DNA of 64,000 nucleotides from Haliotis rubra (taxonomy: Eukaryota), in contig NW_025767357.1 in the NCBI RefSeq assembly GCF_003918875.1, forward strand, positions 1,798,001 to 1,862,000. Reading direction: 5' to 3'. Both the position numbers and the translations under genes were made by a program. The notes under the pieces were generated by a model. That model did no database searches. It was not told the origin of the DNA and worked only from the letters and a program-made list of their open reading frames with translations. This document shows positions 1-64,000 of this stretch, piece by piece (within the stretch, counting starts at the first letter, position 1; every line of letters starts with the position of its first letter).

Positions 1-459
1 CTAATCTTGTACTATATACTCTTAACATTTTGTGAACACAATCATATTTTTGTGCAATAAAGTATTTTATGTAATGATTTTGATTCTGTGCGACTAAGGT
101 TTTCGTCCTCTTTATATTTGAAAGTTTAAAGATGATGGTAAAAATAACTTTATATAAATTCCACGACGCAATGCTATCTGGAGTCTCTTTTGATAATGTG
201 TTATATGTGAAGGCGCCGAATACATTACATGGACTCAGTTCACACAGACACTGTGAAATGTGTTCACTGATGTCTTTGACGACGAAAACTTAGGGATGTG
301 AATTAGGTTTTTATCATATAATTTGCAACGACTGACAACCCTGACATATGGCTCTCTGACATTACCTCAGTTTTCAAGAAGCGAATTCCAGGGAGCATTA
401 ACAGATTCAGAATCCTTATGTTAACATCAATTCTGTCCATGTCGAGAGGATTGGACACT

Positions 460-1150
460 TCCGAGGCAGTACCTCACAGCCAACATGGCTGTCCATCGGT
501 TTCTGTGACATCTCTGTATACAGTCACTGCAAGACAAAGACGTTCATTATGAATGGAGTCAACAGTGTGGTGTAGCGTTGTCTTGTTGAAACAACTTCCT
601 CTGTTGATAATCGGAAGAAGATGACGTTGAAGAACTACCCATGTGTGATTTGCTCCCAGATTTCCCCGAACCACCAACACCAACACCACCACCACCAAGA
701 CAGTTCTGTGTGTAGGATATGGCTTCCTTCATCACATGTCGACCCTTGGAACGCAGTCTGGTGCACAGCGTTCATCTTGACGACGGAATACACGCTGTCC
801 GTCGTCTTGGCGTTGGAGAAGAAATCCTGATTCATCACTGCACCGCAAGTTTCTCATTGCCTGTACGGCGTTGCTCCACGCACCAGTTGACGACGATGCC
901 AACCCTTCAATACAAAGACGATACCGGTCTTGTGGTTTTATTTCTCGCTGATGAATCCTGGTTGTTTTGTCCAAGACCCCCTCAAACCTCGAACAAACCT
1001 GCAGTCCCGGTAGCAGTAGCATGTCGATGTGTCGATCTTGTGGAGGGAGGGATGGTGACCCTTGGTCTACCATCTTTGTTTGAGGCGGGTATGCCGACTC
1101 AACGAACAATAAATGATGCTCTGATGTACGTTGAATGTTTAATGGAAAAC
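460..1150 (-). mobile_element. Decayed Tc1-like transposase
   Basis: GRPRVT, SDESGFLLQRQDDGQRVFRRQDER and LFQQDNATPH motifs in shifting frames. Confidence 0.8.
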
Positions 1151-2199
1151 TAAATCAACATTCTCATTGTTCAATGCAATGCACTTCCCGTTTTGAAGAG
1201 TGCAAAACAAAATGAACTAAGGGCACTTAAGCTAATGAAGGAGCTTGCAATAACGTCAAGTTCAACTTCGAGACAGCGTGGAGTACGACGGTGGAAGGGT
1301 ATATGTGGATAGATTTGACTTGTCAACTCGGCTTGACGTACTAGAGCATCAAGTGGCTTTGGACGACTCCATCAAGTGCCACACATAAATGTAAAAAAGA
1401 TATCGAAAAGTAGGTCAGTGATGCGGCCGTTCGCAGGAGTCATGAGCGAATACTGTTGAAGACCGCGAGGAGACTTGGGTAGGTTGCATATTCTTCATCT
1501 CGTTATTGCATAGAAATACTTGTTTTCATGTGGGAATTCGTGATGAAATTGTAACGGAACACATGCTATTGTGTAGAAATACTATTGGCGTTTTACCACA
1601 TGTATGTGGAAATAGATTATTAACGAAATATTAAACATTTTCATTTTGTTACTTTGTGGAAATAGTACTTTTGGCTTTTTATCACCCAGTGATGTTTTAT
1701 GTGTGGGCATAGCAGAAATACATTTTTCTTCTTATTGCTGTGCAGCAATTCAGTTATTGTTGGCTTTTACGACATTTACAACCTGTTTTACTTACACACA
1801 TACACATCAGTGTGCACGTTTATTATTCTTGAACGCGAACCATATATCCTCATCTCATTATCCATATGCCAAGTATTCCCCAAACATTGCACAACTGTTT
1901 TATGGATCTGCCAGGCTTCTATCGGTAATAGCAATGATTTGAAATAATAATGAGCTGATGTGGTCATGTCATACTCTTCATGGCATGACTATTTTGTTAA
2001 GTCAGCCCTAAATCTGATTGAATAGTTTGTCCATCGATTAATCGTATGTATTCATACTTAATGAGAATAGGACACCGACAAATGACAAATGGTTGTCTGT
2101 TCTCTGGAGAGTAAACATGGAATAACACGCATGGCGTACTTCTACTTGTCAGAAACGTTTAGAATGTTGTATAGCATTCTCTTGTATGATATACTGAAA

Positions 2200-2717
2200 T
2201 GTTATATAGGATATTTATATAGCGCACATATCCAGGCAACTAGTGCATGCTCAAGGCGCTGGTATTATTTCCCTAAATCATTGGATGTCAATCTCTACGG
2301 CACTTCGTATTATCAATCTCAACTCCCTGGGGAGTATACAACTCTTGCTGCCACTAGGCGCACAGAGTTATTGTGGCTTTCTCATCCTAACGAGGTACCC
2401 ATTTACAGCTGGGTGGACTGGGACACATAGCCACAGTACTTTGTCCAACTTCACTGCACGTTGCTGTACCCGCAACTAGGTGTGTGCACGTATTCATGTG
2501 TCAACCATCTGGTCATATACCAACGGATTCGTGAGTTCATTTAAGTGCACAGGGTTGTGTACTGTACACTAGGGGTTGTGACTACACTGAAAGAGTCTGC
2601 ACACAAAGTTGACTCCAAGGTTTTTTACACCAAGTCACAGGTGGGCTCGATCCCGGCACCTCAACCTCGCTGGATCTGTAGCCTGGCCCCTTAGCCAGCT
2701 CGCCCACCGCGCCCCAC
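2200..2717 (-). mobile_element. Composite tRNA-derived SINE with L2-like tail
   Basis: tRNA-like head (GGCGAGCTGGCTAAGG..GGGATCGAGCCC), conserved-looking central domains including CCCAGTCCACCCAGCTGTAAATGGGTACC, and a 3' end GCGCCTTGAGCATGC..GGATATGTGCGCTATATAAAT similar to the L2 tails at 30.6 and 44.8 kb. Partial second copy at about 29200-29265. Confidence 0.7.
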
Positions 2718-3012
2718 ATAGACATGTTGTCGCAGGCTTTAGACCAAATAATAAAAGTTTCCAGCTTCCAAAAGTCGTAATGATTATTTTCGATCTCCTT
2801 CCTAAGATTTTAGATGCGACTCCTAGATTACGGAATCCGATCATAATGTTTTCGATAATAAATCGCCCACTTTGTGATCCATAGTTGTTCAGCCATGGTA
2901 GGTAAGCGTTTGTGATCTTGGTTAAAGGTTTTCTCCTTCCTAACATGATCATTAAACTGAACAGTGAAAAGCCTTATGAATCCACACCACTCACAATCGT
3001 TCAAGCTGAAGA

Positions 3013-3177
3013 GGCGCGTTGGGGTAGTCTAATGGTTAAAGCCTTCGTTTGTCATGCCCAAGACTCGGGTTCGATTCCCCACACGGGTACAATGTGTGAA
3101 GCCCTTTTCTGGTGTTCCCTGCCATGACGTTGCTGGAATATTGCTAAAAGCGGCGTAAAACTAAACTCACTCACTCA
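3013..3177 (+). mobile_element. SINE family A (short tRNA-derived, (ACTC)n tail)
   Basis: A box, B box GGTTCGATTCC, body GGGTACAATGTGTGAAGCCC, tail AAACTCACTCACTC. About ten copies in the window. Confidence 0.9.
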
Positions 3178-3668
3178 TAGGTTCTGAACCTGATGTTGAT
3201 ATTTGACATCTCATTTGATTCACATTTGCAACTATGACGCCCTAAAATGTCTTTAAACATCAGGATGACCATGTAATTCAAGCACTACAAACTCAATGTC
3301 ACCACAAGGCATCTCCAACACTAATGATCACAGCTCGAATCCTAGTCTGATTCATCCTATTGATGGTTCCATTTGTCAGCACCATACCGCCATTGATCAG
3401 TTTCACAGAAGTTGAAAAGTGAGAACCCTTCCATCAATAAGCGTTTTGTAAGATATACATCTTCATAAAAGTTAAACAACGCTAAATGTTTTCAGTCTAC
3501 AGAAACCCCGGCATGTTGGTCATATGGAATAATCGTGTTTTCTATACTGAACCAAGCAACAGCGAGGTATCATTGTTGCAACCAAAAGTCAACTGACATT
3601 TCTTCTGACCGATATCAGGCATCAACGTACCCATTTAAAACCCAAGCTTGCACCCAACAGGCAAAGGT

Positions 3669-4031
3669 GAGGTGAGGTGAGGTGAGGTGAAATTGTGTTT
3701 AACTTCGTGCTTGAGAATATTTTGCTAATATGACGACGTGCATGCGTGTGTATGTGTATGTGCGGCTGCTTGTATTAGCCCAGACTGAAGCTGGTTTTAT
3801 AGTGCTAGCCCACTGAGATACCATGCCGCAGTGAAGCATGAATACCCCACTCAGACACATTACTGACTCCGAGCCGACCAGTCCTTGTTGTACCCATTAA
3901 TGCCGAGCGCCAGGCAGGGACCAACAAGTACCATATTTTAACGTCTTTTGGTATGACGCGGTCGGGGATCGAACCCGCGACCTTCCGCTCTCCGGGCGGA
4001 CGCTCTAACCACTACACCACGGAGGCGGTCC
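3669..4031 (-). mobile_element. SINE family C (tRNA-derived, ~360 bp, (TCACC)n tail), full length
   Basis: A/B boxes; TSD CAGGCAAAGGT at 3658-3668 and 4032-4042; near-identical copies at 38.9 and 62.8 kb. Confidence 0.93.
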
Positions 4032-4941
4032 CAGGCAAAGGTTCAGGTCATGTCAGGCAAGTACATATTGCTGACAAAAGCATGATAGTGCACCCATGCA
4101 GGCTGCAGCACAATATCCTGTAGTCCTGAGAGTTACGCCAACAAGGCGCTGGTTGTAGGTGAGTGAGTTAAAATGTAATTTTACATAGGAAATATTTCAG
4201 CCATACCGCAGCGAGAACAGTTTTTGCATAAACGCTAGTTTATAAGTAAAGTAACTAAAGTCATGTCGCCAAAGAACAGTAAAACAGCTTGAGTATCACA
4301 GATTTGTATTTAAATCAAACATGAAATCATACAAAGCAATATCTATTTACAATACAATCACCATATCAAGGACCATGAGGACTTGTAGCACTTTTGCAAA
4401 ACACCTGGATTTACAGCAACGCTGCAGGTGTTGGCCTTCAAGCATCAAAAGAACATATATTCTACGATCAAAAGACTGGTAGACAAGGGTTCTCCTGCTC
4501 GACGTGGACTTTCATACATTATGCAAGGGACAATAATTTTGCAAAAGTGATAGGTGGTTAGAACAACATTCAAAACAAAACCAACAGGCGTGAGAACATG
4601 AATCACAGACACAATTCAGACATTGACAGAACGATGGATAATTAATGTTTCGTTTTGATCTTGATCTATTTGCATTGGTCATGAGAAATATGCAACAGTA
4701 AACGTGCATTGGTATACTACAATAACGTCTATGAAACAGTAATGATTAATAATAAACTGTTAAAGAACATATCGCATTACTAATAACTGTTTTGTATAGT
4801 GAGCGTCAGTTTAAGCATTGGAAGTTGTGTACTTGCAACAACATAAACAATGAGGCTCTAACACGTAACATGACAAAAAGTTGGAACATTAATGTAATTG
4901 TCAATGTCGCGGCTTACCATCTGTATTGTTGACCTGGAGAA

Positions 4942-6156
4942 TCAGTACAGTCCACACATGGCATAGAAGAAGGACATGCTGGCAAGAATGTTGACAATGG
5001 TGAACACCTTAAAGCCGAGTCTATCAAGCGCGGCAGCGATGTCCGACCCAAGAACCACTTTAATACCGGTGCTATCTCCATGTGTATCGGGAGCCTGGTC
5101 AATGGTTTTGACTTTGACTATGTCATCAGCAAGGATCTTGATCTTCTTGTCTGGCAAGAGATACGTCAGCAAGCGGGTTGCCCTTATGTACCTTGGGTCT
5201 CGGTGGTGGAATGCCAGGTTGACAACGGTGACGATGGTGGCCGCCATGCTGAGAAAGATTTCAGTAGCTAGATAGGCACTGAAGTAACATACTCCGTCTG
5301 AGTTCTCGGGAAGAGCGTCGTTGACGAGTGTGAGGAACACAGCATAGGAAAGCATAACAGAGATGCAGAGGGTGATCTTCTCTCCCGAGTTGGCAGGCAG
5401 AGCAAAGACGAGGGAGTTCAATAGAGACAGAAACACTATTGGCAGGATCATGTTGATAATGTAGAACAGGGTCTTACGTTTTATGTTTAAGGTGAATTCC
5501 ACACGGAAATGACGGCCCCTGTGTTGCCAAACCTTTTGTGGAACTATTTCTTCCAGCTCCCACTCGCCATTTTCCTCATACTTCATGTGCAATACCGGTT
5601 CTGGAGCTAGATCAAGGTTTACAATTTTCCTTTTACAGCTCAACTGCTGCAGGATCAGCTTGCAGGACTGGGTGTCGAAAGGATAGTGACGGACATCTAC
5701 CTTGCAGTAGGTCTTGTAAAAATCGCCAGGAAACCATACTATGGTACCTGTCGACTCCAGATAGACTTTCAAGTTCCTGTTACCAATTTGGCCGTAATTG
5801 GAAACGGCATTCTGCACGATGACGTCTGGGAGCCAGAGCTTGTCTGTTGGCACATAGATGACCTCCGTGTTGTATTCCTTCGGATTCCATTTGAGAAGAG
5901 GCTCCTTCCAAGTCAGGTCAAAAATGGCAGACAGACTTAGAACTTGATCCTTTTCGTTGAGATCCACCAACGAGTTAATACTCATCCAGACGTCAATGGT
6001 CCAGTTCGGAGAATTGTTTTGGTTTGGCCAAACCAGAGGGTCGTAATTCCTGAAGATATCTTTAAACAGTTGACTCTCGTTCTTTGGTACTGGCAAAGAT
6101 CCTGACAGTGCGGCACGACATACTGAAACAAGGACAACGAGCACACCCAGAAACAT
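4942..6156 (-). CDS. Atypical nAChR-like Cys-loop receptor subunit, group A copy 1 (404 aa, single coding exon)
   Basis: Signal peptide MFLGVLVVLVSVCRAALS; WLPDV loop A motif; Cys-loop CKVDVRHYPFDTQSC (C-x13-C); NGEWEL; M1 after KRKTLFY; SGEKITLCISVMLSYAVFL M2; M3; short cytoplasmic loop; M4 after LDRL. No YxCC in loop C. Confidence 0.95.
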   Translation of the reverse strand: MFLGVLVVLVSVCRAALSGSLPVPKNESQLFKDIFRNYDPLVWPNQNNSPNWTIDVWMSINSLVDLNEKDQVLSLSAIFDLTWKEPLLKWNPKEYNTEVIYVPTDKLWLPDVIVQNAVSNYGQIGNRNLKVYLESTGTIVWFPGDFYKTYCKVDVRHYPFDTQSCKLILQQLSCKRKIVNLDLAPEPVLHMKYEENGEWELEEIVPQKVWQHRGRHFRVEFTLNIKRKTLFYIINMILPIVFLSLLNSLVFALPANSGEKITLCISVMLSYAVFLTLVNDALPENSDGVCYFSAYLATEIFLSMAATIVTVVNLAFHHRDPRYIRATRLLTYLLPDKKIKILADDIVKVKTIDQAPDTHGDSTGIKVVLGSDIAAALDRLGFKVFTIVNILASMSFFYAMCGLY

Positions 6157-6585
6157 GTTGTGTGAACGCTGAATGAACTAATGATGTCTCTCTCAGGCAA
6201 TAACATATTTATCATAATAACGCTGGGTGTCTCCATTCACAGGGGGAGATTGGAAGGTACTTGATCTCGGGATGAGTCCTATAAGAAGATGACATTCGGA
6301 CATATTCTTTCAAATTGATACCTTGTAAAAGTTAAGTGTTATTTCTAACTGAAATTTATGAATGCCTGGACATCTGCTCCGTGAGAATAAAGAATATTAT
6401 AAGTAAAAACATCACCCCTTGGGAAATAGTAGACGTGTCCTCTTATAATTCGCATAGGCTATGGGAGCTTCACATACAATAACATCATCCCAGGCCAAAG
6501 AAATGTATTCATAGCCCAAACTGTTTAGTTTTCGTGATTCGGAGCGTTTGTTTAGTACAAGAGAACACAGTGACTCATTGTGGTC

Positions 6586-6593
6586 TGACGTCA
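6586..6593. promoter_or_regulatory. Putative CRE (TGACGTCA) upstream of group A copy 1; same site at 22864-22871 for copy 4
   Basis: Perfect palindrome at the homologous position in two diverged paralogues; reduced to CCCGTCA in copies 2 and 3. Confidence 0.35.
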
Positions 6594-7039
6594 AACTATT
6601 GTTCATTAATTTACCTTTGCGATTTTAGGAATTATTTTGTCATTACTGCACTTGCACGACTATCTTGTTAATTGTACCGTATAGTTACATGCAGGCGTTA
6701 AGGGATATGGCAAACCGTCCGCTTGAAGGCCAGGTGATGCATGCTTTTGGTATTTTCATACTCTTTAGTCGACGTCGTTCGAGCGACAATTAGCTGACAG
6801 TCAGCAGTTATTTATATATTTATATATTATGGAACGAAATGGAAAAAGATGATATCCAGACTGTAGATATTGCTTAGGTTTCAGTTTGAACCACATAGTG
6901 ACAACACGAATGATGTGAACAATAACGGGGATTCCAGCAGCTCGAGCTGTGCTGAAACGGGCCCCGATTCTGATAAAGTGAATAACACAGAATAGAGAGT
7001 ATATTAAGTTGTATGTTTCAGAAATTTATGATTATATTA

Positions 7040-7163
7040 TGGAATCCTAGAAGGGACATCGTCGCGTTGTCAAATTGTCGCGTTAAAGCGAAAAGGGGCA
7101 AAATTAACCAATGCGCGACAATGCGACCTTTTGGCCATTTGTAGCATTGTCCCTAGGATTCGA
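7040..7163. mobile_element. Small MITE-like inverted-repeat element
   Basis: Imperfect terminal inverted repeats TATGGAATCCTAG..GGGACA / TGTCCCTAGGATTCGATA with internal TGTCGCG/CGCGACA repeats. Confidence 0.45.
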
Positions 7164-7194
7164 TACTATTCAGTTCGAGCAACACTGTTGTATT

Positions 7195-8085
7195 AACGGG
7201 TTAGAATATTTATCTTCAGTAACCCATGCTTGTCGTGAAAGGCGACTAACGGGATCGGGTGGTCAGGCTCGCTGACTTGGTTGACACATGGGTGTCCTCC
7301 CATTTGTGACAACTCCCAGTTGTGAGACACATTAATTAATGGTTCAGTGCACACAGGTGGTGCTTTCCCATCCCTACGATGAAAGTGGGAACAGCCCTGT
7401 TGCTGAAGAGTACCCGCAGGAGGCATAGTTCATTGATGAGTTTATTAACACAGAAGACATTGTTCGTTGAAGAGCATTTATTGTTTTCAATAGATACTGA
7501 AATACTGAAAAAGATTATCGTGAACTGCTGATATATTCTACTTGTTGAAGGCCTGCCATAATTGTGATCGGAAAGAGCAGTCAAAGGTTAATAAATACAT
7601 TTGGATTAATTATTTTTACAACAGTTATTGCTAGATTTTTCAAACACGTAAATCTGAGTAGGTAAATTAATTTCTCTTTCAAATGATCACGAAGTTACCT
7701 ACACAAAGTGTTTATGTTTTTAAGCCATTTATCTGAGTAGGTTAATTACTTTATCTTTAAGAGTTTCATTAAGTTACCTCCACAAGATTCAGTTAAATAG
7801 CTAATCCATAATTAGCTGGGGTTTATCCATTCTATCAGATAGGGGAGTAAGGTGTGTTTTCTTTGCTAAGTACCTACTCCACTGTCTCACAACTGGGAGT
7901 CTCACAACTGGGAGTTCTCAGAAATGGGAGTAGACCGACACATGTCATCGGTTTCCAATTGCGCAGATCGATGCTCATGCTGTTGATCACTGGACTGTCT
8001 GGTCCAGACTCGATTATTTACAAACCACCGCCATATATCTGGAATATTGCTGAGTGCGGCGTAAAACTAAACTCACTCACTCACT
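7195..8085 (+). mobile_element. SINE-like family B copy (7195-7290 plus 7937-8085) split by a nested MITE
   Basis: GGGTTAGAAT..CCCATGCTTGTCGT..AGGCGACTAACGGGATCGGGTGGTCAGGCTCGCTGACTTGGTTGACACATG resumes as TCATCG..GATCGATGCTCATGCTGTTGATCACTGG after the insert. Confidence 0.88.
7291..7936. mobile_element. Non-autonomous DNA transposon (646 bp) with ~38-bp TIRs and 8-bp TSD
   Basis: TIRs GGTGTCCTCCCATTTGTGACAACTCCCAGTTGTGAGAC / GGTCTACTCCCATTTCTGAGAACTCCCAGTTGTGAGAC; TSD GACACATG at 7283-7290 and 7937-7944. Confidence 0.9.
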
Positions 8086-8139
8086 TACTCTTTGTTGTAT
8101 AAAAGGGAGACCATGATAGGAATCTTATTGCACTACACG

Positions 8140-8310
8140 TGGCTCTTTTTGATAGTCTGGGCACGTGCGCTCACGTTTTCTCGTAATTCATGGGAAGCGC
8201 AATGCAGCGTGATATCATGACATGTTCTTGTCGAGGATCTGGTGCCGATCATGGCTGGTCGTGGTCCAGGCCTCCAGTTCCAAGATGACAATGCAATACA
8301 GAACAAGCCG
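8140..8310 (+). mobile_element. Decayed Tc1-like transposase fragment
   Basis: RSRFLVIHGKRNAA*YHD then VLVEDLVPIMAGRGPGLQFQDDNA, matching the region around the second catalytic Asp. Confidence 0.65.
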
Positions 8311-8987
8311 CAGTACTTTATTCCGAGTCCCTATCATATCAACTGTTGACTGTGGAGGGTGCACCAAGCGCACCTTAATGCCTAATCCTGTTCTACTGTA
8401 CGCTCATTACGTCCATAAACCAGATGTATCCACAAGCCACACACCTTGTTCTTTTGGTCATAAAGTGACACATGTGAAATTTCCTTTTGTACTTAGGACC
8501 CACTATGATCCGGGATAGAATTGGCATCTCAGGAACCCATGCTTGTCGTAAGAGCAATATAGATATTGTAAATTCAACAGCTCGTTAACGGAGAACATGT
8601 ATTCAATGTCATTACGTCCATAAATGGTCGTGCAGGCCTCCAGTAAAATTACTATTATATTTAGTTGCAGGTGGCGCCAGTAACATAATAAAATATATAT
8701 ATATTATCAACCGACGCCTAACCCACACTTTTGATAAGAATCATTCTTTTATAAAAATGTGCAATATCGTCCGTATCTGACCACCTTATATTCACAGGCG
8801 TATATTCTGGCCAAAAGGTATCTCGGGGCACTTCTTCAAAAACAGGAAATTGCGTTAAATTTATAGATTACACTCATTGATCAAATGAACCTTTCATTTA
8901 GTGCAATTCAAATTACTAGAGAAAATACCTAATACATTTCAGTGACTACAATGACAGAAAACGTGTATTGTATTTCTATCACCAATC

Positions 8988-9053
8988 GAATCGAACCCGA
9001 GTCTTCGGCATGACGAGCGAACGCTTTAACCACTAGGCTACCCCACCGCCCCC
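8988..9053 (-). mobile_element. SINE family A, 5' part
   Basis: GGGCGGTGGGGTAGCCTAGTGGTTAAAGCGTTCGCTCGTCATGCCGAAGACTCGGGTTCGATTC on the minus strand. Confidence 0.85.
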
Positions 9054-9400
9054 GTGAGAACATGAATCGCAGACAAATCAGACATTGACAAAAGGAAGGA
9101 TTATTAAAATTTTGTTCTCGATCCTGATCTATAAATACATTGGTAGTGAGCAATACACAATGTGCGAAACAGTAAACAATCACTAATTTATGAAACAGTG
9201 ATGATTATTAATAAACTGTTAGAGAACATTTTGCAATATTAATCATTGTTTTGTTAAGCGAGAGTCAACTTAAGTCTTGGAAGTTGTGTAGTTTGCAACA
9301 GTGTACATTATGAGAGTACAACAAGTAAAAGGTTTTAAGGAACAACATCACTTTAAATGTCAATTTCACGTCTTACTATATGTATTGTTGACCTGGAGAA

Positions 9401-10621
9401 TCAGTACAGTCCACACATGGCATAGAAGAAGAACATGCTGGCAACAATGTTGACAATGGTGAACACCTTAAAGCCGAGTCTATCCAGCGCAGCAGCGATG
9501 TCCGACCCAAGAACCACTTTAATCCCTGTGCCTTCTTCGTGCGTATCGGGAGCCTGGTCAGTGGTTTTGACTTTGACTATGTCATCAGCAAGGATCTTGA
9601 TCTTCTTGTCTGGCAAGAGATACGTCAGCAAGCGGGTTGCCCTTATGTACCTTTGGTCTCGGTGGTGGAAGGCGAGGATGACAACGGTGACTATGGTGGC
9701 CACCATGCTGAGAAAGACTTCAGTAGCTAGATAGGCACTGAAGTAACATACTCCGTCTGAGTTCTCGGGAAGAGCGTCGTTGACGAGTGTGAGGAACACA
9801 GCATAGGAAAGCATAACAGAGATGCAGAGGGTGATCTTCTCTCCCGAGTTGGCAGGCAGAGCAAAGACGAGGGAGTTCAATAGAGACAGAAACACTATTG
9901 GCAGGATCATGTTGACAATGTAGAACAGGGTTTTACGTTTTATGTTTAAGGTGAATTCCACCCGGAAATGTCGGCTTCTGTGTTGCCAAACCTTTTGTGG
10001 AACTATTTCTTCCAGCTCCCACTCCCCATTTTCCTCATAATTCATGTGCAATACTGGTTCTGGAGCTAGATCAAGGTTTACAATCTTCTTTTCACAGCTC
10101 AACGGCTGCAGGATCAGGTTGCAGGACTGGGTGTCGAACGGATAGTGACGGACATCTACCTTACAGTAGGTCTTGTAAAAGTCCCCAGGAAACCATATTA
10201 TGGTACCTGTCGACTCCAGATAGACTTTCAAGTTCCTGTTACCAATTTGGCCGTAATTGGAAACGGCGTTCTGCACGATGACATCTGGGAGCCAGAGCTT
10301 GTCTGTTGGCACATAGATGACCTCCGTGTTGTATTCCTTCGGATCCCATTTGAGAAGAGGCTCCTTCCACGTCAGTCCAAACATGGCTGACAGACTTAGA
10401 ACTTGATCCTTTTCGCTGAGATCCACCAACGAGTTAATACTCATCCAGACGTCAATGCTCCAGTTCAATGAATTGTTTTGGTTTGGCCAAACCAGAGGGT
10501 CGTAATTCCTGAAGATATCTTTAAACAGCTGACTCTCGTTCTTTGGTACAGGCAAAGTTTCGGGGCCCGACATTTCTGCATGACATACTGAAACAAGGAC
10601 AACGAGCACACCCAGAAACAT
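9401..10621 (-). CDS. Atypical nAChR-like subunit, group A copy 2 (406 aa from MFLGV; an in-frame ATG at 10690 would add 23 aa)
   Basis: Close paralogue of copy 1 with the same motifs and an intact ORF. Start placed at the signal-peptide Met shared by all four copies. Confidence 0.93.
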   Translation of the reverse strand: MFLGVLVVLVSVCHAEMSGPETLPVPKNESQLFKDIFRNYDPLVWPNQNNSLNWSIDVWMSINSLVDLSEKDQVLSLSAMFGLTWKEPLLKWDPKEYNTEVIYVPTDKLWLPDVIVQNAVSNYGQIGNRNLKVYLESTGTIIWFPGDFYKTYCKVDVRHYPFDTQSCNLILQPLSCEKKIVNLDLAPEPVLHMNYEENGEWELEEIVPQKVWQHRSRHFRVEFTLNIKRKTLFYIVNMILPIVFLSLLNSLVFALPANSGEKITLCISVMLSYAVFLTLVNDALPENSDGVCYFSAYLATEVFLSMVATIVTVVILAFHHRDQRYIRATRLLTYLLPDKKIKILADDIVKVKTTDQAPDTHEEGTGIKVVLGSDIAAALDRLGFKVFTIVNIVASMFFFYAMCGLY

Positions 10622-10962
10622 GTTAAATGAACTGATGATGTCTTTCCCAGGCGATAGCACGTCTATGATTAAAATGTTGGGTGTCTCCATTTATCAGGGA
10701 GAATCGAAGGTACTTTATGTCAGAAGACACCCTTTTAAAGAAGATGCCATCCATTCGTATTCTTTCATATTTACAAAGAGCCAAGTGTTATTATTCATAA
10801 TTGTACTTCATTAATGCCATGACATCAGCGATAGCGACAATAGATAATATTTAAAGTAAAAATATTACCCCTTGGGAAACAGTAGACTTGTCCTCTCACA
10901 ATGTGCAGAGGCTGTGGGCGCTTGAAATATAATAGGAAGCATTATCTCAAACTAAAAAAATG

Positions 10963-10970
10963 TATTTATA
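10963..10970 (-). promoter_or_regulatory. Putative TATA box for group A copy 2 (equivalent at 16718-16725 for copy 3)
   Basis: GGGCTATAAATAC about 340 bp upstream of the signal-peptide ATG, inside a block conserved among group A copies. Confidence 0.4.
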
Positions 10971-12000
10971 GCCCAAGCTGTTGGTGTTTCGTGATTCACT
11001 TTGTTTGTTCAGTGCGATAACAAATGCTGAATCGTTATCTCCCGTCAAACTGTTGTTGATGAATTTACTTTTGCCAGCAATGAGTCTTTGAACGAAAGCT
11101 TGAAACAGAATCGTTTTGTCAAAACTGCACTTGCACGACTATCGTGCTAATTGTACAGTATTGGTACGTGCAGACATTAATGCATTTGGCAAACAGTTCG
11201 TTTGAAATCTCAAGTTTGGATGTATGCTTTTGTTATTTTCATAATACTTTAATAGTAACAGTTAATAAAACGGAATTTGACATGTCAAAACACGGTGCAC
11301 CCTTACCAGCGTGGATGCACATTCGTGGAAATCATGGAAACGCGAATCACTTGACTGAATGTCACGATTGAGGAATCCAAGCGACAATCAGCAGTTATTT
11401 ATAAAATTATGGACAGAGATGATATCCTGGCTGTAGATGCTGCTCGACAAATACAACCTTTTCAGTTAAAACCACTCTTTGACAACACAAATAACGTGAA
11501 CGATGATTCCTGCAGTTCTAGCAGGGTTGTAGAATCGGCCCCCAATTCTCAAGAACACAGAATTAGAAAACATTAAGTTTGTTTTTTTCATACGATTATG
11601 AGTATATACGCCCAGATTACAGTTTTTGAAATGAGTGAGCATCACAGCACGAATCTATGACAAACTATACTAGGCCTACTGAAAAACAAACCGGAAATGT
11701 TGAGTTTATCATTGCAGTGAATTCTAATTACCATTGATTTATCTACGTGTATAGTGTTTTCAATACTGGGGTAACACAAACAAAAATCCTGCTCTCATCG
11801 ATTTCAGTTGATACATCAATAAGCGAGGGAAGATAGTTTCCTGTAGGCAGATCTCTGTGTGTGTTGTGCACGTGTTGAAATGTGGAATTATTGTCTTTTA
11901 GATTTGTGCTACCACTTTAGGGTACTGCTCAGATGAATATTTACAAATATTTTTTCATATCCGTGATCGTATTTTAAACAGCTCCCAACCAAAATAACTA

Positions 12001-12900
12001 CGAGGGCCTATCAAAAGTGTTGTGCCTAAAATACTTCTGATATGTGCATGATAAAAATAACTGTATGATGATAAATGTTTATATCATTTACATAAACGTA
12101 ACATAGACATGCACATGTCGCTAGTTTCCGGTCACATCTAATCACATGTACACCTAAATAAACCGCAGAAATGGATAAGCTTCAGTAGAGAGCATTCGTA
12201 ACTACTCGTACATTCCGGCATGCCGGATGGCGTCTCGTACCCCTCTCGTGGCCATGTTTACGACTGGGCCCTGTCTAAACGCAAATGGGCATGGATATGA
12301 AAATAGTCTAGTACTATTACCAAGGAAAGAGAACTCTGAATTACCAAACATGGCTCCTAGAATCAAGGATAGTCTACAACGTCTTCTATTCTCCCTGCTA
12401 GAATATTCAATATCCCGTGGGCAAACAGCAATATTGTCATTCCCTTTGTAAATATGTTTCAGTGTTTAAAGTTGCTGATCTATTAGCTCAAAGTTTATGT
12501 TTAAATTGTGCTTTGCATAGTTTAACGAAGTTACAAAGTTCAACGGGGCCACCATTTCCATACTTCGAAATGCGTTTTACTAGGCGCGATTTCATTGGTT
12601 TGCCACGCTTTTTGGCAATAATGGCGAACGATAGGGTACGACTCTTCTTGTAGGTCACGGAAAGAGGCGAGTAGTTACGAATGGAGTAGAGAACAGTTAT
12701 AAAGCGTTTGGTCCTCGAGGGCCAACCAGCGAAGCACATTGAAGAGCGATTGACAGCAGTACGAGTACCCCATGAGACTGAGTACTCGTACTGCGGTCAA
12801 TCGCTCTTCAGTGTGCTTCGCCGGGTGGCCCTTGAGGATCAAACAGTTTATGACTGCTCTGTATTCGAGCGTATCCATTTCTGCTGTTGATAGCCCCTCG
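12001..12900. mobile_element. Mariner-derived foldback element (two inverted 5' ends), TA-flanked
   Basis: TA|CGAGGGCCTATCAA ... TTGATAGCCCCTCG|TA. Both arms encode a mariner N-terminus (MDKLQ*R..VIKRLVLEGQPAKHIEERLTAV and MDTLEYRAVINCLILKGHPAKHTEERLTAV). Confidence 0.85.
12192..12684. mobile_element. Nested non-autonomous DNA transposon inside the mariner element
   Basis: TIR core CATTCGTAACTACTCG at both ends; TSD AGTAGAGA at 12184-12191 and 12685-12692; removing it restores the transposase reading frame. Confidence 0.85.
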
Positions 12901-13379
12901 TATATTTTATGTCGTAATTTACCTACCTCTGAAATTTGTGGTTGTCATTTGGGGTTATTTGATTTAATAAAACCAGTGTCCACGAGGAAAATTCAATATG
13001 GTTGCTATCTTAATACATGAAATATGCCTGTTAAATGCACACAATAGAGTTACCTGGTCTTACCATGGTAACATTTCAGGTGGGATGGCAACTGTATTCC
13101 AGTTCCCACACGTGCTGAGTCAAAGGTTTGCTTCATACATTCCAATTATCAAGATACAATTAGTATGGATTCTGTGTCAGTATTTATTATCAGATGATTA
13201 AAGCAATCCTTTACAGTCTTTACTCGGGCAATTGGGATGTGCATTGGCTGCTCTCGCTAAACATCCATATATCTAAAGGATCATGATGGTTTTCTGTGCT
13301 TGAATAAGGCCTTCCATATTATATGGAGTAAAGCATGAACAATATACTCGACAAAACTGAAAAAGTAATTCTTGAGTTA

Positions 13380-14160
13380 CGCGTGTGCTTAGAAGATGCC
13401 AGAATTTTGGGAATGACACCCATCCTTTCTTCCTGAACATCTTCTTGTAATAACGATAGTCTTGGATGACGCTGATAGCTGGTGACTGCTAGAGACTTAT
13501 GTTGTGAGCTACCAAGAAATCAGTACCGTGTGTGGACCCTAACACTGTTGCTTGGTGGTGGAAAGCCGGTACTACCTGATGATGCCCATCTGTTAGGTTT
13601 CCATGGACATTAACAAGACATGTTCCTCGCCTGTGAGACTTACAGCACCAAATATGTCGACCTTTTTGTATGCAACACCCAGTATAAGGAAGGATAGCAA
13701 TATATGGATGAACAACTTCTTTATTGCTGTGAGAGCGACGTTTCGGTGTAGGTTCTTCATCCATATATATTGTTATCCTTCCTTACTGCCCAAACTTCTA
13801 AATGCCTCCCAAACAAGCTACCCAGTATAACGCTTTCCTCGTAGCCGACAGAGGAGGATCCACCCATTTCACCTTTGAAGAAAGAAACAATATCCATCAC
13901 TAAACAATATGTTATTTCAACGTATAGACGCCACTGATGACGTAAGAAACACCACTGCAGCTGCTGAAGTCCATTAGGGTGAGATAACTCCTAGAACGTC
14001 TTGCTCGGATCGTGACAACTCCTAAAGGCTTGTGAATGTGCACAAATTGGAGGCAGGACAGGAATTTGTGTTGCAGTGTATGTTGCATGAATGTCTTGTT
14101 TCAAAAGTAAAAGACCCGGATGTCGCGATCCTGTGCATCTGTTGTGGGGCCAGATTTCAA
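13380..14160 (-). mobile_element. Ancient Tc1-like relic co-duplicated with the receptor genes
   Basis: IWCCKSHRRGTCLVNVHGNLT resembles Tc1 VWGGISxxGRTxLVxVxGNLT. Homologous to 18970-19760 and 23390-24015. Confidence 0.6.
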
Positions 14161-14869
14161 GTATTTGAATAGTATTTTGCATAATGTTACATAGGCAATG
14201 TTTCAGCCATCCCGCAACGATAACAGTTTATACGTGATATATAAGCAATTAGTACCATATAGTCATGTCGACTATGGACAGTAAAACAACTCCAGTATCG
14301 CACATCTGTATTTAATACCAACATGTAACCATACCCAGAAGTCAGTATACACAATACAATATGGACTATAGATGCCAGGAGCTGAAGGTAGGTCCCTATA
14401 AACAGGACCATGGTGACTTCAGTACTTTAGGATATCACCTGTATTTACAGCATCGCTGCAGGTGTTGACGTTTGCCAAGCATAAAACACATAGTCTACGA
14501 CCAAAACAGAAGTGGACGACTAGATCTTGGGTACATTTCAAGCTGACAGTGAGTTTGCAAAATGGGTAGGTGTTAGGACAACCTTCGAAACATAACCAGC
14601 AGGCGTGAGAAGATGAATCACAGACACAATTAAGACATTTACAAAAGGAAGGATTATTAAAATTTCGTTCTCGACTCTGATCCCTGATCTACTACCCAGA
14701 TTGGTAGTGAGAAACACACAATGTAAAACATATTAGATTCACTGGTTTACTTTAGACATTATTATCAGAATATTCCTGAAACAGTGATGATAAATAATAT
14801 GCTTTTAAAGAATGTATTTCACAATTCATCACTATTTCGTATTTTTCAGGTGAACAGTTGTCTGTTTGC

Positions 14870-15045
14870 ATATGTTACTGACTGGTGCTATTGGTTAGGC
14901 AGGATATGGTTACCTTTTCATTCTTTGATAGTCATTCACAAACACATGCTCTGTCATCATATCTAGTGATTGTCTGGTCCAGACCCGACTGTTCACAGGC
15001 CGCAATATACAGCTGGAATACTGTTGAATGCAGCGTCAAACAAAC
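14870..15045 (+). mobile_element. Decayed SINE family B
   Basis: GATTGTCTGGTCCAGAC..CCGCAATATACAGCTGGAATACTGTTGAATGCAGCGTCAAACAAAC; duplicated at about 20960-21135. Confidence 0.7.
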
Positions 15046-15159
15046 ACATACTGATGATAGTGTCACAGTGGTACAGCTGTGCCGATAGCAGAGATTTCTT
15101 ACGGGTGTGGACAGGGTTTTGTCATTGTTATTTACTGAATATATTGTTGACCTGGAGAA

Positions 15160-16380
15160 TCAGTACAGTCCACGCATGGCATAGAAGAAGAACATGCTGG
15201 CAACAATGTTGACAATGGTGAACACCTTTAAGCCGAGTCTATCCAGCATGGCAGCGATGTCCGACCCAACAACTACTTTAATCCCTGTGCCTTCTTCATG
15301 CGTATCGGGAGCCTGGTCAGTGGTTTTGACTTTGACTATGTCATCAGCAAGGATCTTGATCTTCTTGTCTTGCAAGAGATACGTCAGCAAGCGGGTTGCC
15401 CTTATGTACCTTTGGTCTCGGTGGTGGAAGGCGAGGATGACAACGGTGACGATGGTGGCCACCATGCTGAGAAAGACTTCAGTAGCTAGATAGGCACTGA
15501 AGTAACATACTCCGTCTGAGTTCTCAGGAAGAGCATCGTTGACGAGTGTGAGGAACACAGCATAGGAAAGCATAACAGAGATGCAGAGGGTGATCTTCTC
15601 TCCCGAGTTGGCAGGCAGAGCAAAGACGAGGGAGTTCAATAGAGACAGAAACACTATTGGCAAGATCATGTTGACAATGTAGAACAGGGTCTTACGTTTT
15701 ATGTTTAAGGTGAATTCCACCCGGAAATGTCGGCTTCTGTGTTGCCAAACCTTTTGTGGAACTATTTCTTCAAGCTCCCACTCCCCATTTTCCTCATAAT
15801 CCATGTGCAATACTGGTTCTGGAGCTAGATCAAGGTTTACAATCTTCTTTTTACAGCTCAACGGCTGCAGGATCAGCTTGCAGTACTGGGTGTCGAAAGG
15901 GTAGTGACGGACATCTACCTTGCAGTAGGTCTTGTAAAAGTCCCCAGGAAACCATATTATGGTACCTGTCGACTCCAGATAGACTTTCAAGTTCATGTTA
16001 CCAATTTGGCCGTAATTGGAAACGGCATTCTGCACGATGACGTCTGGGAGCCAGAGCTTGTCTGTTGGCACATAGATGACCTCCGTGTTGTATTCCTTCG
16101 GATCCCATTTGAGAAGAGGCTCCTTCCACGTCAGGCCAAACATGGCTGACAGACTTAGAACTTGATCCTTTTCGTTGAGATCCACCAACGAGTTAATTCT
16201 CATCCAGATGTCAATGCTCCAGTTCAATGAATTGTTTTGGTTTGGCCAAACCAGAGGGTCGTAATTCTTGAAGATATCTTTAAACAGCTGACTCTCGTTC
16301 TTTGGTACAGGCAAAGTTTCGGGGCCCGACATTTTTGCATGACATACTGAAACAAGGACAACGAGCACACCCAGAAACAT
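15160..16380 (-). CDS. Atypical nAChR-like subunit, group A copy 3 (406 aa from MFLGV; in-frame upstream ATG at 16449)
   Basis: Recent duplicate of copy 2 (about 15 aa differences), intact ORF, Cys-loop CKVDVRHYPFDTQYC, GEK-M2. Confidence 0.93.
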   Translation of the reverse strand: MFLGVLVVLVSVCHAKMSGPETLPVPKNESQLFKDIFKNYDPLVWPNQNNSLNWSIDIWMRINSLVDLNEKDQVLSLSAMFGLTWKEPLLKWDPKEYNTEVIYVPTDKLWLPDVIVQNAVSNYGQIGNMNLKVYLESTGTIIWFPGDFYKTYCKVDVRHYPFDTQYCKLILQPLSCKKKIVNLDLAPEPVLHMDYEENGEWELEEIVPQKVWQHRSRHFRVEFTLNIKRKTLFYIVNMILPIVFLSLLNSLVFALPANSGEKITLCISVMLSYAVFLTLVNDALPENSDGVCYFSAYLATEVFLSMVATIVTVVILAFHHRDQRYIRATRLLTYLLQDKKIKILADDIVKVKTTDQAPDTHEEGTGIKVVVGSDIAAMLDRLGLKVFTIVNIVASMFFFYAMRGLY

Positions 16381-17743
16381 GTTAAATGAACTGATGATGT
16401 CTTTCCCAGGCGATAGCACGTCTATGATTAAAACGTTGGGTGTCTCCATACATCAGGGAGAATCGAAGGTACTTTATGTCAGAAGTAACCCTTTTTAAGA
16501 AGATGCCATCCGTTCGTATTCTTCATATTTACAAAGAGCCAAGTGTTATTATTCATAATTGTACTTCATTAATGCCATGACATCAGCGATAGCGACAATA
16601 GATAATATTTAAAGTACAAATATTACCCCTTGGGAAACAGTAGACTTGTCCTCTCACAATGTGCAGAGGCTGTGGGAGCTTGAAATATAGGAAGCATTAT
16701 CTCAAACTAAAGAAAGGTATTTATAGCCCTAACTGTTGGTATTACGTGATTCACTTTGTTTGTTCAGTGCGATAACAAATGCTGAATCGTTATCTCCCGT
16801 CAAACTGTTGTTGATGAATTTACTTTTGCCAGTAATGAGTCTTTGAACGAAAGCTTGAAACAGAATCGTTTTGTCAATACTGCACTTGCACGACTATCGT
16901 GCTAATTGTACAGTATTGGTACGTGCAGACATTAATGCATATGGCAAACAGTTCGTTTGAAATCTCAAGTTTGGATGTATGCTTTTGTTATTTTCATAAT
17001 ACTTTAATCGTAACAGTTAATAAAACGGAATTTGACATGTCAAAACACGGTGCACCCTTACCAGCGTGGATGCACATTCGTGGAGATCATGGAAACGCGA
17101 ATCACTTGACTGAATGCCACGATTGAGGAATCCAAGCGACAATCAGCAGTTATTTATAAAATTATGGACAGAGATGATATCCTGGTTGTAGATGCTGCTC
17201 GACAAATACAACCTTTTCAGTTAAAAACCACAACGCAAATAACGCGAACGATGATTCCAGCAGTTCTAGCAGGGTTGTGGAATCAGCCTCCAATTCTGAA
17301 GAACACAGAATTAGAGAACATTAAGTTGTTTTTTCCATACGATTATGAGTATATACGCCCAGATTAGTTTTTGAAATGAGTGAGCATCACAGCACGAATC
17401 TATGACAAACTATACTAGGCCTACTGAAAAACAAACCGGAAATGTTGAGTTTATCATTGCAGTGAATTCTAATTACCATTGATTTATCTACGTGTATAGT
17501 GTTTTCAATACTGGGGTAACACAAACAAAAATCCTGCTCTCATCGATTTCAGTTGATACATCAATAAGCGAGGGAAGATAGTTTCCTGTAGGCAGATCTC
17601 TGTGTGTCTTGCACGTGTTGAAATGTGGAATTATTGTCTTTTAGATTTGTGCTACCACTTTAGGGTACTGCTCAGATGAATATTTACAAATATTTTTTCA
17701 TATTCGTGATCGTATTTTAAACAGCTCCCAACCAAAATAACTA

Positions 17744-18643
17744 CGAGGGCCTATCAAAAGTGTTGTGCCTAAAATACTTCTGATATGTGCATGATAAAAA
17801 TAACTGTATGATGATAAAGGTTTATATCATTTACATAAACGTAACATAGACATGCACATGTCGCTAGTTTCCGGTCACATCTAATCACATGTACACCTAA
17901 ATAAACCGCAGAAACGGATAAGCTTCAGTAGAGAGCATTCGTAACTACTCGTACATTCCCGAATGCCGGATGGCGTCTCGTACCCCTCGCGTGGCCATGT
18001 TTACGACTGGGCCCTGTCTAAACGCAAATGGGCATGGATATGAAAATAGTCTAGTACTATTACCAAGGAAAGAGAACTCTGAATTTGCAAACATGGCTCC
18101 TAGAATCAAGGATAATCTACAGCATCTTCTATTCTTCCTGCTAAAATATTCTATGTCCCGTGGGCAAAACAGCAATATTGTCATTCCCTTTGTAAATATG
18201 TTTCAGTGTTTAAAGTTGCTGATCTATTAGCTCAAAGTTTATGTTTAAATTGTGCTTTGCATAGTTTAACGAAGTTACAAAGTTCAACAGGGCCGCCATT
18301 TCCATGCTTCGAAATGCGTTTTACTAGGCGCGATTTCATTGGTTTGCCACGTTTCTTGGCAATAATGGCGTACGATAGGGTACAACTCTTCTTGTAGGTC
18401 ACGGAAAAAGGCGAGTAGTTACGAATGGAGTAGAGAACAGTTATAAAGCGTTTGGTCCTCGAGGGCCAACCAGCGAAGCACATTGAAGAGCGATTGACAG
18501 CAGTACGAGTACCCCATGAGACTCAGTACTCGTACGCGGTCAATCGCTCTTCAGTGTGCTTCGCCGGGTGGCCCTTGAGGATCAAACAGTTTATGACTGC
18601 TCTGTACTCTAGCGTATCCATTTCTGCCGTTGATAACCCCTCG
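17744..18643. mobile_element. Second copy of the mariner foldback element, with nested element at 17935-18428
   Basis: Near-identical to 12001-12900, same TIRs, hairpin and AGTAGAGA TSD. Confidence 0.85.
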
Positions 18644-18969
18644 TTTATTTAGGTCTTACCATGGTAACATTTGAGGTGGGATGGCAACTGTATTCCAGTT
18701 CCCACACGTGCTGAGTCAAAGGTTTGCTTCATACATTCCAACTATCAAGATACAATTAGTATGGATTTTGTGTCAGTATTTATTATCAGATGATTAAAGC
18801 AATCCTTTACAGTCTTTACTCTGGCAATTGGGATGTGCATTAGCTGCTCTCGCTAAACATCCATATATCTAAAGGATCATGATGGTTTTCTGTGCGTGAA
18901 TAAGGACTTCCTTATTATAAGAGTAAAGCATGAATGATATACTCGCCCATAGTGCAAAAGTAATTCTTG

Positions 18970-19760
18970 AGTTACGCGTGTGCTTAGAAGATGCCAGAAT
19001 CTGTGGAACGACACCCATCCTTTCTTCCTGAACATCTTCTTGTAATAACGGTAGTCTTGGATGACGCTGATAGCTGGTGACTGCTAGAGAGTTATGTTGT
19101 GAGCTACGAAGCCATCAGTACCGTGTGTGGACCCTAACACTGTTGCTTGGTGGTGGAAAGCCGGTACTACCTGATGATGCCCATCTGATAGGTTTCCATG
19201 GACATTAACAAGACATGTTCCTCGCCTGTGAGACTTACCACACCAAATATGTCGACCTCTTTTATGCAACACCCAGTATAAGGAAGGATAGCAATATATG
19301 GATGAACAACTTCTTTATTGCCGTGAGAGCGACGTTTCGGTGTAGGTTCTTCATCCATATATTGTTATCCTTCCTTACTGCCCCAACTTCTAAATGCCTC
19401 TCAAACAAGTTACCCAGTATAACGCTTTCCTCGTAGCCGACAGAGGAGGATCCACCCATTTCTCCTTTGAAGAAAGAAACAATATCCATCACTGAACAAT
19501 ATGTTATTTCAACGTTGGAGACGCCACTGATGACGTAAGCAACACCACTGCAGCTGCTGAAGTCCATTGGGGTTAGATAACGCCTAGAACGTCTTGCTCG
19601 GATCCTGACAACTCCTAAATGCTTGTGGATGTGCACAAATTGGAGGCAGGACAGGAATTTGTGCTGGAGTGTATGTTGCATGAATATCTTGTTTCAAAAG
19701 TAAAAGACCCGGATGTCGCCATCCTGTGCATCTGTTGTGGGCCAGATTTCAAGTGTTTGA
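18970..19760 (-). mobile_element. Ancient Tc1-like relic (duplicate)
   Basis: Homologous to 13380-14160. Confidence 0.6.
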
Positions 19761-19763
19761 ATT

Positions 19764-20050
19764 GTATTTTGCTAACAGTCATGATCACTATTTTATGCTT
19801 TACAGTACTGTTGAAATGACAGTAAATTGTCATTTGAAGAAATTATGTTAATGTCAACGTAATGGCCAATATCAGGTGGGTGTTATGCCCCTTGTTGAAT
19901 TCAAGACGAATGGTGCTGTTCCATGTCAAAAGTCATCGTAAACAATGAACACGAATTATTACAGAACATAAAGAAATGGTGCTGACATCGCATTCGATAA
20001 TAAATACCAAACCAGCAACAGCAAGGTATAATTGTTGGAACCAAAGTCAG
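19764..20050 (+). pseudogene. 3' relic of a group B receptor gene (end of M4, stop codon and 3' flank)
   Basis: Encodes LLTVMITILCFTVLLK* versus LLTVMITILCFALLLKE* of the gene at 26389-27591. Downstream sequence aligns with 27590-27810 (cccttgtt..ttcaagac.aatg; tacagaa...aagaaatggtg). Confidence 0.85.
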
Positions 20051-20959
20051 CTTCAACCAGTCTCATATTACATTTTCCTCTGACCGATATCAGACATCAA
20101 CGTGCCCACTTAGAATCAAGCTTGCTCCCAATAGGCAAAGGTTCAGTTTGTGTCATGAATGTAATGTTCCTGACCCAGGCATTATGCTTCACAGGCACAG
20201 GTTGTAACCCAATATCCTATAGTCCGAGAGTTACCCCAACAAGACGCTGGTGGTAGGTGAGAGAGTGAGTTCGAATTTAATGTTACATAGGCAATGTTTC
20301 AGCCATACCGCAATGAAAACAGTTTATACGTGATATATAAGCAATACGTCATGTCGACTATGGACAGTAAAACAACTCCAGTATCGCACATCTGTATTTA
20401 ATACCAACATGTAACCATACCCAGAAGTCACTATACACAATACAATATGGACTATAGATGCAAGGAGCTGAAGGTAGGTCCCTATAAACAGGACCATGGT
20501 GACTTCAGTACTTTAGCATATTTCCTGTATTTACAGCATCGTTGCAGGTGTTGACGTTTGCCAAGCATAATAACACATAGTCTACGACCAAAAGAGTAGT
20601 GGACGACTAGATCTTGGGTACATTTCAAGCTGACAGTGAGTTTGCAAAATGGGTAGGTGTTAGGACAACCTTCGAAACATAACCAGCAGGCGTGAGAAGA
20701 TGAATCACAGACACAATTAAGACATTGACAAAAGAAAGGATTATTAAAATTTCGTTCTCGAATCTGATCCCTGATCTACTACCCAGATTGGTAGTGAGAA
20801 ACACACAATGTAAAACATATTAGATTCACTGGTTTACTTGAGACATTATTATCAGAATATTCCTGAAACAGTGATGATAAATAATACGCTTTTAAAGAAT
20901 GTATTTCACAATTCATCACTATTTCGTATTTTTCAGGTGAAAAGTTGTCTATCCTTTGC

Positions 20960-21135
20960 ATATGTTACTGACTGGTGCTATTGGTTAGGCAGGATACGGT
21001 TAACATTTCATTCTTTGATAGTCATTCACAAACACATGCTCTGTCATCATATCTAATGATTGTCTGGTCCAGTCCCGACTGTTCACAGACCGCAATATAC
21101 AGCTGGAATACTGTTGAATGCGGTGTCAAACAAAC
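20960..21135 (+). mobile_element. Decayed SINE family B (duplicate of 14870-15045)
   Basis: Same motifs as 14870-15045. Confidence 0.7.
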
Positions 21136-21215
21136 ACATACTGATGATACTGTCTTACGGGAGTGGACAGGGTTTTGTCATTGTTATTTACTGAATATAT
21201 TGTTGACAAGGTAGA

Positions 21216-22435
21216 TCAGTACAGTCCAGACATGGCATAGAAGAAGGACATGCTGGCAACGATGTTGACAATGGTGAACACCTTAAAGCCGAGTCCATCC
21301 AGCGCAGCAGCGATGTCGGACCCAAGAACCACTTTAATCCCTGTGCAATCATCATGTGTATCGGGAGCCTGGTCAATGGTTTTGACTTTGACTATGTCAT
21401 CAGCATTGATCTTGATCTTCTTGTCTGGCAAGAGATACGTCAGCAAGCGGGTTGCCCTTATGTACCTTGGGTCTCGGTGGTGGAATGCCAAGTTGACAAC
21501 GGCGACGATGGTGGCCGCCATGCTGAGAAAGATTTCAGTAGCTAGATAGGCACTGAAGTAACATACTCCGTCTGAATTCTCGGGAAGAGCGTCGTTGACG
21601 AGTGTGAGGAACACAGCATAGGAAAGCATAACAGAGATGCAGAGGGTGATCTTCTCTCCCGAGTTGGCAGGCAGAGCAAAGACGAGGGAGTTCAATAGAG
21701 ACAGAAACACTATTGGCAGGATCATGTTGACAATGTAGAACAAGGTTTTACGCTTCATGTTTAAGGTGAATTCCACACGGAAATGACTGCCCCTGTCTTG
21801 CCAAACCTTTTGTGGAACTATTTCTTCCAGCCCCACTCCCCATTTTCCTCATAATTCATGTACACAATTGGTTCTGGAGCTAGATCAAGGTTTACAATCT
21901 TCCTTTCACAGCTCAACGGCTGCAGGATCATCTTACAGTACTGGGTGTCGAAAGGGTAGTGACGGACATCTACCTTGCAGTAGGTCTTGTAAAAGTCCCC
22001 AGGAAACCATATTATGGTACCTGTCGACTCCAGATAGACTTTCAAGTTCCTGTTACCAATTTGGCCGTAATTGGAAACGGCGTTCTGCACGATGACGTCT
22101 GGCAGCCAGAGCTTGTCTGTTGGCACATAGATGACCTCCGTGTTGTATTCCTTCGGATCCCATTTGAGAAGAGGCTCCTTCCACGTCAGTCCAAACATGG
22201 CTGACAGACTTAGAACTTGATCTTTTTCGTTGAGATCAACCAACGAGTTAATACTCATCCAGACGTCAATGCTCCACTTCGGAGAATTGTTTTGGTTTGG
22301 CCAAACCAGAGGGTCGTAATTCCTGAAGATATCTTTAAACAGTTGACTCTCGTTCTTTGCCACTGGCAAAGATTCGGAGCCTGACAGTGCGGCACGACAT
22401 ATTGAAACAAGGACAACGAGCACACCCAGAATCAT
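21216..22435 (-). pseudogene. Atypical nAChR-like subunit, group A copy 4, split by a 1-nt deletion near 21832 (pseudogene or assembly error)
   Basis: ORFs 21818-22435 (extracellular domain) and 21216-21836 (TM domain) overlap in different frames. TGG-GAG-CTG of the paralogues reads TGG-GG-CTG here. No other disablements seen. Confidence 0.85.
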
Positions 22436-23389
22436 GTTGTGTGAACGTTGAATGAACTAATGGTGTATGTCCCAGGCGATAGCACTTCTATGATTAAAAC
22501 GTTGGGTGGTTCCATTCACCAGGGAGAATAGATTGAGCTTGATTTCCTATTAGAAGATGACATTCGTCAGTATTCCATCAAAACTACATCCTGGGAAAGT
22601 TGACATTGATTATTGAAGTTCGTTAATGCCCTTACATCAGCTGCAGCAAGATTAACAATAGTAATTATTACCCCTATTAACCCCCCTTCCCCGGAAATAG
22701 TGGACTTGTCCTCTCACAATTTGCCCAGCCTAAGGAAGCGTGAAATATAATGTGGGATGCATTATCGTTAGCCAAAGCCATTTATTCACGCTCAAAAGTA
22801 TCGGTGTTTGCGTGATTCAGATTGTTTGCTTAGTAAAATACCAAATGCTGAATCATTCTTGTCTGACGTCAAATTATTGTCTATGAATGTACTTTTCCCA
22901 TCAACGAGACACAGAGCGAAAGGTTAAAATCATTATGTCAATACTACACTTGAACGACTATCGTGTAAATTGTACAGTATTGTTATGCGCCTACTTGCAA
23001 ACTGAAACTATTAAACTATTACACCAAAACGCAAAAGAATTCATTGTGACACCATCAAGTACTGAAATTGTTATACAAATAACAGATGTTATTTTCTATT
23101 AGGTAAGTTGAAAAGCAATAACAAATCACTACAAGGCAATTTCAAAGGCAGTACTAAATAGAGTGACAGTGCAAAATAGTCAGTGGTAATTGCTGTCGGT
23201 GATGATAATATTAAAAGTGGTCAAAGCAACAATGGTGAAAGCTTCCCAAAACGGACTCCTACTGGCTATAATCAGGATCATCAAACAACATCTTGTCTTT
23301 GCGTAATGTGAGGAGTCATTGAGGAACCTTTCCTCATTCTCAACAAAAACAATGTCTTACAACATTGCAAATAAAATACACTGTCATAA

Positions 23390-24015
23390 TATGTTGAGTT
23401 ATGCGTGTGATTAAAAGAATACAAACCAAGACCCTTGCGAATGACACCTTGTGGAATGGCAGCCTATTCTTCCTGAATATCTTGTAGTAATTGCCATAAA
23501 GCCTGTAGTCTTGGGTGACGAAGAGCAAGTGGCAGCTGATGTTTATGTTCTCAGTTCCAAGGGACATCAATAATGTGTGCGGACACATATATTGTCGCTT
23601 GATGCTGGAAACCCAGGACCAGCTGATGACACACACCTGTTAGGATTCCCTGGATATGTACAAACTAGTTCTTAGCCTATAACGCTCATACCATTGCCGA
23701 CAAAGGAACATTCACCCATTACCCATTTGAAGAAAAAAAATGTTAGCATCATTGAACAAAGCGTTACGGCAACGGTGGAGAAACCACTGATGACGTTAGC
23801 AAAATAAATGCAAAAAGTCGATTAGTTTAAGAAAACGCAGGATCTTATTGCTCGGCTTCTGTCAACGAAAATGGCTATGGATGAACAATAGGGTCACAGG
23901 TTAGGATTTTGTGTTGCAGTGAACGTTGCAGTGAGTGTCATTTTTCTAAGGTGAAAGACCTGCATGTCGCGATCATGTTCTTCTGTTGTGAGGGCAGATT
24001 CCTTGTGTTTCAATG
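23390..24015 (-). mobile_element. Ancient Tc1-like relic (older paralogue of 13.4 and 19.0 kb)
   Basis: RHPRLQALWQLLQDIQEE*AAIPQGVIR resembles the Tc1 C-terminal LQEEWxxIPQ motif. Aligns with 19420-19760. Confidence 0.6.
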
Positions 24016-24426
24016 CATTTGTAAATGCTTCGATGTTCTTACGTTTCAGTTGCAAATCGTTTCATAATGACAGTATAAGCCCGGTAGTGAATTATATACT
24101 AGGAAACCATTTGTGCTAGAATAGTTCTTGATCTTGAGCCATTTCATGCATACAACTATTTTCAGTGGTGCATTAGACACATCCTGAAAAATCATCTATC
24201 AGTGATTACACAAACCATTCACAAACCAATTGGAACACTGAATTGTAACAGAGTCTGAACCACTTGACATTGTTAATGGTGAATGTGGTGTTTTAATCTT
24301 GGTTCTGCATTGTGGTCGCACTGCAAAACTGTTGCAATGCTTGATTGTCTACTATTCTAACAGCATGTGAACTGAACCCAGTTTCCACTGTGACAACTGG
24401 GGATGAACAGCCATAAAACTCACTGA

Positions 24427-24570
24427 GGGGTGATGGGGTAGCTTAGATGTAAAAGCGTTGGCTCGTCACGCCGAAAACCCGGGTTCGATTGGGTACAATG
24501 TGTGAAGCCCATTTCTGGTGTCCCCCGACGTTATATTGCTGGAATGCTGCTAAACTCACTCACTCACTCA
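24427..24570 (+). mobile_element. SINE family A
   Basis: Head, GGGTTCGATT, body and (ACTC)n tail. Confidence 0.88.
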
Positions 24571-26169
24571 TTGACACTGCCATATTCCTAGCAATTGTCA
24601 CCGAAATGACAACTGACACAGAGAACAGCTCAGCAATGTCACCCTTAAAATTTGTATGAAATACCTTGTCATCAAACGCTACCTCTTTTGACTCGATGCG
24701 AGTCCTTTTTGATAAACATGATTCCGTTTGGTTCTTGGACATTGGTTCTTGATCCTCAGAGTGTGCAGTCGTCTAAGGTGGAGCATTTCACTTTGAGTGA
24801 AACCATCCACTATCCCCATTGTCAGAATCCACAGACTGTGGCTCCTTATTCTTGATTCTCTCTTGTAGTAAGCAATATTCCTGTACAAACGTGTTTTGTC
24901 TTCTATGTCAAATATGACCTATTTTTACCAAATCAGTAAAATAGATCCATCACTCGCATTCGTTCTTCTACATCAAGATGAAACAAATCAGTGAATACCC
25001 ATGTTCATTAATCCGATGGAATCGCTTTTCTAATTGTCCACACTTTTAATCCAAGTATTGATTATCTTAATGATTTTGTAGCTGTTGGACTATATCCATC
25101 CTTTGTTGCCTTCACCACTTAGCTTCATGTTTATTCTGTAGATTGACAGTGCAGGACATCGACTGATTTGGCCTCGGTTAGTGTCCTTTCATCTCTCCTC
25201 GTTTGGTGACTCATACTCAAGTAAGCTTATGTTGTTGTGCATTGTCCGATGTCCTTAGATATGTCTGTCATTACCAAACACCCCCTCAAACTGAAACTTT
25301 GTATTGTGTCATTGAAAAATTATCACTAATTTCCAAAATCTAGAAATGTTGCTCATTACTAGGTATTTATTATGCATATAATATGTTGTTTACCATATTC
25401 TAATTGTGATCTAATCTAACTCTGACACCAAAACACTACTGTTTGTATGGTATTGCATTTTTGAATGAAAGTACAAGGCCTCTGATGCTGAAACGTTCCA
25501 TTGATAATGCCAGTTATCTTAATTAAGACTCCAAACAGAAATCCGTATCGTATTATACGCGGATTACTATGCCATTCCGCATGCATCATTATTTTATTTG
25601 ATGTGCAGGGATCATGTACCATTGTATTGGCATATTTTCAAATTGATCAGTCAACAAGCTTTGACCAGTTGTAAGTTTCGTAGTTCTGTCATCTCCGAAA
25701 CTACAAGGCCCATAATAAACCTCCTCTTAAAGTGTCTGTTTATAGTCTTCGAAGAATCTTTATCTGAATTAAATCATTGCTCTTTCATAGTGAAGGAGAG
25801 CTTGTATATTTGGAATGATAATGTATGAATTGGTTCAGTCGACGTCACAGGACATCTGATTCTCTGCAAAGAACAATTTGTCTGTCCGAACTGAGATGCG
25901 TCTGTATACACAACAGTAAAATCATTTAAAAGCAGAAATACAGTCGGTGTGAGATGAGCGCAAAAGTGTTTTCAGTTCACACATGCAGCACTACGTGACA
26001 GTTATCCTTACAATCTAAATGATGTTATTGATCACACCGCCTGTATATTGACATTGATCTCAGCTGGTCGTAGTTAAATGTGGTAATCTGGGCAGCGTTA
26101 TTCTCCATGTTACGTTTCTATTACTGACGTTTCTGATTTCACCCTACTTTTGTAATGTAAAACGGACAC

Positions 26170-26195
26170 TTTTTAATGACTATTTTTCTTTACAG
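26170..26195 (+). other. Putative 3' splice acceptor of a 5' UTR intron for group B copy 1
   Basis: TTTTTAATGACTATTTTTCTTTACAG|AATT. Comparable acceptors precede the other group B genes (CCTTAG|ATG at 33154; TTTATTTTGACAG at 51904). Confidence 0.55.
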
Positions 26196-26388
26196 AATTC
26201 AGGTGTGGTGACTTTCAGAAGGCAGTGTATAACACCCACCATATATTCATCATTAGTCAGGGCATCTGCTGGATGGTAGAAGATCCAAGAGGGTTTCACA
26301 CGAGCTTCCCAACTGTATCCAACCTGTCCCAAACAGGAAAAGAAGACACTCTAATCAGATATAAGGATCTTTGATCACCAAGGTGACA

Positions 26389-27591
26389 ATGTCTAATCTA
26401 TATTTTGTTCTAGCAGCATGCATCTCGATTTGTGGTACGAGCGGTCGACAATCAGGAACTGATCAAGGTCCTCTGTACACCTTGTATAATGACCTACTGG
26501 AACACTACAAACCGTATATCAGGCCCAGGAAGAATCCTAACGATACCGTGGAGGTAGTAGTTTCTTATAGCATTGTATCAGTGGAGGCCTTGGACGAAAC
26601 CACACAGACAGTAGCTTCATCTGCAGTCATCCAATTTGAATGGAAAGATGACCTGATGACCTGGAACTCAAGTGACTATGGTGGTGTACAATTTATAAAT
26701 ATACCTGTGGAGAAACTGTGGTTTCCGGACTTGAGTTTGACAAATGGATTAGAAGACTTATCTTTGATTCTTCCCAGCGGAGAAATAGCAAGGGTGAACG
26801 ATGATGGATTGATCCAGTGGTACCATGGGATGAAGAAATGTACCAAGTGCTCTCTAGACATGACCAAATTTCCATTTGACACCCAAACATGCAGTATCAA
26901 TCTCATTCAGTGGGTTACTGTAATTTCCCAAGTCAATTTGACAGCAGGTGGGGTTCACATTGAATCGTCAATGTTTCAACAAAACGGAGAATGGGAAATA
27001 TTGGACAAATCAAAAGAGGTTATTGTTCATACATATACTGAGGTTTACATCCAGACGGAGCTGGTTTTCACATTCGTCTTCAAACGGAAATACCTGTATT
27101 ATATCATCACCAACATCCTTCCCGGCATGCTTCTCTCCGTCCTTAACCTTGGTGTGTTTCTACTTCCGCCTGAATCAGGGGAGAAGGTATCGCTATGTAT
27201 TTCCATAGTGCTGTCCTATGCAGTGTTCTTGTCTGTCATTGGAGGGAGTCTACCGGAAGTGTCAGACACTGTCAGCATCTTCAGTGTCTACCTCTTGACA
27301 ATGATGTTCCTCAAAGTCGCAACAACTTTGATAACAGTCTTCGTTTTGCAAGTTTACCATCAGACCACCGAAGAAGCAGATTCCCTCTCAAACCGCCTCA
27401 TGCAAAGACAAATACAAGACATCTCTAAATCAGATTATGAACAAGAGAGTACACTAGTAAAACAGCAGACGCCTTTGAAGAAGACAGGGAAACAACTCGC
27501 AAGATATTTAAACAAGATTGGTTTCACGATAGTATTTTTGCTCACAGTCATGATCACCATTCTGTGTTTTGCACTGTTGTTGAAAGAATAG
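26389..27591 (+). CDS. Atypical nAChR-like subunit, group B copy 1 (400 aa from ATG MSNLY)
   Basis: Signal peptide, YKPYIRP, WFPDL, Cys-loop CSLDMTKFPFDTQTC, NGEWEI, SGEKVSLCISIVLSYAVFL M2, four TMs. No vicinal Cys in loop C. The ORF-track TTG start is replaced by the first ATG. Confidence 0.95.
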   Translation: MSNLYFVLAACISICGTSGRQSGTDQGPLYTLYNDLLEHYKPYIRPRKNPNDTVEVVVSYSIVSVEALDETTQTVASSAVIQFEWKDDLMTWNSSDYGGVQFINIPVEKLWFPDLSLTNGLEDLSLILPSGEIARVNDDGLIQWYHGMKKCTKCSLDMTKFPFDTQTCSINLIQWVTVISQVNLTAGGVHIESSMFQQNGEWEILDKSKEVIVHTYTEVYIQTELVFTFVFKRKYLYYIITNILPGMLLSVLNLGVFLLPPESGEKVSLCISIVLSYAVFLSVIGGSLPEVSDTVSIFSVYLLTMMFLKVATTLITVFVLQVYHQTTEEADSLSNRLMQRQIQDISKSDYEQESTLVKQQTPLKKTGKQLARYLNKIGFTIVFLLTVMITILCFALLLKE

Positions 27592-29301
27592 TTAAATTGC
27601 CAAGTGAAGATTGTCAATGTAATGGACAAGCACTGTTTTGTTGTCCGTAATATATCTTGGCGGGAGTTATTTCCCTTGTTATTTTCAAGACCAATGCTCC
27701 CAGTCAAAATTTTGTCAATGTCGTATTAAGATCTGAAGCGAAGACCAAGTATGACTACAGAAATACAAGAAATGGTGTCGACTTCAAGGATTGACTTGTT
27801 ACTGAACCAAGAGGCCCCCAGCCAGTACAATTTGACAAAGAACACAATTATTCACCCACTGTCGATCAGTGGATATAAACGTAAAACTTGTTTTATGTGG
27901 TTGATGTTTTCCTTAAAATGAGAAAATGTGACCTTACGTGAAATGTGACCTCAGTGAACATGTGACCTCAAGTGAAATTTGACCACGGAAGCTAAATGCC
28001 TCTCAAATATAGTTCGAGATCTGTAGCCAAGATTTATGATTTCGTTACCTAAATCAAAGAGGAGTGATCACCATTGTGACATCAAATCTGCAGGAATAAA
28101 CAGAGCATGATGTATACGAAGATTTGTTGGATCGGTTGTATGACAGATAACGCTGAAGAGGATGTAGCACACTCTGACGGTGAGAGCTACAAGTGTTTAG
28201 CAGCATGACAACGTTATTCTATATAACGTGACGGAGGAAACAAGGGAGATTACTCTGATTGAAAGGTCAAGGTACCAGATATGTGAACATCAGTGTACAG
28301 ATCAAGACATGGGCCAGTCATGATGTCACCCGTGTACATCGACTCGGCTCTCGTCATGTTTAATAATTTAACCAATAAGCCTCATCGCTATGTCATGAGA
28401 AAAACGTTTACAGTTTCAAGCGTCTTAACTATTGGCTTAAAGCCGTGAAGCTGATTGAATATTTCAAGAAAAGAGTCAGGAACACTCAATTACATCTATC
28501 TGGTGACATGATCGAAGTATGGAACATTCAGTGACTTAACTAACTGCCTAAAGCCTCGAAAGGAACAGAACTGATTGGATACTTCTAGAATGGAAAGCAG
28601 TTAACTAAACCACGTGATCAACAGGAGAATTACTTCAATGGATATACAACTTCTTTATTACTTTCTATTGGACGTTTCGTTGTGGGCACTAACCGTCAAA
28701 AAGCAAGTGGTGTCACGGCTAGTATCTTTCCGCATGGAATGGTAATGACTCGAACGTTGGAAGAGATGAAGAGTTGTCCTGGAACATTTATGGCCAACGT
28801 TAAATGTTTGATGATTGTGATTCTGTTGCTTACTTTCAATCTATTAATAGTGTATATGTACTTTGGACATTTTCATCACATATCGAGGACTTGAACTGGC
28901 TACCTTGATATCAAAAATACTTTGAACCATTTCCAGGAATGATGTTCTGGTGGCGTGTTTGTTAGCTGTAGACAAGATGGTGTGAGCAGAGCGTCCATCT
29001 TGTAGACTTGTCATTCACGTATTATATGCTACTAAAAAAATAGGGGATATTTAATAAAAGGCTGCCACAACTATTGATATTTTATATCTTTAATGAGATA
29101 AATAGTTTAACATCAAATCGTTGAACATCAGTAGAGAGTGGTCGATGGTTGTCTACGCTGACGTACTACCAATCCACGGATACCCCATGTTTAGTGGGCA
29201 GGTGACCAGATGGTGGACACACGAACACGTGCAGACACCTAGTTGCGGGTATAGTAATGTGCAGGGTTTCATGTATTCCCTACAATTTCCAGGGATTCAT
29301 C

Positions 29302-29600
29302 TGTTACAAGGGAATGTGTGAAACCAGGGATTTCACGTAATCCCTGAAAGAGTCAGTGATTTCATGAAATCCCTGTGACCCCAGGGATTTCATGTATTCC
29401 CTAAAATTTCCAACCAAATTTATAATGCAGAGTATTTCCTGATAAAATTAATTTGTTAGGACAAGATAGAGTGTTATCATACAAGCTATTACACTTCAGC
29501 AGGACTTTAAAACATTTACAACGTATTGATTTACACTGGTTAAGACAACAGTTACATTTCTGGAAACCCTGACCACCACAATTCGACTCGAAAATCACGA
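29302..29600 (-). mobile_element. Ginger/TDD-like (integrase-type) DNA transposon 3' end
   Basis: GGQGFQKCNCCLNQCKSIRCKCFKVLLKCNS...SCPNK is the Cys-rich C-terminus of KRBA2-like integrases; TGTTAC terminus with subterminal AGGGATTTCAYGWAWTCCCT repeats. Confidence 0.65.
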
Positions 29601-30625
29601 AATATATGGTTTGAAAAATACCTTTTCCTTCCCAAACCCATATCCCAAAGTTCTTCTTCAACAGCGGGATGATGTATATTCCAAGTTATTTCTATGAATG
29701 GTCTAGTACTTGCGCCACTCTGTGGTGATTGCTTTGGACGTTTTGTTTATTTCCTGCGTTGTCTTTGCTTTTTATTAAGGGGGAATTTACGATGTTAGAG
29801 CTAGCCAGTAGGTTTTTTTCAGGGGAAAAACATCATTAAAAAAAATACAAATTAAACTAGCCGAAGATTGAACCTAGTTTCTGCTGAATTCTGCCAGAAA
29901 TTAAAACAGGAAAAATATTTGCCAGAAATGTCTGCAGAACAATTGTTTTGCCAGATATTTTTGCAGAAATTCACTTTCAGATCCAATTTGGGAGCTTATG
30001 AACTCGTGAACACTCTAGCACCTTAATTTTTTTTATTTATTTCCTCGAAACCTTCCAGTAACATAAACATTTCTTTGTAGCTTGCTTTCTTCTGTGTGTC
30101 AAGTTGCTGGCCATAATTTAACACATTTTGCTCGTGAACGTGATAATAAGAATTGTAAATGGTTACTGTAGTTTTATCGGGACAAAAACAAGACCCGCCT
30201 CTTATCGAGAGGATTCACACAAATATAACTTCTGCATTCATACTTGAACAATGAGCTTAATGCACGTTAAGTGACATGTAATTATTATACTATTAGGTAT
30301 ATAAAAATATACCGACTCCTTTGGACGATTCTACCAATAATAATGTTACACGGATCCGTAGAACCAACCATGCTGGTCACAGTATTAGACAGATTCTACA
30401 CCACCCAATCATGGAGCAATAATTACTTTGAACAAACGAAAAATGATTATTTAGAGCTGCGTTTCCTGTTAAAGCATTATGTATGAAACATACAACATTT
30501 GTGTTATCGTTACACTTTTTCATACTTTTGTTTTGAATTTCAAAATGGTGTACATGTGATTGTGTACATGAGTATCAACGATTGCTTCCTCTTTTCGCGA
30601 ACACCTGGTGTCATCAGTGTAACTC

Positions 30626-31090
30626 TAATAATAATAATAATAATAGCATATTTGTTACGCGCATATATCCATGCTCAAGCATGCTCAAAGCGCACAAGAT
30701 AAAGATGAGATTAATTGTAAAGAGCTACAGTTCAAAGGCTATCTTGAACATGTGTGTTTTTAGATTGGATCTAAAAGAATTTTAAGTCACAACAGTCTCT
30801 GAGGCTCTGCGGGAGACTGTTCCAGGCTATAGATCCTGCATGGACAAAGGACCTCTTTCCATACATCACTGTCTTTACTTTGGGAACAACAAGCAAGTTC
30901 TTTTCCTGTGAACGGAGAGATCGGGAAGGCGTGTACACGGTTAGAAGATTGGATAGATAAGAAGGTGCAGTTCCAGCGAGACAGCGGAAAACAAGGCATA
31001 AGAGTTTAAACTGGATCCTGAACTCGACTGGAAGCCAGTGGAGAGTGTACAGTATAGGAGTGATGTGTTCATATTTTCCAGAGCGAGTCC
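30626..31090 (-). mobile_element. L2/CR1-group LINE 3' fragment
   Basis: HITPILYTLHWLPVEFRIQFK..YTPSRSLRS..GKRSF..WNSLP followed by a 3' UTR and (TTA)n tail. Confidence 0.9.
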
Positions 31091-32154
31091 AGTCCAAATG
31101 CTTATAACCCACTACCGTTATAACTAAATATAGTTGTAACCGAAGTTCACTGTACGTGTTAGCGCTTTGAACATGCACACGTGTGTGTAAACAGGCGCTT
31201 TATTAATGGCCATTATCATGTATGTTACCACGAACTAAACACACGGTAATCACACATGCAGTGTACACCATCAACCTAGGCAAAATGTCCTCATAAGTAT
31301 TGACAATATACAGCCAAGGACGAACAGACTTTTACGCTATGTATCGAATTTGTACATCCATTTAGATGACAATATCTTGTGTTTGCATTTATGTGTTATA
31401 AGAGTAAAATATACTACTCACACTTTTCTAAGGATCGCAAAAAATTCCCAACTTTACTTAAACATTGATTTATAATTTGAAATTGTATCCATTTAAAACT
31501 GGATAAATTATAATATAGTAACCCTTCTTTAGGCAAACAACCACTTTAATCTAACCTTATGCACTTGATACATGAGTAACCATAAAAATGTTTTTCATGG
31601 CACCAATCAACCATTTTGCAAATCATGGAACGCGTCATTTACGAGTACACAACACCTGTCAATAGCAGGTATGGGATCCACAAGATGCAGTGACATACTG
31701 AAACCTAGAATCCATGCTTACAATAAGCTTAGATATTTAAACCAAATTAGACCCCACATCATAGTTTTCTGTTGAATCAATGATTTGATTCTAATCAAAG
31801 TGTGAATAGTATACATAAAGATCGGTAGCTTTACAATATTCAGAAAATACCCATCAGAATTGATGTTTCCATGTGTTGTCATTATCAGTGTATACACATT
31901 TGTAAAATGAGGCACAAAACTGATAAAGGTCAGGTCTATAAAATATCTCTCAACTAGATGGTTTCATTGTCCAGAGACTCAAAGGCCCGCTGTTGTGGCT
32001 TTTAATTGTCTCTTTGATGTTATAATGGTACTCACGAACCTGCATATTGTGATGATTGAATTTCAGAATCAAAGAGACCCAACATGGCGTGAAGCTTTGC
32101 GGTCTTAATTCATGGGGTCCATTTGTGAGATGTTATAGTGGGGGCATCACAGGG

Positions 32155-32500
32155 GGCGGCATGGTAAAATGCTATATTGTCAGAATCCCTGTGCCGACAT
32201 GGTGGGGTGCTATCTTGTCAGAATCCCTGGGCCAACATGGTGGGATGCTATCTTGTCAGAATCTCTGGGCCAACATGGTGGGATGCTATCTTGTCAGAAT
32301 CTCTGGGCCAACATGGTGGGATGCTATCTTGTCAGAATCTCTGGGCCAACATGGCGGGATACTGTATTGTCAGAATCCCTGGGGCCGACATGGCAGGATG
32401 CTTTATTGTCAAAATCCCTGGGACCGACATTGTGGGATGCTAACTTGTCAAAATCTCAGGGCCCTGCATGGTGGAACGCTATATTGTTTTGGAATATCCA
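32155..32500. repeat. Minisatellite, ~38-bp unit, 8-9 copies
   Basis: GGTGGGATGCTATCTTGTCAGAATCTCTGGGCCAACAT repeated. Confidence 0.92.
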
Positions 32501-33154
32501 GGGACCACAGGTTGTCGAGTTGTATTGTTCGTGATCGCATCGAATCCTGTGATGTATACCATGACTTTACAGAAAACTTCATAATAGTCACCATAGTAAC
32601 AGGATGTAATTTATATAATCTTCCATTCAGAAACTGAATCGCGTTTATCGGGGCATCACGCCAGTGTAAACATTCACGAAGGAGACTTCCAATATTTGAG
32701 TAATCACAGTGCATGATTTACATCTGCACATTATTGCCTTTCAGATAAGCTACCGGAAAACACAGATACCTAGACCCAATCGATTAACATTAGAGACACC
32801 AACACCGTCCTGTAAATAGTGTGTATAATGGATATTGATATTTGATTCATTGCTGTGTGACAAAATGAAGCCTATGTACAGCTATGTACATGGAGACTGA
32901 TTCTTCACATATCTCCTGACTTCGACTGTCCTGCTAAAGAGCTTTTAGCTTTCAGTGATCACCAACACTGTTGTCCTACTTTCAAATGTTTGAGATAGAT
33001 GATGATGATGATACCTAGATACCAACATTTCTCCTGGTCAAACGCTGACAATTACCAGTGTGATATGACGCTGCTTTAAAGTCGATGTGCACGTTTGTTT
33101 CCCCGATCTCTGCTTGCGTTGATTAATCTCTGATTAACACTGTGTGATCCTTAG

Positions 33155-34327
33155 ATGCTTAAGATGTACCTAGAATTCATCCTCTGTCTGTGTCTGTGTG
33201 ATACATTTTGTCTTCAGTCTGGTTCTGATCAGGGTCCTCTGTACAGCTTGTATAACGACCTTCTGGAGCACTACAAGCCGTATATCAGACCCAGGAAGAA
33301 TCCTAATGAGACAGTAGAGGTTGTGGTTTCCTACACCATGACATCAGTGGAAGCCTTGGAGGAAACTACCCAAACAGTTGATTCATCTGGATTCTTAACA
33401 CTTCAGTGGACAGATGAGCTGATGACCTGGAACTCAAATGAGTATGGTGGTGTAAATTATATAAACATACACGTGGAGAAACTGTGGATCCCGGACTTGA
33501 GTTTGACAAATGGATTCGGCGGCCTCTCTTTGATATTACCCATCGGGGAAAAGGCAAGGGTATGGAGCAATGGAAGTGTAACGTGGTTTAGAGATATGAA
33601 CAAACATACAAAATGTTCTTTAGACATGCGACATTTTCCTTTTGACACCCAGACATGCAGTATCAATCTCATTCAGTGGGTCACTGACATAAGACAAGTC
33701 AATATGACTGCAGGTCTGGTTGAAATTGAACCGTCAATGTTTAAAAGAAATGGAGAATGGGAAATAACTGGAAAATCCAAGGACACCTTTATTCATACAT
33801 ATAGTGAGTATATGGTTCAGACGGAGATTGTGTTCACGTTCGTCTTCAAGCGGAAGTATCTGTACTACATCATCACCAACATCCTTCCCGTCATGCTTCT
33901 CTCCGTCCTTAACCTTGGTGTGTTTCTACTTCCGCCTGAATCTGGGGAGAAGGTATCGCTGTGTATATCCATAGTGCTGTCCTACGCAGTGTTCCTGTCC
34001 GTCATTGGAGGAAGTCTACCAGAGGTGTCAGATACCGTCAGCATCTTCAGTATCTACCTCCTCGCAATGATGTTTGTCAAAGTAGCTACAACTTTGCTGA
34101 CGGTTTTAGTGTTGAATACTTACCATGGAGATTCGGAAGAACAGTGTTCCCCGCCAGAACCAAATAACCAATACGATGATACTCTTTCCAATAGGTTAGA
34201 GAGGAGAATATTGAAGAAGGGGAACAAAGAGCTGGCAAAACGTTTAAACAAAATCGGTTTCGTCGTTATATTCTCCTTGACAGTTTCTGTTTCCATTGTG
34301 TGCTTTGTCCTACTATTTACACAGTAG
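33155..34327 (+). CDS. Atypical nAChR-like subunit, group B copy 2 (390 aa)
   Basis: Signal peptide, Cys-loop CSLDMRHFPFDTQTC, GEK-M2, four TMs, very short M3-M4 loop, intact single-exon ORF. Confidence 0.95.
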   Translation: MLKMYLEFILCLCLCDTFCLQSGSDQGPLYSLYNDLLEHYKPYIRPRKNPNETVEVVVSYTMTSVEALEETTQTVDSSGFLTLQWTDELMTWNSNEYGGVNYINIHVEKLWIPDLSLTNGFGGLSLILPIGEKARVWSNGSVTWFRDMNKHTKCSLDMRHFPFDTQTCSINLIQWVTDIRQVNMTAGLVEIEPSMFKRNGEWEITGKSKDTFIHTYSEYMVQTEIVFTFVFKRKYLYYIITNILPVMLLSVLNLGVFLLPPESGEKVSLCISIVLSYAVFLSVIGGSLPEVSDTVSIFSIYLLAMMFVKVATTLLTVLVLNTYHGDSEEQCSPPEPNNQYDDTLSNRLERRILKKGNKELAKRLNKIGFVVIFSLTVSVSIVCFVLLFTQ

Positions 34328-34409
34328 GTATTTAAGGTTATTATTGGTTATATAGAGAACATCACCTCGTGCCATTTGAAATCAAATATTTCAAGGTGAA
34401 TCATTAATA

Positions 34410-34985
34410 GTAAAAAAGTAAAAAGTAAAGTATTTATACAGCGCCTTTTCCAACATCTTTGCTCAGAGGGGCTTTGGCAAAGGCTTTGTCAAAGAAGTGA
34501 GTTTTCAAGACACGCTCGAATAGTTCAAGGTCTTCAATGTTCTGGATGTTTGGTGGCAAGTTGTTCCACAGACACGGTCCTGCTTTAGAAAAAGCTCTGT
34601 CACCGAAATTCATTTGTTTCTCGTCAGTGGAATGTCTAGCACAGGAGTTGGGTCTCAGTGCTCTTCTGGGATTGTAGAGTAAGATCAGAGAGTTGAACAC
34701 AAAGATGAGAATCTTATACATGGTTCTGTATCTGATGGGGAGCCAGTGGAGAGCCTTAAGTACTGGACTGATGTGTTCTGTGCGTTTGGTCCCAGTAAGT
34801 AGGCGAGCAGCACAGTTCTGGACTCTCTGTAATTTGTGCATTGCTTTCGCTGATGATCCGGAAAGGAGACTATTGCAATGGTCTAAGCGTGATGTCACAA
34901 AAGCATGGACGAGTGTCTTGACTGCTTTCTCACCAATGTACCTTTTGATGAGGCTGCTGTTTCCTATATGAAAGTAGCTTACAGC
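34410..34985 (-). mobile_element. L2/CR1-group LINE 3' fragment, antisense and ~80 bp downstream of the group B copy 2 stop
   Basis: LVHAFVTSRLDHCNSLL..LQRVQNCAARL..HISPVLKALHWLP..FGDRAFS..LWNNLP, with a (TTTTAC)-like tail. Confidence 0.9.
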
Positions 34986-35655
34986 ATCAGAGTGACGCTC
35001 AAGGGCCAGAGAGGACAGCACCAAGGTTTTTAGCGTGTGAACTTGGCCTGATATCGCTTCCCCCCACTTCAGTGGCTGGAATTGAAATGGTGACAGTGTG
35101 AACTTCGATCCAAATATGAGAAGTATAAAACAAATTATCAACGAGTGTTCATATACATGTATTACAAGATATGATACAAGACTGAGGAGACTTTGTGAAA
35201 CCATATTTACCCCCTAGGCATATTCACTTCTTAGAATGGCATTTATCACTTGCTTGATAGCGGTGTTAGTAGCTACACATAAAAGTCGCTCATATTGATA
35301 ATAAAGAAGTTGTATATCCATAGAACTCTCCTCGTTGTTCAAGCATATTCAGTTTACAACAATACAGGCAACAACACCTGTGTGTCATTTGACTGTGATG
35401 CCATGGCAACTGATGATATCACAATGGCCTACAAAGCATTGTGGTGCAATCTGTTCTGCCCAAGAGATGTCTCCAGAAGAAGTAAGGTTTTATGACAATC
35501 ATTAATGATTAGTTCCTGTATTTATCCCTTAATTTGTAGCAAATCTGTACACGTGTGTATTTGAAAATAATTATTCAGGTATATTTATGTACAGTGTATA
35601 TGTATGTTTGGATTCAAGAACATTATCAAGTTACTTTAATGAAGATTCCCTTTTG

Positions 35656-36160
35656 TTAGAATTCGGTGAGATGGCGGTATGTGAGATGTCGGCCCACACC
35701 ATTACACAACTGCCACCAAAACTGTCCACTTCCTGTATAGAGTTTCGAACTTAACCTTCCCCATCCGTCTGTACGGAGAACCAGAAAACGTAACTCGTCA
35801 TTATACCAAACATCTCCATCTCCATCGCTGTCGCGGCCATACTTTGTGTCTTTGACACCAATGACGTCGCAGCCGACGATGCTGGTCTGTCGCCTGGGGC
35901 GATTACCTGCGTCGTGAATACGGTTCCTTTCTGTTTGGCCTGAAATGGCTCTGGTGAGTCTAACACCTAAGCGACGAACCTGTATGAACCTGTTCTGCGC
36001 AGCAGTTATAACACGTGGTTGACCGGATTTGGGAAGGTCCAAATTTGACGGCTGATGACGGTTCCATAGTAATGGTGCTTGGCAATACATTGAAACCTAA
36101 CTACTTCCTAAACCGAGTCGCCTGTCGGCAGATATCATTGCTGCTTTAAGCTACTGGCAT
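35656..36160 (-). mobile_element. Decayed Tc1-like transposase (N-terminal half)
   Basis: DLPKSGQPRVITAAQNRFI..VWYNDELRFLVLRTDGWGR..VMVW motifs. Confidence 0.78.
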
Positions 36161-36667
36161 GTTTTTAACTTTTCACTTGCTGTACAACTGTGATGACAAA
36201 CGAATGAAAACCCATCTTTTTCATTGGCCAACAATTCATCTTGCACGTTCGTTTAATGTTGGTGTTTTTGGCCGCAATATATTCTACCCACACAGCAGAA
36301 TAAATGTGAAACTTTACAGAGATACAATTTATGTGTACTGTGTATTCAAAATTAAAAATGTGTTCAAATTATGTAAGATATTTTGACATATATGTTTGAT
36401 TCCAATTTGACAAAAACATTTTGAGAGTTCACGTTCAATTCTCATAAACAACTGCACCTGTGCTCGGTGATCATTTTGTGTTCAGAATAAAATATTTTCA
36501 TATTAAAATTCGCTTTGACAATAAATCTCAGCGCTGATTTCTTTGTATTTTCTTTAAACGCGAGGGTGCATCGTATTTCATTTTATAAATTATAGTGGGA
36601 GTTACTTAACCGTCAAAATCTAATTTCAAAATATGCACGATGTATCCGCCTCATCCCTCATGTTCTG

Positions 36668-36850
36668 AGGTTCCACTACACTAAATCAGTATCACATGCT
36701 CCCTGCGCGAGACCCGTATGTAAACAAGTGAAGAGAGACAGAGACATGTGACAGCTGTGATTGGATGAAATAGTGTAAGATGTTTGTTTTTTAAAAGCAC
36801 ATCCAACCAGTAATTAAAACTGACCACAATTTTAAGTATTTAGTGCTGCC
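36668..36850 (+). repeat. Unclassified dispersed repeat, second copy at 63771-63946
   Basis: AGGTTCCACTACACTAAATCAGTATCACATGCTCCCTGCGCGAG... near-identical over ~180 bp. Confidence 0.85.
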
Positions 36851-36904
36851 ATTTTTATCTCCATCACTTATGCTTATTGTGTGTACAGATATTTTCCAGT
36901 AGGT

Positions 36905-37005
36905 GACACATGGGTACAATGTGTGAAGCCCGTTTCTGGTATCCCCACTGTGATATTGCTGGAATATTTCTAAAAGCGGCGTAAAACTAAACTCACCCAC
37001 TCACT
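36905..37005 (+). mobile_element. SINE family A, 5'-truncated
   Basis: CACATGGGTACAATGTGTGAAGCCC..GCTGGAATATT..GCGGCGTAAAACTAAACTCAC. Confidence 0.85.
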
Positions 37006-37228
37006 CTTTGTTCTGGATACGTAGTGTTTCATTATTGATCTTTACTCCTGTCAAATTGATTCTAACTTTTCATTTCCCTCACTAAGAGTTAACATTGACT
37101 ACTAGAGAATATGATATAAAATCTATGAATATCATAACTACATGTGTATTGATATTACGTCATAATTAGGGAGTATATATGTCCAGTAAGAAGTTAGGCC
37201 TGGAGAAGCAAAATACGATTTCTCTCGC

Positions 37229-37363
37229 GAGGCGTTGGGGTACCCTAATGGTTAAAGCGTACCGCTCGGGTACAATGTGTGAAGCCCATTTCTGGTGTTA
37301 CCCGCAGTGATATTGCTGGAATACTGCTAATAGCTGCGTTAAACCATACTCACTCACTCACTC
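37229..37363 (+). mobile_element. SINE family A (internal deletion)
   Basis: Head, body and (ACTC)n tail. Confidence 0.85.
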
Positions 37364-37576
37364 AAAACATAGCTACTGTTGTACAGTGGTAGTAGCAATG
37401 TGGTACATAGTTCCATCTGTTGAGAAATAGGTTTGCCCAAAGATGTAGTAACTGATCATATTTTATGTTTCTGTGATTGGTGTTTGACGCCGTATATTTT
37501 ATATACTATAATATCACATGCACTATCAATATATCACTGACATTCCAACACCTGAGAGTCGCCGCTTCCGACAAGC

Positions 37577-37716
37577 GGGGCGGTGGGGTAGCCTAGTGGT
37601 TAAAGCGTTCCTCTCGTCACGCCGAAGGTCATGGTTCGATTCCCCACATACAATGTGTGAAGCCCATTTCTGGTGTAACCCGCTATCATGTTGCTGGAAT
37701 ATTGCTAAAAGCGGCA
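37577..37716 (+). mobile_element. SINE family A
   Basis: A box, B box and body. Confidence 0.88.
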
Positions 37717-38149
37717 CATTAAATGAAACACCGAGAACAAGTAGGGTTGGTCGAAGTTAACACTCATCACGTACAGCACGTGCATTTGCTTCACTGTTCC
37801 AACTATTGCGCTTACTCCCTTGTAATACAAAACAATAATAGCGATCTGAAACTGGGATCGTTTGTTAAACAACTTTTATCCTAAGGTGAATACAATTCCA
37901 AGTTTTAAATGTTAAATTTGTACTTTTTGTAAGACTGTCATGTCCAGGTACAAGTCACGCAAACTCACTTTTTTCGCGTAAAAAATGCGTTCATTAAATT
38001 ATATGTTGGTCAAACCTGTCACCAAAATGATTTAGCAAGGTAAAATTGTCCTTGGCATGTCGACGTTTTCATGCAAACAGCTATAGTTTTAAAGTTCTGC
38101 CAAAGACAAACCACGTTTATAAAATGTTCTAAAGTCCCTGCTAAATGGA

Positions 38150-38320
38150 CGCATGAAGTTACGGTTTAGAATTGACCTTCACCAACCGATGTTTGTCGTA
38201 AGAGGCGACTAACGGGATCGGGTGGTCAGGCTCGCTGACTTGGTTGGCACATGTCATCTTATTTCAATGGATCGATGCTCATGCTGTCGATCACTGGATT
38301 GTCTGGTCCAGACTCATCAT
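38150..38320 (+). mobile_element. SINE family B, 3'-truncated
   Basis: TTGTCGTAAGAGGCGACTAACGGGATCGGGTGGTCAGGCTCGCTGACTTGG. Confidence 0.82.
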
Positions 38321-38457
38321 ATGATTCATAATGGTGTTAGGATCTACACAGAAAAAGTCGAATATATTGCAATAAAGAAGTTGTCTACCCATAAAAGATG
38401 TTCCTCTTCATCATACCAGCTTCTAAATTCCACTTGAAGGAAGTTGATGTAGATTAT

Positions 38458-38724
38458 TTATATCCTTCCATCACTCAACGTAAATATTGAGGGAACACTT
38501 TTTCCTTTGACGTACTTGTTGTCTTTAGAATGTACACTACATAGCCTGTCGTTCTTTTCGTGAAACTGAAATGTTGAACTGACGACTCGTATTCTCCGTA
38601 ACCATGCCCTCTGCAGAGCTTTATTCACAGGAAATCTGTGCAACGATATGTATTTTCCATCGATTAGTTTCCCACGATGATTACTACATACGCAACAATA
38701 ATGACGCTTTGACGATACTTCCAT
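38458..38724 (-). mobile_element. THAP zinc-finger fragment, probably from a DNA transposon
   Basis: CCVCSN..SLHRFP..W..RLCSVH..SVPSIF matches the THAP C2CH / AVPTIF signature. No catalytic domain follows. Confidence 0.78.
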
Positions 38725-38941
38725 TTTGGATTTTCCTCTCCGGAAGTAACATTCGTTGTTTTTTTAGCAAGTAAGAGTTTGACAGGGGAGACAACTTTCA
38801 AGGGAGGTAACAACCCTTATTGAACATGGCTATAGCTGGAGCATTGTGGTAGCAGAGATAAACAAGAAACAAACACAAGTGTACCCATGACCACACAACC
38901 TCTAAACAATATTACCGAATAATAACGTTTGAGATCTTCAT

Positions 38942-39298
38942 GACCGCCTCCGTGGTGTAGTGGTTAGAGCGTCCGCCCGGAGGGCGGAAGGTCGCGGGTT
39001 CGATCCCCGACCGCGTCATTCCAAAAGACGTTAAAATATGGTACTTGTTGGTCCCTGCCTGGCGCTCAGCATTAATGGGTACAACAAGGACTGGTCGGCT
39101 CGGAGTCAGTATAATGTGTCTGAGTGGGGTATTCATGCTTCACTGCGGCATGGTATCTCAGTGAGCTAGCACTATAAAACCAGCTTAAGTCTGGGCTAGT
39201 ACAAGCAGCCGCACCTACACATACACACGCATGCACGTCGTCATATGAGCGAAATATTTTCCAGCGCGACGTTAAACCCAATTTCACCTCACCTCACC
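38942..39298 (+). mobile_element. SINE family C, full length
   Basis: TSD TTGAGATCTTCAT / TTGAAATCTTCAT (38929-38941, 39299-39311). Confidence 0.93.
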
Positions 39299-39732
39299 TT
39301 GAAATCTTCATAGAAAGCGCGTCCTGAAATATTCCATTTGCAAGTTGTTGTGACATCGCATTCAGGAGCTGGTCGTTTATTGATGAACATTAGCTTACCT
39401 AAATAAAACCCATTAGGTTGTTTCAATATCATCATTCTCAGGTTATAAAACGTATTGATTTCATGTATTAACAGATTGCCGTTACAATAACATTCGGAAT
39501 GGAATATTGACAGTCTAGTGTGTAGTTAATGAGTATGATAGAGGATTACCCTTTACAACGTGTTATCTGATGCACACAAACAGGTGGAGCGTGAAGTACA
39601 CTTCCCTTTCCATTGCTTTCATTTGCAGGATTAAAACCAATTTGTGATGAAAGTTACATTCCGTTTCAGGAGTAAATGCACTGAAAACATTGTGTCAGTT
39701 GATATATCGAAGGGTATGACTTTGCGCTCCCT

Positions 39733-39884
39733 GGGGCGTTGGGGTGGCCTGGCGGTTAAACGTCACGTCGAATACCCGGGTTCGATTCCCCACATGGATA
39801 CAATGTGCGAAGCCCATTTATGGTGTCCCCCGCCGTGATATTGCTAGAATATTGCTAAAAGCGGCGTAAAACCATACTCACTCA
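39733..39884 (+). mobile_element. SINE family A
   Basis: A/B boxes, body and tail. Confidence 0.88.
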
Positions 39885-40488
39885 TACACCTCGTGTTCCC
39901 TGCTTTACGGCATCACTGCATCATTACAGCGTCACGACAACGTTCCCATGTCAGTATTTATATTAAGCCATTACTGACTGCACTTGAGGTTGATCCAATG
40001 ATTTAAGGATCTTGAATATGTGAAATTCACGGAAGTGAAACTCTTAATTCTAACTTCAAACTTGAACAGTTTTGCTCAGTAATATAAACATCCGTAAAGT
40101 GGAAAATATACAACTTCACCTCATGAAATGACTCAGTAATGCATTGACATATACACTTCAAATTCCACTGTCAAATCCATCAGTGAGTTTATTTGTTAAA
40201 ATTATACTGTACTATAACATTGGTGCAGTTGTTTAAGACAAGGAATGGTATACACTGCTGGGTTGAGAGGTTGAAGGCATATTGGTATGGGGTTTGTACA
40301 CAATACGTAGGGGAAGTAAGAGCGTATATTGCTCACATAAGAAGTATTAATGGTTTTGATGTTATGAAACTCTTCATTGAAGCGTCCCTCAAGATCAGCA
40401 ATAAGTGTGTTCTTCTGAGATCTGGTCAGGCTCAATATCGGTGTGGGCGATGACAATATGAAGCACTTGCTGTTCTACTGTGTTAGTA

Positions 40489-42390
40489 GTGTTATGTGGC
40501 AATGTTATTCATTATGTAATGATGTTCCAAGTGTAATACATTGTAGAAGCGATATTCAGCGAGGGGCAATAGCGTACTATATTTTGATGTTATGTGGCAA
40601 TGTTATTCATTATGTAATAATGTTCCAAGTGTAATACATTGTAGAAGCGATATTCAGCGAGGGGCAATAGCGTACTATATTTTGATGTTATGTGGCAATG
40701 TTATTCATTATGTAATAATGTTCCAAGTGTAATACATTGTAGAAGCGATATTCAGCAAGTGGCAATAGCGTACTATATTTTGATGTTATGTGGCAATGTT
40801 ATTCATTATGTAATAATGTTCCAAGTGTAATACATTGTAGAGGCGATATTCAGCGAGGGGGCAATAGCGTACTATATTTTGATGTTATGTGGCAATGTTA
40901 TTCATTATGTAATAATGTTCCAAGTGTAATACATTGTAGAAGCGATATTCAGCGAGGGGCAATAGCGTACTATATTTTGATGTTATGTGGCAATGTTATT
41001 CATTATGTAATAATGTTCCAAGTGTAATACATTGTAGAAGCGATATTCATCGATGGGCAATAGCGTACTATATTTTGATGTTATGTGGCAATGTTATTCA
41101 TTATGTAATAATGTTCCAAGTGTAATACATTGTAGAAGCGATATTCAGCGATGGGCAATAGCGTACTATATTTTGATGTTATGTGGCATGTTCCAAGTGT
41201 AATATGTTATTCATTATGTAATAATGTCCCAAGTGTAATACATTGTAGAAGCGATATTCAGCGAGGGGCAATAGCGTACTATATTTTGATGTTATGTGGC
41301 AATGTTATTCATTATGTAATAATGTTCCAAGTGTAATACATTGTAGAAGCGATATTCAGCGAGGGGCAATAGCGTACTATATTTTGATGTTATGTGGCAA
41401 TGTTATTCATTATGTAATAATGTTCCAAGTGTAATACATTGTAGAAGCATTATGTAATGATGTTCCAAGTGATATTCAGCGAGGGGCAATAGCGTACTAT
41501 ATTTTGATGTTATGTGGCAATGTTATTCATTATGTAATAATGTTCCAAGTGTAATACATTGTAGAGGCGATATTCAGCGAGGGGCAATAGCGTACTATAT
41601 TTTGATGTTATGTGGCAATGTTATTCATTATGTAATAATGTTCCAAGTGTAATACATTGTAGAAGCGATATTCAGCGAGGGGCAATAGCGTACTATATTT
41701 TGATGTTATGTGGCAATGTTATTCATTATGTAATAATGTTCCAAGTGTAATACATTGTAGAAGCGATATTCAGCGAGGGGCAATAGCGTACTATATTTTG
41801 ATGTTATGTGGCAATGTTATTCATTATGTAATAATGTTCCAAGTGTAATACATTGTAGAAGCGATATTCATCGATGGGCAATAGCGTACTATATTTTGAT
41901 GTTATGTGGCAATGTTATTCATTATGTAATAATGTTCCAAGTGTAATACATTGTAGAAGCGATATTCAGCGAGGGGCAATAGCGTACTATATTTTGATGT
42001 TATGTGGCAATGTTATTCATTATGTAATAATGTTCCAAGTGTAATACATTGTAGAAGCGATATTCAGCGAGGGGCAATAGCGTACTATATTTTGATGTTA
42101 TGTGGCAATGTTATTCATTATGTAATAATGTTCCAAGTGTAATACATTGTAGAGGCGATATTCAGCGAGGGGCAATAGCGTACTATATTTTGATGTTATG
42201 TGGCAATGTTATTCATTATGTAATAATGTTCCAAGTGTAATACATTGTAGAGAAGCGATATTCAGCGAGGGGCAATAGCGTACTATATTTTGATGTTATG
42301 TGGCAATGCTATTCATTATGTAATAATGTTCCAAGTGTAATACATTGTAGAGGCGATATTCAGCGAGGGGCAGTAGTGTACTATATTGTG
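40489..42390. repeat. Tandem array, 98-bp unit, ~19 copies
   Basis: GTTATGTGGCAATGTTATTCATTATGTAATAATGTTCCAAGTGTAATACATTGTAGAAGCGATATTCAGCGAGGGGCAATAGCGTACTATATTTTGAT, units almost identical, no spacers. Confidence 0.97.
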
Positions 42391-42890
42391 ACTCGTGCTA
42401 TATTTAGTTAGAGTTCGGGAAGGTACTACAACCCGATGGACGATTCTGGCCCAGAGATTTGGAGAATTTTATGGTACCTTCTCGGAAGGTATATAAGGGG
42501 AGTTAACTCTTGCCTCTCATCTCACATGACAGCTCAAGACCAGTATTGTGTGTGACGACCAATGGAGCTATTTTGCAAGTTGGATTGCTGCTGCTGAGAG
42601 ATGAATATCACCAGTACTGTCTTCATTGCTATATTCACTGCCCTTGTATTGCATTACCTCTGAATCTGTACTGCCACAGGGAGACCTTTGTAATGTGACT
42701 TTAGTTAATTTAAGAATGCAATTGTTAATTACATTACATTTCTTTGTGTTTGTTATTTTCACATCTAGGTCTTTCACGGACTGATTCCCTGTTAACGTTT
42801 TAGTTTCAACATGGGAATCAACACTTACCAGTAGTTCCAGTGCTGGCTGCTCACGATTGGATTCGACTTGTCACTGCATACCTGGACATG

Positions 42891-43121
42891 GTTGGTTGGT
42901 TGCTGTTTAACGCCGCACTCAGCAGTATTCCACCTATACGGCGGCGGTCTCTAAATAATCGAGTCTGGACCAGACAAACCAGTGACCAACAGCACAAGCA
43001 TCGATCGACGCTATTGGGATACGATGACATGTGTCAACTAAGTCAGCGAGTCTGACCACCCGATCCCATTAGTCGCCTCTTACGACAACCATGGGTTACT
43101 GAAGATCAATTCTAACCCGGG
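42891..43121 (-). mobile_element. SINE family B with (CAAC)n tail
   Basis: Full family B body; flanking ACCTGGA(C/A)ATG is a possible TSD. Confidence 0.88.
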
Positions 43122-43744
43122 ACAGGGGACCTGGAAATGACATCAGGGATTTCCTTTTTTCTTGGAGGGTCTGTAATGTATATTCTGTGTAGGTGTTGAG
43201 ACTACCTTCAGGCTTGTGTTCTATAAGAGTCACATTATAGCGGCCTGCAAACTGACCTGTTGAATCCAGTTCACGGACGCTTTGAGAGGGCTACTTTCAT
43301 TGAAACTGACGGCAGAGGGCGTTTGATTGATAAGTCTCTTTCTTGGATAGGTGCTGGAACAATCGCTACATTTGCAGGTGCCGCTAATGCTTTATAAAAT
43401 TTTCACTGGACACATGACGTCATGACGTCACCTGCAACTTGTGCATTACCGAGATATTTTTGTATATATTTTGACAATTAGGCTTATATATTTCCAACAG
43501 AGGTCATTGTAAAGTAGAAGCCTATGTAGTAAAGTATACGTAGAAGGCTGTTTAGAATTATGTAATGTAAATGATCCTAAATATCTATAACTATGTGTTC
43601 ATACTGATTTAAATTCAACATACCAGGTTTGGCATACACCTTTCCAGTGGCACTATTTGGGTCATCCTGGTGTTTATTAGTCTTTTCGTCCTTAACCATT
43701 TTGATATACACATCTCCTTCCATCTCCCTCAGCGAAGTCAGAAA

Positions 43745-46700
43745 CTTTCAACTTAATATATGTTTTCTCTTCCCCTTCTTCCGGCACCCGTGAAGAGCCA
43801 CCTCCTCGGGGTGGGTGCTGGGTAACGCTAAGAGCTCTTCAAACCCCCGTTGTGGACCCGGGGGCATATTGGTCCACAGCACTCCATTGATGGTCCTAGG
43901 ACCGAATTGGGCAACCTGTTTGCCGTGGGTTGCGCCCCTGTGTCGGTGGAGGAAGGGATTCTGGTGGTTGAGGGCATAGGAGCCAGGAACAGCGTTCCTA
44001 TTGCCCAACACACCACTTCGGCGAGAGCCCAATGGGCCAATCTGGTAGGATCTATCTTTTTATTGCTCCGATTTCCCGACTACAGAAATGCCAGGTTCCT
44101 AACATCAGGATTGGAGATACAAACATAATGTTTTCCCCTGTGGTAAAGAATCTTGGTGTTTATCTAGATTCAGGGCTCAACATGGAGCAACACGTCACTC
44201 ATGTGTGTCGTTCCTGCCACTTCCATCTCAGGAACATTGGAGCCATCCGCCATCTCTTAACAACTGATGCTGCTGCCACTCTGGCAAGATCCCTCATTTT
44301 ATGCAGGCTGGACTATTGCAATAGTCTTTGTGCAGGCATCACTTCTGAACAACTAGACAGACTTCAGAAGATCCAGAACAGCGCAGCAAGACTTGTCACT
44401 AGAACCAAATCCAGATGTCACATATCTCCCATACTAAAGTCACTCCATTGGCTTCCAACCCGCGAAAGAATAAAATTCAAAACACTGTCTCTTGTATATT
44501 CAGCACTAAACTGTTCATCACCCTCCTACATGCAAGATCTTATAACACCCTACACTCCAGCGCGGTCTCTCAGATCTCAAGACAAAGGTCTTCTCAGTGT
44601 CCCAAAATAGAAGTTGCAATCTTTTGGCGGCAGATCTTTCAGCGTTCACTCAGCTTCCCTCTGGAACTCACTACCTCTCCATGTCAAGTCATCTCCTTCC
44701 ATCTCCATCTTTAAATCAAGACTCAAAACATTCTTGTTCAAGCACAACTAAATCTTATAAAACTTCTTCCTGTATATAGTGTACATATTTACTGTTGCGC
44801 AAAGAGCATGCCCTTGAGGTGTGGAGTTACTACTATACTGCGCTCTACAAATGTCCATATCATTATTATCCTGCTCGAGTATACCCTCCTAGTATCCTTG
44901 GTGACGTCTGCGGGAGGCCCACAGACACGGGGAATCGTCCTTGTTGACACTTCATGGTGGGTTGGGAGCTAGGAGGGTGAATCATATATACATCTACCAT
45001 GGCACCCCCCACTTAAAAAAACGATCACACGAATCTGAAGATTCGTTTTCGTCTGAGGATGAGGCTCCTGCAGTTCTCACAAACCCGGATAACTGGCCTC
45101 GTTTCTTAGTTATGTCAGCGCCGGATGGTGGAGCTCTTAAGCTGAATCCTTTCACTGTAGCGAAAGGCATCGAGGGTTTGGCAGGTGATGTCAAGGTTAT
45201 TAAAAAAACTAAGATCTGGTTCACTGCTCATCGAGTGTCGGAAACTGATCCAATCTCAGATTCTGCAATCATCTAAATCTCTGTGGAGGTGTCCCCACAC
45301 ATGACATTGAATAACAGCAAAGGTATCGTCCGTGATGTTGGACGTTGCCTTTCGGACATGAGTGAACATGAGATTGTGACAGAATTGCATGCTCAAGGCG
45401 TTACTCATGTCAAACGCTTCACTCCAAGAAAGAACAACGAGACCTTCAAAACAAACACTTATTTGTTCACGTTTTGTGTGCCTAAACACCCACAGTCACT
45501 AAAAGCGGGATACTGCAATTTGAAGGTCGAGACATTTAGTCCAAATCCCTTGAGGTGCTATGCCTGCCAAAAATATGGTCACGGGTCAAAGTCTTGCCAC
45601 AATCCGGCTGCATGTCACAGATGTGCCGGAAAGTGTGAAGACGGTAATCTTTGTGACAAAACTCCTGTCTGTGTCAACTGTTCTGGCAACCATCCATCTT
45701 CTTCCAAGGATTGTCCTACTTGGAAGCTTCAATCCAAAATTACATAACTAACGCATCAGCATAACATACCGTTTTCAGAGGAAAAGAAAATTGTTCTTTC
45801 ACAAGAACAATCAGGTCCAACTTATTCAAACGCAGTTTCTGCATCTCTTCAGGCATCCAAGCCAAAACATATTTCTTGTAATTCTGTAGGTTGCCAGACA
45901 GACTACACATGGGCAAGGACTTCTGCTCCAACCTTGCTGTCTGCTGAAGTCCAGTCACGGCCTTCACAAGTGACCTGCAGTTCACAAACCACAGACTCAT
46001 CCAACAATATACTTCAATCGAAGACATCACCTGAGATAGATACATCTCAGAAACGGTCAACTAACCCCGAACCAACTGTCAAACCATCTGCAAAACAGAA
46101 GTCAAAACAGAACAGTGAAACTTTCAAACTGAATCAACGTGGAAGAACACCAAAAGGGGCGAATAACCATATCCAGATTTTTAATAAGTTTGGATCCCTT
46201 GATGACATGGATGTGTCAGAGCAACCTGGTAGGACTCATAGCTTGTCGCCATCAAGGAAGGTGAGGGGTAGATCTCCTGTTTATCCTCCGAAGACATAAT
46301 GTCCTCACCTATAATACAATGGAATTGTAGAGGACTTCGGAATAATTTAAATGATTTACAATTTTTAATCCAAGATTTTAAACCGTCAGCTCTCTCCATA
46401 CAAGATACATATTTGAAACATACTGATAATTTTGACTTACGTCAGTTCAATGCATATCACTGTTTTTCTCCCTTGGGTGACAGAGCTATTGGTGGACCAT
46501 CAATCCCGGTGAGGCAAAATGTTATCCATAGCCCAGTTACACTCACAACCAATCTCCAAGCCGTTGCAGTGCGTCTTACGTTGCACGTTGCATTCACTTT
46601 GTGCTCTTTATACCTTCCGCCTTCATCAACTGTTCAACTAACCGATCTGCAAGCTCTTTATGATCAACTACCTAAACCCTGTATAATCATGGGTGATGTA

Positions 46701-48385
46701 AATGGCCACAACCCACTCTGGGGTGGCACTAATACAAACACCAAAGGTAAATTACTGGAGGATTTTATTTCAAACAACGACTTATGCATTTATACTAACG
46801 GTTCAAATACGTATCTTCATCCTGGCACAGGAACATATTCTGCTCTTGATTTGTCAATTACTGACTCAAACCTATTAAGTGAATTTGAATGGTCAGTCGA
46901 TGACGACCTCTGTGGAAGTGGCCATTTCACAACAATACTAAAACCCGTGAATCCAACTGATGTTCCTCCATCATCAAGATGGAATTTTAAAAAGGCCAAC
47001 TGGCCTTTATATGAAACTCTTTGCGCTGACAAACTAAAACCTGAAGTTTTTAATGACATTCCTCATGCCATAAAATGTTTTTCAGATGAACTAAATAACA
47101 TAGCTGACGAGTGTATCCCAGAGTCCTCTGCAATTCCTCACGTACGAAAACCATGGATTACCAATGATTGCAAACAAGCTAGGAAGGCACGGAAGAAAGG
47201 CGAGCACTATTTCCGTCGCCATCCTATGGTCCACAATTTGGACAAATTTACAATTTTAAACGTCAAAGCACGACGTACTTTCAACCAAGTGAACGCCAAT
47301 CTTGGCGAAACTATATATCAAAAATTAATTCGCGCACACCTATATCAAAGGTGTCGAATATGATCCAAAAAATCAAGGGTAAGGGGTATTAAATCTAGTA
47401 TTCACCATCTAAAAGATGGGAACCAATTATTGACCAATAAATCAAATATTGCAAATAAACTTGATGAGACATTGGCTAAACATTCTTCCTCATCTAATTA
47501 TGTACCTGAATTCCAAAAATATAAAAAACAGCAAGAAAAGAAAGCTATCAATTTCAATTCAGATAATGGGAAAGATTACAACGAAACTTTTTCGATACAT
47601 GAGCTTCATACTGCTCATGTTTAGAGACGCTCTTACATATTTTTGATGTCATTTGGACATCTGGAAAATGTCCTTCGTCGTGGCGTGATGCTATTATTGT
47701 TCCCATACCTAAACCTGGACGTGATCATACTGATCCCTCTAATTATAGACCAATTTCACTGACTAGCTGCGTTTGAAAAACCATGGAACGCATGATCAAC
47801 AATCGACTTGTTTGGTACTTGGAAACCAATAACCTAATAACAGATATACAATGTGGTTTCCGTAAAAACAGAAGTACTATTGATCATTTAGTGCGTTTAG
47901 AATCTTTTGTTAAGAATGCCATAATTAATAAACAACATACAGTGTCGATCTTTTTCGATTTAGAAAAAGCATACGGCACGACATGGAAGCATGGGATTTT
48001 AAAAGATTTACATGACTTTGGATTACGAGGCCGTTTGCCTCAATTTATATCCAACTTTTTAAATAACAGGCAATTTCAAGTCCGCGTGGGTTCTACCCTG
48101 CCTGATCATTACAATCAGGATCAGGGTGTTCCACAAGGCAGTATTTTGTCTGTGACTTTGTTTAGCATCAAGATCAACAGTTTATCAAAGGTTTTAACCG
48201 ATTCAATCGATGGATCACTTTTTGTGGATGATTTTAATATTTTTTGTCTTGGTAAAAATATGCATACTATTGAACGACAACTGCGGTTGTGTTTAAACAA
48301 AATCAATAAATGGTGTCTTGAAAACGGCTTTAAATTTTCTAAATCCAAAACTAATTGGATACACTTCTGCCGTAAATACAAACCG
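43745..48385 (+). mobile_element. Nimb/I-group LINE retrotransposon, 3'-truncated and disrupted
   Basis: GC-rich 5' UTR. ORF1 about 44999-46299 (WPRFLV..KLNPFTVAKGI..LRSGSLLIEC; zinc knuckles CYACQKYGHGSKSC and CVNCSGNHPSSSKDC). ORF2 from 46299 with APE endonuclease (IIQWNCRGL, GDVNGH) and RT (NYRPISL, FFDLEKAY, GVPQGSILS, FVDD). Frameshifts and stops; ends within RT. Confidence 0.92.
44045..44870 (+). mobile_element. L2/CR1-group LINE 3' fragment nested in the Nimb-like 5' UTR
   Basis: VKNLGVYLDSGL..RLDYCNSL..LQKIQNSAARL..LHWLP..RSLRS, 3' tail ending CATTATTAT; GC-rich UTR sequence on both sides. Confidence 0.88.
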
Positions 48386-48389
48386 CAGT

Positions 48390-49051
48390 TTCACATGTTG
48401 TGTGCAGCTGCACGGCCACCATAGGCCACCATCAATGACGTCACGTCGTCTGGCACGTGCATGAGCGTCTCCAATATGCATATCGACTGGCAATCGGACT
48501 TTAATCTAATTTATGTTAAAAAACCCACTGACAGTAAGTTGTAATAGGGAATGATGGAGTATAAACGAATATCGTGGGTAATTCTTCTTCTTCAGCCTAG
48601 CTTTGGGATTTTCATAACACATGTGTGCATGTCTCTTTCATATGTGTCCGACTCGGAATGATCTGAGCATTTCACCGGCCTAAATCTGTCTCTTTACTTG
48701 GAAAACGGAAGCAATGGTGGCTCTTTCCATTGTTCGATGATTCCGTGAATCCCCGCGCAACGGAATACACCATCGTACCATTTACAAAAACGACAGTAAC
48801 AACACGATTTGTATTACTGTAGCGCTTGTTCTTTGGCAATATGGCGGACGCTTGTCACATGTGACGCCCCGACTGGAAAGGTCACGTGAATTCCAGTGGA
48901 ATATGCATAATGGCCGAAGCTCAGATAACAGAAACTGTTTTCGCGATAAAAAACATAATAAACCATATTTTTGAAACACAAATTGGGGTACATGTTTCTG
49001 ATGACTTTATCTTTGACCCAGAAAATTATTGCAATTGTCTAGTATTCTCCT
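48390..49051 (-). mobile_element. Kolobok-like DNA transposon 5' end with decayed THAP domain
   Basis: TTAA|AGGAGAATACTAG terminus at 49051-49055; MVYSVARG..GKSHHCFRFP..CSDH..YERD..RLKKK..LPTIF (about 48560-48775). Confidence 0.65.
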
Positions 49052-50352
49052 TTAATGGCTAGTAATGAATGACCTGGGTATTTTTAAGACAACATAACGT
49101 CACTATGGAAGTCTATGAGAAAACGTTTGGTCTTGGGATGGTTAAATGTACCTCAGGTGAGGTTAACATAACGTTGTGTTAATTCGTTCAAGTGACAAAT
49201 CAACCAATCGGACGAAAGGATATTCTGATAAAAATAAATATATTCATTTCATATATAGTTTTCTCCCAGCTGTCTTTCTCATTTGTCCAAATCAGGTTTA
49301 TACATGTGGTTTGTCTTTTAACTATTGTTTATCTTTTCTTGGGCGTTGACGAGTTATGTTTTGCTGACTTGGCCGGGCGAGTTAAATACCTGTATCAGCC
49401 ATGCAGATATTGACCTTTAATAAAATAACTGAATCGAATCGAATGTATCTTTATTTAATAGTTGCTTGGACATTGAGCTCTCATCTTGTCCCATCAGGAG
49501 TAAGTGCACCACAGACATTACGTTGATATCTTGAAAGGTAAAATGTTGAAACTTTCATCAATAACCTATTGTTCTCTAAATATCAATATGTTTTTCCCAT
49601 CAAGTATTCTTTTTCAAAACATTGACTTGATGTTTTGCATGTTAAATATAACAACTACATGCATTTCAGTACAAATAAAAACTCTTTCGTCCTCAAGAAA
49701 GCAACAATTTTATCAACTGTTCGAAAAATGTTATTTTAGTGGTATTTCCAGCACTTACCGTAGCTTCAACAACTTACACGCATTTTTATATTCACGTCAT
49801 GGCTTGTTATCAATACCAGTTGCTTGTCAACTTAAAGTTTATGCCAATCCTGTTATGCTTCCCAAGGGAAACTTGGCCATTCAGCCGTAAGTTTGACGTG
49901 TGTTGTAAGTTAATGACCTAAACCAGCACGCTTTATAGAAACAATTTAACCACTGTTGTATTTGTTAAAGTTCATCAACACGTGAACAAATTCTGTGACG
50001 CGAGAAGCACTCGTGTGCTCATGTGAGGCAGTGTGGTTGGTTCAGACAGTACATATACAACTGCTGCCTTCTTTGCACTGCATCAGTGTTCAGCCTGTTT
50101 GATAGAAGCGAGGAAACCCTTTCCACGTTCATAAGAAATCTTTGCTAAAATCAGGGTCGATTGTACAATTGTCACTATATCATGAGTATTTATTTGGTTT
50201 AGCAGTATTACAGCTGTACGATGTTGTTTGTAAACAAATCGAGTCTTGGCCAGACAATCATGTGATTGTCACCCTGCGATACAATGACAGAGCATGTGTT
50301 TATGAATCGCTATGAAATAGTGATGGTACCAGGTGTTCGCGAAAAGGTGAGC

Positions 50353-50490
50353 GTATCCTGCCCCACCGGTGGCACCCGTTATAAACATATTATAAGTCTA
50401 GTCAGTTGTTTACCTGAAAGAGGGGTATCCTACCCCACCGGTGGCACCCGTTATAAACATATGCTAAGTCTAGTCAGTTGTTTACCTGAA
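50353..50490. repeat. Two-copy 72-bp direct repeat
   Basis: GTATCCT(G/A)CCCCACCGGTGGCACCCGTTATAAACAT...GTTTACCTGAA at 50353 and 50425. Confidence 0.85.
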
Positions 50491-50610
50491 GTAATTCGGG
50501 AACGTATGGCATAAGTCAAAATAGGGAATTGCATCGGACATAATTTTTGTCACTGATGCATCAAATTTGGAACTTTCTTCCACATGTCTACCGTAAAACT
50601 TCGTGGTCCT

Positions 50611-50853
50611 TGGTTGGTTGGTTAGTTTTTTAATGTCGCACGCAGCAATATTCCAGCTTTATGGCGGCGGTCTCTAAATAATCGAGTCTGGACCAGACAA
50701 TCTAGTGATCAACAGCATGAGCATCGATCTAGGCAATTGAGATACGATGACATGTGTCAACCAAGTCAGCAAGCATGACCACCCCATCCCGTCCGTCGCC
50801 TGTACTACCGGTATGGATTGCTGAAGATCAATTCTAACCCGAATCTTCACGGG
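50611..50853 (-). mobile_element. SINE family B
   Basis: CCCGTGAAGATTCGGGTTAGAATTGATCTTCAG... to (CAAC)n tail. Confidence 0.88.
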
Positions 50854-51937
50854 AATGGGCAAATAATCGGGCTTATGGGTAAATACTTTGGTAAATCATA
50901 TTTGTATGACAGTGTGAAATAGAGCTACGTGTTTTAACATATTGAGTCTATTTAAAAAAAAGTAATGAAATGGTTTGTTTTCCAAATGCTTTGAATTCCA
51001 ACTTTTAGTCCAAAGGAATAAGAAGAATGGACTATCATGGCAGCACTTGAGGTTTCTCATCCTAACTGTTGTTATAGATTTGTTTTTAATGGCATTTCTG
51101 TCTTTGGAAGAAAGGGGTTCTATTTTGTGCATCTACGTGTGAACAGTTGAACAATTTCAACGATAATAAGGATAAATATTTTCCAATCTCCCTTTGATCT
51201 AAACTCAGTGGAATGATCAAGGTGCTGAACCAACAGAAATATATAACACGTTTGTGCAGAGTAAATATATTCCTGTCCCTTATTTGTCCACAGCAATCAG
51301 CAGGACACAGATGTAATTGGCATCTAATGAATGCATTTCCGATTCCATGACACGTACTCATATCAATTGTTAGCTTCTATGCTTTGAAATTCTGGACATA
51401 AGCTCGGTTTATACTCGATCAATTATTTCTGTATGACACCAATCTCTTCTAGATTATTAGCTGACTCCACTGTCCTTGGTTGTCATTAGCTCTGTTACAC
51501 TGAAACTAAAACTTACTTTTAATTGCCTTATGCGTACACAATCTTAAGCAGCTCTGATGTTAATATTGATAAGCCATTGGTGAAATGTGTACATTGGTAC
51601 CAATACATTGGTGTATAGGAATAAATGAGCTACAGTTTGGTGTGGTTGCTGGTATAGAAGACATTATCACATAGACAACCACAGTGCTACTAATTCGACT
51701 CGATACTATCAATATGCAAACACCTGATGACAAGGTATTGGAATACGTGTGTAGTGAAACAGCGAATTGATTAACAATTGATTTTATCTCGGCCGTTAGT
51801 TATAATGATGCGTTTACGTTGGTTCCACATTGTGGTTGCTTCCATGGTTACTCCTGGTGTGTAGCACCGAGGAAACTATTTTATATACATATTTATTTTG
51901 ACAGACATTTACTGTGATCGTAAACCCTTGGTTCGTT

Positions 51938-53146
51938 ATGCCGGACAAGACTATTGTCTTAACTCTGTGCCTATGCATGTGTGTTGCATATGGACTTCAG
52001 CTTGGTTCTGATCAGGGTCCTCTTTACAGATTGTATAACGACCTACTGGAGCACTACAAGCCGTATATCCGACCCAGGAAGAATCCTAATGAGACAGTAG
52101 AGGTTGTGGTTTCCTACAGCATGACATCAGTGGAAGCCTTGGAGGAAACTACCCAAACAGTTGATTCATCTGGATTCTTAACACTTCAGTGGACAGATGA
52201 GCTGATGACCTGGAACTCAAATGAGTACGGTGGTGTAAATTATATAAACATACACGTGGAGAAACTGTGGATCCCGGACTTGAGTTTGACAAATGGATTC
52301 GGCGGCCTCTCTTTGATATTACCCATCGGGGAAAAGGCAAGGGTTTGGAGCAATGGAAGTGTAACGTGGTTTAGAGATATGAAGAAACATACAAAATGTT
52401 CTTTAGACATGCGACATTTTCCTTTTGACACCCAGACATGCAGTATCAATCTCATTCAGTGGGTCACTGACATAAGACAAGTCAATATGACTGCAGGTCT
52501 GGTTGGAATTGAATCGTCAATGTTTAAAAGAAATGGAGAATGGGAAATAACTGGAAAATCCAAGGACACCTTTATTCACACATATAGTGAGTATATGGTT
52601 CAGACGGAGATTGTGTTCACGTTCGTCTTCAAGCGGAAGTATTTGTACTACATCATCACCAACATCCTTCCCGTCATGCTTCTCTCCGTCCTTAACCTTG
52701 GTGTGTTTCTACTTCCGCCTGAATCAGGGGAGAAGGTATCGCTGTGTATTTCCATAGTGCTATCCTACGCCGTGTTCTTGACTGTCATTGGAGGAAGTCT
52801 ACCGGAAGTGTCAGATACCGTCAGCATCTTCAGTATCTACCTCCTGACCATGATGTTCCTCAAAGTCGCAACAACGTTGCTGACGGTTTTCGTGCTTAAT
52901 GTGTACCACGGATGCACTGAACAAAGAGTATCGTGTGCTAACACGTGTATTATAGAGCAACAGGAGGTACACGGTTTAAACACCTTTCGTGAACAGGATT
53001 CACTCAAGAAAATATTTCAAGTAAAATTACAAAAGAAGGGAAACAGACAACTTGCAAAACTTCTGAACAAAATATGTTTTGGATTTATATTTACTCTTAC
53101 TGTCCTTGTGACATGTTCATGTTTCATCCTGCTCGTTCGTCAGTAG
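51938..53146 (+). CDS. Atypical nAChR-like subunit, group B copy 3 (402 aa from ATG MPDKT)
   Basis: Same motifs. Extracellular domain and M1-M2 nearly identical to 33155-34327. First ATG at 51938 follows a splice-acceptor-like site at 51904. Confidence 0.95.
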   Translation: MPDKTIVLTLCLCMCVAYGLQLGSDQGPLYRLYNDLLEHYKPYIRPRKNPNETVEVVVSYSMTSVEALEETTQTVDSSGFLTLQWTDELMTWNSNEYGGVNYINIHVEKLWIPDLSLTNGFGGLSLILPIGEKARVWSNGSVTWFRDMKKHTKCSLDMRHFPFDTQTCSINLIQWVTDIRQVNMTAGLVGIESSMFKRNGEWEITGKSKDTFIHTYSEYMVQTEIVFTFVFKRKYLYYIITNILPVMLLSVLNLGVFLLPPESGEKVSLCISIVLSYAVFLTVIGGSLPEVSDTVSIFSIYLLTMMFLKVATTLLTVFVLNVYHGCTEQRVSCANTCIIEQQEVHGLNTFREQDSLKKIFQVKLQKKGNRQLAKLLNKICFGFIFTLTVLVTCSCFILLVRQ

Positions 53147-54264
53147 TACGGAGCAAAAATGGATAGTAGCGCCATTATGAACAACACCTTACATATTTTG
53201 CCAGTGCTTATAGCAGAGTTATTCATTTACAACAGCTGTGATTGTTTTGTAAACGTTTTCTGCTGACATAGTTCATTAGATGATAGACGTGTTAGTATAT
53301 TTCGACAGAGCGTCAACACTGCCATTAGAGTTTCTAGAGCATTCGGAATATTGACCGGTTCGCCTATCCCAGCGAGTTGGAGAATGATCCAGTTCAGAAA
53401 CTCCAGGAAGCTCTTGCCATTTTCCCCTGGATACTCAGCCTGGGCTAATTTTTGAAACTGTTGTAGTGACGTGAATATTGGCTCTGTTTTGTTTGCTACA
53501 ATCCTGCTTTATATCCCATTGCAAATGTATTTGTACTGTCTTTGTATAGTCTTTGTAATTTCTTTACAATGACTTGTCATTTTAGTTTACTTAATTTAAG
53601 AATACAACTGTTAACTGTACAAGTGTCTCTGTTGTTTGTTGGCTTAACACTGAATTGGACAGATTTCGGGTAAACTATCTGTGTGTGGGTTTTCAATCAG
53701 TCCACCATTATTCTTACACTGACCAATATTTCAATGCCCGCAGTTTTTTTCTCATGTAAGGGGATTGCATTTGATATGGACGCGGGGTAATAAGGCTCGC
53801 TTATTTGAGTTAATTATTTTTTTCAGAAGGCCATATATGTCCATCTGACATCCATGGCGTCGAGGTTACAGGCTGTTTTATGCAGTAGTAGACACTGTTT
53901 GTGACATTACAATTGTATTTGTATAAATATGTTTTTGTAGAGTTGCAGAAGTAAACTTGTCAAGAGTTCCATATTTTGAGAAGAATGTTGTTGATGTGGC
54001 TTGTTGACTTCATATAAATTTAGTGACGTCACTCAGTAATGTTACCGTTCAATGGCGGTCTCATCTATGAAATGACTTTACCTTCATCAAGGTGTTTTTT
54101 GTCTTGTCGCATAAATGAAATGATAACACATATAATATATAAATAGAACCACATTCTGAGTTGGTAACGGATACCGCAAAGATCAATGTGTCTAAATATT
54201 CTAATATTTGTTTCCGTTAAAGCTTGTAGTTATGAACAACGTTTTTCTTATTTATTCTTTATTC

Positions 54265-54310
54265 TATACGACGTTTCAGAGCTAATTCGTGCTCCTTCAT
54301 CAGGTGACTG
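54265..54310 (-). ncRNA. Candidate minimal type I hammerhead ribozyme
   Basis: CUGAUGA core, stem II GGAGC/GCUCU, GAAA, then CGUC cleavage triplet context; stem I only weakly paired. Confidence 0.4.
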
Positions 54311-54500
54311 TTGAGTCAGTGCACAGAGTGAATATATATAGATAAAACATGTTTACACAACGCATTGTACAAATTAATGTGCAAAGATAGCAGTATATTG
54401 CAATGGCAAAGCCAATAGTGGGGGTGGAGGATGTTAAGGTACAAAGATAACAACATAATGCGAAGCCAATTAGATAGGATTAATGTCCAAAGATAACAAT

Positions 54501-54627
54501 GTGAGGTGAGGTGAAATTGGGTTTAACGTCGTGCTTGAGAATGTTTCGCTCATATGACGACGTGCATGCGTGTGTATGTGTATGTGCGGCTGCTTGTACT
54601 AGCCCAGACTTAAGCTGGTTTTATAGC
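54501..54627 (-). mobile_element. SINE family C, 5'-truncated
   Basis: 3' third of family C with (TCACC)n tail; flanked by CAATGT(G/A)AGG. Confidence 0.88.
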
Positions 54628-55784
54628 GCAATGTAAGGATGAAGCCAATGATATATAACGGTATTACAGTGTTAGACGAAGGCGATTATTATAACACAAC
54701 AACGTATCCGTGTCATGTATTCATGTTCGTCCAACTTCTTAATGCCTTACAAGAACTTCAGGTTTTAGTTACATTTGAACACGATCATACCATGTCCTAT
54801 CGAATTTCTGAACCGCCCATTCTGGGACTTACTTCCAATGTTCTTCCAAACCAGTTTTCCCTTTAAAAGCAGCCATGATTTCATCATTCGATATATTTTC
54901 TTCAGCAGGAATGTTTTTCAAGAGATGGACTGCCCAGAACTGGCCCTGCTTTATCTCATCGTTTTGCATATGTTCAAGGCAGGCACGTAGCCAAATCCTG
55001 AAATCTGTTATCTGTATTGACCCCAAACGTGGTCTCTCAGTAGGTCTGTTTACATGACCAATTCGCAAATATATGCCTGCTATCTACTCACAGTATGGCT
55101 GTTTGACATGTATTGATGTCCCTTCCATTTGTTTGCAGCGAGTATCTTTTTGTGTGGTAGTGATTTTTTTCAAGCATTTCCTCTGTGATCAGCAGGAATA
55201 AATATAGATGGGAATTTAATTAAGGGATCTTAGGATTTTTATCATGGCGTCTTCGGGTGGAGGGTGGGGGTGTGTGTTCATTAAATGGCGCCATGGAAAG
55301 AATTACTTTTCGCATAGATATGATCATCAAAATTTTCATCCAGGGAACAATGACTGGCATCCAAACTATAGCTTTCAAAGGTTGATGCGCATTTCTTCAA
55401 GGACGTGAACTCGTTCTTCATAAAGGGCAACAGTTAATAGCAAAGCAGAATATTTTTTCAACAATTTATCAATACAATTTCTTTGTTTTTAATCTACCCC
55501 TCAATTAACTTTTCCGTTACTCTATACAAATGATCAAAGTTACTTGGGAGTTATCTCCCCTTATCAGTTCCTCTAATTCAAAGTGTAGGATGCTACACAG
55601 TAACGGCACGTCATACTACATAGAAAAACAATGTAATAACACAAGACAATAAATGTGTAGATGTCAATGAAGGTGAAGAAGGTGTTCTTGCCTGAAAGTA
55701 TGCATACTACTTGGATATCAGAAGAGAAGCGCATCTTCTACACTGAATCCGCCATTTGGGATGATCTTAGGAAGAATTACATAT

Positions 55785-57165
55785 ACTCAGCAGCAAAAAA
55801 CAACGTCAGTACGAATTCAACATGAGATAGGCACTGTTATTAAATCATTACAGAAATGGGCATAATAAGCGGATCAAAAACATTTCTTTTGGGTACAATA
55901 TCTTGACACATCAATGAATAACTTCAATTTCAAGACATTACGTTAACGTTTGCAGTCCATTCAGACTCTTGACTTCAGTATCTAGTGTGACAACCACGAG
56001 CGGCAATAACTACAGCACAGAGTCTATGCATGGAGTGCACCAATCGATTGATGAAGGCCATTGGCACCTGGAACTACACTCTCAGAAAGGCCTGGTGCAA
56101 TAAATCGACTGTGTTCGGCCTTGGTATGCCATTATTCAGTATCCTCTGAATTTCATCCCAAAGATGTTCAATTGGGTTTAAATCAGGAATAAGGGCTGAC
56201 CACTGCATAATGTTGACACCGTTCTGCTGTAGGAAGTCCTGTGTAGCTCTGGCAGTATGGGCCCGGGCGTTATCAAGCTGGAAAATGTTGTTCCGGTGAC
56301 GTGCGAAATGTGGTATGACGTGGGGTCTAAGAGCTTGGTCGATGTAGCGCACCGCTGTGATGCCGCCTCCTCTCCCTGGACCGAGGTTCTGGAACACCAT
56401 AGGACCCACTCTCTGGTTCAGGCCTATTCCACCCCATACCATGATGCTTGCACCTCCCCATGAGTCTCTTTCCATAACACATTGGTCTGAGTAACGCTGG
56501 CCACGTCGTCGCCATATTCTTGTTCTGCCATCTGGAGTTGATACGCAGTACCAACTCTCATCTGTGAACAGAACAGTTCTCCATTGCCTGTATCGCCAGT
56601 TTTGGTGTTGTAGGGCAAACTGTAGACGTTCACGCCGATGACGAGGGCTGAGGATAGGTCCACGGTAAGGTCTACGGCAATGGAGGTTCCCGCTGTTAAG
56701 ACGTCGGCGTACTGTATCAGTACTGATTGGTCATCCGTGTGTTCCACTGTCTGGCGTGCTGTTTCGGATGCCTGCATGAAGGGATTCTGTACATGCTGTC
56801 GCACAACATGGCGGTCTTGTCGTCTTGTGGTCACCCTTGGTCTGCCAGTACGGGGCGATCATTTGTGGTGTTGGTGGCCCAGAAGCGTTGCTGCAGCCTG
56901 TAGATGGTCCGAACGTTGACCTGGAAGTGATTGGCAATGGCTTGTGGAGTGTGGCCGGGCTGAAGTCTTCCTAGCGCCTGGTTCCTCTGAGCTGTCGTGA
57001 GTCGCGGCATCCTGCTGACGTTGTAATGTGACTGTTTCAACCAGGTTTGGGGTGCATTTTATAGGGCTGGTCCTCGTGAACAGCACGTGCAGCATGAGGT
57101 GCATGAAAAACATGGTGAACACCGTACCATCTCCGAGATCAGGTTGCGTTTTTGAGACCATTTCC
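55785..57165 (-). mobile_element. Tc1-like element with near-complete but disrupted DD34E transposase (55975-57010)
   Basis: MPRLTTAQRNQALGRL..GRPRVTT..VLFTDES..MVWGGI..FQLDNARAH..PDLNPIEHLWD..ARGCHTRY*; several frameshifts; one terminus near TATACTCAG at about 55783. Confidence 0.92.
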
Positions 57166-57169
57166 TGAC

Positions 57170-57223
57170 AATGCTGGAATATTGCTAAAAGTGGCGTAAA
57201 ACTAAACTCACTCACTCACTCAC
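57170..57223 (+). mobile_element. SINE family A 3' end
   Basis: GCTGGAATATTGCTAAAAGTGGCGTAAAACTAAACTCACTCACTCAC. Confidence 0.8.
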
Positions 57224-57269
57224 ACTAACCTTACTCTGATAATGTTTGTGAGATATGAAGATGATAACC

Positions 57270-57490
57270 GCACCCCTGAAGATACGGGTTAGACTTCGTC
57301 TTCTGTTGGGATCGGGTGGGGTCAGGTTCGCTGACTTAGTTGATGCCTGTCATCACGTTCTAGCTGAATAGATTGATGTGTATGATGTTAATCACTGGAT
57401 TGTCTGGTCCAGTCCAGATTTGTTTACAGACCGCCTTCAAATAGATGGAAGTTTGCCGAGTTTGGCTTTCAACAAGGAACAAACGAACGA
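57270..57490 (+). mobile_element. Decayed SINE family B
   Basis: CTGAAGATACGGGTTAGA..GGGATCGGGTGG..ATCACTGGATTGTCTGGTCCAG. Confidence 0.75.
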
Positions 57491-57679
57491 ACTATGTTCA
57501 TAACAGCCCCAGCAGGCCTTTGACCATAACTCCATGGTGAGTTGCTGCCTTCTACATGGAGAAGATCCTGGCTTGTATTTGCAGTGTTTATGTATGTGTG
57601 TTGTGGTTCGAATAAACTACATTAGAAATGGTCAGTTGCACAGTGTGCTACATTCCATCAAACTAGTTCTACATTTCAC

Positions 57680-58080
57680 ATGTTTTTATCCATGACCTAT
57701 TATTGTCAACATATTTTCCGTTTACTATTAGTATGCATATATTTATCAATGTACTGTTGTTATCAATATATTTATCCATGGACTGTTATTATCAATATAT
57801 TTATCCATGGACTGTTATTATCAATATATTTATCCATGTACTGTTGTTATCAATATATTTATCCATGTACTGTTGTTATCAATATATTTATCCATGTACT
57901 GTTGTTATCAATATATTTATCCATGCACTGTTGTTATCAATATATTTATCCATGCACTGTTGTTATCAATATATTTATCCATGCACTGTTGTTATCAATA
58001 TATTTATCCATGCACTGTTATTATCAATATATTTATCCATGCACTGTTGTTATCAATATATTTATCCATATACTGTTCTT
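57680..58080. repeat. Minisatellite, 29-bp unit, ~13 copies
   Basis: TATTTATCCATG(C/T/G)ACTGTT(G/A)TTATCAATA repeated. Confidence 0.95.
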
Positions 58081-58108
58081 GATAACCTTATCAACACTAG
58101 AAAACTCT

Positions 58109-58167
58109 CCCGCCGTGATATTGCTGGAATATTGCTAAAAGCGGCGTAAAACCAAACTCACTCACTC
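58109..58167 (+). mobile_element. SINE family A, 5'-truncated with TSD
   Basis: TSD ACTAGAAAACTCT on both sides. Confidence 0.88.
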
Positions 58168-58684
58168 ACTAGAAAACTCTATCTGAACTCCTCCTCTCGA
58201 TTCCGGGGTCACGATATGCCTGAATAATTGCCGATGTGACTTTAAATCACTCTATTTGTTCCCGCAAACAGTGATAAATACACGAACAACTGAGAAACGT
58301 TTTGTGAGTTCAGCACTACACGGTAATGATGAGGAGCGCATCACATGCCCTCAGTGTAAAGCATTCCACAGGGGATTAGATGAAATTGCTTCAACTGAAT
58401 ATTTAGAACTATTGCCTCTGTTATTCTCGGCCGTTAATAAACATTACACTTCAACGCTGGGAAACAGTGAGTCACGATTATCGGAGAGTACAGAATTTAA
58501 ACGAATACAAAATATTAACAAAAATGGTATACAAGGATCTCTGAAAATCAGTCATGACACCAGATGTTCGGGAAAACCTGAGGATGTCCTTCCCTAGCGG
58601 TAGCGTTGTCAATCACACATAAAACACTGACGTTTGAAGGAACACCCTAAATTACTTGTAGGGTTTTACAGTGGGAGCTTGGTC

Positions 58685-58895
58685 AGTGAGTTTAATTTTA
58701 CGCCGCGGTCAACAATATTCTGGCGGCGGTCTGTAAATCAAGTCTGGACCAGACAATCGATGGGCCAGTGATCAACAGCAAGAACATCGATCTAAGCAAT
58801 TGGGATACGATACGACAAGCCACCCGTTTCCGTTAGTCGGCTCTTACGACAAGCATGGATGACTGAAGATCAATTCTAACCCGGATCTTCACGGA
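58685..58895 (-). mobile_element. SINE family B
   Basis: CCGTGAAGATCCGGGTTAGAATTGATCTTCAG.. body. Confidence 0.82.
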
Positions 58896-59017
58896 TCCAG
58901 CTTGGTCAGAGATATTGGGTGGTCTTAAACCCAGGAACAATATAGGTGTTGAGACAACTGCCTGCTAGGAATGGATGCGAGGTATTGCAAAGTCCTCAGG
59001 AGGATACCAGCACAACA

Positions 59018-59164
59018 GGGGCGGTGGGTAGTCTTGTGGGTAAAGCGTTCGGACCGGGTTCGATTCCCCACATGGGTACACTGTGTGAAGCCCATTTCTG
59101 GTGTCCCCCCGCCGTGATATTGCTGGGATATTGCTAAAAGCGGCGTAAAACTAAACTCACTCAC
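59018..59164 (+). mobile_element. SINE family A
   Basis: Head, body and tail; flanks CA(G/A)CACAACA. Confidence 0.88.
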
Positions 59165-60949
59165 CAACACAACAATATTAAAATACAAGTAAATATTTTG
59201 GAACATTATATGTATCACAAGCGGTAAATCATTGTAGATTGATTGGAATTCCATGACGATCTGGCTAGTAAAAAAAACCCCCAAAAAACAAAGAAGACAA
59301 AAAAACTATCTCAAGGAAGTTAAACTGACACTGTGGATTTTGAGCTTGAAACCCGACATGAAGTAAAAGTGGGAAAGTACTAGAAAGCATCCTTGTCCAT
59401 GCCACGTGATTTCTACACGTGCTACATACACATGAAACATCCTTTCCGGATGATTGTACAGAAGCAAACAGGTGCAGCCACAGAGGGGATTACATAGCGA
59501 CACCGACATCGATTGCTTGGAAACCGTGAAGCATCAAGAATTCAGATTCGCCAGCTACAACGCGGGTTCCACTGTACCAGGTTTGCGTGTGATATGGAAC
59601 TTGTTCCCGAACTGCTGACCCAAGTCAGGCCAATCCAGGTGTTCGAGGGGTCATTCCAACTGATATCGACGCCTTTAGATTTTGTGAGTTAGGTTCCTGG
59701 TAAAGATGAAGCTCTTACTATACTTTCATGTCCAAGGGTGTTTAAAGTTTCTTTTAAAGACGCGTTATTGGATGGAGGCGTTTGCACCTCCAACCATTTA
59801 ATCAGGCTGAATTTGTCTCTCAGGTGAAATTTCTGTCTATAATAAACACTTGGATTATTCAAAATGAACTTTCAGCCAATGATAATTAGGATCTTTGCAT
59901 GTTGGCAATTCCAAATGACCAATGAACATAGCTGTAGTAAATTAACAGCCACGTGACCATGTGGGTTATCTGAAATAATATCCCGCTTTACTTCCTAGTT
60001 AATCTCTAATTTCAACACATTGTGTGTTTTTATTGATCAAAACCGTTAATAAACTGATACACTTTCATTTCAAAACAATTTTACACGCAATAGAGCACAC
60101 TTGTACCAGTTCAGGGCATATTGTAGAATTGCAGAATCGGAAAATCCATTCCATTGTAGTAGCACCCATTAGCTTTTCCTGGAATTTATCAAAAGACCGA
60201 CTGGTTTCCTAGAATCGGTTCGAGACGCAAGTTCAGTAACAGTACCGCGAGTGTTGAGCGCTGAGCGTACATGTTATACCGTTTTTGTAATCACTGTGCG
60301 AACCCTCGCGCTTATAGACACTGGCCCGGCAGTAGCACTATATAGGACCATGTTTTCTCCGTCCGTCACTAGTACTTCATTTCCAGACATGGTTAGAACT
60401 CATTGTGTAATTAGCAATCATTATGTATTAACAATTCAAGTTTGAACTCTATTATCTAGCATGAATTAATCATCATTATGTGATTAACATTTCATGTTTT
60501 CAACTTCACTTATACTGTACACTTCCTTGTTGATTGTGATGTCACATGCAGTTATGACGTCATAGTGTCAACGTCATAGTGCCATCTGTAATGATCCCGA
60601 AAGAATATCATGTGGGAAAGAATAAAGAAGCTTAAATCCATTAAATATCTTCGTCATGGTTAGACATGACAAAGACCTTTGATATGAAATATACACTGGA
60701 GATGAGAATACTGTATTTGTGATGCGAGTACCGATCTGGAATAGAAGCAAGTCTCTAATAGATGGTCTTCGTGATGCTCTTGAAATCAGTTTCACCCCCC
60801 AAATCATCTTACGTCCTTCTCACTTACCATTCCTTTTCACTCACCATTTCTTAATTTACTCAGGTGCCTCCAACGTTGATTTGTAAAAGCTTTTCTTGTT
60901 GTGCAACTCTTAAATGTGTCAGTTTTTAAGGGCTAAAGATTTATGATAC

Positions 60950-61154
60950 TGGTGATTGTTTGTTTATTTAAAGCCTCATTAAGCAATATTCCAACTATAT
61001 TGTTTGGACCAGACAAGCCAGTGATCAACAACATGAGCTTCGAACTATTAGGATATGATGTCATGTGTCAAGCCCGACCACCCAATCCCGTTAGTCGCCT
61101 CTAACGACAAGCAGGGCTTGCTGATGCCCAATTCTCACCCGGATCTTCACGGGT
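60950..61154 (-). mobile_element. SINE family B
   Basis: ACCCGTGAAGATCCGGGTGAGAATTG..GAGGCGACTAACGGGATTGGGTGGTC. Confidence 0.82.
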
Positions 61155-61687
61155 TGATGTTGATAATTTGGCCCAGAAATATATTCACTCAAACCCTATA
61201 ATTCCGTGTTGATTTTCACCAATCTTTTAAAGCGATTTTGTTTCACAAATATTCGCGTTCTATCTACCGTGCCCTTTATTTTCTTACATTGCCGATTGAA
61301 CAAACAACATACAGGAGTCGATTATGATGTGCACGCAAAGACTCACTGGTGCCAGTGTTAATGAACACACACCTTCTCGCTCTTCAAATATTTATTGTGA
61401 TTACAAAACCATTTGTTTGGATTTCCCAGCCAGTGTTTGTCCTTGTTGACACTCTCTTTGTGATGGTCACCGAGGAAAGGCGTCAGTAAAAATTATTCCG
61501 CCGGACCTATTCTTTGTTTTAATCGATCTTTTAAGTCTGTGAACATAATGGTATGTGGGTAATTTAAATGCATTTCGAAGTTTGCATACAACAATTAATC
61601 ATTTTTCGATATATGTGACTTACTGGATCCTGTTATGTTTAAATGCATTTCTATTTTTGCTTCAACTATTAATTATTTTTCGATATA

Positions 61688-62583
61688 CACTAAACGCCAA
61701 AAAGAAACGTTATCCTCCTTCCTTAATGACGGAGGTACCTATATTCAGCTGGCGTTGTGATGCGTGGACGTCCACTTCTTGGTCTGTCTACGGTGACCCC
61801 AGTCTGTCTGAAGCCCTGAATAAGTCTTATAACCGTGATACGGTGGCATCCGTGGGCGTTGGCAACAGCATTTATGTCGACCCCATCTGCACCATCCCAA
61901 TGGCTCTTTTTTTTTTCTTCAACTGTTAATCGTGGCATATTTCTCGTACTTGTGTATCATATCATGCATTCTAGTCTCTCTTTATACCCTATAGAATCAT
62001 TCTACACGTCAATTGGATGCACATACGACTTGAATATTGCTACGTTCTGGCGATTGATATTGCTATGTGTAAACAGAAAATGGAAAAATGTTACTTTGCA
62101 AGCAAAAATGTTAACAAAGATAGTTTTAGATGTTCCTAAACACTTTTTCACAATATCAAAGACACGTTTTACTTGTTTTCACTAATGCAAATCAACAGAA
62201 AATGTTTTAAAAGACTGAAATCATAGGAATGATTCTTTTACAGTTTTACACATTCTACAACAGTTGTTTCTTGTTTTAATAGTTGAAAAATGGTGACTTT
62301 AAATGGTTTATCTTTGTCTCAAAGCAGAATATTATGTCAACCTTTTTGAACATCTAAATCACTGTTATTGGTTTATTTCGGTATGGTCGAAAATAGGACA
62401 ATTTAACTGTTCTGAAAAAGATGCATTAACCTAAATATGAATGCATTTGAAAATTTTGTTTCGTGATTTGCATAAAGCTGTGTTGTTAAGCTTTCTTGCA
62501 AAATAATACCTTCTAACATAGCTTTGATAGTTTTTAAGTAATTCATAAAGGTAGGAGGGTAACGTTTCTTTTGGCGTTCAGTG
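61688..62583 (-). mobile_element. Internally deleted Tc1-like element (896 bp) with both TIRs and TA TSD
   Basis: TA|CACTAAACGCCAAAAAGAAACGTTATCCTCC ... GGAGGGTAACGTTTCTTTTGGCGTTCAGTG|TA; ORF 61723-61938 MPRLT..DRPRSGRPRITT. Confidence 0.92.
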
Positions 62584-62786
62584 TATGTGTCTTACTCGTT
62601 CCGTTATTATATTAGAAGCTTAATTCATAAACTGTCAGAAAATGTTTTACATGTCTTGCCTACACCTTGCCGAGTAACCGCGTATAGTGCAAAGCAAAAC
62701 AACAGTGAACATGTACAGTTGTTCGTGTGTTGTTTAAGGCCACAACTTCATGACGACAGTCTGTAAATAATTCAGTTTTCACCAGA

Positions 62787-63140
62787 GGTGAGGTGAAATT
62801 TTGTTTAACGTCGTGCTTGAGAATATTTCGCTCATATGACGACGTGCATGCGTGTGTATGTGTATGTGCGGCTGCTTGTACGAGCCCAGGTTTAAGCTGG
62901 TTTTATAGTGCTAGCCCACTGAGATACCATGCCGCAGTGAAGCATGAATACCCCACTCAGACACATTATACTGACTCCGAGCCGACCAGTCCTTGTTGTA
63001 CCCATTAATGCCGAGCGCCAGACAGGGACCAATAAGTACCATATTTTAACGTCTTTTGGTTTGACGCGGTTGGGGATCGAACCCGCGACCTTCCGCTCTC
63101 CGGGCGGGCGCTCTAACCACTACACCACGGAGGCGGTCTT
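62787..63140 (-). mobile_element. SINE family C, full length
   Basis: Perfect 13-bp TSD AGTTTTCACCAGA (62774-62786, 63141-63153). Confidence 0.94.
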
Positions 63141-63302
63141 AGTTTTCACCAGACAATCCAGGTATTGACATAATACACATTTACACGAATCTTTGAACAT
63201 ATAGAAGTGAACGTGTAATGCTTCTGAACGAGCCGTATCGCTTTCTTCTACATGTGCTAGCGTTAATATGACGTTTCTAATAGCAGTTCTATAATATACG
63301 AG

Positions 63303-63770
63303 TGTTACGGTTAATAATTTACCGTGACAAAAGGTTTAAGAGTCCCCTTTGAACCAGCAAAAAAGTACACAGACAAGTCTAAACTATTCAATAATATATT
63401 GAACAAACAATGAGCAAGCTACAGTGAATGACAATAAAGATTTCTAGTACAATGCAATTGAGTCACAAATCTAAAATATTGGGTCACAAATATCAAATAT
63501 CAACTCACCAGAGTCTTGACATTCACAGTGAGAACAGATATACTGATTGAAGGTTGTTTACAATGACAACAGTTGAATAGGCAAGCACGGTCAGTCTTGA
63601 CGATGTTGAGCAAACTCGTCGATGGCAGACAGATGTGTATAAATCCAGTCATGTGAAAAGACCTATCGCACAACTCAACAACCAGCCTTTATATAGCTCT
63701 TACACAGTTCTCGAGCATACTAGCAAAGCTAGGCTCCATCATTATTCTCTCAGAACATTAGGCGATTTTC
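63303..63770 (-). mobile_element. Probable solo LTR fragment
   Basis: On the minus strand a TATA box CTATATAAAGG and a 3' end ..CCGTAACA; no internal ORF; other end not found. Confidence 0.4.
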
Positions 63771-63946
63771 AGGTTCCACTACACTAAATCAGTATCACAT
63801 GCTCCCTGCGCGAGAGCCGTATGTAAACAAGTGAAGAGAGACAGAGACATGTGACAGCTGTGATTGGATGAAATAGTGTAAGATGTTTATGTTTTTTAAA
63901 AGCACGTCCAACCAGTTAAAACTGACCACAATTTTAAGTATTTGGT
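63771..63946 (+). repeat. Unclassified dispersed repeat, copy of 36668-36850
   Basis: Near-identical ~180 bp with the same 5' boundary AGGTTCCACTACAC. Confidence 0.85.
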
Positions 63947-64000
63947 GCGGAACTGGGGTTGATGTGTTTCGCTTCCTGTGCTCGCAAAACGAGCCGGACA

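What the first reader, a model, noticed from the sequence alone, without database searches (positions are those of the whole stretch)
4942..53146. Tandem array of intronless, non-cholinergic Cys-loop channels: candidate gastropod chemoreceptor family
Seen: seven single-coding-exon subunits in two subfamilies with an intact Cys-loop, GEK motif and Leu9' gate. Aligned by eye to alpha7, loop A Tyr is Q (group A) or T (group B); loop D Trp is I/M (A) or V/F (B); loop B Trp is L in A and kept in B; loop C has no YxCC in any copy. The M3-M4 loop is only about 40-60 aa. Established: these aromatic residues form the acetylcholine box, cephalopod chemotactile receptors are intronless, tandemly clustered AChR derivatives lacking them, and molluscs have expanded nAChR-like repertoires. 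Inference: these are cation channels gated by non-ACh, possibly environmental, ligands such as contact taste, algal food or larval settlement cues, with birth-and-death dynamics typical of sensory receptor clusters.
Basis: partly seen in the sequence, partly recalled or inferred. Interest (0 to 1): 0.88.

Follow-up and report, generated by a model that had tools for sequence, protein, structure and literature searches.

The report
Abalone orphan nicotinic-like channel gene cluster
A 48-kb stretch of the blacklip abalone genome carries seven intron-free genes for nicotinic-receptor-like cation channels that have lost most or all of the acetylcholine-binding residues; this kind of gene expansion is already known in molluscs, and a taste or smell role is still an untested idea.

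Summary
The window (Haliotis rubra, QXJH01000065.1) carries seven single-ORF Cys-loop subunit genes. Four are group A on the minus strand, one of them broken by a 1-bp deletion. Three are group B on the plus strand. All keep the Cys-loop, four TM helices, GEK and Leu9'. Alignment to alpha7 confirms every residue call: A has lost all five aromatic-box residues, and B keeps the loop B Trp and perhaps one loop C Tyr.

An IQ-TREE places both groups in a mollusc-only clade of short (~400 aa) nAChR-like proteins, apart from the conserved acr-16/alpha7-like receptors.

The genes are under purifying selection (ortholog dN/dS 0.05-0.23). The head-to-head A|B junction and the B gene order are conserved in H. 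asinina, and the junction also in H. cracherodii. Binding loops are more variable than the rest of the domain, the reverse of true ACh receptors. B2 and B3 share a gene-converted ligand-binding domain.

Intronless tandem nAChR expansions are published (Jiao 2019). A 2026 preprint already proposes divergent gastropod nAChR clades as ionotropic chemosensors. This scan also found a similar, larger cluster elsewhere in this genome (s1-329443).

The chemoreceptor reading is plausible but untested. I could not reach cephalopod CR sequences or any expression data.

The parts
4942..6156 (-). Group A gene A1, 404 aa, intact single ORF
   Evidence: ORF list. Pfam LBD plus TM. 92% aa identity to A2 by tblastn.
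9401..10621 (-). Group A gene A2, 406 aa from the conserved MFLGVL start. An upstream in-frame ATG extends the ORF to 10690.
   Evidence: AF2 model has mean pLDDT 87.6 with the full pLGIC fold.
15160..16380 (-). Group A gene A3, 406 aa, a near copy of A2 (96% aa identity)
   Evidence: A2/A3 dS 0.058, dN/dS 0.30.
21216..22435 (-). Group A gene A4, otherwise full length, broken by a 1-bp deletion in a G run near 21831
   Evidence: DNA alignment of the four A copies. Annotated publicly as a 205-aa fragment (P0330).
26389..27591 (+). Group B gene B1, 400 aa, head-to-head with A4
   Evidence: Orthologues P0036 (H. asinina, 89%) and P0037 (H. cracherodii) occupy the same position.
33155..34327 (+). 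Group B gene B2, 390 aa
   Evidence: AF2 model has mean pLDDT 92.2. Exact protein found only in the H. rubra genome record.
51938..53146 (+). Group B gene B3, 402 aa
9373..21154 (.). Two copies of a 5.76-kb tandem duplication unit (9373-15064 and 15132-21154, 95-97% identical), each carrying one A gene plus its flanks
   Evidence: Self-blastn.
22436..26388 (.). Intergenic region between the divergent A4 and B1 genes. It is collinear with H. asinina (73-81% identity). Three short blocks are also kept in H. cracherodii: 24678-24796, 25035-25254 and 25989-26141.
   Evidence: blastn against L001 and L002. Synteny.
33195..34111 (+). Gene-conversion tract shared with B3 (51978-52894, 96% nt identity), covering the ligand-binding domain to M3. 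The signal peptide and the ICD plus M4 tails of B2 and B3 are saturated at synonymous sites.
   Evidence: LBD dS is 0.054 against tails above 1.6. The B2 tails match the H. asinina 387-aa gene while its LBD does not.

Best explanation
The cluster belongs to a gastropod branch of the mollusc-only, intronless, tandemly duplicated nAChR-like expansion.

Shown:
- The genes encode subunits of pentameric cation channels, with the full fold, the Cys-loop, the -1' Glu of the GEK motif and the Leu9' gate.
- Selection has kept them working across Haliotis species.
- The inter-subunit pocket no longer matches the acetylcholine aromatic box.

Inferred:
- They open on binding some ligand other than acetylcholine at the remodelled pocket.
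- Group A offers an aliphatic and basic pocket (Q, L, I/M, plus a His/Arg-rich short loop C).
- Group B offers a principal face that still has the loop B Trp.
- The conserved head-to-head A|B arrangement suggests the two may be co-expressed and co-assemble.

Where they act is not shown. A peripheral chemosensory role is the leading single candidate, at roughly one in three. An internal non-cholinergic transmitter or metabolite receptor is about equally likely.

The array grew by segmental tandem duplication (group A) and has been reshaped by gene conversion (B2/B3).
For: - Family and fold: Pfam and PDB matches and AF2 models with pLDDT 88 and 92 that match nAChR chains at Z about 33.
- Pore and box residues. 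The loop B Trp is kept in 118 of 138 related proteins, so its loss in group A is unusual.
- Phylogeny (IQ-TREE, LG+C20): A and B sit in a mollusc-only clade (100/99), inside a 37-row clade (99/97). They are separate from the acr-16-like clade that keeps the full box.
- Purifying selection: dN/dS is 0.26-0.41 between paralogues. Between orthologues it is 0.11-0.23 in the LBD and 0.05-0.16 in TM1-3, at dS 0.18-0.55.
- Conserved synteny and single-exon gene calls in two other Haliotis species.
- Binding loops more variable than the rest of the LBD. Group B: identity 0.58 against 0.75, OR 2.9, p 0.002. Group A: 0.84 against 0.90, p 0.045. The acr-16-like and alpha7 controls show the opposite (0.86 against 0.79-0.83).
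- Tandem unit and conversion tract.
Against: - No expression, ligand or assembly data exist for these genes. Nothing was found in the literature searches, and no transcript contig carries them.
- Variable binding loops fit a disused site as well as a diversifying one.
- Group B keeps the loop B Trp and has Tyr residues in loop C, so choline-like or amine ligands, even ACh in a heteromer, remain possible.
- The LBDs of B2 and B3 are nearly identical, which is not what diversification of ligand range predicts.
Confidence: 0.62

Rival explanations
1. These are chemoreceptors, analogous or related to cephalopod chemotactile receptors. They would be expressed in tentacles, epipodium, osphradium or competent larvae and gated by environmental cues such as algal or settlement compounds.
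For: - They share the published hallmarks of cephalopod CRs: derived from nAChRs, ACh box lost, intronless, tandemly arrayed (CR hallmarks as described in PMC13174522 and PMC11526382; this cluster).
- The binding loops are the most variable part of the LBD.
- The clade is lineage-specific.
- A 2026 preprint reports a CR-like clade reaching into gastropods and proposes divergent nAChR clades as ionotropic chemosensors.
Against: - No expression or ligand data.
- No detectable special affinity to solved CRs: CRT1 and CRB1 are absent from the top 50-60 sequence and fold matches, below vertebrate nAChRs and even 5-HT3A.
- No cephalopod protein among 30 named near relatives.
- The B genes are stable orthologues with a gene-converted LBD rather than a fast-turnover repertoire.
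- In bivalves the expanded nAChRs show developmental, immune and stress expression rather than sensory expression (PMC6896357).
Confidence: 0.28
2. They are accessory or complementary subunits. They do not bind agonist themselves but co-assemble with canonical alpha subunits encoded elsewhere, tuning ordinary cholinergic receptors.
For: - Loop C lacks the vicinal cysteines in both groups and is four residues shorter in group A, as in non-alpha subunits.
- The best single PDB match of A2 is the Torpedo beta chain, an accessory subunit.
- A relaxed binding site is expected for a subunit that does not form one.
- The genome also has box-intact acr-16-like subunits in Haliotis (P0010).
Against: - Complementary subunits that form ACh sites keep the loop D Trp, which is lost here.
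- Accessory subunits are usually conserved one-to-one, not lineage-specific tandem families.
- The very short intracellular loop differs from known heteromeric partners.
Confidence: 0.18
3. They are decaying retrogene copies without function.
For: - A4 carries a frameshift.
- Jiao 2019 reports that intron-poor nAChR genes are more often unexpressed.
Against: - Six of seven ORFs are intact.
- Orthologues are intact in species separated by dS 0.3-0.55, with dN/dS 0.05-0.23.
- All structural motifs are kept.
Confidence: 0.03

Closest known systems
Molluscan intronless, tandemly arrayed nAChR expansion (Jiao et al. 2019, BMC Genomics, PMC6896357)
   Same: Single-exon genes in tandem arrays; lineage-specific clades; many members without the principal ACh-binding residues; growth by duplication of already intronless genes.
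   Different: That work centred on bivalves and did not treat Haliotis (no mention in its text). This cluster adds a gastropod case with two subfamilies in a conserved head-to-head arrangement, and complete loss of the aromatic box in one of them.
Cephalopod chemotactile receptors (CRT1, CRB1; van Giesen 2020, Allard 2023, Kang 2023, as summarised in PMC11526382 and PMC13174522)
   Same: Cation channels derived from nAChRs that do not use the ACh box; intronless; clustered; binding-site residues evolve fast.
   Different: Kinship is not shown: no CR sequence was reachable, and solved CRs rank below vertebrate nAChRs in every search. The CR pocket is aromatic and hydrophobic (Y58, W122, F124, F192 in CRT1). 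Group A's pocket residues are aliphatic, polar and basic. Sensory expression and ligands are known for CRs and unknown here.
Alpo4, orphan nAChR-like receptor of the annelid Alvinella pompejana (eLife 2023, PMC10338036)
   Same: Lophotrochozoan nAChR-like homologue without the loop C Cys pair; not gated by ACh or serotonin; ligand unknown.
   Different: Alpo4 keeps the aromatic residues of loops A, B, C and D. The abalone proteins have lost most (B) or all (A) of them.
Conserved acr-16 / alpha7-like nAChR subunits
   Same: Same fold, Cys-loop, GEK and Leu9'; 24-28% identity to frog alpha7 in the MAFFT alignment, 30-35% to these subunits in local alignments.
   Different: Those keep W55, Y93, W149, Y188, the Cys pair and Y195. 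They have long M3-M4 loops, binding loops that are the best-conserved part of the LBD, and they form a separate clade.
Divergent nAChR and 'CR-like' clades of the MolluscaGenes preprint (2026, PMC13174522)
   Same: Gastropod nAChR-like sequences with substituted ligand-binding residues, explicitly proposed there as possible ionotropic chemosensors.
   Different: The preprint is transcriptome-based, does not mention Haliotis in its text, and gives no genomic arrangement. Which of its 15 clades holds these genes could not be determined here.

Membership tests
Cys-loop pentameric ligand-gated ion channels, nAChR/5-HT3 cationic branch | Extracellular ligand-binding domain plus a four-helix transmembrane domain | tested here: met
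   Pfam PF02931 and PF02932 in all copies. AF2 models match nAChR chains at Z about 33 and TM about 0.8.
Cys-loop pentameric ligand-gated ion channels, nAChR/5-HT3 cationic branch | Cys-loop disulphide pair with 13 intervening residues | tested here: met
   Invariant C153 and C167 (A2 numbering) across 23 and 58 homologues.
Cys-loop pentameric ligand-gated ion channels, nAChR/5-HT3 cationic branch | Cation-type M2: -1' Glu (GEK) rather than PAR, and a Leu9' gate | tested here: met
   E at -1' and L at 9' in all window copies.
Acetylcholine-gated nAChR (agonist-binding subunit) | Vicinal Cys pair in loop C (alpha subunits) | tested here: not met
   Absent in all seven copies.
Acetylcholine-gated nAChR (agonist-binding subunit) | Aromatic box: loop A Tyr, loop B Trp, two loop C Tyr, loop D Trp | tested here: not met
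   Group A: Q, L, R/K, H, I/M (0 of 5). Group B: T, W, Y or V/I (alignment-dependent), Q, V/F (1 to 2 of 5).
Mollusc-specific intronless tandem nAChR expansion (Jiao 2019) | Coding sequence without introns | tested here: met
   Continuous ORFs from signal peptide to M4. Single-exon gene calls for orthologues. Introns in the 5' UTR cannot be excluded.
Mollusc-specific intronless tandem nAChR expansion (Jiao 2019) | Tandem arrays formed by local duplication | tested here: met
   Seven genes in 48 kb; a 5.76-kb unit duplicated at 95-97% identity.
Mollusc-specific intronless tandem nAChR expansion (Jiao 2019) | Placement in a mollusc-restricted clade apart from conserved bilaterian subunits | tested here: met
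   IQ-TREE clade of 49 rows, support 100/99. All named members are gastropods or bivalves.
Cephalopod chemotactile receptors (CR) | Membership of the CR clade in a phylogeny | not testable with these tools
   No cephalopod CR sequence could be obtained. Solved CRs are absent from the top 50-60 matches of five searches.
Cephalopod chemotactile receptors (CR) | Intronless, clustered, ACh-binding residues lost | tested here: met
   These features are shared with the wider molluscan expansion and so are not specific to CRs.
Cephalopod chemotactile receptors (CR) | Expression in peripheral sensory epithelium | not testable with these tools
   No transcript contigs carry these proteins. No published abalone data were found.
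Cephalopod chemotactile receptors (CR) | Gating by poorly soluble environmental ligands, not by ACh | not testable with these tools
   Needs electrophysiology.

The most novel reading that the evidence does not exclude
The head-to-head A|B gene pair, conserved across Haliotis, encodes the two faces of a heteromeric non-cholinergic channel. This channel would have arisen in gastropods independently of cephalopod chemotactile receptors and would sense external cues such as food, contact or larval settlement signals. Group B would give a Trp-bearing principal face. Group A would give a rebuilt pocket rich in basic residues, suited to an anionic or zwitterionic ligand. That would be a second, convergent recruitment of nicotinic receptors into chemosensation.
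Probability: 0.13. Interest if true: 0.75.

Novelty: new member of a known kind. Interest (0 to 1): 0.35.

Why it matters
If one of these channels were deorphanised, it would show what the very large molluscan nAChR-like expansions are for. It would also show whether turning a neurotransmitter receptor into an environmental sensor happened more than once in molluscs. For abalone this touches on feeding and larval settlement cues, which matter for aquaculture and restocking.

As it stands, the cluster is a well-defined candidate set: six intact genes in two subfamilies, with conserved orthologues. It is not a new kind of system.

Tried and rejected
- Reaching cephalopod CR sequences for a joint tree failed by every route. 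I tried two single-protein searches and one profile search of the 5.8-billion-protein set, a full HMMER profile search of 1.84 billion representatives, naming of 30 near relatives, sequence and profile searches of the PDB, and Foldseek and VIA fold searches. The van Giesen 2020 paper was not held.
- Transcript evidence: exact-protein look-ups found only the genome record for B2 and nothing for A3.
- The ESM Atlas look-alike search gave only generic pLGIC clusters.
- The idea that B partners were deleted from the upstream A units (note s1-327991) has no support. There are no B-like remnants between the A genes, and the A2/A3 unit holds only an A gene and its flanks.
- Pocket geometry could not be analysed because model coordinates are not exposed to scripts.
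- A formal site-model test (PAML or HyPhy) was not possible. A contingency test on codon columns was used instead. It cannot separate positive selection from relaxed constraint.


Full report
WHAT IS THERE

The window comes from the blacklip abalone, Haliotis rubra (assembly GCA_003918875.1, contig QXJH01000065.1). It holds eight long ORFs (seven genes, A4 being split in two) that match the two Pfam domains of neurotransmitter-gated ion channels. A tblastn of the window against itself finds these seven copies and no further fragments.

- Group A, minus strand: A1 (4942-6156), A2 (9401-10621), A3 (15160-16380), A4 (21216-22435).
- Group B, plus strand: B1 (26389-27591), B2 (33155-34327), B3 (51938-53146).

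Group A copies are 88-96% identical in protein. Group B copies are 66-83% identical. A and B share about 30-35%.

Each ORF runs without interruption from a hydrophobic signal peptide to M4, so the coding sequence has no intron. A 5' UTR intron cannot be excluded.

A4 has one missing base in a G run near 21831, which splits it into two overlapping ORFs. The public annotation shows the same break (P0330). It may be a young pseudogene or a homopolymer error in the assembly.

RESIDUE CALLS

I checked them again on a 138-protein alignment.

- Loop A Tyr93 is Q in group A and T in group B.
- Loop B Trp149 is L in A and retained in B.
- Loop D Trp55 is I or M in A and V or F in B.
- No copy has the vicinal cysteines. 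Loop C is four residues shorter in A.
- The -1' Glu of GEK and Leu9' are present everywhere.
- The Cys-loop cysteines are invariant.

The loop B Trp is kept in 118 of the 138 related proteins, so its loss in Haliotis group A is unusual even within this family. The Gigantopelta relative of group A still has it.

The position equivalent to Tyr188 in group B depends on the alignment (Tyr, Val/Ile). Group B therefore has one, perhaps two, of the five box residues.

AlphaFold models of A2 and B2 are confident (pLDDT 87.6 and 92.2). They superpose on muscle, alpha4beta2 and alpha7 chains over nearly their whole length. The segment between M3 and M4 is short, about 35-65 residues.

WHERE THE GENES BELONG

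A profile search of 1.84 billion representative proteins gave 27,078 hits. The best ones are mostly proteins of about 400 residues, plus gene models that fuse two to four such units, as expected for tandem arrays.

A FastTree of 138 proteins and an IQ-TREE of 61 proteins under LG+C20 agree.

- Groups A and B lie in a clade supported at 100/99. All its named members are gastropods or bivalves: Haliotis, Gigantopelta, Patella, Littorina, Babylonia, Physella, Pinctada, Sinanodonta, Mercenaria, Solemya and Ylistrum.
- Inside it, a clade supported at 99/97 holds both lineages. The A lineage comprises Haliotis, Gigantopelta, Littorina and Babylonia. The B lineage comprises Haliotis, Gigantopelta and Patella.
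- The acr-16-like clade (Pecten, Haliotis, Aplysia), which keeps the complete aromatic box, is separate. So are vertebrate alpha7 and echinoderm alpha9/10-like proteins.

SELECTION AND GENOME DYNAMICS

Pairwise dN/dS between paralogues is 0.26-0.41.

Between orthologues, at synonymous distances of about 0.18-0.55:

| Gene | LBD dN/dS | TM1-3 dN/dS |
|---|---|---|
| B1 | 0.11-0.18 | 0.05-0.11 |
| Group A | 0.21-0.23 | 0.12-0.16 |

These are working genes, though less constrained than typical synaptic receptors.

In H. asinina the order is A (minus), B1 orthologue, a 387-aa B gene, then a 414-aa B gene (plus), which is the same as A4, B1, B2, B3 here. In H. cracherodii the A | B1 head-to-head junction is also present. 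The intergenic DNA between A4 and B1 is collinear with H. asinina, and three short blocks persist in H. cracherodii.

Group A grew recently. A2 and A3 sit in a 5.76-kb unit duplicated at 95-97% identity that includes the flanks.

B2 and B3 are mosaics. Their ligand-binding domains differ at only five amino-acid-changing sites (dS 0.054), while their signal peptides and their ICD plus M4 tails are saturated. The tails of B2 match the H. asinina 387-aa gene, whereas its ligand-binding domain does not. The simplest reading is a gene conversion that copied the B3 ligand-binding domain into B2.

'Birth and death' thus describes group A. Group B shows stable orthology plus concerted evolution.

BINDING LOOPS AGAINST THE REST OF THE DOMAIN

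I used the alpha7 definitions of loops A to F and compared the loops with the rest of the ligand-binding domain.

| Set | Loop identity | Rest of LBD identity | Test |
|---|---|---|---|
| Group B, 12 Haliotis proteins | 0.58 | 0.75 | OR 2.9, p 0.002 |
| Group A | 0.84 | 0.90 | p 0.045 |
| Molluscan acr-16-like (control) | 0.86 | 0.79 | not significant |
| Vertebrate alpha7 (control) | 0.86 | 0.83 | not significant |

In group B the ratio of amino-acid-variable codon columns to synonymous-only columns is 45:13 in the loops against 52:50 elsewhere (p 0.0013). In the two control sets the loops are, if anything, the better conserved part.

So the orthosteric site is no longer held by the constraint that acts on ACh receptors. 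The test cannot say whether that reflects diversification of ligand range, as reported for octopus CRs, or simple relaxation of an unused site.

HOW IT MOST LIKELY WORKS

Shown: a complete cation-type pLGIC architecture under purifying selection, with a pocket that lacks the cation-pi box.

Inferred: the subunits assemble into pentamers that open on binding a ligand other than acetylcholine.

- Group A presents Gln, Leu, Ile/Met, a conserved extra Cys two residues after the loop B position, and a short loop C rich in His, Arg and Lys.
- Group B retains the loop B Trp, so a cationic amine is still conceivable for it.
- The conserved divergent A|B arrangement suggests, but does not show, co-regulation and possible co-assembly.

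Where the channels act is open. I put a peripheral chemosensory role at about 0.28 and an accessory-subunit role at about 0.18. Most of the remainder goes to an internal non-cholinergic transmitter or metabolite receptor.

COMPARISON WITH WHAT IS KNOWN

Jiao et al. 2019 (PMC6896357) already showed that molluscan nAChR genes are massively expanded, tend to be intronless and tandemly arrayed, and often lack the principal ACh-binding residues. They reported developmental, immune and stress expression in bivalves.

Cephalopod chemotactile receptors are the precedent for a sensory role.

The MolluscaGenes preprint of May 2026 (PMC13174522) describes a 'CR-like' clade reaching into gastropods, bivalves and chitons. 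It explicitly proposes that divergent nAChR clades could add an ionotropic component to gastropod chemosensation. The concept is therefore already in print.

The annelid orphan Alpo4 shows that such receptors can resist deorphanisation.

This scan has also already reported a larger cluster of similar genes elsewhere in the same genome and judged it a known kind (s1-329443). The H. rubra proteins P0044-P0046, sister to group B in my tree, may belong to it.

LIMITS

I could not obtain any cephalopod CR sequence, so the key phylogenetic question is open. The only indication is negative and weak: solved CRs never appear among the top 50-60 sequence or fold matches, where vertebrate nAChRs and even 5-HT3A do. 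No expression data could be reached.

VERDICT

The non-cholinergic inference is well supported for group A and moderately supported for group B. The chemoreceptor role remains a reasonable hypothesis that others have already voiced. The cluster is a new member of a known kind.

Noticed in passing
window 40490-42391: A 1.9-kb satellite of about 19 copies of a 98-bp unit (93-97% matches), with strong G-over-C skew, between B2 and B3.
   Followed up: partly
window 46299-48424 (+): Remains of a non-LTR retrotransposon between B2 and B3. One ORF has an AP-endonuclease domain (PF14529, PF03372) and one has reverse transcriptase (PF00078). The insertion accounts for part of the wide 17.6-kb spacing between B2 and B3.
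   Followed up: partly
window 3675-4030, 38942-39299 (reverse), 62785-63138: Three copies of a roughly 355-bp dispersed repeat at about 95% identity, probably a SINE-like element.
   Followed up: no
window 34434-35204 (-): A 256-aa ORF just downstream of B2 with no Pfam match. Its sequence looks like the C-terminal tail of a LINE ORF2. The public annotation calls a 135-aa gene there (L003).
   Followed up: partly
window 33195-34111 and 51978-52894: B2 and B3 share a 917-bp tract at 96% identity that stops at the signal peptide on one side and after M3 on the other. This is a clean example of gene conversion limited to the ligand-binding and pore-forming part.
   Followed up: yes
window 10622-10690 and 16381-16449 (-): A2 and A3, but not A1 or A4, have an in-frame upstream ATG that adds 23 residues ahead of the signal peptide. 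The public model of A3 instead starts at a downstream Met and lacks the signal peptide. The true start needs transcript data.
   Followed up: partly
window 32169-32487 and 57685-58077: Two further minisatellites, with 38-bp and 29/58-bp units.
   Followed up: no

What the first reader, a model, noticed from the sequence alone, without database searches (positions are those of the whole stretch)
19740..27810. Ancestral duplication unit was a head-to-head A/B gene pair; the B partner was deleted from upstream units
Seen: group A copy 4 (minus) and group B copy 1 (plus) are divergent, about 3.95 kb apart, with a Tc1 relic at 23.4-24.0 kb between them. Upstream of A copy 3 the same relic (19.0-19.76 kb) runs directly into the last ~17 codons and 3' flank of a B gene. 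That implies a ~3.5 kb deletion joining the equivalent of about 24015 to about 27530, over similar TGTTT..ATTT sequence. In the preceding unit a further ~500 bp deletion near 14180 removed even this tail, and B-type 3' flank also appears at about 3495-3560 downstream of A copy 1. Inference: an A/B cassette was tandemly amplified. Divergent linkage plus complementary pocket residues (B keeps loop-B Trp, A does not) suggests a co-regulated heteropentamer driven from a shared promoter region.
Basis: partly seen in the sequence, partly recalled or inferred. Interest (0 to 1): 0.75.

Follow-up and report, generated by a model that had tools for sequence, protein, structure and literature searches.

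The report
Abalone receptor-gene array keeps duplication scar
A tandem array of intron-free nicotinic-receptor-like channel genes in an abalone genome keeps a dead 17-codon stub of a neighbouring gene, which shows that a back-to-back gene pair was once copied as a block; this is sound but ordinary gene-family history, and the proposed two-subunit channel remains untested.

Summary
The core observation holds. Upstream of A3, a block shared with the A4-B1 spacer ends at 19762. It runs straight into the last 17 codons and 3' flank of a B1-type gene (19763 to about 20003), with 74 bits against at most 35 for shuffles. This equals a 3.5-kb gap joining 24014 to 27531. Unit 2 keeps the same junction plus 10 B bases, then lacks a further 505 bp.

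Two details fail.
- The shared block is not shown to be Tc1: it exists only at this locus and gives no transposase match.
- The "B-type flank" at 3495-3560 is ancestral A-side flank. It shares only a 12-base motif, TACTGAACCAAG, with B1's flank, and that motif marks both duplication breakpoints.

Other abalones add the history. Haliotis cracherodii and H. rufescens carry one head-to-head A/B pair and no scar. H. asinina has three A copies and the same scar with identical junctions. The A-B block was therefore duplicated, and the extra B lost, before the split of this genome's lineage from H. asinina. Later amplification copied A only, and gene conversion homogenised the A genes.

The co-regulated heteropentamer is unsupported. 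A4 is frameshifted here, the spacer is 3.9-6.6 kb with no conserved core, and both proteins lack the acetylcholine site. This kind of array is already known in molluscs.

The parts
4942..6156 (-). A1, intact intronless Cys-loop channel gene (404 aa)
   Evidence: ORF. Pfam Neur_chan_LBD 1.5e-41 and Neur_chan_memb 9.2e-18.
9401..10621 (-). A2, intact. The open frame runs on to an upstream ATG at 10690.
   Evidence: It is 97.5% identical to A3 in the CDS.
15160..16380 (-). A3, intact. The open frame runs on to 16449.
21216..22435 (-). A4, the only A copy next to B1. It is broken in this assembly by a 1-bp deletion at CDS position 605, about window 21831.
   Evidence: Two overlapping ORFs. The alignment of A1-A4 shows a single gap column. 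Coordinate.
18961..19762 (.).
   Evidence: No transposase signal.
19763..19819 (+). Dead remnant of a B1-type gene: the last 17 codons (second half of M4) ending in a premature TGA.
19820..20003 (+). Remnant of the B 3' flank, ending in the degenerate copy of the 12-base breakpoint motif (junction b|a).
   Evidence: Orthologous at 80.8% over 395 bp to H. asinina.
20004..21215 (.). A4's 3' flank, the start of the next unit. It is homologous to 3544-3668 plus 4033-4797 and to 14182-15131.
23387..24014 (.). Unit-4 copy of the shared block, in the A4-B1 spacer.
24015..27530 (+). The stretch that has no counterpart in units 2 and 3: the B upstream region and the B body up to about codon 387 (about 3.5 kb).
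26389..27591 (+). B1, intact intronless Cys-loop channel gene. The mechanical ORF starts at TTG 26371.
   Evidence: Orthologues at 89% (H. asinina) and 79-80% (H. cracherodii, H. rufescens), with dN/dS 0.14-0.22.
27800..27811 (+). Right breakpoint motif TACTGAACCAAG in B1's 3' flank.
   Evidence: One of only two exact copies in the first 30 kb of the window. Homology of the scar to the B1 flank ends here.
3545..3556 (+). Left breakpoint motif TACTGAACCAAG in A1's 3' flank. Unit-to-unit homology starts here.
   Evidence: The motif is present in degenerate form at the orthologous site in H. cracherodii and H. asinina.
13366..14180 (.). Unit-2 copy of the shared block (ends 14170) plus 10 B-derived bases (14171-14180), followed at 14181 by the second, 505-bp deletion junction.

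Best explanation
This is a scar left by the growth of a gene array.

1. The ancestral abalone locus held one head-to-head pair of intronless nicotinic-receptor-like channel genes, A on one strand and B on the other. H. cracherodii and H. rufescens still look like this.
2. In the common ancestor of this genome's lineage and H. asinina, the whole roughly 7.8-kb A-to-B segment was duplicated in tandem. The breakpoints lay in a 12-base motif (TACTGAACCAAG) present both in A's 3' flank and in B's 3' flank.
3. In the left copy, a 3.5-kb deletion between short similar sequences (GTTTCAAT and GTTTCACGAT) removed B's upstream region and all but its last 17 codons.
4. Later expansion, by unequal crossing-over between A genes, copied only A-bearing units that carry this scar. 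One of them (unit 2) lost a further 505 bp.
5. Gene conversion or unequal exchange has since homogenised the A genes and about 1 kb on each side within each species. The block and scar between them kept their old divergence.

Shown: the scar, its junctions, its presence in a second species, the single-pair state in two more species, and the species-wise grouping of A genes. Inferred: the order of events, the two-step nature (duplication, then deletion) and the mechanisms.
For: - The scar is real and B1-type.
- Units 2 and 3 and H. asinina share identical junction positions on both sides of the scar.
- In the block tree, the B-adjacent blocks of both species group together (bootstrap 100) apart from the scar-adjacent blocks. 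In the tail tree, the two scars group apart from intact B tails (95).
- H. cracherodii and H. rufescens have a single A/B pair. Their A-side flank is collinear with window 1754-3656, and there is no B-like sequence 3' of A within 10 kb.
- The exact 12-mer occurs only at 3545 and 27800 in the first 30 kb of the window. A degenerate copy sits at the junction in unit 3 and in H. asinina.
- There are no A or B remnants in the 20 kb upstream of the window. A-type genes exist nowhere else in the genome.
- Concerted evolution: A-gene dS is 0.06-0.13 within a species and 0.23-0.27 between this genome and H. asinina, and the gene tree groups by species. Units 3 and 4 are 88% identical around the gene but only about 70% in the block. 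Orthologous non-coding sequence is 77-81% identical.
Against: - No species examined keeps two intact B copies in A-B-A-B order, so the full-cassette intermediate is inferred, not seen.
- The single-pair state in the North Pacific species could be a secondary collapse by unequal crossing-over.
- The unit 1/2 boundary (7038-9052) has lost the block and scar and is filled with repeats, so its origin is unclear.
- The array is a mosaic. 3' flanks of two types are only 68% alike, and the 96.7% tract between units 2 and 3 is limited to 9373-14180 and 15132-19772. No simple series of events fits this.
- Support for a single clade of this genome's A genes is moderate (88).
Confidence: 0.6

Rival explanations
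1. One-step replicative rearrangement; a complete second B never existed. While A's unit was being duplicated, the replication fork switched template twice at microhomologies: from the end of the shared block forward to B's tail, then from B's 3' flank back to A's 3' flank. About 240 bp of B's end thus became templated filler at the junction of an A-only duplication.
For: - Both junctions sit at short similar sequences: the 12-mer at b|a, and GTTTCA..AT at block|B.
- No intact second B or other B fragment is found in this genome or in H. asinina.
- The final structure is identical to that of the two-step model.
Against: Nothing in the sequence separates it from duplication followed by deletion. 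Deletions are evidently frequent here (the 505-bp loss in unit 2 and the loss of block and scar after A1), so a separate deletion is not costly.
Confidence: 0.3
2. An older B gene (B0) once lay 3' of A. The block|B-tail junction is then itself the junction of a tandem duplication that ran from B0's tail through A to the end of the block, so nothing was deleted from inside a unit.
For: It would explain the scar with a single junction. B genes do occur in tandem on the plus strand (B1, B2, B3).
Against: - H. cracherodii and H. rufescens have no B-like sequence within 10 kb 3' of A, and their flank is collinear with the window's left flank.
- There is no B body or tail left of A1 or in 20 kb further upstream.
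- Window 3400-3543 is ancestral A-side flank, not B flank.
Confidence: 0.05
3. One reading: A and B are kept head-to-head because they are co-regulated from a shared promoter region and assemble into one heteropentamer with complementary pocket residues.
For: - The head-to-head adjacency is conserved in four abalone species, across dS of about 0.5.
- Both genes are under purifying selection: dN/dS 0.14-0.27 for B and 0.18-0.48 for A.
- B keeps the loop-B Trp in all four species while A has Leu.
- Vertebrate GABA-A clusters keep alpha and beta genes head-to-head with parallel expression (PMC1934366).
Against: - The only A next to B in this genome is frameshifted, and the three intact A genes have no B neighbour.
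- A was amplified without B in two species.
- The spacer is 3.9-6.6 kb and repeat-rich. Between distant species only about 0.5 kb next to A and about 1.6 kb next to B align, at about 60%, with no conserved central element.
- Both proteins lack the loop-C Cys pair, the loop-A Tyr and the loop-D Trp, so 'complementary' rests on one residue.
- The A-like gene of Gigantopelta has no B neighbour. B's nearest paralogues on another contig have no A neighbour.
Confidence: 0.12

Closest known systems
Intronless, tandemly arrayed nAChR-like gene expansions of molluscs (Jiao et al. 2019, PMC6896357)
   Same: - Single-exon Cys-loop genes with LBD and TM domains.
- More than 100 such genes in this genome.
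- Local tandem arrays built stepwise and in a lineage-specific way, with degenerate fragments left in the arrays.
   Different: That paper covers bivalves and a few other taxa, with no Haliotis and no mention of gene conversion or head-to-head pairs. Here the breakpoints, a shared scar and concerted evolution are resolved for one locus across four abalones.
Vertebrate GABA-A receptor gene clusters with head-to-head alpha/beta genes (PMC1934366)
   Same: Two different subunit genes of a pentameric channel family lie head-to-head. The arrangement is conserved through duplication of an ancestral cluster.
   Different: There the partners are known to co-assemble and show parallel expression, and the clusters were copied whole and kept. 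Here co-assembly is unknown and the duplicated B was lost while A multiplied.
Concerted evolution in tandem gene arrays through unequal crossing-over and gene conversion (general knowledge; examples are globin and opsin arrays)
   Same: Paralogues within a species are more alike than orthologues between species, although a flanking scar shows that the duplication is older than the species split.
   Different: Nothing unusual. The conversion tracts here end where flank homology ends (9373/15132 and 14180/19772).
Cephalopod chemotactile receptors
   Same: Nicotinic-like cation-channel subunits that have lost the acetylcholine-site residues.
   Different: No evidence here for sensory expression or ligands, and relatedness to that family was not tested.

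Membership tests
Cys-loop pentameric ligand-gated ion channel (nAChR-like) | Extracellular ligand-binding domain followed by the transmembrane domain | tested here: met
   PF02931 (E 1e-41) and PF02932 (E 1e-18 to 1e-22) in A1, B1, B2 and B3. The best solved relatives are nAChR alpha-6, alpha-7 and beta chains at E 1e-49 to 1e-53.
Cys-loop pentameric ligand-gated ion channel (nAChR-like) | Cys-loop: two cysteines 13 residues apart around FPFD | tested here: met
   A has CKVDVRHYPFDTQSC and B has CSLDMTKFPFDTQTC in the translations.
Acetylcholine-binding (alpha-type) nicotinic subunit | Vicinal Cys-Cys in loop C | tested here: not met
   HMMER alignments to alpha-7 and alpha-6 place His/gap (A1) and Thr-Tyr (B1) at the Cys-Cys position.
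Acetylcholine-binding (alpha-type) nicotinic subunit | Aromatic box: loop A Tyr, loop B Trp, loop C Tyr and Tyr, loop D Trp | tested here: not met
   A1 has Gln (loop A), Leu (loop B) and Ile (loop D). B1 has Thr (loop A), Trp (loop B, kept) and Val (loop D).
Tc1/mariner transposon (for the shared block) | DDE transposase coding remnant | tested here: not met
   No tblastn similarity to the window's Tc1-type DDE_3 remnants (best E 0.32 over 12 aa). No transposase Pfam hit in nine ORFs even at E up to 10.
Tc1/mariner transposon (for the shared block) | Dispersed copies in the genome | tested here: not met
   Only the three local copies were found in 1.38 Gb. Only the roughly 135-bp palindromic insert is dispersed.
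Tc1/mariner transposon (for the shared block) | Terminal inverted repeats flanked by a TA duplication | not tested
   Not examined. The block's ends are not defined.
Bidirectional-promoter gene pair | Divergent starts within about 1 kb and a shared, conserved promoter | tested here: not met
   The starts are 3.95 kb apart here and 5.1-6.6 kb apart in the other species. There is no conserved central element.
Bidirectional-promoter gene pair | Co-expression of the two genes | not testable with these tools
Mollusc intronless tandem nAChR expansion | Single-exon genes in same-family tandem arrays, expanded in a lineage-specific way | tested here: met
   Uninterrupted ORFs. More than 100 family members in the genome, clustered on contigs. 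Copy number differs between abalone species: 4, 3, 1 and 1 A genes.

The most novel reading that the evidence does not exclude
A and B form an abalone-specific orphan heteromeric cation channel, and selection keeps their genes head-to-head. Amplifying A without B, in this genome's lineage and in H. asinina, would then change subunit dosage or stoichiometry of one receptor. That would make this locus a natural experiment in how heteromeric channel composition evolves.
Probability: 0.1. Interest if true: 0.5.

Novelty: new member of a known kind. Interest (0 to 1): 0.28.

Why it matters
The locus gives a clean, dated example of how the very large mollusc families of nicotinic-like channel genes grow:
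- block duplication at a 12-base microhomology;
- quick loss of one of the two duplicated genes;
- A-only amplification by unequal exchange;
- gene conversion that makes old duplicates look young.

That last point is a caution for family trees of these genes. Species-specific clades need not mean species-specific duplications. The conserved A/B adjacency in four abalones is a reasonable, cheap lead for a co-expression and co-assembly test. Nothing here shows a new kind of system.

Tried and rejected
- **Tc1 identity of the shared block.** Rejected: local-only copies and no transposase signal.
- **A 'unit 0' or B-flank remnant left of A1.** Rejected: 3380-3543 does not align to the B1 flank and is orthologous to the A-side flank in other species.
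- **A lost B0 gene 3' of A.** Disfavoured by the flanks of H. cracherodii and H. rufescens and by the 20 kb upstream of the window.
- **A/B pairing elsewhere in this genome.** None. A exists only at this locus, and B's nearest paralogues (61%, contig C2113) have no A partner.
- **Deeper synteny.** The A-like gene of Gigantopelta aegis (about 45%), and one on an unidentified ENA contig, lie beside an LCM-domain gene (the Gigantopelta gene between LCM and CDC27) with no B. No LCM or CDC27 was detected in the 94 kb around the window. Orthology is therefore doubtful and the result uninformative.
- **First shuffle script.** It timed out and was rerun with a proper shuffler.
- **Technical note.** For the block tree, two neighbouring pieces of the H. 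asinina spacer were joined to skip an insertion. This affects only that alignment.
- **Not attempted.** No heteromer structure prediction, because the tools fold single chains only.


Full report
**What the window is.** It is G000:C2467:1798001-1862000 of a 1.38-Gb assembly. Earlier notes of this scan call the genome blacklip abalone. I did not verify the species name. The closest proteins are from Haliotis asinina (89-91% identity to A1), H. cracherodii and H. rufescens.

The window carries seven uninterrupted ORFs with Neur_chan_LBD and Neur_chan_memb domains:
- A1 4942-6156, minus strand.
- A2 9401-10621, minus strand.
- A3 15160-16380, minus strand.
- A4 21216-22435, minus strand.
- B1 26389-27591, plus strand.
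- B2 33155-34327, plus strand.
- B3 51914-53146, plus strand.

The genome holds more than 100 such intronless genes, clustered on contigs. A-type genes occur only at this locus; the next best match is 35% identical. A4 carries a 1-bp deletion at CDS position 605, about window 21831. In this assembly that splits it into two overlapping frames.

**Check of the observation.**
- A sensitive self-comparison shows a non-coding block shared by units 2, 3 and 4: 13366-14170, 18961-19762 and 23387-24014. Identity between unit 4 and units 2/3 is 67-71%.
- In unit 3 the block ends at 19762. From 19763 the sequence aligns to 27531 onward, which is the last 17 codons and the 3' flank of B1.
- That alignment (19761-19989 against 27529-27785) is 65.6% identical over 259 columns, E 2e-18. 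It scores 74 bits, against a mean of 27 and a maximum of 35 for 100 dinucleotide shuffles.
- At protein level, 14 of 16 residues match B1. The tail is B1-type, not B2- or B3-type.
- The counterpart of 24015-27530 (3.5 kb) is missing.
- Unit 2 keeps the same block|B junction and 10 B-derived bases (14171-14180). It then jumps to the equivalent of about 20277, so 505 bp are missing.
- A4 and B1 are divergent and 3953 bp apart.

**Two details that fail.**

First, the block is not shown to be a Tc1 relic.
- It has only these three local copies in the whole genome.
- It shows no similarity to the Tc1-type DDE_3 remnants elsewhere in the window.
- Its ORFs give no transposase hit in Pfam.
- Only a roughly 135-bp palindromic MITE-like insert, at 19279-19412 and its unit-2 copy, is dispersed in the genome.

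Second, the 'B-type flank at 3495-3560' is not B-derived.
- 3380-3543 gives no significant alignment to the B1 flank.
- It aligns instead to the A-side flank of H. asinina (78.8% for 3399-3495) and sits in a stretch collinear with H. cracherodii.
- What is shared is an exact 12-mer, TACTGAACCAAG. In the first 30 kb of the window it occurs only at 3545-3556 and 27800-27811.

**Comparison with other abalones**.
- H. cracherodii (L057) and H. rufescens (L061) each carry one A and one B1 orthologue, head-to-head, 5.4 and 6.6 kb apart.
- In H. cracherodii the sequence beyond A's 3' end is collinear with window 1754-3656, and the sequence beyond B is collinear with window 30301-32528. The H. rufescens locus is collinear with that of H. 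cracherodii. Neither species has a B-like sequence 3' of A within 10 kb.
- H. asinina (L056 and L058 merged, 29.6 kb) has three A copies and one B1 orthologue (89% aa), which is head-to-head with the third A.
- Between its first and second A lies the same structure as in unit 3 here: block, 17-codon B tail (15 of 17 residues), B flank, then A's 3' flank. It is 80.8% identical over 395 bp, and both junctions sit at the same positions.
- In a tree of the block, the B-adjacent copies of the two species group together (bootstrap 100), apart from the scar-adjacent copies.
- In a tree of tail plus flank, the two scars group apart from the intact B tails (95).

The duplication and the loss of the extra B therefore predate the split of this genome's lineage from H. 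asinina. They probably postdate the split from the North Pacific species, which keep the single pair.

**Mechanism.**
- Homology between units and A1's flank begins at 3544. This holds in every comparison: unit 3, H. asinina units i and ii, and H. cracherodii.
- Homology between the scar and B1's flank ends at the 12-mer at 27800.
- The junction in unit 3 (about 19990-20003) and in H. asinina carries a degenerate copy of the motif. The motif is also present at the orthologous A-side site in the single-pair species H. cracherodii, at 10 of 12 bases.
- This fits a tandem duplication of the whole A-to-B segment with breakpoints in that microhomology.
- I cannot tell a duplication followed by a 3.5-kb deletion from a single replicative event with two template switches. 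The end product is the same.
- An older B gene 3' of A is disfavoured by the outgroup flanks and by the lack of any B remnant to the left.

**Later history.** The array is a mosaic.
- Units 2 and 3 are 96.7% identical, but only over 9373-14180 and 15132-19772. That tract ends on both sides exactly where flank homology ends.
- The 3' flanks come in two types: units 1 and 2 against units 3 and 4, about 68% alike.
- Between A1 and A2 the block and scar are gone and repeats fill the gap.
- A coding sequences are 93.5-97.5% identical within this genome and 93.7-97.9% within H. asinina, but 89.7-91.7% between the two.
- dS is 0.06-0.13 within a species and 0.23-0.27 between them. The gene tree groups copies by species, with support of 98 for H. 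asinina and 88 for the split that sets this genome's copies apart.
- At least two A copies existed before the species split, so this pattern is concerted evolution by gene conversion or unequal exchange. It is consistent with 88% identity around the gene between units 3 and 4, which is higher than the 77-81% seen for orthologous non-coding sequence.
- dN/dS is 0.18-0.48 for A and 0.14-0.27 for B, so both are or recently were under purifying selection.

**Functional inference.** HMMER alignments to solved receptors give these residues at the acetylcholine-site positions:

| Position | A1 | B1 |
|---|---|---|
| Loop A Tyr | Gln | Thr |
| Loop B Trp | Leu | Trp |
| Loop D Trp | Ile | Val |
| Loop C Cys-Cys | absent | absent |

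- The B loop-B Trp is conserved in all four species. Neither subunit has a canonical acetylcholine site.
- Both keep the GEK motif before M2. In this family that motif goes with cation selectivity (general knowledge, read from the translations).

Against a shared promoter and an obligate pair:
- The B-adjacent A4 is broken here, and A1-A3 have no B neighbour.
- A was amplified without B in two species.
- The spacer is 3.9-6.6 kb with repeats. Between distant species only about 0.5 kb next to A and about 1.6 kb next to B align, at about 60%.
- An A-like gene in Gigantopelta has no B neighbour. B's nearest paralogues have no A neighbour.

For it:
- Four species keep the head-to-head adjacency.
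- Vertebrate GABA-A clusters offer a precedent (PMC1934366).

**What is known already.** Massive expansion of intronless nAChR-like genes in molluscs, by retroposition followed by stepwise lineage-specific tandem duplication with degenerate remnants in arrays, is described in PMC6896357. Earlier follow-ups of this scan reached the same view for other arrays of this genome. This finding adds a well-resolved local history to a known kind of locus.

**Verdict.**
- Observation: largely confirmed.
- Evolutionary interpretation: supported in its core, with corrections. There was one ancient B loss, not several. The block is not Tc1. There is no B flank beside A1. A one-step origin is possible.
- Functional interpretation: untested, and on balance unlikely as stated.

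Noticed in passing
window 33182-34129 and 51963-52912: B2 and B3 are 95% identical at DNA level only from about codon 10 to the end of M3. Their flanks and the last 65 or so codons (M3-M4 loop and M4) do not align at DNA level. This looks like a gene-conversion tract or a mosaic origin.
   Followed up: partly
window 21831: A4 has a single-base deletion (TGGGAGCTG in A1-A3 reads TGGGGCTG in A4). It frameshifts an otherwise well-conserved gene, whose dN/dS to the other copies is 0.3-0.4. This could be a very recent pseudogene or an assembly error.
   Followed up: partly
window 3675-4030, 38942-39299, 62785-63138, 54501-54629: A roughly 356-bp repeat with copies 94-96% identical, one of them inserted in A1's 3' flank. 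Further copies lie just outside the window. It looks like a young non-autonomous element.
   Followed up: no
window 3009-3177, 24425-24554, 36907-37003, 37267-37360, 39762-39884, 59055-59164: Many copies of a tRNA-like short interspersed repeat, which also occurs in the H. cracherodii and H. asinina loci.
   Followed up: no
window 40490-42391: A tandem array of about 19 copies of a 98-bp unit, 92-98% identical, with strong GC skew.
   Followed up: no
window 44000-48500: ORFs on the plus strand that look, by eye only, like a non-LTR retrotransposon: zinc-knuckle, endonuclease-like and reverse-transcriptase-like pieces, broken into several frames.
   Followed up: no
window 56074-56834: A true Tc1/mariner-type transposase remnant (DDE_3, E 4e-10), on the minus strand and in broken frames.
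   Followed up: partly
window 32013-32528; L057 (reverse complement) 20331-21221: A tandem repeat of about 76 bp between B1 and B2 is present at the collinear position in H. cracherodii and H. asinina. It is therefore an old satellite-like stretch kept in place.
   Followed up: no
L056/L058 (H. asinina), merged coordinates 16935-18445: The 3' flank of the third H. asinina A copy includes sequence homologous to window 3265-3544, which lies left of the original breakpoint. At least one later duplication in H. asinina therefore used a different left boundary.
   Followed up: no
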